Shown here piece after piece: positions 1 through 64,000 of a stretch of DNA of 64,000 bases. A program made the translations under genes and the position numbers. Origin of the DNA: Paraspadella gotoi (taxonomy: Eukaryota > Animalia > Chaetognatha); assembly GCA_051294375.1 (NCBI GenBank), contig CM119270.1, forward strand, positions 20,985,775 through 21,049,774, read 5' to 3'. Every line of letters begins with the position of its first letter. Positions within the stretch are counted from its first letter, which is position 1. The notes beneath the pieces are model-generated. The model had not been told where the DNA came from. It did not search any database and saw nothing but the letters and a program-made list of their open reading frames with translations.

Positions 1-13300
<13,300 letters not shown>

Positions 13301-13635
13301 TAATTTCTTTCTTTTTTTTTCTTTTTCCGTTTTTTTTTTAATCTTTCTTGTTTTCCTTTTGTTTTATTTGTTGTTATCATTCTCTGTTTTCTTTTATACT
13401 ATATTAGGATACTAGGATACTACATTGAATATGCAGTATCTCATATATCCCCCTCGCCAGCTATCGGATGAGTCCTGGAAAGTCGCTCTGACCCCAACTG
13501 GCTCGACCGCCGCCTTCACTGTTCACGTTGTAAAGGAACCGGGTTGCGATCTTGGAATTAATCAATTTTCTTCCCTCATTTATTCTGACATTTACCACCA
13601 TTTTCGCTCAACTCATTTTTCTGGAAATATATATA

Positions 13636-14204
13636 GAAACAATAACAAGGCTGAATCTGAGAGACTGGCGAAAAGCGTGAGAATCACGTGAGGATAAGGT
13701 GGTGACATGTCGGTTCAATTAAGTCGGCTTCATTGCTGCGACCGATGGATGACTTGTCGGCTTCCTGCGAAAGACTGACAAGTGAGTTGTCGGCTTCTTT
13801 GGGTGAAAGTATTAGGTGACTTGTCGGCTTCTTGTTTAGATTTTGAGGCGATCTGTCGGCCTTCTCTTTCTTCTCCCAGATTCTTCAGCCAGAATCTTCT
13901 TTTCCCTCTCCCTCTCCCTCTCTCTCTCCTCTCTCTCTCTCCACTTCCCACCACCTCCCTCATGAACTTCTCCTCGTCCAAAACTCTGACCCTCGTCTCC
14001 GCGACCCGGCGAAGAATCTCGTAAGCCTCTCGGGCACGCCCCTTCTTGATGAGCCACGGGGGCGAATCCGGGCAGAAGAAAAAGGACGACGACAACGAAG
14101 ATGTTAGAGCAGAACATGAGGAGGCAGAAGTGTTCGCCATTCGGGGATGGCGTAGCTGAAAAGGTTGATTTGATTGATTGATTGATTGATATATTGATTG
14201 ATTA

Positions 14205-14250
<46 letters not shown>

Positions 14251-14942
14251 ATAGAGGTCGTTAAAAGATATTTTGATTGAATAATTACTAACTAATTTAT
14301 TGATTTTAAGAAAATTAAATTATGTGCTTGACAAATTGAAGAATGATTAAAAGATTGATTAAACCTATTTCTTATGTTTAAAAAATATAATAATAATAAT
14401 AATATTAAGTTTATCCATTAAATTCAATGGATTAGCCATCTTTCATTTTGACTTTGGACAGGCTGTGTATCCTTGTATTCCCTTACAAGATGTTAACAAA
14501 GCCAGAACCCGCAAGCTTTCAATCAAGACTCTGATTTATTAACTCCAAAAGTACTTAACTTTCTTTCGTTGAATAGGTATAATATTTTTATGAAATATTT
14601 AAACTTATGTCAATCTTAATGGCCAGAAAAAAAATCTTACGAGATCCAAGGGAGAGCGGTTGCAGTGACTGACCAAGCGGATTGAGAACCATTGGAATCA
14701 CGGGTGAATGGAAGAGAACAGTTCACATCTGTAGGGACGACGACGATGAGGCCGACGTAGGCCATGCCGAGACCAAATCTGGGGAGAAGAGTCGGAGATG
14801 GTTAGGTGACTCTGTCTCTTGTCTATCTCTCTCTCTCTCTTCTCTTCTCTCTCTCTCCCTCTCTGGCCGACGTAGGCCATCCGAGACCAAATCTGGGAGA
14901 AGAGTTTGGAGATGGTTAGGTGAACTATGTCTCTGTCTCTCT

Positions 14943-14987
<45 letters not shown>

Positions 14988-15058
14988 CCTCTCTGGCCGA
15001 CGTAGGTCATCCCCGAGACCAAATCTGGGGAGAAGAGTTGGAGATGGTTAGGTGACTA

Positions 15059-15118
<60 letters not shown>

Positions 15119-15228
15119 TGTGCTCTTTCTCTCTCTCTGGCCGACGTAGGCCATCCCGACAACCAAATCTGGGGAGAAGAATTGGAGATGGTTAGGTGAC
15201 TATTGTCTTCTGTCTCTGTCTCTTCTCA

Positions 15229-15266
<38 letters not shown>

Positions 15267-15343
15267 CTCTCTCTCCCTCTCTGGCCGACGTAGGCCATCC
15301 GAGACCAAATCTGGGGAGAAGAGTTGAGATGGTTAGGTGACTA

Positions 15344-15402
<59 letters not shown>

Positions 15403-15598
15403 ATCTCTTCCCTTTGTCTCTTTCTCTCTCTCTCTCTCTGCCGACGTAGGCCATCCCGACACCAAAATCTGGGGAGAAGAGTTGGAAGATGGTTAGGTTA
15501 CTTTCTTTCTCTCTCTCTCTCTCTCTCTCTCGCCGACATAGGCATCCCACACCAAATTGGGAGAAAGAGTTGGAGATGGTTAGGTGACTATGTCTCTT

Positions 15599-15631
<33 letters not shown>

Positions 15632-15916
15632 GGCCGACGTAGGCCATGCCGAGACCAAATCTGGGGAGAAAAGTTGGAGATGGTTAAGTGACTATGTCTC
15701 TGTCTTCTCTCTCTTTCTCTCTCTCTCTCTGGCCGACGTAGGCCATCCCATACCAAATCTGGGGAGAAAAGTTGGAGATGGTTAGGTTACTTTCTCTCTC
15801 TCTCTATCTCTCTTCTCTCTCTTTCTCTTTTCTCTCTCTCTCTCTTGCCGACGTAGGCCATCGCCGAGACCAAATCTGGGGAGAAAAGTTGGAGATGGTT
15901 TAGGTGACTATGTCTT

Positions 15917-15965
<49 letters not shown>

Positions 15966-16022
15966 CCGACGTAGGCCATCCCGACACCAAATCTGGGAGA
16001 AGAGTTGAGATGGTTCGGTGAC

Positions 16023-16087
<65 letters not shown>

Positions 16088-17049
16088 CCTCCCCCCTCTC
16101 ACTAACCGCCAATAGTAGTAAAACCGAATCGATCCAGGCCACCTGCAATCCGATCGCCGCTGCGCCGCAGCCGCCGCCATGGCGACGCGGCGCCGCCCAA
16201 GACGTCGCTGAGAACTCCCAGAAGAGACAAGAGAGTCAAGTTGCCGGGCGAAGAAGACGGTCTCCGTCAGATTGACGAGCGGTTCCTGGTCGCAGATCAA
16301 TTCCCACTCGGCCACCATTGGAATGCGGACTTTGGGAACCTTTCAAGCATTTGGGGTTTTGGAATGGGGCGTCTCCGCGTAAGAGATGTGTTTCCTGAAT
16401 TGATCGTAAATGAGCTTGAATTTCTCAATCTCATTACAAATGTAGTTCTTGATCGAAACTGAGTCAATTTCGTATCATTCATCACTAAAAATACCTGATA
16501 ATTCTTCGGCAGCAGTTAGTTTATCATAGAAAACACATTAGAAATAACATATACATTAATATATACAGGAAGTCATTGTGGGAATGTTTCTTGTAACTTG
16601 TTATTATTTATTTTTTCTCAATTTTATAATTACTATAATTATACAATAATTAAACGGTATTTAAACCGGTTTTCCCAAAATGAAGTTATCTCCGCCAGCA
16701 GCAGCCAAGACCCTTTTCCATTTCTCTCACCTCAAACGTCCAATTTCCCGCGACGCATCCTCGGCCGGCAAATCTCCTGCGCGTCAAAGTCTCCAGAAGC
16801 GTAAGTGATATTAAGCCACCGCCGGCCGCCGCCGGCGCCGCCGGCGCCGCTCAAAAGGCGTCGCCATAGACTTCAACAGTTGTCGCCACCCAAAATGGCG
16901 GAGTGTGAACGGCCATCGAATCCCCAGGTAGAGGAGGAACAGGCAGTCATATTCCTTCCGCCATCAGAGCAAAGAAAATGCCCCATGGGGAACCAACCGC
17001 AAAGGCCAAGACGGCATTAGGAGAATCGTCAAGTTCGACGCGCCCCATG
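13636..17049 (-). pseudogene. Truncated, frameshifted copy of the SLC22 gene (exons 1 to most of 4); may be an assembly artefact
   Basis: Contains VAEWELICDQEPLVNLTETVFF and FCPDSPPWLIKKGRAREAYEILRRVAE with many indels; the 3' exons (19382-21082 equivalent) are absent. Confidence 0.7.
14749..16030 (-). repeat. Splice-acceptor tandem array (11 units) in the duplicated SLC22 copy
   Basis: Same ~65-bp unit (plus strand ggccgacgtaggccat.ccgagaccaaatctggggagaagagttggagatggttaggtgact) separated by (CT)n as at 22583-23870. Confidence 0.9.
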
Positions 17050-18290
17050 CGTTGAGGGAGGAAAGGAGAGGAAGTGTAAAGGAAAGGGAGTGAAAGGAAA
17101 AAATGTGAGAAGAATTATAAAAGGAAAGGAAAAAGAGAAAAAGGAAGAAATTAGGATAAGGAGAAAAATATGAAGGATGGGACAAAGAAAGAAATAAGAA
17201 AATTCAGGAAAGAAGGAAAATAGGAAAAAAAAAGCCAAAATAGTAAAGATTTTAAGAAATATTGAAGTAATAAAGAAAACAGTAAGGAGGAAATTAAATA
17301 ATAGAAATTAAAACAAATTAAACAATAAGATTGTAGAGAAAACCGTTTAGATGCGAAAAAAAGTTAATGAGGAAAAAACTGAACCAGAAGCTCGAAAAAG
17401 AATGAAAATCGCTTTGAGCCGAAAATCGTTTAAGAATTCACAGAATTAATTTTTTTTTCTATTTTGCATAGAAAACTAAAAGTTTTGGACTTAAAATCTG
17501 CAAATCTAAGTTCGCCTTTACTCTGTTTGGACTTTCATTCAGTAAGTAAACTCGGGTAATATTCTTTGATATTTCTCAACCAATAGACAAATCGAGACAA
17601 ATGTAATTATCAAGTATCAGCAGCTTTTTAAATTTGTGAATGTTTGCGAGTCAAAAGTATGTATTTTGCTGTGATTTTGATTTCTTGATCTCTGGGTATT
17701 GTGAATCTGACTTTACTTTTACCACCCATGATTTATTACACGAGGTACTTTTTACTGTCTTTACAGATTTCTTTTACTTTTTAAAAATAATTAGGTAAAG
17801 GGGCACAGTATTTGAAATAAAAAGAATTAAAATGATTTTTTTCATTCAAAATTCCTTGGCTTTTTTAGTTATTAGGAGTCGTTTAATTTTTTGATTATGT
17901 TCTATTTATTTGGCGTATTAATTACAAAGTACCGTTATGTCCTTGAATGACTCGGCGATAATTGATAGCATTTTTCCCGTCCTCTACCAAAAACTCAGCA
18001 AACACATTTTATAAAAACAAAACACCTTTTTGACTTCTCAAAAAGTAATTTATAACATAAATAAAGGAATAATTTTAGCAGGTTTCGCATTTTAACAAAG
18101 AAATAAAGTTAATAAGCAAAAAGGTATCATAAAAAAGATAGATTTTTAGCGTAGTGTTGTCTAAAGCTATTACGGTAAGTTTATAGCAGCTGATCCCTTT
18201 CTTCAATTAAATCTAGGGATCCGTGGTTTTCTCTTCTTCAATTACATCCTTATATTTATAATTTAACCATTTCTTCAATTACATCGTGTA

Positions 18291-18430
18291 TCAAGTGGTC
18301 GGCACTCTATTTTCTTTGGCCCATTTCTTCAAAACCCGGAATGAGATACTCGACTGAGGATTATTTGTGTTGGCGAAGAATTTGAATAGACGTCAACGCA
18401 GAGTTTCTTTGGTTCGTGACCCGCGATTAT
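18291..18430 (-). pseudogene. Duplicate of the TTC26 terminal exon, with indels
   Basis: Matches 26103-26240 ([11 protein letters not shown]...[12 protein letters not shown]) with several 1-bp indels; cag acceptor retained. Confidence 0.8.
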
Positions 18431-19381
18431 CTGAGATTATAAATGTAATGTAAATGTAATGTAAAATAATGTAAATGTTGATATTTTAAAATTTGAATAT
18501 TCCGGTGAGCTATGGTCTGATCATTTTAAAATCGTGAATTATGAAAAAAAAACAGAGCATGAAAGTAGATATTTTTGGCTTTTTTTTTCTATTTTTAACG
18601 CTGAATACATGAAATTTTTAATAACATTTTTTAGATTTTTTATTTACTTTTTATGAAGATCGAATTTTCAATAGCAATTTTTTTTAAATTTAAGATTTTA
18701 AATGATATTACTATCTTTTTTGAACTCTTAATTATCTATCTCACACTAATATCTTTGTTTGTTCACTCAAATAAAATATACGTTCCCAGTGCAACACTCT
18801 ACTGTCATGTTGTAAGGGAACCAGGTTTGCGATCCCGGAACCTAATGAACACGAACTATGGCTTTACTCAAAGAGCCAAAAGTTACACCTGAAGAAATTA
18901 GTATATATTGTTTGATTGCCACTGAGCATTTGACAGTTATTAAAAGTATAAGTAAGTCGGAAATTCACATAAGCAATAATCGATTTTTTTTTCATTTTTA
19001 ATTTTCAATTTTAACTTTCGTAATAGTGAAATAAGAGTTTTATAAATTTTTATTGATAAATCTTTATTACTTTTTGAAATCCTACTGTTTTTAGAATAGC
19101 TATATTAACTATATTATCACCAAACTCGTGTTCGTCCCCAAAAAGTATTAGTATCAAGAATTTTCATTCCTCCTTCATTCTTCTATTGTCTTTTGTCGAC
19201 TCAATGGTCACTAACGTTTGACAGTTTCTCCACTTTCTTCATCTCCATCCCTCTTTACCACCTACCACCATCTACCCTAACCACCTTCCCCCTCCTCTTT
19301 CCTACCACCTTCATCCCTACCCACCTTCCCCCTCTTCCTCCTTAACACCCTTCCCCTTTCACACCTTCCCCCTCCCCCTTT

Positions 19382-22035
19382 CTACCACCTTCCACCTGTC
19401 CCACCTTCCTCCTCCTCCCTACCACCCTTCCCACTCTCCTCCTTTCTACCACCCTCCACCCTTCCCACCTTCCTCCTCATCCCCAACACCCTCCACCCTT
19501 CCTTCTTCGTCTTCCTCCTCATCCTCTTCATGTCGTCCAGACTCTGAGGCAACGGCGTCCCCATCGTTTCCGCCAGGGGCGCCGCCATCGCCGCTACGAG
19601 GACGCCGAGGATCCCGAGCGCCGCTTCCACCGCCAGCGGCGTCCTCTTCTCAAAGTAGGAGAGGTAACTGGCGGCGATGGATGCGACGCGGCCGAAGAGC
19701 ATAGAGATGAGGAAAGTTCGAGCGCGGATGAGGGTAGGGAATGCCTCCTGAACAAGAAGAGTAGTATGGTGGGTAAGGTCAAGAAGCATCGCATTAAATT
19801 TTGGGCCCTGGTCTTTTATATTGCCCCATTCCTGTTCCTGATCCCTGAATATAGTTTTAACCTTAATATTTAACTGCTGTTAAATAAATATTCAACCAAG
19901 TCCTTAAACCGAATCTCTTACCCGAATACTTACCTTATTCCTTAACCCCAAACTCTATACCTTACCTTAACCCTAAACTCTATACCTTACCTTATCCGTT
20001 AACCCTAAACTCTATGCCCTACCTTATCCATTAACCCCAAACTCTATACCTTACCTTATCCATTAACCCTAAACTCTATACCTTACCTTAACCCTTAACC
20101 CCAAACTCTATACCTTACCTTATCCCTTAACCCCAAACTCTATACCTTACCTTATCCATTAACCTAAAACTCTACACCTTACCTTATCCATTAACCTAAA
20201 ACTCTATACCTTACCTTATCCCTTAACCCCCGAACTCTATACCTTACCTTATCCATTAACCCTAAACTCTATACCTTACCTTATCCATTAACCTAAAACT
20301 CTATACCTTACCTTATCCATTAACCTCAAACTCTATACCTTACCTTATCCCTTAACCCTAAACTCTATACCTTACCTAATCCCTAACTCTTGAATTAATT
20401 TTCAATTCTAAAAACTCACAGAAGTCTTAATTTAAGCTGAAATGGTGTGCTCTTGGGTAACATGGTCTAATTGATAACATTTTAAAAAGATTGTGCAAAT
20501 ATCTTCACTTGCATCTGTTTTTTCAACTCATATTATTTTCATTATGAAAAATTTATCACGCATTTGACTTTGGACAGACTATAATGGATTAAGGCCTCTA
20601 TCCCTCTTACAAGATAATAATATATCAGAACCCTGCAAGCTGTCAATCAAGACTTACGCAGTCAATTTAAATACTATTTATCTGTCTGTCTGTCTGTCTG
20701 TCCTCCCTGTCTTCCATTTGTTCTTTTATTTCTTCTCATCAATTCTAGTCTAGTGACTTCTTTGCAATTTTTTATTTTTTATCCTTGAAAACCTTTTTTT
20801 CCTATCCGTCTGTCCATCTGTCTTATCCCTTCCCCTTTTACCTGTTGCCACATAGAAAATGATTCCCAAGTCAGAGACTCCGCAGTCCTCACGAACAGGC
20901 CAATTGCTTTCTTCATCCCAGGCACCTGAACATCCACGTCGTCCACAGCCAGGCGCGTTGCCGCCATTGTCAGGTAGGCTAAGCCCATAGCAGCAAATCC
21001 AACTGACAAGGCTGGTCGACGATTGATGAAGAAACAGACTAACAAGCCGACAAACCGCGCGGGGATACCAACTCGGTCGCCACTTTAAAAAAAAAGAATA
21101 TCTTTTATGAAAAACTGTTATAAGTTAGTTTATTATTTAAGTATGAAGAGAAAATAAGTTTTAATTAGTTTTTTAATCTGTTTATAACAGAATAAAACAA
21201 ACTTTACCATGGTTGTAAAAAAAAAATAGCGATAGACTGAAAGAAAGAAATAATAATATTTCAATTCATTTATATTTATAAAAAAGATTATAACTTGCTT
21301 TTAATTTTTTAAGAATGTTTCAAACTTTTAATTTTACTTAATTGAAAATGAGTTTTAATTTTAAATTTTAAAATAAGTTTCACACTCCCCTTAAGTTGGT
21401 GTAAGAGAAACTGAGCCCGATGTAGACGACGTTAAGGTAAGACCAATAGAGGCTGGCAGCGATGAGAGGAACAATAACAAGGCTAGATCTGAGAGACTGG
21501 CGAAAAGCGTGAGAATCACGTGAGGATAAGGTGGTGACTGTCGGTTCAATTAAGTCGGCTTCATTGCTGCGACCGATGGATGACTTGTCGGCTTCCCTGC
21601 GAAGACTGACAAGTGAGTTGTCGGCTTCTTTGGTGAAAGTATTAGGTGACTTGTCGGCTTCTTTGTTTAGATTTTGAGGCGATCTGTCGGCCTTCTCTTT
21701 TCTCTCCAGATTCTTCAGCCAGAATTCTTCTTTTCCCTCTCCCTCTCCCTCTCTCTCTCCCTCTCCCTCCTCTCCACTTCCCACCACCTCCCTCATGAAC
21801 TTCTCCTCGTCCAAACTCTGACCTCGGCTCTCCGCGACCCGGCGAAGAATCTCGTAAGCCTCTCGGGCACGCCCCTTCTTGATGAGCCACGGGGGCGAAT
21901 CCGGGCAGAAGAAAAGGACGACGACAACGAAGATGTTAGAGCAGAACATGAGGAGGCAGAGTGTTCGCCATTCGGGGATGGCGTAGCTGAAAAGGTTGAT
22001 TTGATTGATTGATTGATTGATATATTGATTGATTA

Positions 22036-22083
<48 letters not shown>

Positions 22084-22647
22084 GAGGTCGTTTAAAAGAT
22101 ATTTTGATTGAATAATTACTAACTAATTTATTGATTTTTAAGAAAATTAAATTATGTGCTTGACAAATTGAAGAATGATTAAAGATTGATTAAACCTATT
22201 TCTTATGTTTAAAAATATAATAATAATAATAATATTAAGTTTATCCATTAATTCAATGGATTAGCCATCTTTCATTTTGACTTTGGACAGGCTGTGTATC
22301 CTTGTATTCCCTTACAAGATGTTAACAAAGCCAGAACCCGCAAGCTTTCAATCAAGACTCTGATTTATTAACTCCAAAAGTACTTAACTTTCTTTTCGTT
22401 GAATAGGTATAATATTTTTATGAAATATTTAAACTTATGTCAATCTTAATGGCCAGAAAAAAAATCTTACGAGATCCAAGGGAGAGCGGTTGCAGTGACT
22501 GACCAAGCGGGATTGAGAACCATTGGAATCACGCGGTGAATGGAAGAGAACAGTTCACATCTGTAGGGAACGACGACGATGAGGCCGACGTAGGCCATGC
22601 CGAGACCAAATCTGGGGAGAAGAGTCGGAGATGGTTAGGTGACTCTG

Positions 22648-22691
<44 letters not shown>

Positions 22692-22768
22692 TCTCTGGCC
22701 GACGTAGGCCATCCCGAGACCAAATCTGGGGAGAAGAGTTGGAGATGGTTAGGTGACTTGTCTCTGTC

Positions 22769-22816
<48 letters not shown>

Positions 22817-23044
22817 CTCTCTTCTCCCTCTCTGGCCGACGTAGGTCATCCCGAGACCAAATCTGGGAGAAGAGTTGGAGATGGTTAGGTGACTATGTCT
22901 CTGTCTCTGTCTCTCTCTCTCTCTTCTCGTCTCTCTCTCTTCTCTCTCTCTCTCTCTCTTTGTCTCTTTTCTCTCTCTCTGGCCGACGTAGGCCATCCCG
23001 ACACCAAAATCTGGGGAGAAGAATTGGAGATGGTTAGGTGACTA

Positions 23045-23104
<60 letters not shown>

Positions 23105-23209
23105 CTCTCTCTCCCTCTCTGGCCGACGTAGGCCATCCCGAGACCAAATCTGGGGAGAAGAGTTGGAGATGGTTAGGTGACTATGTTCTGTCTCTGTCTT
23201 CTCTCTCTC

Positions 23210-23248
<39 letters not shown>

Positions 23249-23432
23249 TCTCTTTCTCTCTCTCTCTCTCTGGCCGACGTAGGCCATCCCGACACCAAAA
23301 TCTGGGAGAAGAGTTGGAGATGGTTAGGTTACTTTCTTTCTCTCTCTCTCTCTCTCTCTCTGGCCGACATAGGCCATCCCGACACCAAATCTGGGAGAGA
23401 AGAGTTGAGATGGTTAGGTGACTATGTCTCTT

Positions 23433-23463
<31 letters not shown>

Positions 23464-23885
23464 GGCCGACGTAGGCCATGCCGAGACCAAATCTGGGGAG
23501 AAAAGTTGGAGATGGTTAAGTGACTATGTCTCTGTCTCTCTCTCTTTCCTCTCTCTCTCTCTGGCCGACGTAGGCCATTCCGATACCAAATCTGGGGAGG
23601 AAAAGTTGGAGATGGTTAGGTTACTTTCTCTCTCTCTCTCTATCTCTCTCTCTCTCTCTTTCTCTTTCTCTCTCTCTCTCTTGCCGACGTAAGGCCATCC
23701 CGAGACCAAATCTGGGGAGAAAAGTTGGAGATGGTTAGGTGACTATGTCTTTCTTTCTCTCTCTCTCTCTCTCTCTCATTCTCTCTCTCTCTCTCTCTCT
23801 GGGCGACGTAGGCCATCCCGACACCAAATCTGGGGAGAAGAGTGTTGAGTAGGTTGTGGACTATGTCTCTCTCTCTCTCTCTCTC

Positions 23886-23932
<47 letters not shown>

Positions 23933-24888
23933 CTCCCCCTCTCACCTAACCGCCAGGATAAGTAGTAAGAACGATCGGATCCAGGCCACCTGCAATCCGA
24001 TCGCCGCTGCCGCCGCAGCCGCCGCCATGGCGACGCGGCGCCGCCCAAAGACGTCGCTGAGAACTCCACAGAAGAGACAAGCAGTCAAGTTGCCGGCGAA
24101 GAAGACGGTCTCCGTCAGATTGACGAGCGGTTCCTGGTCGCAGATCAATTCCCACTCGGCCACCATGGAATGGGACTTGGGAACCTTTCAAGCATTTGGG
24201 GTTTTGGAAATGGGGCGTCTCCGAGTAAGAGATGTTTCCTGAATTGATCGTAAATGAGCTTGAATTTCTCAATCTCATTTACAAAATGTAGTCTTTGATC
24301 GAAACTGGTCCAATTTCGTATCATCATCACTAAAAATACCTGATAATTCTTCGGCAGCAGTTAGTTTATCATAAAACACATAGAAATAAATATACATTAA
24401 TATATACAGGAAGTCATTGTGGAATGTTTCTTGTAACTTGTTATTTTATATTTTTTTCTCAATTTTTAAATTAATTCATGTATAAATATTATAAATAATT
24501 AAACGGTATTTAAACCGGTTTTTCCCAAAATGAGTTATCTCCGCCAGCAGCAGCCAAGACCCTTTTCCATTTCTCTCACCTCAAACGTCCAATTTCCCGC
24601 GACGCATCCTCGGGCGCAAATCTCCTGCGGCGTCAAAGTCTCCAGAAGGTAAGTGATATTAAGGCCACCGCCGCCGCCGCCGGCGCCGCCGGCGCCGCTC
24701 AAAAAGGCGTCGCCATAGACTTCAACGTTGTCGCACCAAAATGGCGGAGTGTGAACGGCCATCGAATTCCCCAGGTAGAGGAAACAGGCAGTCATCCCTT
24801 CCACCATCAGGCAGAAGAAAATGCCCATGGGGAACCAACCGCAAAGGCCAAGACGGATTAGGAGATCGTCAAGTTCGACCGCGCCCAT
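19382..24888 (-). CDS. SLC22-family (organic cation/anion transporter-like) MFS transporter, about 6 exons
   Basis: Exons ~24888-24580, ~24339-23946 (indels near its 5' end), 22611-22471, 21986-~21385, ~21082-20842, 19747-19382. Hallmarks: LDDLLIRLG, VAEWELIC, GVLSDVFGRRRV, RFGLGMAYVG..CELF, PDSPPWLIKKGR..EA..IL, EAFPTLIR, LAETMGTPLPQSLDD. The exon 2 start and exon 4/5 junction are approximate. Confidence 0.88.
19935..20390 (+). repeat. ~32-bp minisatellite with CCCTAA-like motifs in the last SLC22 intron
   Basis: About 14 copies of ttaaccc(c/t)aaactctataccttaccttatcc. Confidence 0.9.
22240..22365 (-). mobile_element. ~150-190 bp dispersed repeat family (other copies ~14410, ~20560, ~38840, ~52670, ~54870)
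   Basis: Shared blocks gagtcttgattga.agcttgc.gggt, aggccttaa..cacca.agcctgtccaaagtca, atggataattttatatt; both orientations; all in introns. Confidence 0.7.
22583..23870 (-). repeat. Tandem array of 11 copies of the SLC22 exon-3 acceptor plus the first ~29 exon nt, with (GA)n spacers
   Basis: Sense unit agtcacCTAACcatctccaactcttctccccAG|ATTTGGTCTCGGGATGGCCTACGTCGGCC; starts at ~22583 (true exon), 22697, 22833, 22981, 23121, 23272, 23362, 23464, 23563, 23682, 23801. Confidence 0.92.
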
Positions 24889-26102
24889 GGTTGAGGGAGG
24901 AAAGGAGAGGAAGTGTAAAGGAAAGGGAGGAAAGGAAAAAATGTGAGAAGATATAAAAGGAAAGGAAAAAGAGAAAAAGGAAGAAATTAGGAAAGGAGGA
25001 AAAATATGAAGGATGGGACAAAGAAAGAAATAAGAAAATTCAGGAAAGAAGGAAAATAGGAAAAAAAAAGCAAATGTAAAGATTTAAGAAATATTGAAGT
25101 AATAAAGAAAACGTAAGGAGGAAATTAAATAATAGAAATTAAAACAAATTAACAATAAGATTGTAGAGATAAACCGTTTAGATGGAAAAAAAGTTAATGA
25201 GAAAAACTGAACCAGAAGCGAAAAGAATGAAAATCGCTTTGAGCCGAAATCGTTTAAGAATTCACAGAATTAATTTTTTTTTCTATTTGCATTAGAAAAC
25301 TAAAAGTTTTGGACTTAAAATCTGCAAATCTAAGTTCGCCTTTACTCTGTTTGACTTTCATTCAGTAAGAAACTCGGGTAAATTTCTTTGATATTTCTCA
25401 CCAAAGGACAAATCAGACAAATGTATTATCAAGTATCACAGCTTTTCTAAATTTGTGAATGTTTGCGAGTCAAAAGTATGTATTTTGCTGTGATTTGATT
25501 TCTTGATCTCTGGGTTTGTGAATTGACTTTACTTTTACCACCCATGATTTATTTACACGAGGTACTTTTACTGTCTTTACAGATTCTTTTATCTTTTAAA
25601 AATATTAGGTAAAGGGCACAGTATTTGAAATAAAAAGAATTAAAATTTGATTTTTCAAATTCCTTGGCTTTTTAGTTATTAGGAGTCGTTTAATTTTTTG
25701 AATTATGTTCTATTTATTTGGCGTATTAATTACAAGTACCTTATGTCCTTGAATGACTTCGGCGATAATTGATAGCATTTTTCCCGTCCTCTACCAAAAC
25801 TCAGCAAACACATTTTATTAAAACAAACACCTTTTTGACCTCTCAAAAAGTAATTTATTAACATAAAATAAAGGAATAATTTATACAGGTTCGCATTTTA
25901 ACAAAGAAATAAAGTTAATAAAGCAAAAAGGTATCATAAAAAAGATAGATTTTAGCGTAGTGTTGTCTAAAGCCTATTACGGTAAGTTTATAGCAGCTGA
26001 TCCCTTTCTTCAATTAAATCTAGGGATCCCGTGGTTTTCTCTTTTCTTCAATTACATCCTTATATTTATAATTTAACCTATTTCTTCAATTACATCCGTG
26101 TA

Positions 26103-26872
26103 TCAAGTGGTCGGCACTCTATTTTCTTTGGCCCATTTCTTCAAAACCCGGATGAGATACTCGACTTGAGGATTATTTGTGTTGCGAAGAATTTGAATGA
26201 CGTCACGCAGAGTTTCTTTGGGTTCGTGACCCGCGATTATCTGAGAGAAATAATTACTATAATTGTAAATAATGTAAATGTGAATATTTTAAAATTTTGA
26301 ATATTCCGGTGAGCTATGGTCTGATCATTTTAAAATCGTGAATTATGAAAAAAAAACAGAGCATGAAAAAGTAGATATTTTGGCTTTTTTTTCTATTTTT
26401 AACGCTGAATACATTGAAATTTTTAATAACATTTTTTAGATTTTTTATTTAACTTTTTATGAAGAATCAGAATTTTCAATACAATTTTTTTTTAAATTTA
26501 AGATTTTAAATGGATATTACTAATCTTTTTTGAACTTCTTAATTATACTATCTCACATCTAAATATCTTTGTTTGTTCACTCAAATAAAATATACGTTCC
26601 CCAGTGCAACACTCTACTGTTCATGTTGTAAGGGAACCAGGTTGCGATCCCGGAACCTAATGAACACGAACTTATGGCTTTACTCAAAGAGCCAAAAAGT
26701 TACACCTGAAGAAATTATGTATATATTGTTTGATTGCACTGAGCATTGACAGTTATTAAAGTATAAGTAAGTCGGAGAATCAACATAAGCAATAATCGAT
26801 TTTTTTCATTCATTTATTCTGACATTTACCGCCATTTTCGCTCAACTCATTTTTCCGGTAATTATATATAAT

Positions 26873-26920
<48 letters not shown>

Positions 26921-27044
26921 TCAATTGGTTTGCAAATTTGCTCCAGAAACCGCGAAATGTCGAGAGAAAATTTGCGCTACATTAAGAACCAGGTTATTTA
27001 ACCTTTAGGACTTTGATTAACCACATGAAACCCTTTTCCCAGTA

Positions 27045-27094
<50 letters not shown>

Positions 27095-30000
27095 ACTCTC
27101 TCTCTCTCTCTCTCTCTCTGCTTTTCTCTCTCTCTCTACTTTTCTTCCAGTTGACATTGCGCGTTTTAACTGCGATTTTATCAGACAAAATCTTTTTTCC
27201 CATATTACTAAACCCTTAATATACATACAATATAAAATAACCAATAAAAAATCTCATCCTGAAAACAATATTGCTAGTTTTATTTTATTAAGTTCTTTGG
27301 TTTCCACCTCAAACCTTACCTTAATTCTAAAATAAACAATTTACTTACTCTCACTTTATATTAACTATTAATTTATTAAAACATCCATAACTTTAATCCC
27401 GAATTTAGTTTAATTATAAACTTCCAGCCCATAAAAGTGAGTTATTTTTCTAACTCAAAACATGACAATTTAACCATAGCTTTAAAGATTAACCCGAAGA
27501 CCTTAACCAGAAGTTTTTTTTTTTTTTTTTTTTTTTTCAATTCATCTTTGCTTTTGACCTTATTTTTCATAATGTTATCAAATAATGTTATAAAATAATG
27601 TTATAATGTTATTTTTCATAATGTTATCTAATAACAAAATCCCTGGCAAGAGTCAGTCTCGTGACGGTCACTTGATAACAACAAAGGCGGTCACGTGATC
27701 AGAACAGGTTTTAAGTATAATATACTCATTTTGCATCTGTTTCATCTGATCATTTAAAAATGCCGACACTTCAAAAAGAAACTACTGAGGCCCACAATAT
27801 CGAACGCGCCGGTTCCTTCTTTTCTTTTATTTTATTTTTTTTTAATATTTTGTTTCGTTATTTTTCTTTCCTAAAGACGCTGATTCTCATTTGCATATGG
27901 CAATATTTTATTTTAAATAGAAACATGTTAATTTATTAGCGTGTTACCAATAAAACATAAATGTATTTTCCTATTATAACAATCCGTAAAAAGGGCCTGG
28001 ACCATTTGAAGTATGCCTACAACTTTTTTTTCAGAGTAATATTAAATTAAATAACCTCAAAACCAAAAAAAATGATTCTCCAATCAAAGGTGCTCTGGAT
28101 ATAAATACTATTGAATGCGAAACGATGTGAAATTTAGGACAGTTTTATACATTAATTAAATTAGATCGTTTAATTTTTCTAGTTATATAATATATTTTAG
28201 AATTTAAAATATTTTTTTCTCCTTTCTTTATTCGCAGATTAATATTGGTTAATGATCCCAAGTTGGAAAAATGATTGATTTACAAACTTTTGACTTTATA
28301 TTTGGAACGGTTCTTGCTGTTGCTGATTTTGTCACTGATTTTAAAACTATGTTGGATAATCTAACCTCAAGAGATTTTACCTTGAAAATGTTTGGACTAG
28401 TATTTATGGCAATCATGTTGATTCATAATCTGTATCGATGGTTTATGGAATAATTATTTTTAAAAAATATGGTTATTTTTCCCTAAAATATGGAAATCTT
28501 CCATACAGAGATTATTAACCATGTTTCTTTCTTCATTGGATTAGGAACTATTCCATTAACTATTGATTTGAATGCGTCACGTAATGTGCAATCAAAACCA
28601 GTTTTGGTCTATAAAGAAAATATTTTGTTTGTGACTAACTCCATTCATGTATTGATAGAATCCTATTTCCAGATGCTTTTGCAATCTGCATCACTTTTTT
28701 ATATCATTACAGTCAAAAGTGATGAGCAATGCTACATTGATACCTCAGTTAATGTTCAAGAAACTCTAGAAAGTAAGATGTTTTAACTCTTAACTCAAAA
28801 TGACCATCATAATGAACCTGTTAAGTATTTTAAAAGAAATTGTTCTTTCTGAGGAAGAACCAAAGTATAAAAACATAATCCTATGTCAACTTTTAGGACA
28901 AAAAGATTTAACCAACATTGTCGCGTGAACAGTTAAAGCTTTTTCCTATTATTATTAAAATTTGCGAAAACGATTTTAATTTTAATAACGAATTTATTTT
29001 TCAATTATAACGGACATGTTTCATATTTTTAGTCGGATCGCTTTATCAAGCCAGATCCCGACTCTATAACTCACTTTTTATAACTCACTTTTTCGGTCCG
29101 TCGGTCCGCCCCCTCAATATTGTCGGGCACACACTTATATCATGTCAGAACATCGAATTATGATAAATTATGCAAAAAAAATGATGTCCGTCGTCCGTCT
29201 GTCTGTCGTTCCGTCCGTCCGTCCGTCCGTCCGTCCGTTCCGTCCGTCCCACCTTAGCAAAAAAACCCAATTACTCGTGATTGGATGGATGGATTTAAAT
29301 GAAATTTTGTGTGTGGATAGGTAAGTGTGTGATTGAGCTGGATATTAAGTTTCGATGGAATCGTCCGAGTGGAAATGAGTTTAAATGGAAAAAAAACAAA
29401 AAAATATATTCACTATTTGAACACCAATTGCTCATGAGTGGATGGGCTGATTGACCTGGAATTTTGTATGTGGGTAGGAAAGTGTGTGATTGAACAGGAA
29501 ATCAAGTTTCGATGGAATAGTTTGAGTGGAAATGAGTTTAAATGGAAAAAAACAAAAAACCTGTTTTACTAATTGATTATGCTTCTTTTTTCCTTTTATA
29601 TTAAATGTATCTGCAGGATGTATTAATAAATCAAATAATTAATCAGTTAATTAATCAATTAGTAAATAAATTAATCAATAATTAATTAATTAGTCAATCA
29701 ATCCGTCCATCCGTCCCATCTTAGCAAAAAGCTCCAATAACTCGTGATTGGCTGGTTGGATTGGAATTAAATTTTGTGGTGTGGGTAGGAAAGTGTGTGA
29801 TAAAGCTGGATATAAAATTTCGATTGAATCTGTGAGTGGAAATTAGTTTAAATGGAAAAAACCTAAGTCGAATTTACTAAAATATTTTTACTTATTTTAA
29901 CCAATAAATACTCCAATTAATCATAATTGGATGGATAGATTGAGTTGAAATTTTGTGTGTGGGTAGGAAAACGTATGACGAAGCTTGATATAAAGTTTCA

Positions 30001-30677
30001 GTGGAAACGTACCAGTGGAAATGAGTTTAAATAAAAAAATATGAGTCACATTTACTTGAATCTTTTTATTATTTTAACCCATGATAGATTGAGATGAAAT
30101 TTTGTGAGCCGGTAGGAAAGTGAGTGAAGAAGCTAGATATAAAGTTTTGACGGAATGCAAGTTGAAAAAATTATGAAAGTTGAAAAAATGATGCAAGTTA
30201 AAAAAATCTTAAAAGCATAAGGATCGTCGCTATTGCATAAAAAAGAGAGAGGAGAGAGAGAAAGAGAGAGTGAGAGAGAGAGAGAGAGTGAGAGAGAAAG
30301 AGAGAGAGTGAGGAGAGAGAGAGAGAAGGAAACATAAAATAAAAAAATCTTAAAAGACTCAAGATCGAGCCAGAGCCCACTATCATAGAAAATTAATGAA
30401 AAAAACCGGGAAAAAAACGAATGAATCATGCGATAACGAATTGTTGATGTACTAGTAATTGATTGAGGTAATACTAATTGATTGATGTAATAGTAATTTA
30501 TTGATGTAATAGGAATTGATTAATGATTCGATGATAATCAATTATTGATGCGATGATAGTCATTCACTGCTGTGATGATAGTCATTCAGTGATGCGATGA
30601 TTGTCATTCATTGATGCGATGATTGTCATTCATTGATGCGATGATAGTCAATAAAACAAACAAATGCGTGTATGAGT

Positions 30678-30717
<40 letters not shown>

Positions 30718-30756
30718 AGAGAGAGAGAAAGAAAGAGAGAGAGAGAAAAGAGAGAG

Positions 30757-30792
<36 letters not shown>

Positions 30793-32285
30793 AAGAAAGA
30801 GAATAAATCCACGAAATCTCGGATGAAAATATGGGATTTTGTATTGAAAAAAAGCGCGGAATAAATGGCAATAATAAAAAGTTTTTAGAAGGAAAAAAAT
30901 AATCAGAATTTTTCAAAAAAACAAAACGATCACGCAAAAGATCGGACAGATAGGGACAGACACACACAGAGAGACAGAGAGACAGAGAGAGAGAGAGAGA
31001 AAAAGAGAGAGAAGAGAGAGACAGCCGCTGCAGAGAAAAAGAGAAAGAGCGATATATAATAATTAAAAGAGAGAGAGAGAGAGAGAAGCTCTACAGCCCT
31101 TTACTCGTTAAAGAATCAGCAGTACTTATGGCGCCGCACGTAGCGTGAGCTATTCTCTACCAAAGGACCCGGGTTCGCGCCCTGTTCGCGCCCTGTTCGC
31201 GGCATCGTTTTTTACATTAGTGAACCCACATTATATCTAAAAAATTTTTTGTAAAAAAAAAAAAAGAGAGGAGAGAGAGAGAAGAGAAGAGAGAGAGAGA
31301 GAGAAAGAAGCTGGACAGACGCTGCAGAGCCGAACTCGTTTTTAGAAGAAGCAGTGACGGGAAAAAGAGAGAGAGAGAGAGAGCGACATATAATTAAAAC
31401 GTTTTTGTTTTGTAAATAAAACATAAACAAATACCAATATTATATGAAACATGAGAATTTTAAAGATCTTGATGATATAAAGCCATATATGAAAATTCAA
31501 CTCCCTATGATATCACACTTTCAGAAGCCATGATTGCAAAAAAAGCGAGACCGAAAGCTAAACCGAAAAAAAATCTAGACAGGACGGGCTTTGCCCGCCT
31601 GGCTCGATAATAGAGGATATTTGTTTGTTTTGATAAAATGTAAACAAAACATTTAATAACTGTCCTGACTCAATTTTAAGGACATCGATGATGACAAGCT
31701 GAATATAAATTATAATTAATCTATTAATTAATTAATCTATTAATTAATTAATCTATTAATTAATTAATTAACTACATTAATTAATTATCGTAGGCAGATC
31801 CGACATTGTTTGCTCAAACTTGTTTTTAACAACTGCTTTATTGAAAACTGTTAAAGGCTTGAAAAAAAATGTGAAACAACAAAATAAATTCATGGTTCAA
31901 ATTCAATTTTTTTTTCGCTAAAATTTAATGATAATGAATTTATAAAAATCGTAGTAAAATTATAAACTAAACTTTTATATTACTTTTGTGTTCATTATTG
32001 TGGTCGACATGATAGTTATGGTAGTTATTAGGGTTGTGGTCATTATGGTACTTAAGGTCTTTATACCTAGTTTTTTTGGTTATGGAAGTCGTTGATGTTT
32101 TTAGTGATTGTGGTTATGGTAGCTGTAGTTACTGTCGTTTTTCTAGCGGTGGTAGTGATTGTTCGCGCGACTAAAAAAAACCTAATCTAGTTACAATGAT
32201 AAAGGTAACTAAATTGACATATGTTTTTGGATTGTATACAATGCAAAAACAAAAACATTATAACTTATAAGTATTAAGTAATTGT

Positions 32286-32325
<40 letters not shown>

Positions 32326-35300
32326 TTAATAAGCTGTATTATATAAATATAATTAACTATATTAAGTATAAAATACTTAATGATAGTTTAAAATTGTAGA
32401 TTTGAATTCGATTTAAAAAAATAACTAACCCCTTTTCTTCTTAATTCTCATCTTAGTTGGTGCATATCTTCATATCCATGGGGAAGTTTATAACCAACCA
32501 GTAGGTGAGAAGATAAGAAAGACAAATTTGAATTGTTCTTGCGAACTATTAGAAGGATTGTCTTTTTATTTTGAATATTTATGCAATTGGAGAATAAAGG
32601 AACATTTTACCCGCATTTCAATTGGGCTCTCAACAGTGACTATTGCAATATTTTCATCCAAGTTAAGATGCAATGATTTGACATGTACTATGTTAAAGCT
32701 TAGCCAGTTCTTATGCTGTGTACAAGGAACTGTTGGTTTAATACTGGGCTTATATTTAATAAATTCTAGTGCTTTACAATATTCATATTGGATTTTTGCA
32801 TTCTCTCCGATTTTGATTCTACGAGTGTTAACAATATCTGAACTTAGATTAATTATTAGGTCAATTTTTTTGAAATTACATAATGGGAAAATCCATATTT
32901 CGAAAGCTAAGAATAAATGGATTCAAAATTTAATTATGATTTTTTATAATTTGTTTATCCATGCATTTGGTTTGACTTTTAACAGTTATCATGACTTAAT
33001 CTTCAACAACAATTATGAAATAAAAAATAAAATGTATCGATTTTTGCCTTATGTGGTATTCAAAAAACATAATGATACAATTCAATCATGGCATTTTTTA
33101 TTACCTTCTTTAAAAACGGGACTTTTTAATTTTGATGAAAGTTACCAAATACAATATTATGTAATTTCAGGAAATAGTGCTCTTTTCTACCTTACGGAGA
33201 AAATAATTTTGTTAACAATTAGTATAGAAATAATTTTATTTTTGATTGATCTTAGTTTTTTGTTATTTCTAAAAAAACATCTGCTAAACTTTATTTTATC
33301 TTTAGAATCCCTCGTTTTTTTTGCAGCAATGACCTTTTTAGATTCACAAGTAGCTGAACCTGACCGGACCTTGTCAATTTTTTTTTACCCGCTAATAATT
33401 TTATTGATACTATTAATTGGAGAGCAGAAACTTTTAGTAAATATTGTTCATAAATCAAAGCTATTTTTTTTAGCTCTTATGATTTCAGTATTATCTGTAT
33501 TTTTTCCTGCAATCGCATTTTGGTTTTTTCAAAAGACTGCAATACAGATGTCATTGGCTTTTGAGTCTTGGAATGAAAGTGTTAAATCTTCTGTAAGGTC
33601 TTCTTTGACACAAACTTTTAACATAGGAAAAATTGCAAACTTGCAGGTCCATAATTTCAACAGAAATTTTTTCTTTTTTATGAGTGTATCGTTTTTACCT
33701 GTATTTAATCCATTGTTTTTATTAAAAGGTAAATCTCAACGTAATAGATTTTTCTATAAAATCATTTGGATTTTGCTGATTTCAAGTTTTTATTTTTCCC
33801 TTTTTCAACTCCTAAAACACTATGTAGATGGAGTAAAAAACAAAATAGAGTCAGATCACACTAAAGATGGATTTTGTTTTTTTTATGTTCCTCATTTCAA
33901 AGCTGAATCATGTATAGTTTATTTGTTAATTCCTACCATTGTCTTGCTTCTTCATGCTTGTGAATGAAATAAGTATACTAGTTTACTTTACTATGACAAT
34001 TTAATGTAATTAAATTTTAAAAATCAGTAATTTTTTTATTAAATCTTTATTAATTTTTGTAACTAATAAAATAAGAAACGAGAAAGATAAATTGGACTTT
34101 TTATGAAATTTTTTAAAACTTTTCAAATTTGTTTATTTTTCTCTACCTGTTGAAAGACTCCAACACATGCGCCACGTTTGCCCTCCCAATATTCAGGATT
34201 TGAATCAAGTCTCTCTAAAACGTCGAAAGCCTGAATTAGAAAAAAAAATAATTTAGGTAAGTAAAAAAGCATAATATCTTAATATGTCAAAAGAGTCAGA
34301 ATAAATATTAAACAGATTGCAGAAAGTAATACAAAAAAAAACAAAATCGTCAAGTCTTGCAGCAACTCGCCTTAGAGGCGTAAAAGAATTGTCCCGTCTT
34401 GTAGCAATCGTTGGCGATGAGTTGCAGCAAAGTGAAGGATTCTCCTGAGGTCTCCATCTTGAGGTAAAGCTCCCAAGCTTGACGAGCCTTTCGATTCATG
34501 ATGTAACATCTGAGTTGAAGAAGATGAGAATTTGGAATTTACTCCGTTTCCGTTTTGAGCAAAAATTACATATTTAGTACAAGTTCATATTTTGATGCTA
34601 AGTATTCCAATTAGTGATTAGTGACTTGTGATCACGTCAATTTTTTCACGGGTTTTCTTAATTATTATCAACTTCTTCAGAAGCCAAATTTGAAAAACAA
34701 CCGGCCAGTCCTTACCTGGCCAACAGCAATCCTCAACATGCCAAAACTCAATCCTCAACATGCCAAAACTTTCACCTTTCCCAAGCACATTTCTTACCTT
34801 TCCCTACTTACCCAAACTTTAAGCCAACTTACCTGGCCGACATTTCCACAGGCCAAACCATCGGCTCACTCCCTATCAGTTCTATTTTTTTACAGGCCAA
34901 TCTTCTATCCCACTCCTTACCAGATCTACCGTTACAAAGGCCAAAATACTAGACCAATTTCTTCACTGGCCAAACCGCTTACTCAGTCCAAACAACGTAT
35001 CTGACTAATTTTTTTTCAGAGACCAAACTACTTACCTGGCCAACCAACTTTGATAAACGTAATCCGATTTGATTTTTTCGTTTTGTATCATAAGGAGAGC
35101 ATCCTCCGCCTCCTTGTACCCGCCGACCGAGGCCTTCGCCTGATACATTTAAAAATAAATAATATGTGGATAAGGCCCTAGGTGGGGCTGAAGAGTGCTA
35201 TCCGCAACTTTTTAAACCCCCCTCTAGCAGCCATGGAACGGGTCCTGGGCTTGGAACCAAGCTTGAGGGTTTTCCACGACCTCATAGAAAAAATTACTAT

Positions 35301-37911
35301 TTCCTTCGATGATTTGTACTTCATGATATATCTCAAAAATTTTGTTTTAACAATTATTTGATTGGTTATTTTACTTCATGTTTAGCTTATGTCAGATCCT
35401 CATTTATGGAGTATACCTTCCTTCGTCTTTACATTCTTAGTACCACTGTATATTAAATAATTAGTCGAGAATGACATAATTTTGCTTACAAGTACAATTC
35501 CCTTTTCCCTTTTTGCCATTTTTCAAATTTCCCCTTTTCTTCTCTTTTCTTTTTCCCTTTTTCCCTTTTTCCCTTTTTCCCTTATCCCCTTTTCCCCTTT
35601 TTCCCTTTTTTCCTTTTTCCCTTTTTTCCCCTTTTCCTTTTATCCTCTTTCTCACTTTTTTCTCCTTTTCCCTTTTCCCCTTTTTCTTCCCTCTTTCCCC
35701 TTTTCCCTTTTTCCCCTTTCTCCCTTTTTTCTCCTTTTTCTCCTTTCCTTTCCCTTTTTTCCCGTTTCTTTTTCCCGGCTTTCTCCCTTTTTCTCCTTTT
35801 TCCCTTTTTCCTCTTTCTCCCTTTTTTCCCTTTTTCCCTTTTTTCCCCTTTTTCCTTTTTCCTCTTTCTCCCTTTTTTTCCCTTTTTCCTCTTTCTCACT
35901 TTTTCTCCTTTTTCCCTTTTTCCATTTTTTCCACTTTTCTCTTTTTCCCCTTTTCCATTTTTCCCCATTTTCCCTCTTTCTCCATTTTTCCCCCTTTTCC
36001 CTTTTTTCCCTTTTTCCCTTTTTTCCCTTTTTTCCCTTTTTTCCCTTTTTTCCCCCTTTTCCCTTTTTCCCCAAAACCTGAGCGAAGTTGAAGTTAAAAT
36101 TGTCGTCGTTGTAGAAATAACTTTTGATGGAATTCAAGTAAATGAGGACGTCATCGAATTGCTTGAGGAGGAAGAAACAGGAAGCCATGCATTGTCTGAA
36201 GTTGGGGAGAGAGAGAGAGAGGGAGAGAGAGAGGGAGAGAGAAAGCAAGAAGGAGGGAGAGAGGAAAAGATAGAGGGTGAAAGATAGGGAGAACAGGAGG
36301 GAGAAAGGGAGGAAGAGAGAGAGGGAGGAGGAGAGGAAGAAACGGAGAGAGGGAGGAAGTTAGGAAGAGAGGGAGAGAGGAGTTAAGAAGGCGGAAAAAG
36401 AGAGATGGGTGGAGAGAAATAGTGAGAGGGAGCGGAGATTTGTTGAAAGAACCATTTAAAACAATCTAATCGAATTGAAAGTAAGAAAAATACTTCATTG
36501 ATTAGGAAATTTGTGTACCAAATTAAAATTAAAATATTGCTTTGTTATTATCTTGTAAACAGGCAGGTCCAATTTCCGCTGAACTTACCTTTCCGGTCTC
36601 CAGTGACCTCATCCTCCCCGAAAGCCTCACCTGCCAGGAATTGTGTCGCATTCGGATGCTGCTCCGCCAACCAATTGAAAATATTGTTGCGAAATTTTCA
36701 GATGCTCTCGGCTTCCTAGAAGGGAAGACGGACAAAGAGTAGTCGATGCTAATTTTAATTAGACTAAAAGAAGCATTGGCTTATTGTGATACAAATATAT
36801 ATATATATATATATATAATTTAATCGTTTGTACCAATTTAATTTTATATTTTATATTTTTTATTTTATATAAATATAATAAAATGATTATTTCATTATTA
36901 ACTTTATATCAACTATTCGCGTTCATAAATTACTGCAGTCAATCAAGCAATCAAACTAATCAATCATTCAATCATTTAAAATAGAATTACCAATATATCC
37001 AATGGAAAATACAACCAATCAACGAATGGACCGACCAATCAATTCACTCGCGCCTAGTTCCTGTCCCAAAGTCAACCAATCAATCAATCAACCATTCAAC
37101 CAACAACGAAGGGACCAACCAATCAATTCACTCGTGCCTATGGCCTGTCCCAAAGTCAACCAACAAATCAATCAACCAACATTGAAAGGAGCAACCAATC
37201 AATTCACTCGCGCCTATGACCTGTCCCAAAGTCAAACCAACAAATCAAGCAACCAATCAACCAACAACAAATGGACCAACCAATCAATTCACTCACGCCT
37301 ATGACCTGTCCCAAAGTCAACCAATCAATCAATCAACCAACAACGAATTGACCAACCAATCAATTCACTCACGCCTATTTCCTGTCTCAAAGTCAACCAA
37401 TCAATCCATCAACCAATCAACCAACAATGAATGGACCAACCAATCAATTCACTCGCGCCTATTTCCTGTCCCAAAGTCAACCAATCAATCAATCAACCAA
37501 TCTACCAACAACGAATTTACCAACCAATCAATTCACTCGCGCCTATTTCCTGTCCCAAAGTCAACCAATCAATCAATCAACCAATCAACCAACAACGAAT
37601 GGACCAACCAATCAATTCACTCGCGCCTGTTTCCTGTCCCAAAGTCGCGTTGACGACCCCTTTGAGGATGTACTCCTGCGGCGTTGAAGGCTCCAAGTCT
37701 TTGATGAGTCCAAACGCTTCTTGGATGTCATCTTGTTTGAGATAATAAATGACCAGGTTGAGTCTCGCCTCTCGGATGATGTCCAGGAGAGGAGGAAAAA
37801 CCTGAGGTGGGAGAAATAAGATTAATATTAAATTGGATTAATATTGTTGAATTAGATTAATATTGGATAAGATTATTATTATTACTTAAAGATTATTATT
37901 ATTACTTAAAG

Positions 37912-37967
<56 letters not shown>

Positions 37968-40900
37968 TTGAATAAATATTGGTTAAGATAAATATTGGAT
38001 ACGATTGGATTTGGATGAGATTAAAGCTGAATATTTTTTATTTGAAAATTTTAATTAAAGTATTTTTTTATTAGTCTGTCTCTTAGCAAATAAATACTTG
38101 TACAGTCTAAACACAACTGCCGTGTCCGCAGTCCTGCAGCCTTGGAACCTAAAGCGCCCCCTCACCTGCAGCCATTACACCTGCAGCTCCCTATAACCTG
38201 CAGCCCTCTTAACTGCAGAGCCCCCTAACCCGGAAGCGCCCACTCTTTTGCTGCCCTCTTACCTGCAGCGCGCCATCTCCATTTCTAAAGACGACCATGT
38301 TGTGTTTGATCAACTCCTTCCCGAAAGTAAAGAATGGACTCAGTTGATCCTGCAAGGATTTCAGTTCCGCCTCCGCCGCTTTCCCGTTGTAGAGTCTAAA
38401 AAGAGTAATAGGTTTATTAAAACATAGTTATACTAAGTAGGATTTCTAGTAATATCTAATTTGGTAAACATAATATATTTATGCATTGACCGATTTAATT
38501 ACATTACAATTACCGATGTATTGATTAATTGATTAATTGTTTTGATATCCTCTTGATTGATTAAATGGATTTATTGATTTATCAATCGATTGATTGCCTT
38601 ATTGCAAGATTCGTTGATTTGTTGATAAAAACCTGTAGTGATTGCAGGCTTTTAGATTAACTGCAATGAGGGAATCTGAATGATGCTGTAGGTACTGTAG
38701 CAAAACCTCTTGGGATACATCGTAGTAGTCGAGTTTGTAGTAGCAGAGGGCAACATATACGTTTAATGCCCTGACAGAGAAAATACATTTTATTCAACAC
38801 ATTCAACTGCGCATTCTTTGAAACAATATACCTCTTTATAGATAAACTAGACTGAGAGAGTCTTGCTTGCAGGGTAATGCTATACTATTATCTCCTAAGA
38901 GTAATAGAGGCCTTAAATCACCATAGCCTGTCCAAAGTCAGGGGAAAGATTACTTATTTATTAAATGAATGGATAATTTTATATTGCTAGTACCAATTTC
39001 ATAACAGTGAAAAATAATACCCTTTTTCTAACGTAAAGTCAAAATTTAATGGGTCGTAATCATTAAAAACACTTTTGCTTAACTTTAGAGATAAATGTTG
39101 TAGATTAGCTTAAGGATAAGCGTATTAGGGTTAGGCATTATAACTTGGGATAACATAAGGGATTAAACGTTATGCATTTGCTTCGGAATTTGGGTTAAAA
39201 TTAAGTTTAGAAATTATGGAACAGAATTAGTGTTTTTTTTTTTCAGAAAACAGGGCCAAATATTGCGAATGTCTATTAATGAATAAATGAATTAATAAAA
39301 GAAGGAGAAAAATGCTAAAAAGTTTAAAGATAAAAAGTGAGATATATTTACTTGTAATCCCTGTTGTCCAAAAGAATTCGTTTGTAAACATCGATGGCTT
39401 CTTGATAATGTGACCTCAAGTAGTGAATAGAAGCCAAAGACAACTGATCCTCTAAGATGTCCTGTTAAAGACACTCGTTTATCTTTTACATGTCAGTTAA
39501 TAAAAGAAAAAAAAGCATTTTAAACATTTAACCCGATGATTTGTGTGGGAACAGGTATAGACAGTTAAACTAATCGGTTCCATTGTTTTTTTGCCAAAAT
39601 AAAAAAAAAACTGTCTATTACTATAAGTATTTGAAAATAAATCTTTAAGTGACAGGAGTAGTCAAACTCGTTTGTAAACTGACTTTTATAATCGCGGCTA
39701 AAATCGGTATTTGTAAGTTTTATCATTCAACGCTCGCGTGAAAGTTTACTCCGCGGAACCTTTTATCGACATTTTTAAGTCTTTCAAATTACCAGAACCT
39801 GTGATAATTGATTGTTAAGGTTTAAAATTATAATTATTGTTTCCATTGACATTGTTGTTGAACAAAAAAAAAACTACATATCATAATATATTTTTTTTGA
39901 ATTTTCCACATAAATACACAGACGCTACCACCTCATTGCCTACTTTACATTTATAACTTTCTAACTTACTTTCCTGCGACGCCCTTCTCCCTTCTTACCC
40001 TCGCCACCTCCAACCCCCCCCCCCAGCCACCAACCCCCCCAACCACCCACTACGCACTGCCACCCATCACATTGCACCTGCAACTTCTGATGGTGCGTCA
40101 TGAGTCTCTTCTCGTCGCCCAATTTGTGGGCGACGTGAAAGAGGACGCGGTTGCGCAGCGCCGAATCCGGCGCCTGCTGAGCAGCCGCGTCCGCCTCCTC
40201 GTACATGCCGAGAAAGAAGAAGCAACAGGCGAGAAAGAGAGGAAGATTGGGATCGGTCTTGTCGGCGCGGGAAGAGAGCGCCTGATCGGGGAGGAAAGTA
40301 AATAATTAATGGCCTGATTGGGGGAGTTAGAAAGTAAATAATTAATGGCCTGATTGGGGGAGTTAGAAAGTAAATAATTAATGGCCTGATTGGGGGAGTT
40401 AGAAAGTAAATAATTAATGGCCTGATTGGGGGAGTTAGAAAGTAAATAATTAATGGCCTGATTGGGCAGGGAGGCGTGGATTTTAGGGATACATTAAGGA
40501 ATGGCCTGATTCGGGAGGGAAGAGTGGGATAATGCTAAATATTATAGTTTTAAATTCGCGAGTAATATTATCAAAAGCCCGGAAAAACCGAAATGGATTG
40601 TGAAAAATAGAATAGAATTCCAACCTAAAAAAAGTTTAATTTTCAAAATAAAGAGAAAGCGAAATAAAAAAATAATTAGCAACTTTATTTCTTTATTCTT
40701 GCATTTAAAAAAAACCCGACTAATTAACCAGAGCGAAAACCCAACTGGATATATTCCGCTTATATCACCTGGTATTTCTTTAACTAGATATATTCTGTTT
40801 ATATCACCTGGTATTCCTTTAACGCTCTGTCGTAGTCGCCCATGTGGAAGGCGCAGTAGCCCATCCATAAATCGAGATCTGAGTTCCCTTTTCCCGATGA

Positions 40901-41693
40901 CCTGGACAACACAGAAAACATCTCAATTTAGCGGTTGATTGTTTCGTTTGATAGATTGATCCATTGATTGACGGACATTGCATTAGTGAAGGTTTGATCT
41001 ATGCACCATATCAGCGAAAATCAATTATTTTATTTCATTATAATTGTTCAGTTGACATAATTAATTCATTTCAATTATTCATCCATCTATTCATTTATTC
41101 ATCCATCCATTCATCAATTAAACCATCTATTCATTTATTCCTCCAATTATTCATTTAATCATCCATCTATTAATTTATTCTTCCACCCATTCATCAATTA
41201 AACCATGTATTCATTAAATCATCCCTCTATTCATTAATTCATCCATCTATTCATGCGACTTTTCCATGACCTCACCGGTTGAACTCTAAGATTGTCATCG
41301 CTCCCGCGTAATCCCGAACCTCAAGAAGGTCTTCGAATTTCGGAACGCCTGAGAGAGAAGCGGATAATTATTTATAAGTTATAACAACAATTAAAACAAA
41401 CAAAAACAAACAAAAAAACCTTAAAAGCATAATGAAAAAAAAACGTAACAATAAAAACAACGAGAAAAAAAAAACAGCAAAAAGAATAACAACAACAAAA
41501 TTATCTCGACATTCAAACAATAATGACGAAAAGTGAAAGTGAAAAGCAAAAACAACGTGATACTTTTGATAAAAGCAACTAAAAAGCATTTCCTACTTTT
41601 CTTTGCTTTTTTTGCTTTTTTCTCTTTCTTTTCTTGTTCTGCTTTCATCTCCTTTTCTTTTCCCGCCGACGTTTTTGCTCGCGACAAAATCAT
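26103..41693 (-). CDS. TTC26: Intraflagellar transport protein 56 (TTC26/DYF-13), 14 exons, ~563 aa
   Basis: Phase-consistent exons: 41693-41597, 41348-41276, 40901-40808, 40281-40078, 39461-39352, 38770-38633, 38395-38263, 37801-37627, 36715-36631, 36195-36078, 35139-35036, 34509-34371, 34230-34147, 26240-26103. Motifs [114 protein letters not shown] match TTC26 as recalled. Confidence 0.96.
28271..33967 (+). CDS. XK-related-like multipass membrane protein, paralog 1 (2 coding exons), nested antisense in the last TTC26 intron
   Basis: Exon 1 28271-28772 ([30 protein letters not shown]; ~3 single-base deletions at 28430-28535), GT-AG intron 28773-32456 with ctaac branch motif, exon 2 32457-33967 in phase (HGEVYNQ..TNLNCSC). 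Colinear with 57977-60004. Frameshifts may be read errors or decay. Confidence 0.75.
29026..31612 (+). mobile_element. DINE-1/Helentron-like non-autonomous element(s) with internal tandem repeats
   Basis: 5' hairpin agtcggatc...gatcccgact, (GTCC)n tract 29185-29250, ~4-5 internal repeats (gaaattttgtgtgtgggtaggaaag...gtggaaatgagtttaaat), 3' hairpin cgggc-ttt-gcccg at ~31585; reverse copy of the 5' end at ~55947-55998. Classification from architecture only. Confidence 0.5.
31128..31205 (+). mobile_element. Degenerate tRNA-derived SINE head
   Basis: tggcgc...gtagcgt followed by ccgggttcgcgccc (B-box-like); no complete cloverleaf. Confidence 0.4.
31785..31830 (+). repeat. ~45-bp dispersed element terminus (other copies ~1912, ~55615 reversed, ~55867, ~61638)
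   Basis: ttatcgtaggcagatccgacattgtttgctcaaacttgtttt and close variants recur five times. Confidence 0.7.
35490..36072. repeat. Pyrimidine-rich (TTTTTCCC)n tract in TTC26 intron 10
   Basis: Visible directly; generates spurious FP/KG ORFs. Confidence 0.9.
37010..37650 (-). repeat. Tandem array of 8 copies (~76-84 bp) of the TTC26 exon-8 3' end plus donor
   Basis: Plus-strand unit aatcaattcactc(g/a)cgccta..cctgtcccaaagtc at ~37037, 37120, 37197, 37282, 37358, 37442, 37526 and 37610 (true junction), with (CAAT/CAAC)n spacers. Confidence 0.9.
40281..40515 (-). repeat. 36-bp tandem repeat of the TTC26 exon-4 acceptor
   Basis: Plus-strand cctgat at 40281 (true), 40313, 40349, 40385, 40421, 40457, 40505; sense unit tttactttCTAACtcccccaatcAG|GC. 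Confidence 0.88.
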
Positions 41694-41871
41694 TTTTCTT
41701 TTTGTCTTTGTTTTATATTTTTTAAGTTTTTGTTCATTCGAACCGTTTATTTTTTTACATTGTTTATTTATAGGTGGAAGAATAGCCAATTGTTATTCGC
41801 CACGACATTATGAATATTTTTATATGACAATGGCATTTGATGGCGACGTCGGCAGCTGCGCGAGTTTTCCG

Positions 41872-41884
41872 ATTGCTTAGCAAC
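41872..41884. promoter_or_regulatory. Candidate RFX X-box upstream of TTC26
   Basis: ATTGCT-T-AGCAAC, a near-palindromic match to the X-box consensus, ~180 bp upstream of the ATG of an IFT gene; IFT genes are established RFX targets. Confidence 0.55.
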
Positions 41885-42039
41885 GGATCCTCTGCCCGAG
41901 AGCAGAAAGAGAGAGAGAAAAAGAGAGAGAGAGAAACATATGTCTTTTGTTTAAATATCGATAAAGACCAAAAAAGAGTCCAGCATCGAGAGCCATCCAG
42001 TATTCTAAAGAAAAATAAGATATAGATATATATACATAT

Positions 42040-42085
<46 letters not shown>

Positions 42086-42923
42086 AAGAAATTATTCACG
42101 CAAGAACGAGAGCGGTGTAATTAGAAAGATGGAAAAAAAGTATTTATAAGAATGTATTAGGCATACGCAAACGATAGCTATATATCTTAGGTCATCGTTG
42201 TTCATATGAATTCATCGTTATGGGAAAAAAACAAATTGGTCAGAATTTTCATAACTGTTATTAAATTCATAAAGGCAAAAGAGTTAACTTATTAGGGAAG
42301 AGCACGGGTTATTATTTCTTGATTGCCAATACCTGTTATTATTTCTCTATCATAACATCGTCATCAGTGATTTGTATATAAACATTGAAGAACAATACTA
42401 ACTTAAAACTATTTTATGATTAATCATATTTTGCAGAACGAAACAACGGTTCCGCTCCGTTCGTGAGATCACGTAAACTTAATTAAACATACATAACGAT
42501 TTACTCAGACGGGAATTCCAGCGAAAACCTTTTTTTTTTCACAATGTATACTCGCATTCTATTTAAATTTAACTGCATTGATTTTAAAAATTGACTTTCA
42601 TTTTCTGTTCATTTCTTTTTTTTTAATCGAACTGGAAGTTCGAGCGCAGCGTTCGGACACGAAAACAAAACACGAATCATAGACAAAAGACGTTACCGTA
42701 TTAAAAAAAAAAGCAAAGCGATATATTGGATTTGGAGTTTATTGAAACGATTTAAGGAAAATAATATCATGAAGTTTATTTATAATTTCATCAGAAAACC
42801 CCCAAAGTAACAATTTCGTTAAAAAAAACAAAGAAAAAGGATCAAGGCTTCAGTGTTTACTCCACCTTTTATAAACTGAACCCGTAAATCTCGAGAGACA
42901 TTACTTACTTTTCAGCAGCGAAA

Positions 42924-44325
42924 ATGGAATCTCTACAATTTCTTCTCGAATCTTTGGAAAAATTTTGGCAGAAAAACGGAGTCGCGAATCTTGACGAAGT
43001 TGAAGTTAGGGAGAAGATTCGTGATTTCGTCGCCGCCATCTTGAGTGAGTTATTAAAAAACTTATTATTCTGGGTGAGTTAATCAGTAAGTTTATGAAAA
43101 AAATGAGGCCTAAACGTAACGGTTCTCTTATCTGTCACCATCAAAAATAACCATCAAAATAATTGTGACCAGACTGTTCGGTACACGAAAGATGACATTT
43201 TAAATTGTCTTCTTCAGAGGAATATGCAGAGGATTCCGCCGCCGACGCAGCCGACGCATCCGACGCAGCCGACGCAGCCGACGCAGCCGACGCCCCGACG
43301 GAAGACGGCGGCGCCTTACCCGACGATCGGGACAACAACGACGCCGGCCGCGCCAATGACGCCGCAAGAGACGGCGATCATTCAACGGACATCAGCCGCT
43401 CTCCAGATGTCACCGAGGACGTCGAGAATTCCAGCGACGCTGCCTCTGCCGCCGCCGCTGCCGCCCTCTCGCCTGACCTTCCTCCCAAACTGGCATCGAC
43501 GTCGCCACTTCAACTCTATTGCCTGATCGAGATGATCATTCATCTAAACCCAGATGTTTTCCCTTACGTTCGGGTCATCCTCGGCGCCTTTCGCGCCGCT
43601 TACCACGACGCCGGAAGAGGTACTTAAGATCTAAATGAAGGGAGGGGTTTAAACAGGCCAGGGACAAGGGGCGGACACCGAGGGGCCGCAGCCCCTGCGC
43701 CAGTTGGTGAGAACCCCTGGATCACACAGGCTATATCCCCGTTTCATATGTTCCACACCTTTCCCCATCTCCCTACACCCTACACCAACCCAACCCTAGT
43801 CGGCGCACTCTTGGTCACCGACGCCCTTCTAGCCGACTTGACTCGCAAGCACGGTCAACTGGGGAAGGCGGCCAACGAGGCCGAGCGGGTCGTCGACCGC
43901 TTGGAGGAAGAAGAGTCGCTGCTTGAGTCGTCGGATGCGCCCTTCGTCAAAGCGATCGTCCACAAGACCTTCGGGTTTTGTCTCAATCGATTGGACAAAT
44001 GGAAATACAAAGCGGAAAACGAGAAGAGTGCAAGGGTGAGAGGGTGAGAGGGTTAGATTAGAACCGGAAAGTTTGAAAGGTTGGAATAATTTAAGAGATT
44101 AGCAAAGAGAAATTTGTTTTTGTTAATACAACGATTTTATTTAATAAAAACAGACATGTTTCGACTCCAATGTGAGTCTTCAATTCATCAGCGCATTTTA
44201 ACATTTGTGAAATATTTGATGTCAAATTAGGAGAGAGCGGGAGAGAGAGAGACCGAAGCACGATGAGAGAGAGAGAAGGAGAAAGGAGGAAGCAGACGAC
44301 GAGAGAGAGAAGAAGACGAGCAGAA

Positions 44326-44363
<38 letters not shown>

Positions 44364-47300
44364 AAAGGTTTCCAACCAAGAATTGAGGGAAAGGAGATTG
44401 GTCAGAGGTGAGGACAGGTTAAGCTCAAGACAGATGTGAAATGCCTAATTTATATATATATATATAGAGGAGAAGAGAGAGAGAAGAGAGAGACGAGAAG
44501 CTCAGAGAAAGAAAGAGAGAGAGAGAGAGAGACAGAGAGTCTCAGAGAAAAAGGAGACCTCTCTCTACTAATTTGGCAACCAATATAAATACTTTTTTAC
44601 CATTAAAATTTATATAATAAATTTTTTTTTCTTTCTATTGCCTATCTTTTTAACCTTTTTTAGTATTAAGTTTGCAATAAAATCAAATAAAATAAGAATG
44701 GAGGTTTTAAAAAAATAATTTCTTATATTAATTGCAAAAATTTTTTATAGTTGCTTATTTTTATATTTTAATCAAAGAAAAGAGAAAAAGCCTTTGAAAG
44801 ATGAAAGGGAGGATTAGGGATAAATAAAAAATGGCAACATGATGGGAAAAAGTCAAGAACAAAATTATTAAAGTTCCTCGACCAAATTCTAAAATTCTAA
44901 AAGGCCAAGAAGCTTTTCATCGTGTTGATATGTCGCTAGCGTATTTAGATCAGATATTTATCCATTTATTTACAATTTTACAGGATTTGTTGATCGATAT
45001 TTTACTGACTTTGCAAACGTCTCCTGCATAGTCTTTCTGATATTTCCTGCTCTAATTGTTCTTTGTTAAGTGTTTAAAACTGTACTATAAAAATACTGAT
45101 AATGATTATATTGGAGTTTTTTGGGGTGGGCTTGTGTCCTAGTTTTTTCACAATTAAAGCTGTTCTATTTTAATGTTAGTTAGAATAATTGATATCTCCC
45201 CTCAAAAAAATTATTTATCTGTAATTAATTTTTCTGTTTGGTTTGGATTTTTAGGAACATTTATACCAGTAATGATATTTTTTTTAAACAGAGTTGATAT
45301 AAAATTCAAATATTCTAAACATTTGATTTTCATTCATATTTTAATAGTTTTATAAGTGCTCTTTTCTTTATTCATACAAATGTAAAAAAAAACTTTTGTG
45401 ACAACTGATTAATTAAAATACTTTCATACTGAACTGTGAATATTTGTCACAATGTCCGACAACATACTGTATCTAAAATTAAATTTATAAAAGGACTTAG
45501 TACATAAATTAGAAACAAATCATGTGAGGCGACTTAGAATCATGTTTTAATATTAATCATGAAAAATCATGCATTAAAAATGTAACATGAGTTATAATTA
45601 GGTCTTTTTAATATTTGTTTTATATTAGCTTATTCATTTTAAAAGTGTAAGCAACAAAACTAGATTTGATATACATTATTTTTCTCAAAATTTAGTTAAT
45701 GAAATAACGAAATAAAAAATGATAAAAAACATAATATGTATTTAAATCAAACACCATAAAAACAGATTAAAGCAATGGATGGAACCACCAAAAAAATCAA
45801 AGTAGAAATATGAGAGAAATCCGTAACTTTGTGGTCAATAAGGGCGAAAAAATTCTTAATAATTTCAACATAGAATCCTTCCAAGTGACAATATTCTCTC
45901 AGACCTTGTAATTTTTGAACAATACATTGAGACCAAAAAGTTATATCTGCTAAAAAACGTTTTATGAGCAAATTTTCTTCTACTCCAACAAAATCTGCAT
46001 CAATTAGACGCCACTTACGTTTTTGGAGAATTGGCACGGATCGGGCCCGCGGTTCTAAAACAAGTAGCGAAAAAATAAAAAAACCTATATAAACTGTCAG
46101 GGCAGCCATGAACACGGCAGGCGAAAAAAGCTTCCCCCTCTGAAAAAACAATAAACTGTTTACGAAAGGCAAAAAGGAGAGAAAATTTAAGAAGGAAAAA
46201 CTTTCATTGAAAATTGTTAAACGAAAAAACTCTGACAAGATAGAAAAGCGAAGGCCTTTTGCTTCGGATATCGACATGTTTTGGTGATAGTTGGTGAATC
46301 TTTGCAGATTTTGCCTAAGGTAAACTCCGTTCCCTTCACCTCTAATCCAAAAGTAGGTCAAAAATGGCAATGGTGCCGTCACTACCGAAAGCATAAATAT
46401 TAAAAAAACCTGCGCCTTTTTTATTTTTATATTTTTAAACAAATTGCGCAGAAATTTCAATGCAATAAGGGTTGTGAAAAGTGGAAAGAAGTTTGCAATT
46501 AAATTGTGGAAACGAGCGTATTCAGTTTGAAAATAAACAAGATGATAACCCAATTGGGTGTTTCGTTTTGGTTTGATAAACATCCAATTGTTTTTTTTTG
46601 CATTCAAATAATAAGCAAACCCAATAAGGGAAGCAAAAAAGGTCATAGAATAAAGACATGTCACAGATGACAGTGAAATGTTCTTCGTTGCTAGCAAGAG
46701 CATTCCAGTATGAAGTATTCCCAGCAGAAGATCTACAAAAACTAAAAGCAACATCAATTTTTGAGTTGGTTGCAAAAATAAAAAGTTTCCTAATGGAAGG
46801 TGCGATGCATATGAAAAAATTGGGCAAAGATTTTTATCTGGAAACATTTCAACCCACTTTTTTTGCGTTTTGCTTCCAAAAACTTCCACAAAACAAATAG
46901 ACACTTTGAAATTTATCATATTGAGACTTAAGTAAATTTTTAACTGTGGAATTTTATAATTTATAAGTTTTATTGAATCTAAACCCCATTTGATACTTTG
47001 AATCTGGAAATCAAAATCTATTCCACTGATATCTTTATGCTTTTTGTAAGACATTGTAAATCCAAGTATAAAGGCACTGAACAAAGGCATAATTATCCAT
47101 TGAAATGTAGATTTTTCAATTTTGGGGATACGATTCCTGACTGGAGCCAAATTTAGTAACATCATCTTAATCATTATTTTGAATTCCGTAATTGAAAAAA
47201 CACGCAAAAGTAAAAATGGCGCGAATATCAAAAATATTTCAGAGTATAGAATAAAGTGAACATAAATTAAATATAAAGAAATCGTTTTCTTTGACGTCCT

Positions 47301-50300
47301 AAAATATCGACTGATTGAAAGGAGCCTTAATAAATTAGATTTAGCTGAGATATTAGAATATTGACTATGTCGTATATTTGACGCAGTCTTTGCGAAGCTG
47401 TCGACACTGCCGCTGAAATAATGGTCAATGGACTTTTGATCCTCCAGGAGCATAAAAGAAACCGGAAAGTTGGGAAAACCTACAAACGCAAGATATATTT
47501 TGTGTTCGTGATTACGTCATTTTGGATAGAATACACTGTACCATTCATGTTTTCTACAGGATGTTGCGTCGGAAAGAGGAATGCAAGTCTCCGTGTTTGT
47601 CTGGTCGACGCAAGAAGAAAAATATTTTGAATCAACATCTGAATGAAGGATTTAACAGAGTTTGAATCAGATTCATGGCCAACAAGATATTTTCTTTTCG
47701 AATTATCTCGGTTCCATGAAGTCAGCATCTCTCTGATCTAAATATAAATCGAAACTCAAAGGAAAGCTACCGAGACCAATCAGGAAACAAGAACACCGAA
47801 TTCTTTATCCAAATCGAATTCCAGATTCTCGGATAAATGGTTTGATTTTCTTTTAATGACGATTAAACCATAAATGGATGAGAGAAAGCTGTGAATTAAG
47901 ACGACAGCAACATGGCCGCTCCAGAATATTCTCCTTGCAATGTGCCCGAATTCCAATAGAATAAAATGTCTTGATATCCGTGCCAATGTCCAGAATGTTA
48001 TGGCGTTGGTCACGATGACCACAATCAATTGAATATTCATCATTGTTCTTACAAAAGAAATGAAATAAATGAATATCAGCATATGTACGTACGTTTAAGG
48101 CGGAACAAAGTAAAAACTAAGAGTTCTGTAATATAAATAACATTAGAGCATCCTGTGGATAACGAAATTTAAAAAAAATTAAGATTTATTTATATTATAT
48201 AACATAGAAACATTTAAAGTTTATCGTATATTATAAATCATGAAATTTTTTTTTCAAAATCAGAATTTTATAAACGAATTCGGTAGAGATTGAAAAAAGA
48301 AATAAAAATTATTACTACAAGATTTCCAATTTTTTTGTTTTATTGCTTAAAATTAGCAAAAACTTAAAAATTATGGTACGACGATGATGATGATGTATTT
48401 TAAAGAGTTTTTCCATTATTGACCCACTTATCATCGAAATATATTAAAACGCATTATCTTTGTGGAGACAATTTATGGGCTATCTGAATCCGTTCTTAAA
48501 AAATAGAATTTAAAAAAAATGCTTATGCATTGATAAATATTTAAATGCTTTGTAGAAGACAAAGTGACCGTGTGGATAGAGGCTCGGAGAAAGAGGAAGA
48601 AGGGTTTAGAGAGAAAAGACCGTGGTAAGTCGCCTCAGGCTTCATGTTACGTTGCTTTAACAAGTTAAAAAAGTGATAGTAAATATTGAGTATATGATGG
48701 ACAAATGAATTTTATATTACAGAACTTTTAATGATAAAAAGTGATCCTTTTGGCCCCCTTAGTATAGTGTTCCGATTAACCGTTACTGTTACGGTATTAA
48801 CGGTTAAAAATATTTTAACTTAACGTTAATATTCGATTTTAACGGTTAATTCGGGTTAATTTCAAATGTGATTTTTTCATTTTTGTTATGAAATCTTAAA
48901 TTTAAACAAAAACTATTTTTTTTCTGTTCTCTCTTATTCTCTCTCTCCTTCTTACCTCCGCTCTCTGCTCTCCAAGTTTTCCCTGCTTTTTTCCTTTGTT
49001 ATTTACTTCTTTTTGTTTTTCCTCATCTCTCTCTTATTCTTTCTCCCCTTATTTCATCCCTGTTTCCTTCTTTTTTCATTCTCACTTTTCCCCTTTTTCT
49101 TTCCCCTTTTTTTTCTCCTTTTCTTCGCCTTTGGCTTTACCTTTTCTTTTTTGCCCTTTCATGCAATAATATGTAGTCAATTTAGCTAAAATAAATAATC
49201 TCGTTTATTTTACTTTTTCTCTCTTTTTCTTTCCTCTTTAAATTAACAAGAAGAAAATGAAATAAAACCGAATGAATGAAAAAAATGAATAAAAAACAAA
49301 ATAAAAAATTATTTTAAAAAATTAAAAATTAATAATAGGAAGGAACGATCTTAAAAAAGACATATAAAAGAATAATGATGATATACTTTTTAACTAAACT
49401 AAAAAATATATTTATTAATCATATAAATCCATATTTATATTTATGGTCAATGAACGAATAGTGTCATAAGTGTTAGTGAAGAGATTCAACAACATGAACG
49501 AATGCGTTTGAAGAGAACGTAAGCAATAAGAAAATAATGTGGGAATAGAGGAAGAGTAGATGAAAGGAAAAAGAGATAAGCAATGAGAGAGAAGAAAGAG
49601 GAAAACATATATGATGAGAATTAGAATTTGATGGGTATTCATGTTCGTTCGTTGTGTTAGTGAAGATTTTGTCAAAAGTATTGTTGTTTTTGATTACAAA
49701 CAACAATTTTAATTGCTGACGATAAACGAATATGACATGTGTTCGACTAAGCTGTTTTTAAGGTCTTTATCAGCGCATCAGAGGAGCCAGATGTTTAAAG
49801 GAAATCCGATTAAATAGGTTTACTTTGGATTTTAAATTGCTTAAATTTTTATAATGTAATAGTTGAATTGTAGAAAAGAGTTAACAGTATCTTAAGCGTT
49901 GAACCGTTTGAATAAGATGTGTAGTAATTTAACGTAGTGTTAGCTACCGATCTTTCGCGTAACAAATTAACGGTTATTCGAAACCCTGCTTAGTACATTC
50001 ATTTTTACCAATGGTTTTAATATATTTCAATAATTGTTTACTTTTAATTATTTAATAATATGAACTTCATTTAATTTTAATATTATTTTATTTTATTCTA
50101 ATTTTTACTATGATATTTACTTTTGATTAATTTTTATTATAAATTACTTTTTGGGTTTTATTATATTGCTTCTATGTGTGGACTAAAATCCACCAACCGT
50201 TCATCAGCGGCCATTGGTGCCGGAGGCAAGTCATTCCCTCCCAACCAAAGGTCCGGGTTCTAGCCCGGTGGTCGCTGGCAGTTAAGAGGACGGGGCGCTT

Positions 50301-52008
50301 AACCGCTGTAACATGGTGTTACAGCCTGATCCGAAGCTCGGGACTGCTTATCATTGAACGGTTCTGTCACTTAACACAGTAGAACTAATAATAGTACTGT
50401 CTCTCATTGGTAGCCCGACTTCCGAGAAGCCACAACAGCAACAACAACAGCTTTCAGGCAGAACATGGACCTCAAATCCTATTCAGGACAAGCATATGAG
50501 CAGGTCTAGACTGCCACTTTCCCGGCTCCCTACTACACACAAGATCAGGTGACATGCTCGAACTTGCGTGACGGGAACTTTGTCCACTCAACTAACAAGC
50601 AATTCACTCGAAGAGACGCAAACAGACTTCGTCTACGCGAGGGACGGGAGTGTACGGTTGCGATAAGAATCCAACACTCGAATTCTTTCAGCGGCCATTG
50701 GTGCAGGAGGGCAAGTCAATATTTCGCTCTCACAACCTAAAGGTCCGGGTTCTAGCGCGGTGGTTTGGTCTGGAGTCTAAAGAGGGACGGGCTCGCGTTA
50801 ACCGCGCGGCTGTACAATGGTGGCTTACAGCCTGATCGATAGCTGCGGACTGCGTTATATGAAGCGGTTCTGTGTCATTAACACAAGACTAATAATTAAC
50901 TGTCTTCTTCACTTCTTTATTTTTAATAATTTTACTTTATTAATTTTTTTATAATATGTACTTTATTGCTGCAACATAAATATCGAAAATAAAAATGTTT
51001 CAGGTATGAGAAGCATATAAGGAAAAAACATGGATTAAATAAGGTGAGCGGAGAGACATACACAGGAAATGCAATTGTTATTGCAGTATTGGTTCGTTTG
51101 ACGAAACAAGACTTTACATCAACTCTCTTCATGTCCGAAGCCTGGATTATTACAAATGTCATATATTTAAACAATTTCAATGTAATAATTCGAAGTAATA
51201 GAGAAATATAGTAGGGTCGTGTGTCCGATACTATCAGGTTTATCGTTCATATGTTTAAGGTGGCAAAACTGTTGTTACAGGTCCTGTCCAGGATCTCAGT
51301 AGCTAGCCTTTTGCTTTTATTATTTTGTCATGGCCTCAAAATCTTACAATCATCCTATAAAACCCGAAAGTTATTATTATTACACGTTGAGGGCATTGCA
51401 TTCAATGTTCTCAAGTGATGGCGGAATCTTCTAACATTTATCTTCATTTTCGCTAAAATTCTCATAATTTTGTAAAGAAATGGCACAAAATTAGACATTG
51501 GGCTAAATTTTACTTTCGCCGACCGCAGCTTGGGCGTTTTTTTTGAAAAACACTTAAAAATACTTCTTTTTTTTTTTAAATTAAAAAAAATTTAACCTAA
51601 CGTTGACGTTTAGTCAAATAACGAGGGTAAATAATAGTGGCAAGTATTTGTGGTTGCATAATGTTATTATGACGGACAATTGATAGGGTTGATGACATAT
51701 GTAACAATGACACGATAAAAAAGGGTTAAGAGCATTTAAGGGTGTGACATATTAATATGTTGCATAGTAATTTAATTATGAAGAAGAGTTCTTTCTTGAG
51801 TTTGGGTGTAGATGGTTATGCCTAGAGTTCTCTCTAAGCAATTTTTGACCATCAATCCCTTCCGTCGGTTCCTCTGTCGGTCATTGGTCATGTCTAAGGT
51901 TGAAGTAAGGCTGTGATTCGTCGGCATTCTGATGATTCGTGAAGGAGACCGAGCAATCACTCATCAGGTCCAATCCATAGGTGCCGTTATAGGTCCATTC
52001 GTTGATAG

Positions 52009-52041
<33 letters not shown>

Positions 52042-55000
52042 CAGAGCGTCTCAGAGAAAAAGGAGACCTCTCTCTACTAATTTGATAACAAATATTTCGC
52101 AAATGTTAAAAAGCGCTGATGAAGACTCACATTGGAGTCGAAACATGTCTGTTTTTTTAAATAAAATCGTTGTAGTAACAAAAGCAAAATTATCTTTGCT
52201 AATAATTGCATAAAATACGATAATATGCAAATGAGATTGAAGAGTTGGTGAGTGAGAATTAGCGGATGGTCGGCGAGATGAAGGAAGATGTTCCGAGAAC
52301 CAGGTACATCGCGACCCGACCCCCTTTCTCTCCAGCTGGCGACGACTTACCTTGACGAGTTCCGCCTTTACAACACCTCACCTCTCTCCGATCCTGTTTA
52401 CTATTATCAACGGATCACCGTCTTGCGTCAACGCTCCTTCCAATCCAGTCGTGCCCGTGGCCGTCCGCAGGGCGTCACCGCCGTCGCCTCCCTCAGGGTT
52501 TTCAAAGAGTGGGACGTTTTCTTGGAGGAGTTGACGGAAATCTTTGGGGTGCACGAGATCGTCGCTTTCGCTTACAAGGTCGAAACAAAAAAAAAGAAAA
52601 AGATTAAAATCAAAATTTTGCACTGCGGCGCAAAAGACCGTATTGACGTTGTATGGGTGATTTCCTCAAATAGGCCTTAAACCACCAAAGCCTGTCCAAA
52701 GTCAGGGGCAAGATAGCTTATTTATTAAATGAATGGATAATTTTTATATTGGTTGTACCAATTTCATATAGAAACATAAAACAAAGCTTGTTGAAAGATG
52801 ATGGGATTGGTCTAAGTCCCAATACAATTGAGAAAAGCCTTCAAAAGTTATAGGACGTCAAAGTTGATTGGTATAGAAAATCCGAAGACAACAAATTATT
52901 TTTTTTTTTCAAGAATAGTCAATAACTTTTCCTTATTATTTTATAATATACAATTGGCTAAACAAAGTTAAAAAAATTGACATTTTATAAGCATAGTACA
53001 AAATGTAAAAAAATCCCAAGGCAAAAATTTACAAACATGAAATTAATTTTTTTTAGGACATATTGGCGGTTTAAGATTGTCCCAAGTAATTTTTATAAGC
53101 TCTGTTTGGTAAGGCGCGAACTCAGGTAAAATGTCAAACGAGAAGCAAAGCGGACTCACTTCGGTTTTGACAGAGAATCAGAATATAAGAGGAATAAGAT
53201 ACTTAATATGTGAATGGGTTAATGGTTGAAGTAGGTCTGTCCCGCTTATGTTAAAAATGCTCATAACTCTCCTATACATAGTTGGTCGCTTATTTGTTAA
53301 GACAGAAAAAAAACCTCAAATCTAAGGGACTGCGAGCGCCGCCTTCAGGAAATGATAAAACTATAAAGAATAAAAGATGGAATTTCGATGCAGTGCGTGT
53401 CATAAATACATGGGCTGAGAAAGTTATTAGTAGCGCCGCGAGTACTCGCGGAGCAACTATATGAGTNNNNNNNNNNNNNNNNNNNNNNNNNNNNNNNNNN
53501 NNNNNNNNNNNNNNNNNNNNNNNNNNNNNNNNNNNNNNNNNNNNNNNNNNNNNNNNNNNNNNNNNNNNNNNNNNNNNNNNNNNNNNNNNNNNNNNNNNNN
53601 NNNNNNNNNNNNNNNNNNNNNNNNNNNNNNNNNNNNNNNNNNNNNNNNNNNNNNNNNNNNNNNNNNNNNNNNNNNNNNNNNNNNNNNNNNNNNNNNNNNN
53701 NNNNNNNNNNNNNNNNNNNNNNNNNNNNNNNNNNNNNNNNNNNCAACTTTTCTGCTCCTAGATTGCGCTCCGGGTTTCATCTGCGTGCTCATCGCTAGTT
53801 GTCTCTGCTCGTGGTCCTGTCCCACTTTACATTAAAAATACTCATAACTCGACTCATAGTTGGTTGCTCATTTGTAAGACGAGATAAAAAACCTCAAATC
53901 TAAGTGACTGCTAGCGCCGTCGTTCTAGGAAATTCTAAAACTATAAAGAATATAAAGACATATTGAAAAAGAAAGTCACTGCGGCGCAACAAATGGATGG
54001 TCTGTATCTTGTTCTTCTTATATTGTCTTCATCTCGACCTCTATCCTTTTCTCAAATCTTTGTTGAGAATTTTTCTCTCTCTTTTTTTCTCTCTCTCTTC
54101 CCTTACTCTCACCTAATTCTCACTCNNNNNNNNNNNNNNNNNNNNNNNNNNNNNNNNNNNNNNNNNNNNNNNNNNNNNNNNNNNNNNNNNNNNNNNNNNN
54201 NNNNNNNNNNNNNNNNNNNNNNNNNNNNNNNNNNNNNNNNNNNNNNNNNNNNNNNNNNNNNNNNNNNNNNNNNNNNNNNNNNNNNNNNNNNNNNNNNNNN
54301 NNNNNNNNNNNNATGTGGATGAAGACTTAAATTAAAAGTTGAAACATGTTCAATGTTTAAAAGCTGATACGAATATAAGNNNNNNNNNNTCCCACTTACA
54401 TTAAAAATACTCATAACTCGACTATAGTTGGTTGCTCATTTGTTAAGACGAGAAAAAACCTCAAATCTAAGTGACTGCTAGCGCCGTCTTCAGGAAATTC
54501 TAAGACTATAAAGAATAAAAGACATATGAAAAGAAAGTCACTGCGGCGCAACAAATTGGATGGTCTCATCTTGTTCTTCTTTATTTTTTCAAAGGAACGA
54601 GGCAACTGTTGCCTCGATTTCAACCGCTGCGCCGACGCCGCTTCCTCCTTCAGGTCAGCGATAGCAAGCAGACGACCTGGCAACGACAATCTGAGAGTTG
54701 CAAAGGTTCGTATCAAACTCAAACTGATTGAATTATTTATTGATTGATTCATTCTTCTATTAGATTGATGATTGATTACATATCGATATATATGTTACAC
54801 AGCTCACCCCTCGCCCTTTCTCTTATCCAATTGAAACATTCATTGATAGGGAAGCCATGTACTCTGTTAGTGAATAAACGAGACTGGGAGTCTTGATTGA
54901 GAGCTTGCAGGGTCCTGCTTTGTTATCATCTTGTACGAGGGACGGAGGCCTAAACCCACCAAAAGTCAGGAGACCAGATAGCTTATTTATTTATTCAATG

Positions 55001-55476
55001 GATAATTTTTATATTGTTTGTACCAATTTAATAAATAGTTTGGAGACCCTCCAAATAGCTGGCCCCTTTCTTCAGATACTCCAGCAGTGGGGCATCGTGC
55101 TGAATAAACGAGACTGTGAGAGAGTCTTGATTGAGAGCTTGCTTGCTTGTTATCATTTTGGAGACCCTCCAAATAACCGGCCCCTTTCTTCAGATACTCC
55201 AGCAGTGGGGCATCGTGCTGAATAAACAAGACTGTGAGAGAGTCTTGATTGAGAGCTTGCTTGATTGTTATCATCTTGGAGACCCTCCAAATAACCGGCC
55301 CCTTTCTTCAGATACTCCAGCAGTGGGGCATCGCGCTGATGTTCCTCAACGATCCTTCTGCTTTAGAGAAGTTCGAGGAAGCGTTGGCCATTTGCGAAGG
55401 ACGAGACGAAGTCTTAGCGAAAAGCGTCGGGAGATACTTAAAATGGGCGGAGAACAGACTGAGAAGAGAAAATTAA
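42924..55476 (+). CDS. Uncharacterised protein with an Ala/Asp-rich segment and C-terminal TPR-like repeats, about 6 exons, ~425 aa
   Basis: Phase-consistent GT-AG model: 42924-43044, 43218-43619, 43800-44035, 52336-52578, 54595-54705, 55312-55476. Splicing yields TPR-like AFAYK|ERGNCCLDFNRCADAASSFRSAI and VAK|ILQQWGIALMFLNDPSALEKFEEALAI. Joining across the 8.3-kb intron is inference; exons may be hidden in gaps. Confidence 0.65.
44097..44420 (-). mobile_element. Penelope/retrozyme-like repeat carrying a hammerhead motif (44146-44198) with a 5-nt insertion
   Basis: Minus strand gcgCTGATGA-attga-agactcacattggagtc-GAAA-catgtc-tgttttt then aataaa; shares aagaattgag...tggtcaga.gtgaggacagg with 60300-60342. 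Confidence 0.7.
45747..48082 (-). CDS. XK-related-like multipass membrane protein, paralog 2 (divergent, several 5' frameshifts), nested antisense in the TPR-gene intron
   Basis: Across frames: LDIGTDIKTF, HSFLSSIYGLIVI, IGLGSFPLSFDL, VKSFIQMLIQ, then a 568-aa ORF with FAPFLLLRVFS, LSFLPFVNSL, LIFLVVPSI, colinear with paralogs 1 and 3. Could be a pseudogene. Confidence 0.65.
48765..49988. mobile_element. Non-autonomous TIR DNA transposon (hAT-like)
   Basis: Left end TAGTGTTCCGATTAACCGTTA versus reverse complement of right end CAGGGTTTCGAATAACCGTTA; identical 7-bp flank cttagta on both sides; subterminal taacggtta repeats. Confidence 0.7.
50205..50405 (+). mobile_element. tRNA-derived SINE-like element, copy 1
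   Basis: A-box-like tggtgccggagg, B-box-like gggttctagccc, hairpin ctgtaaca-tgg-tgttacag; repeated at 50688-50905. Confidence 0.6.
50688..50905 (+). mobile_element. tRNA-derived SINE-like element, copy 2
   Basis: Indel-rich direct repeat of 50205-50405. Confidence 0.6.
51215..51430 (-). pseudogene. Possible decayed Penelope GIY-YIG endonuclease C-terminal fragment
   Basis: Frameshifted minus-strand peptides in the expected order: DSAIT/EH, DDCKILR, NNKSKRLATE, MNDKPDS. Resemblance judged by eye. Confidence 0.35.
52108..52157 (+). ncRNA. Minimal type I hammerhead ribozyme (Penelope-type), intact core
   Basis: Stem I AAAAGCG/UGUUUUU, CUGAUGA 52116-52122 plus one extra A, stem II GACUC/GAGUC, GAAA 52140-52143, palindromic ACAUGU, GUC site ending at 52149, then AATAAA. 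Confidence 0.8.
55040..55334 (+). repeat. 118-bp tandem repeat triplicating the last-exon acceptor of the TPR gene
   Basis: ggcccctttcttcAG|atactccagcagtggggcatcg with AG ending at 55075, 55193 and 55311. Confidence 0.9.
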
Positions 55477-57976
55477 ATTTTAATCAATCGATAAATCAAT
55501 CAATCGTATATAAATCAATCAATTCATATAAAAGAATTAAATAATCAGTCGATTAGTAATTGTCGTCGTCGTTGCTTTTGTCGTCATCAGTGACCTGACA
55601 AAAAGACCTAAAAACAAACAAGTTTATGCAAACAATGTCGGATCTGATCAGATAATAATCAGATAATAACCATATCATAATTATTTAATTAATTAATCAA
55701 CGTCGGTGTTTTCCTTGTCGACGTTGCCATCAACTTCGTCGTGGTTTTTGTTGTGGTTAAAGACCTGAAAACCAAAAAAAATGTGCAAACAATAAATTTA
55801 TTAATTAATAAATGTATAAGAAATTAATAAATGTTTTAACTAATTAATTAATTAATTACCGTTAATGATCGTTGGCAGATCCGGCATTATTTGCTCAAAC
55901 CTGTTTAACTTAATTTATCATAATTCGATGTTCTTACTGACAAGATTGAGGGGGCGGACCGACGGACCGACAAAGCGAATTATAGATCCGGGATCTGATG
56001 TAAGATCTGATGTACGGCTAAAAATAAAGCAAAAACATTTTTCTTTCTGCTATCTCACATAGTTATTTATTCATTTAATCAATAATTTCAATCAATTCTT
56101 AAAATTCATCAGATGTACCGAAAGCAGTATAATGAAGAATTGTATTTTCATGATGGGAAGACAGAGCAATTACAAAAAAGAAATCGCGGCCTTATATCAG
56201 GGTTCGAAAGTCAGTTGTCGAGATGAGAAGGAAATAAATTCGATTCCTCAGCGGTGGGCGGGCGGTGGGGCGATTGTGAGTTTTCCCTCGAAGATCGTGG
56301 GGATAGGGACGACCTTCCCGTCCTTCTCCATCTGTCGGTCGATCTGTCCGTCCTTCTCTGTGATTCCCTGGCGGCTCTCTGCGCCCGTTCGTATTGCCTC
56401 AGTGCCGGTCTGATATCTATTAGCGTGCGCGAGAAAAGGTGGGCATAGGCGGGCGGCGGGGTGATCGTGATGATGCCGTCGATCAGCTCGACGTCAAAGG
56501 ATTCTCCAGCTCCTCTCTGGGCGCGGCTCGCGTCCGGCATCGAGTGTATATCGGCACTGTTTTTCTTAAATTAAGTCGGCCTCCTGTCGTCGTATCTCCT
56601 GTCCCGATGGGGGTAATGGCGGGGTCAGGTTTTTTGGTGTCGGGGGGGGAAGTTCGTCGGTGCTGGGCCCTTAGAGACGATCCTTATTTCTCCTTTTTTG
56701 TCGGCAAAGCTGCCGGAGTGAAAAAACGTCTAGTATGGTGACGACTCTGTAGGCCGTATCGTTAGGGAACGCTACTGTTACTTTCGTAAAATTCGTTCGC
56801 GACAGGCGGGTCGACGAGCCAGGCGTCAAAAACTACCTTCAGTTGTTGCCTGAACCGGTCGTCTCCCATGCCGTTACCATCGGGGCCGAGTTAATAGTTA
56901 TACGGTTACCCAGTTTCGTCGCCAGGCTAGGAAACTTTCGTCGCAAAGCTAATAGACTCTCAATGTCCAGCTTCCGATTTTCAACTATTAACTTTCAGCT
57001 TTCAGCTCTCAACCCTCAATTCGGTCTCCTCGGATCGGTCCTTGTCGGCCTTCTCGTCTCCTTGGGTCGGCTCTGGTCGGTTTCCTCGTCTCCTTGGGTC
57101 GGTCCTCGCTGGTTCCCCGTCTCCTGGTCGGTCTCCTCGACTCCTTGGCTCGGTCCCGTTCGGTCTCCACGTTTCTTCGGATCGGTCCCGTCCTGTTCCT
57201 TTGGCGATTGGAATTCTGGAGCTCGGGGAGGAAATGTTAGCTTGTGGATATATTTATATATATATATATATATTTCCTTCACCTAGCGGCCGACACTCTT
57301 TTCTTTCAAGAGGGGAGAGTGGGGACGGAGAGAGGAGGAAGAGGAGGAAGAGGAGGACGAGGTTCTCGAAGTCGAATGGAAAAAAAAACTTCGAAGAGAA
57401 GGAGAAGAGAAAAAAAATTCTCGATGGTCGAGTGAAAAAAAAATCGAAGTCGAGGAAAGGGAAGATAAGTCTCGAGTTTGGAAAAAAAAAAGGTAGAGAG
57501 GAGAGAGAAAAAAAAATTGATAATTTAACTTTTTCGTTGAAAATAGGAAATCCTGGGCGGCTCGTGGTAGAGAACTAGTCTCACATTGAGCGCCACCATG
57601 AAATAAGACTCTGGCTTAAAGAAAAAACCCAGATAGGTTGTATAAGCGTTTATTGAAAAAAAGGACTAACAGGAAAATAATTATTACAGAAAAGCGGGAG
57701 ATAGGTCTTGCTTCGAGAGGGAGAAAAGCGGGAGTGAATATAAAAAATGTGAAAATTCGTGGCTGCGCCGAGACCCCGCGTGAAAAGGAGAAAGAGAAAC
57801 GGGAGGAAGAAGAAAATCTGGGCGACTCCTCCTCCTCCTCTTCACGATTGCATTGCCTTTTGATCGTTGAAAGAGAAAGAATAACGCGACTCATTCTCTC
57901 ATTACTTCAAAAGTTGCTCATTTCCAGATATTTCCAAATATTTTTCCAATTAAAAAAAAAACGACTCCTACTTAAA

Positions 57977-60004
57977 ATGTTAAAAAGAGACGTTTCAGCG
58001 TTGCTTCTCACAACGCTACTTGCCGTTGCTGATGTTGTCACCGACATAAAAACTATCGTCGACCATTTCACATCAACCGATTATATTTTCAAAATATTTG
58101 CTTTTATTTTCCTGGCAATAATACTATTTCATAACGCTGTATCAACGCTTTATGGACTAATTATTTTATTTAAATATGGTAACATATTTCCCAAAATATG
58201 GAAAGGGTACCTCCGTAAAGGATTGACTGTATTATTAATTGTATCTGGTTTAGGAACTCTCCCGCTCACGATTGATTTGAAGTTGACCCACGATACGCAA
58301 TCAAATATCATAATTTCGTATGAGCAACACATAATTTTTGTAATGAATATGATTCGTGTATTATTAGAGTCTTTCTTTCAAATAATTTTTCAAACTGCAT
58401 CTCTTATTTATAAAACGATTTTTAAAAATGATCAACAATGTTATGTAAATTTTTTTGATGAACTTTGGAAAAAAAGGCTGAATCCAGATGAAGAATTTAA
58501 AGGAGTAGTATACAAGAAATCAATCACTGGAACATTGACCTCAACAAATCTAAATTGTTCTTGCAAAAGGTTATCCAGTAATTATTTTGAAGCTGAATTT
58601 TTTTGCAGGTGGACAATAACTGAATATTTTCAGCTCATTTCTATTACACTTTCTCAAGTTTCATTATCGATGGCTTCTTTCAAGCTTCGGTCCACTCATG
58701 TGACCAGTGAAAGTAGAATAGCTAGTTTGCTGTTTGGTTGTGTGCAAGGAACTGTGGGTCTTACAATAGGATTATATTTAATTTCATCGGGCGCTCTTAA
58801 AAATTGCTACTGGATAATTGGTTTTTCTCCTTTTTTAATTCTACGTGTTTTCACATTCGCGCAACTAAAATTTATTATCAAGTCAATTTTTTTTAAATTT
58901 AATGACAAAAAAAGCCTACCAAAGTTAACTAAAATATCAATTGAAAATTTTATTTTGATTTTTTTGAATTTGTTTCTGTTTGCATTCAATTTATCCTTTG
59001 AACTTTATGATGATATAGTTTTTAATAAACAAGGGACATTATATTCTGAAGTAGCAAACAAGAAATATAGAATATTACCACATGTATATTTTCTACCATA
59101 TACAGGAAAACCGTTATCATTTCACATAGGAAACATACCCTATTTTTTTGGAGGGCCCTTTTTTCCAACATCATTATATCTAAAGAATTATCCAACAGAT
59201 AAAATTTTTGTTGTATTAGGAAATAGTGCACTATATTACCAGGACAAAACAATTTTAAAATTAATTTCTATTGAAATAATCCTTTTTTTTATTGATATGA
59301 GTTTTTTATTATTCACTAAGGGAAATTTGTGGGAATTTTTCCTCTCCTTAGAAGCCGTTTTATTTCTTGCAGCATTCATTTTTTTAAGCTCTCAGCTTAC
59401 TGAAATTAAGGCAATATTAGTATTTTACTATCCACTGTCTATTTTATTAATTGTCTTAATCGCGCAGCAATATCTGCTCAAAAAGATTGTTAATAAAAAT
59501 AAATTAGCATTTTTGGCAGTTGTATTTTCAATAATATCTTTATTTATTCCAGCATTCGTTTTTTTTTATTTTCAAGATTCTGCACCTTGGATAGAAAGGT
59601 ATTTTTTAACTAAAAAAGAGCATAATCGTTTTACAATTGTGCCACACCAGTCCATGAAAAACCTACTAAAAGAAACTGATCTGTGCTTTAATTTCAACAA
59701 AAACTTTTTCTTTTTCATGTGCATTTCTTTTTTACCCGTATTCAATCCTTTATTCACATTAAAAAAAACTACAAAAATTAAGAAATTGTATCACAAAATT
59801 ATATGGATTTCAATTACCATCACGTTTTATTGTTTTCTTTTCAAAATACTAAAAAATTTCGTAGTTAAACTGAATCAGTCACTGGTATTAAATGTCTCAA
59901 AATCTGAAATAACAGAAATGATGTTTAATGTGCATTATTTTAAAGCTAGTACTTGCATAATTTACTTTCTAATCCCAACTGTTATTTTGCTCCTAGATGC
60001 TTAA
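57977..60004 (+). CDS. XK-related-like multipass membrane protein, paralog 3 (intact, intronless CDS, 675 aa)
   Basis: ATG at 57977 (aaaATG) within a longer open frame; many hydrophobic helices; ADVVTDI and LLESFFQIIFQ resemble XK-family D..TD and ESAPQL.LQ motifs; the start aligns with the paralog 1 start. Confidence 0.85.
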   Translation: MLKRDVSALLLTTLLAVADVVTDIKTIVDHFTSTDYIFKIFAFIFLAIILFHNAVSTLYGLIILFKYGNIFPKIWKGYLRKGLTVLLIVSGLGTLPLTIDLKLTHDTQSNIIISYEQHIIFVMNMIRVLLESFFQIIFQTASLIYKTIFKNDQQCYVNFFDELWKKRLNPDEEFKGVVYKKSITGTLTSTNLNCSCKRLSSNYFEAEFFCRWTITEYFQLISITLSQVSLSMASFKLRSTHVTSESRIASLLFGCVQGTVGLTIGLYLISSGALKNCYWIIGFSPFLILRVFTFAQLKFIIKSIFFKFNDKKSLPKLTKISIENFILIFLNLFLFAFNLSFELYDDIVFNKQGTLYSEVANKKYRILPHVYFLPYTGKPLSFHIGNIPYFFGGPFFPTSLYLKNYPTDKIFVVLGNSALYYQDKTILKLISIEIILFFIDMSFLLFTKGNLWEFFLSLEAVLFLAAFIFLSSQLTEIKAILVFYYPLSILLIVLIAQQYLLKKIVNKNKLAFLAVVFSIISLFIPAFVFFYFQDSAPWIERYFLTKKEHNRFTIVPHQSMKNLLKETDLCFNFNKNFFFFMCISFLPVFNPLFTLKKTTKIKKLYHKIIWISITITFYCFLFKILKNFVVKLNQSLVLNVSKSEITEMMFNVHYFKASTCIIYFLIPTVILLLDA

Positions 60005-60081
60005 ATCTGTAAATGTTTAATCGTTCCCTAAAAACTTTTTTTTCAATCTAATACATAATCAAATTTGTTTTTATATTTTCC

Positions 60082-60223
60082 TTTAAGGAATTAACGAAAA
60101 TTTCGTTTTTTTACAACAATATAATGTAAGAGTTTAGTAGGACATGTTTCGACTCTTATTAAATTGCGAGTCTTTATCAGCAGTGAAAAAACAAATTTAC
60201 ATTGTCTCAAACATTAATTTTTG

Positions 60224-60284
<61 letters not shown>

Positions 60285-60672
60285 AGAGAGTGTGTTCCAC
60301 AAAAGAATTGAGTAAGGGACAGTGGTCAGATGTGAGGACAGGGAAGAAGAGAGGTAGGTGAATTTGAAATGCTGAAACAAGGAGATGAGAGAGAGAGAGA
60401 GAGAGAGAGAAATCAACACATTGGGCAATTTACAACAGTGAAATATTTTGAAAAACTCATTATATAACAGGGGGGCCAACTCCTTTTTGAGCTCTTTCTT
60501 ACCTTATCTTTTCACTCAACTTTAACTTAGCTATCCCTCATCTCCTACTATTATTAATTTTCATTTTTTCATTCTTCATTTTTCATATTTCACTTCTTTT
60601 AGGTTTACTCAAAATTATCAGCTGTTAATTAACTTATTTATTTATTATTATACATTGCCCAATGTATTGATT

Positions 60673-60718
<46 letters not shown>

Positions 60719-60823
60719 CTTTCACCAATTTCAAATTCACCTACTCTCTTCTTCCCTGTCCTTACTTTCACCTGTCCTCACATCTGACCACTGTACCTTA
60801 CTCAATTCTTTGTTGGAAACACA

Positions 60824-60854
<31 letters not shown>

Positions 60855-60985
60855 CAAAAACTAATGTTTGAAATAATGTAAATTTGTTATTTCACTGCTG
60901 ATGAAGACTCGCAATTTAATAATGTCCTACTAAACTCTTACATAATATTGTTGTAAAAAAAAGAAATTTTTGTTAATTCCTTAAA
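60082..60985. mobile_element. Long inverted repeat (~340-bp arms) of the hammerhead-bearing repeat family
   Basis: Arms 60082-60432 and 60651-60985 are reverse complements around a ~220-bp spacer; hammerhead remnants at 60141-60180 (minus) and 60898-60926 (plus). Confidence 0.85.
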
Positions 60986-62399
60986 CCTACAATAAATAAC
61001 AAAAGAGAAAGATCAATTACAATGTTTATATTTTCCTGTAATCCTTCAAGGTGTATCACAGTCATGAACCAGGAGTTCCAATACAATCGATGAAGGAGAT
61101 GATGACAAAAAATTTAAAAATGTCACATTTGTAACATTTTTTTTTAAGGTTTTTTTTTTCAGAATCATTTACTAGTTACTACAACAATCTTTTTTTCTCG
61201 AATGTCATACAACTAATATTTCCGGAAAGGAAATACTAAATTCTATCTTTAACTGAAACCCATGTTTAAAAATTTATTCCGTCTTAGTATTAATTGTATT
61301 TTCAATATGGAGAGGCAGTGCAAGTACAAAAACGTTATTTTTTGCCAATTATTTAGACTTATTTTTAGGTAATCATCATTGGTAAAAGATTTAACAGGAA
61401 TAAAACTATAAATGACCAAAGGACCCGAAATTGGGTTGCCCCCCCTTTAATCTTCATTTTTCCAGTTCATGAAAAACAGGGTTCCAGTCATCTGTCATGA
61501 CCCCAGTAGAGCGTTCATAAATAAGTTGACCAAAGTATGTCAGTTGACCAAATTATGTCAGTTGCCAAAAATTTGCAAGATGACCAAATTATACCAGTTA
61601 ACCAAATTATGCCAGTTGACCAAATTATACCACTTAATTATTGTAGGCCGATCCGACATTGTTTGCTCAAACTTAAGTTGGTCAAAATTTAGAAAAACTA
61701 TAATTTTAAGCCTAAATGGTAAAATTAAACAGAAACAATAGTTTTTTACTTACATAATGATATAATTTGTTAAAATGAATTGTACTTTCTTTTATAAAAT
61801 TTTTGCAAAGAATTCAAATCCGGTTTTAAAATTTCAAAATTTTTATTTTTTCACTTTAGCCTATTTTTTACAACTAATATTTAACAAATATATCTAAAGC
61901 TGTTATTAAAATATTAAATTTTTAAATAAACTAACCAAAATATTTTTATGGGTCTTTATTTTCATATTATGTAAGCTAAATATGAATTTTTACAAATTTT
62001 AATAATTAGAGTTTTTCATACACTACAACGTTTGCGCCATTTTAATATGCTTCAAAATTTGCCATTTCCGACAAAGAAGATGAAATTATACCAAAAAATG
62101 GTTATCATCGTCGAATTCTTCAGACCTTATTACAATGAAATAATAATGAATGGAATTAAATATCTTATATTTTGTTATCTTTAAACGTTCTACCCCCCAG
62201 TCTTCATTTAAGCCTTCTTCCGGTCCAATGCTGTGACGCCGAATTTCGGGCGAAATGCTCTTCGATGCCCCCTTGCCGTCTGACGGAGCAGCGAAGCTCT
62301 CTCGCTCTCTCTCTCTCTCTGGCTGGAAGACTCAGTCAGGATCGGGATCGACAAAAACGACGATAATTTGAACGATGGATTAATTGTTTAAGTTTTCGG

Positions 62400-62512
62400 T
62401 TAGGGATAAGGTTAGTTTAGGGAATAGAGATTAGGGTTAGGGTAAGTGATTAGGGTTAGGGATTAGGGTTAGGGATTAGGGTTAGGAATTAAAGTTAGGT
62501 ATTAGGGTTATC
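62400..62512 (+). repeat. Short degenerate TTAGGG tract
   Basis: ttagggttaggg..gattagggttaggg repeats. Confidence 0.75.
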
Positions 62513-63177
62513 TTTTCCTACGCTTTCTGGCTTGCTGGGTGACTCATCGGTCATGACTCAGGATCAAGATCGACAGAAACGACAACGATAATTTGAATGA
62601 TGGAGGAAGCAGTTGCGACGGTGAGAGCAACAACAAAAAGAGTGACGCATAAAGCGACGATGGAAGCAGCAAAAGATACGAGTTTTGTGCGTGTGTTTGA
62701 GTCCGCTGCTTCAGGAGCCGCAGCAAGGGGGCATCGATGGAAAAAAAAAACTTTTATTCCTGTTAAATATTTTAATTTAAAAATAAGTCAAAATATTTGT
62801 ACTTGCACTGCCTCTCCATAGTGAAAATATAATTACTACTTATACTACTCACAGTGCATGCGATGACTTTTAAAGAATTATTCCGTTTTTTCTTGTCAAA
62901 TACTTTTTTCTAATTGATTAATTAATTTAAACGTCACTGATTTTTTAGTAGACACATAATGCCATAACTTTTTTTCTAATTTATGTCTTTTTATTTCTAA
63001 AACTTTACAGGAACAAATATTTACCTAGTGATGTAGTGATATCAGATTTAACAATATTTAAAAAGTTTTAAAATTTATGACTAATTGTACCATACATAGC
63101 CCGTGAGATGAAAAAAGAAAATGAGATTGGAAATTTGGATCAGGAAATTGGATTAAGGATTATATATTAGAGTTTAT

Positions 63178-63445
63178 GTTAGGGTTAGGTATTAAGGTCA
63201 AGGGTTAGAGATTAGATTAGGGTTAGGTATTAAGGTCAAGGGTTAGAGATTAGATTAGGGTTAGGTATTAAGGTCAAGGGTTAGAGATTAGATTAGGGTT
63301 AGATATTAAGGTCAAGGGTTCGAGATTAGATTAGGGTTAGGTATTAAGGTCAAGGGTTAGGGATTAGGTTAGGCTTAGGTATTAAGGTCAAGGGTTAGGG
63401 ATTAGGTTAGGCTTAGGTATTAAGGTCAAGGATTAAGGTTAGAGA
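63178..63445 (+). repeat. 38-bp minisatellite containing TTAGGG/TTAGG
   Basis: About 6.5 copies of ggttaggtattaaggtcaagggttagagattagattag. Confidence 0.9.
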
Positions 63446-64000
63446 TCATGGTTAAGCAATAGTTTAAGTATTTCGTAAGAGATTAGGGTTAAATATCTTT
63501 ATTAAAATTAAGTTCGACGATGATGAACTTTATTTGTGCTATTTGTTTTGGCTCACATCTTGCAAATAATAAAACTTCCCGTACAATTTTTTTATTATTT
63601 TATATGATGAATGAAAGTCGTCAAAACTATCACCAGATGACGCATCGATGCGCGGGCGCCATTTCGCTTCCGGTCTGACAACCGAACGCCGATTGAAAAT
63701 CAGCGAGAAGAGAAGGCGGCGCCACGGCGCGAATTTTATTCGGGGAATGAGTATCCGTTTTGATGTAGTACTCCAGCATCTGGGGCTGGAGTTTTTGACA
63801 GTAGCTCTGAGAAAGATGGGAAGACGTGGGACGGGGGAGAGTTTATGACCAGTTTTGAGTAAAATGAATATATTTTAAAATAAATATAGTCGCCTACAGA
63901 CTCAAGTCTTGAGTTTTACAACTAAAAAAAATCTTAAAAGCATAAGGATCGTCGCAATCGCATAGAAAATCAGGATTGACGACAAATTTTGATACTAGGC

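What the first reader, a model, noticed from the sequence alone, without database searches (positions are those of the whole stretch)
14749..55334. Introns in three unrelated genes are filled with tandem copies of their own splice junctions
Seen: at least 7 junctions are locally amplified: SLC22 intron 2 acceptor x11; TTC26 exon-8 donor x8, exon-4 acceptor x7, exon-3 donor x2, exon-7 donor ~x5, exon-11 donor x3; TPR last acceptor x3. In each case the functional copy is the terminal one, the extra copies extend into the intron, and the unit usually includes exon sequence. The units are unrelated to each other, so this is not one transposon. Inference: a junction-centred duplication process that expands introns, combined with splicing that ignores or exploits near-perfect decoy sites. 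An alternative is that selection simply removes duplications extending into exons.
Basis: partly seen in the sequence, partly recalled or inferred. Interest (0 to 1): 0.82.

Follow-up and report, generated by a model that had tools for sequence, protein, structure and literature searches.

The report
Splice-junction "mirage" repeats, one copy used
In three neighbouring genes of an animal, seven exon-intron borders are copied in tandem into the intron, a repeat type already known from lancelets and humans; the one transcript seen skips the extra copies at the two borders tested, but at an eighth border it uses a likely duplicated splice signal 21 bases further on, which would add seven amino acids to a conserved cilia protein.

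Summary
All seven junction arrays are present at about the stated copy numbers. Two were checked in reads and occur in three DNA samples from two studies. They are "mirages", minisatellites spanning an exon-intron border, described in amphioxus (PMC3087553, PMC3902484) and human F7 (PMC1557585); this scan has noted them in at least 13 genomes. "The functional copy is terminal" follows automatically from any junction-spanning tandem duplication, so it does not show targeting. Enrichment is modest: 7 of 39 junctions against 114 of 1,997 control sites (3.1-fold, p=0.007). An intron-only null gives P=0.02-0.13, in a window chosen after the fact where 18.6% of bases are tandem repeat. One spliced contig joins the exon-proximal IFT56 exon-3 donor to the exon-proximal exon-4 acceptor, skipping seven decoys. 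New here: that contig passes the intact ancestral exon-4 donor and uses a stronger, probably duplicated donor 21 nt downstream. This adds 7 residues in frame, whereas 59 of 61 homologues have no insertion. Verdict: new, unusually dense member of a known kind; a junction-targeted process is not shown.

The parts
14750..16035 (-). SLC22-like intron 2 acceptor array, 11 units of about 90-155 bp (29 nt exon + (GA)n + branch-like CCTAAC + pyrimidine tract + CAG), second version of the locus
22583..23870 (-). Same SLC22-like acceptor array, 11 units, in the complete version of the gene; exon-adjacent acceptor at 22612/22611
13635..18997 (-). 5.4-kb second version of 21467-26815 (IFT56 last exon + SLC22 exons 1-4), differing by 182 indels and 15 substitutions outside the array; likely noisy long-read duplicate
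34715..35045 (-). IFT56 exon-11 donor (35035) with degenerate copies at 34832 and 34715, weaker one at 34811
37012..37646 (-). IFT56 exon-8 donor array, 8 units of 76-85 bp with 20 nt of exon; donor is probably GC at 37626
38133..38270 (-). IFT56 exon-7 donor (38262) with degenerate GCTGCAG|GT copies at 38197, 38180, 38165
40036..40083 (-). IFT56 exon-4 donor pair: ancestral-position donor at 40077 and a stronger, probably duplicated donor 21 nt downstream that the spliced contig uses (exon ends at 40057); the window lacks one base there
40282..40522 (-). IFT56 exon-4 acceptor with six upstream copies (40313, 40349, 40385, 40421, 40457, 40505); 36-bp perfect unit; exon-adjacent site 40281 is the one used
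40743..40823 (-). IFT56 exon-3 donor duplicated (39-bp unit); first copy (40807) used, copy at 40768 skipped
55039..55339 (+). TPR-like gene last acceptor, 3 copies (55076, 55194, exon-adjacent 55312), 118-bp unit whose intronic half matches a dispersed intronic repeat at about 54871-54935
26109..41348 (-). IFT56/TTC26 gene, exons 2-14 (first exon not located)
19520..24890 (-). SLC22-like transporter gene, six exons, with sequencing frameshifts
52243..55476 (+). TPR-like gene, three exons visible, gaps of N in its first intron

Best explanation
These are minisatellites whose unit spans an exon-intron border ('mirages'), likely made by ordinary slippage or template switching in a repeat-rich genome and likely kept because the spliceosome uses the exon-adjacent copy, as the one transcript seen does at both borders tested. 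Shown: the arrays, their unrelated units, multi-copy state in reads for two of them, and skipping of one donor decoy and six acceptor decoys in a spliced contig. Inferred: any tandem duplication across a border leaves one intact copy next to the exon and puts the others inside the intron; such events are nearly neutral, while wholly exonic ones are purged, and unequal exchange then amplifies the unit. Inferred: choosing the first donor but the last acceptor points to recognition across the exon, not to 5'-to-3' scanning alone. Where a nearby copy is stronger and in frame it can take over: at IFT56 exon 4 the contig uses a donor 21 nt downstream (7.5 against 5.5 of 9 consensus matches), which would add 7 residues in a predicted inter-helix loop.
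For: Arrays and counts. Tandem repeats cover 18.6% of the window's called bases, and 19 of 23 complex arrays do not span a junction by TRF limits (three of these 19 are parts of junction arrays). Spliced contig of X8 (depth 41.4) joins 40808 to 40281; the decoy cycle has depth 2.2, below an intronic piece at 5.87. 0 of 33 listed copies are both in frame and stop-free, while the +21 donor gives an open frame. TPR unit: a 3-nt TGA overlap joins exon position +28 to an upstream intronic repeat, and a later internal deletion gives 118 bp. Precedent: PMC3087553 (passages), PMC3902484 (passage), PMC1557585 (abstract and discussion).
Against: Junctions carry copies more often than splice-like control sites: 7 of 39 against 114 of 1,997 (3.1-fold, p=0.007), and 4 of 39 against 36 of 1,997 at the strict threshold (5.7-fold, p=0.006). 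The whole-window placement null gives 4 seen against 0.93 expected (P=0.011). Pure chance placement may therefore be insufficient. RNA evidence is one contig from one run whose RNA status is a guess by the tool. All listed decoys would shift the frame or add a stop, so decay of such transcripts could hide their use. F7-type upstream-first selection would not predict use of the downstream exon-4 donor.
Confidence: 0.72

Rival explanations
1. Duplication is biased towards splice junctions, for example by transcription- or splicing-coupled lesions (R-loops, G-rich tracts after donors, (GA)n or (TTGA)n tracts beside splice sites), so junctions seed minisatellites several times more often than other intronic DNA.
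For: 3-6-fold excess over control sites; five such sites plus the exon-4 donor in one gene; units at SLC22 and exon 8 end in microsatellite tracts, and those at exons 4 and 7 lie in G-rich tracts. PMC3087553 suggests mirages may be general in cephalochordates and says the mechanism is unclear.
Against: The intron-only null gives P(>=4)=0.13 and P(>=5)=0.037 (15 arrays), or 0.086 and 0.019 without the 7.9-kb intron (11 arrays). The window was selected for this feature. Donors and acceptors tested separately are mostly not significant. Breakpoints in the exon vary from 2 to 29 nt.
Confidence: 0.18
2. The copies are maintained as regulated alternative splice sites (unproductive splicing coupled to decay, or back-up sites).
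For: Decoys keep AG or GT/GC signals in most copies; one probable duplicate is used in mRNA.
Against: No joint to any of seven decoys in X8, and decoy-unit depth is at intronic background. Copies at exons 7 and 11 are decayed. Amphioxus mirages are reported not to disturb splicing.
Confidence: 0.05
3. Several arrays are assembly or long-read artefacts.
For: The window is error-prone: contigs add single bases at three places in 1.6 kb, and the 5.4-kb duplicate differs almost only by indels.
Against: Two arrays are supported in three DNA runs from two studies. Both versions of the SLC22 array have 11 units with the same copy-specific variants and similar spacings at each index. Exon-8 units differ by substitutions shared between neighbours.
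Confidence: 0.05

Closest known systems
Amphioxus 'mirages' (Adh3, globins BflGb6 and BflGb9, troponin C, PGBD5); PMC3087553 and PMC3902484, passages read
   Same: Minisatellite-like tandem copies of 5' or 3' exon-intron boundaries, gene-specific units (10-160 bp there, 16-155 bp here), splice signals kept in many copies, normal splicing retained, several genes of one genome affected.
   Different: A different animal: no listed IFT56 above 86% on exon 8; an earlier unchecked note suggests an arrow worm. Higher local density (7-8 of 39 junctions). One probable duplicate is the site used. Copy-number and somatic instability, reported for amphioxus, was not tested here.
Human F7 intron 7 37-bp VNTR; PMC1557585, abstract and discussion read
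   Same: First unit holds the real donor, identical pseudo-sites follow and stay silent; matches the IFT56 exon-3 donor, where an identical 9-mer copy is skipped.
   Different: F7 covers donors only. Here acceptors are also arrayed and the last is used. At exon 4 a stronger downstream site is used over an intact upstream one, which in F7 happened only with a perfect consensus.
Gene-structure change by tandem duplication (PMC2812944, passages read; PMC3265369, abstract read)
   Same: Tandem repeats at exon-intron boundaries activate cryptic sites and elongate exons or introns.
   Different: No new intron is seen here; the change is a 21-nt donor shift.

Membership tests
Mirage minisatellite (exon-intron boundary tandem repeat) | Head-to-tail copies whose unit spans an exon-intron boundary | tested here: met
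   Clear for SLC22, IFT56 exons 3 and 8 and TPR (16-29 nt of exon); marginal for exon-4 acceptor (2 nt) and exons 7 and 11 (degenerate)
Mirage minisatellite (exon-intron boundary tandem repeat) | Unit derived from the host gene's own boundary, not a dispersed element | tested here: met
   Units are unrelated; self-BLAST finds no dispersed copies of them, except that the TPR unit includes part of a dispersed intronic repeat
Mirage minisatellite (exon-intron boundary tandem repeat) | Extra copies lie in the intron and many keep splice signals | tested here: met
Mirage minisatellite (exon-intron boundary tandem repeat) | Normal mRNA is still made from the authentic site | tested here: met
   2 of 7 listed junctions tested, both use the exon-adjacent site in one contig; 5 of 7 untested
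Mirage minisatellite (exon-intron boundary tandem repeat) | Copy-number variation between alleles or cells | tested here: inconclusive
   Cycle-to-flank depth ratios of roughly 3-5 in three samples are too noisy to compare; both SLC22 versions have 11 units
Single transposable element family | Shared sequence or termini among the insertions | tested here: not met
   No similarity between units of different arrays
Intron gain by tandem duplication | A new intron position bounded by duplicated AG|GT | tested here: not met
   IFT56 model aligns without extra introns inside the arrays; only a donor shift is seen
   No whole genome is held; window-only tests give 2.5-6-fold, P 0.006-0.13

The most novel reading that the evidence does not exclude
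This genome duplicates splice junctions at several times the background rate, so that about one junction in five carries decoy copies, and this is a working route for splice-site sliding: the IFT56 exon-4 donor is a duplicate caught after taking over, inserting seven residues into an otherwise length-invariant ciliary protein. The genome would then be a natural, thousands-of-sites experiment on how the spliceosome weighs position against strength.
Probability: 0.22. Interest if true: 0.62.

Novelty: new member of a known kind. Interest (0 to 1): 0.3.

Why it matters
As single loci these arrays are known and mostly harmless. What is worth a follow-up is the density, and the one case where a probable duplicate donor has replaced the ancestral one and changes a conserved protein. 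If the excess holds genome-wide, it would give the first quantitative handle on how mirages arise (called unclear in PMC3087553) and many natural tests of exon definition against scanning. I found no genome-wide test in my searches, but these cover open-access text only.

Tried and rejected
No whole genome is held, so no genome-wide test. Homologue searches: one search used a wrong reading frame and found nothing, so it is no evidence; (SLC22 last exon) found nothing at E<=0.01; one search was also out of frame. Pfam on single exons gave no significant family; the orphan ORFs gave none. One search listed no holder on record as RNA; X8 is treated as RNA because it shows spliced joints. No reads were laid on the exon-7, exon-8 and exon-11 donors, the SLC22 array or the TPR array, so their real copy number and site use stay open. 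Rejected: one transposon (units unrelated); recursive splicing or mini-exons in the SLC22 and TPR units (no donor-like site seen in the units by inspection); polarity as evidence of targeting (geometric consequence); assembly stutter for the tested arrays. The multiple-alignment count of substitutions was inflated by misalignment and was replaced by the pairwise count. Literature searches gave no paper on this organism's junction repeats or a genome-wide test (listings only read). The original amphioxus Adh3 paper was not among the results and was not read. The IFT56 fold (pTM 0.36, local pLDDT about 60) only weakly supports a loop at the insertion point.
Full report
Setting. The window is animal DNA, 2,167 bases N, with tandem repeats over 18.6% of called bases. 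No whole genome is held. Three genes carry the arrays. IFT56/TTC26 lies on the minus strand: exon 8 hits 1,276 proteins, best 86%, and IFT56 in the PDB. Twelve exons join into an open 485-aa model at most 77% identical to the 61 full-length homologues aligned, and the last exon lies at about 26.2 kb. An SLC22-like gene lies on the minus strand (best PDB hits OCTN2 and OAT1, E 0.002-0.02). A TPR-like gene lies on the plus strand: its last exon hits 17 proteins, and 4 of 4 scanned are TPR-rich. An earlier unchecked note calls the organism likely an arrow worm; I did not test this.

Observation. All seven arrays exist. Counting the real site: SLC22 acceptor 11; IFT56 exon-8 donor 8, exon-4 acceptor 7, exon-3 donor 2, exon-11 donor 3 plus a weak one, exon-7 donor 4 with GT; TPR acceptor 3. 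Exon sequence in the copies is 16-29 nt for four arrays, but 2 nt for the exon-4 acceptor and 6-9 nt for exons 7 and 11. Extra copies span 91% of SLC22 intron 2, 63% of IFT56 intron 8, 61% of intron 11, 50% of intron 3, 39% of the TPR intron and 21% of intron 7. 32 of 39 junctions have no copy scoring 10 or more.

Is it real DNA? The assembly is noisy. A 5.4-kb segment occurs twice with 182 indels and 15 substitutions against 3,843 matches outside the array, and contigs add single bases at three places in 1.6 kb. The arrays tested still hold. In three DNA runs from two studies the exon-3 donor pair is covered, spanned with no differences in X1 and X5. The 36-bp acceptor cycle collapses to a contig at 737.5, 82.2 and 31.9 depth against flanks of 144-199, 13-30 and 8-14. 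The two SLC22 versions each have 11 units with index-matched variants and similar spacings. Nine runs hold the region and four were laid.

Which site is used? One 1,251-nt contig of run X8 (depth 41.4) joins 40808 to 40281, the exon-adjacent donor and acceptor. It skips one donor copy with an identical 9-mer and six acceptor copies. The decoy cycle has depth 2.2, below an intronic piece at 5.87. Loose ends continue into exons 2 and 6. First donor with last acceptor fits recognition across the exon (inference). Caveat: 0 of 33 listed copies are both in frame and stop-free (SLC22 frames are unreliable), so decay could hide their use, and contigs drop rare forms.

The exception. The same contig runs through the intact donor at the homology-predicted end of exon 4 (40078) to 40057 and joins exon 5 there. 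The window reads a non-canonical end at that point, but X1 and X5 show one more base behind 40056, which makes it CAG|GTGCGT. The two sites share an exact 8-nt core and 14 of 21 bases; 0 of 268 control AG|GT sites outside arrays repeat their 8-nt core within 40 nt. So it is probably a degenerate duplicate, though point mutation is not excluded. It matches the donor consensus (recalled) at 7.5 against 5.5 of 9 positions. It adds VQCDGWQ in frame; 59 of 61 homologues have the shorter length and 2 lack the region. In a fold of a hemichordate homologue the position is a loop before helix 151-163 (low confidence). Whether the proximal donor is also used is unknown.

More than chance? Three window-only tests. 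(a) Junctions against splice-like control sites on both strands. Dropped from the controls: exons, microsatellites, sites near N, the duplicate segment, the junction arrays and extra copies of other arrays. Result: 7 of 39 against 114 of 1,997 (3.1-fold, p=0.007); 4 of 39 against 36 of 1,997 at score 20 (5.7-fold, p=0.006); donors and acceptors apart are mostly not significant. (b) Uniform placement of complex TRF arrays over the window: 4 of 23 on a junction against 0.93 expected, P=0.011, similar over five settings; three of the 19 others are parts of junction arrays. (c) Placement within introns only: 2.10 expected of 15, P(>=4)=0.13, P(>=5)=0.037; without the 7.9-kb intron 1.86 of 11, P=0.086 and 0.019. 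The window was picked for this feature, so these P values overstate the case. A modest excess is plausible, not established.

Mechanism. A tandem duplication across a donor gives exon-donor-intron start-[exon end-donor-intron start]; across an acceptor, the mirror image. The exon-adjacent copy is intact and the rest is intronic by construction, so the polarity carries no information on targeting. The TPR unit records its history: exon position +28 joins an upstream intronic repeat through a 3-nt TGA overlap, then an internal deletion gives the 118-bp unit. SLC22 and exon-8 units end in (GA)n and (TTGA/TTGG)n tracts. These are the marks expected of slippage or template switching followed by unequal exchange (established knowledge, inferred here).

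What is known. Amphioxus globin genes carry 'mirages', tandem duplications of both 5' and 3' boundaries that do not disturb splicing, also reported for Adh3 (PMC3087553, passages) and for troponin C and PGBD5 (PMC3902484, passage). Human F7 intron 7 has a 37-bp VNTR whose first unit holds the real donor; downstream pseudo-sites are functional but silent, and only a perfect-consensus one competes (PMC1557585, abstract and discussion). Boundary repeats that alter gene structure are described in PMC2812944 (passages) and intron birth by duplication in PMC3265369 (abstract). No supplements were read. The scan's own notes list 18 such findings in at least 13 genomes (eight shown, unchecked). My other searches (listings) showed no genome-wide test and no report for this organism.

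Verdict. Observation confirmed; interpretation partly supported; new member of a known kind. Interest 0.30, resting on the density and on the shifted exon-4 donor, which stands on one contig.

Noticed in passing
window 34370 and 37626 (minus): IFT56 exon 12 has a GC donor (AAG|GCGAGT). Exon 8 probably does too: the GC cut gives the 9-residue span of 55 of 61 homologues, the nearest GT gives 11. Not checked on RNA.
   Followed up: partly
window 13559-18997 and 21467-26870: The 5.4-kb duplicate is circularly permuted: the 78 bp left of the second version match the 78 bp right of the first. Assembly error or insertion of a circular intermediate; unresolved.
   Followed up: partly
window 32429-33964 (+), 28274-28783 (+), 57902-60001 (+): AT-rich single-exon ORFs (512 aa, a broken piece, 700 aa) related to each other at 64-70% DNA identity; two are nested antisense in the 7.9-kb last IFT56 intron; the two long ones have no Pfam match.
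   Followed up: partly
window 19929-20382: 32-bp x14 minisatellite inside SLC22 intron 5 carries an AAG|GTAAG donor-like motif in sense orientation but is not a copy of that intron's own donor.
   Followed up: no
window 14447-14531, 20563-20654, 38842-39004, 52672-52768, 54874-55034, 9103-9161: A dispersed repeat of up to about 170 bp sits in introns of all three genes; part of it is inside the TPR junction unit.
   Followed up: partly
window 60082-60410 and 60687-60985: Inverted pair of about 330 bp at 80% identity, with related copies near 44.3-44.5 kb; MITE-like.
   Followed up: no
window 62398-62510 and 63167-63491: Arrays built on TTAGGG-like words (13-19 bp and 38 bp units) inside the scaffold.
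   Followed up: no
window 42920-44035 (+): A GC-rich three-exon gene with an Ala/Asp-rich repeat; its middle exon has no Pfam match.
   Followed up: partly
window 21389 (minus): SLC22 exon-4 donor reads GG instead of GT/GC; probably a sequencing error.
   Followed up: no
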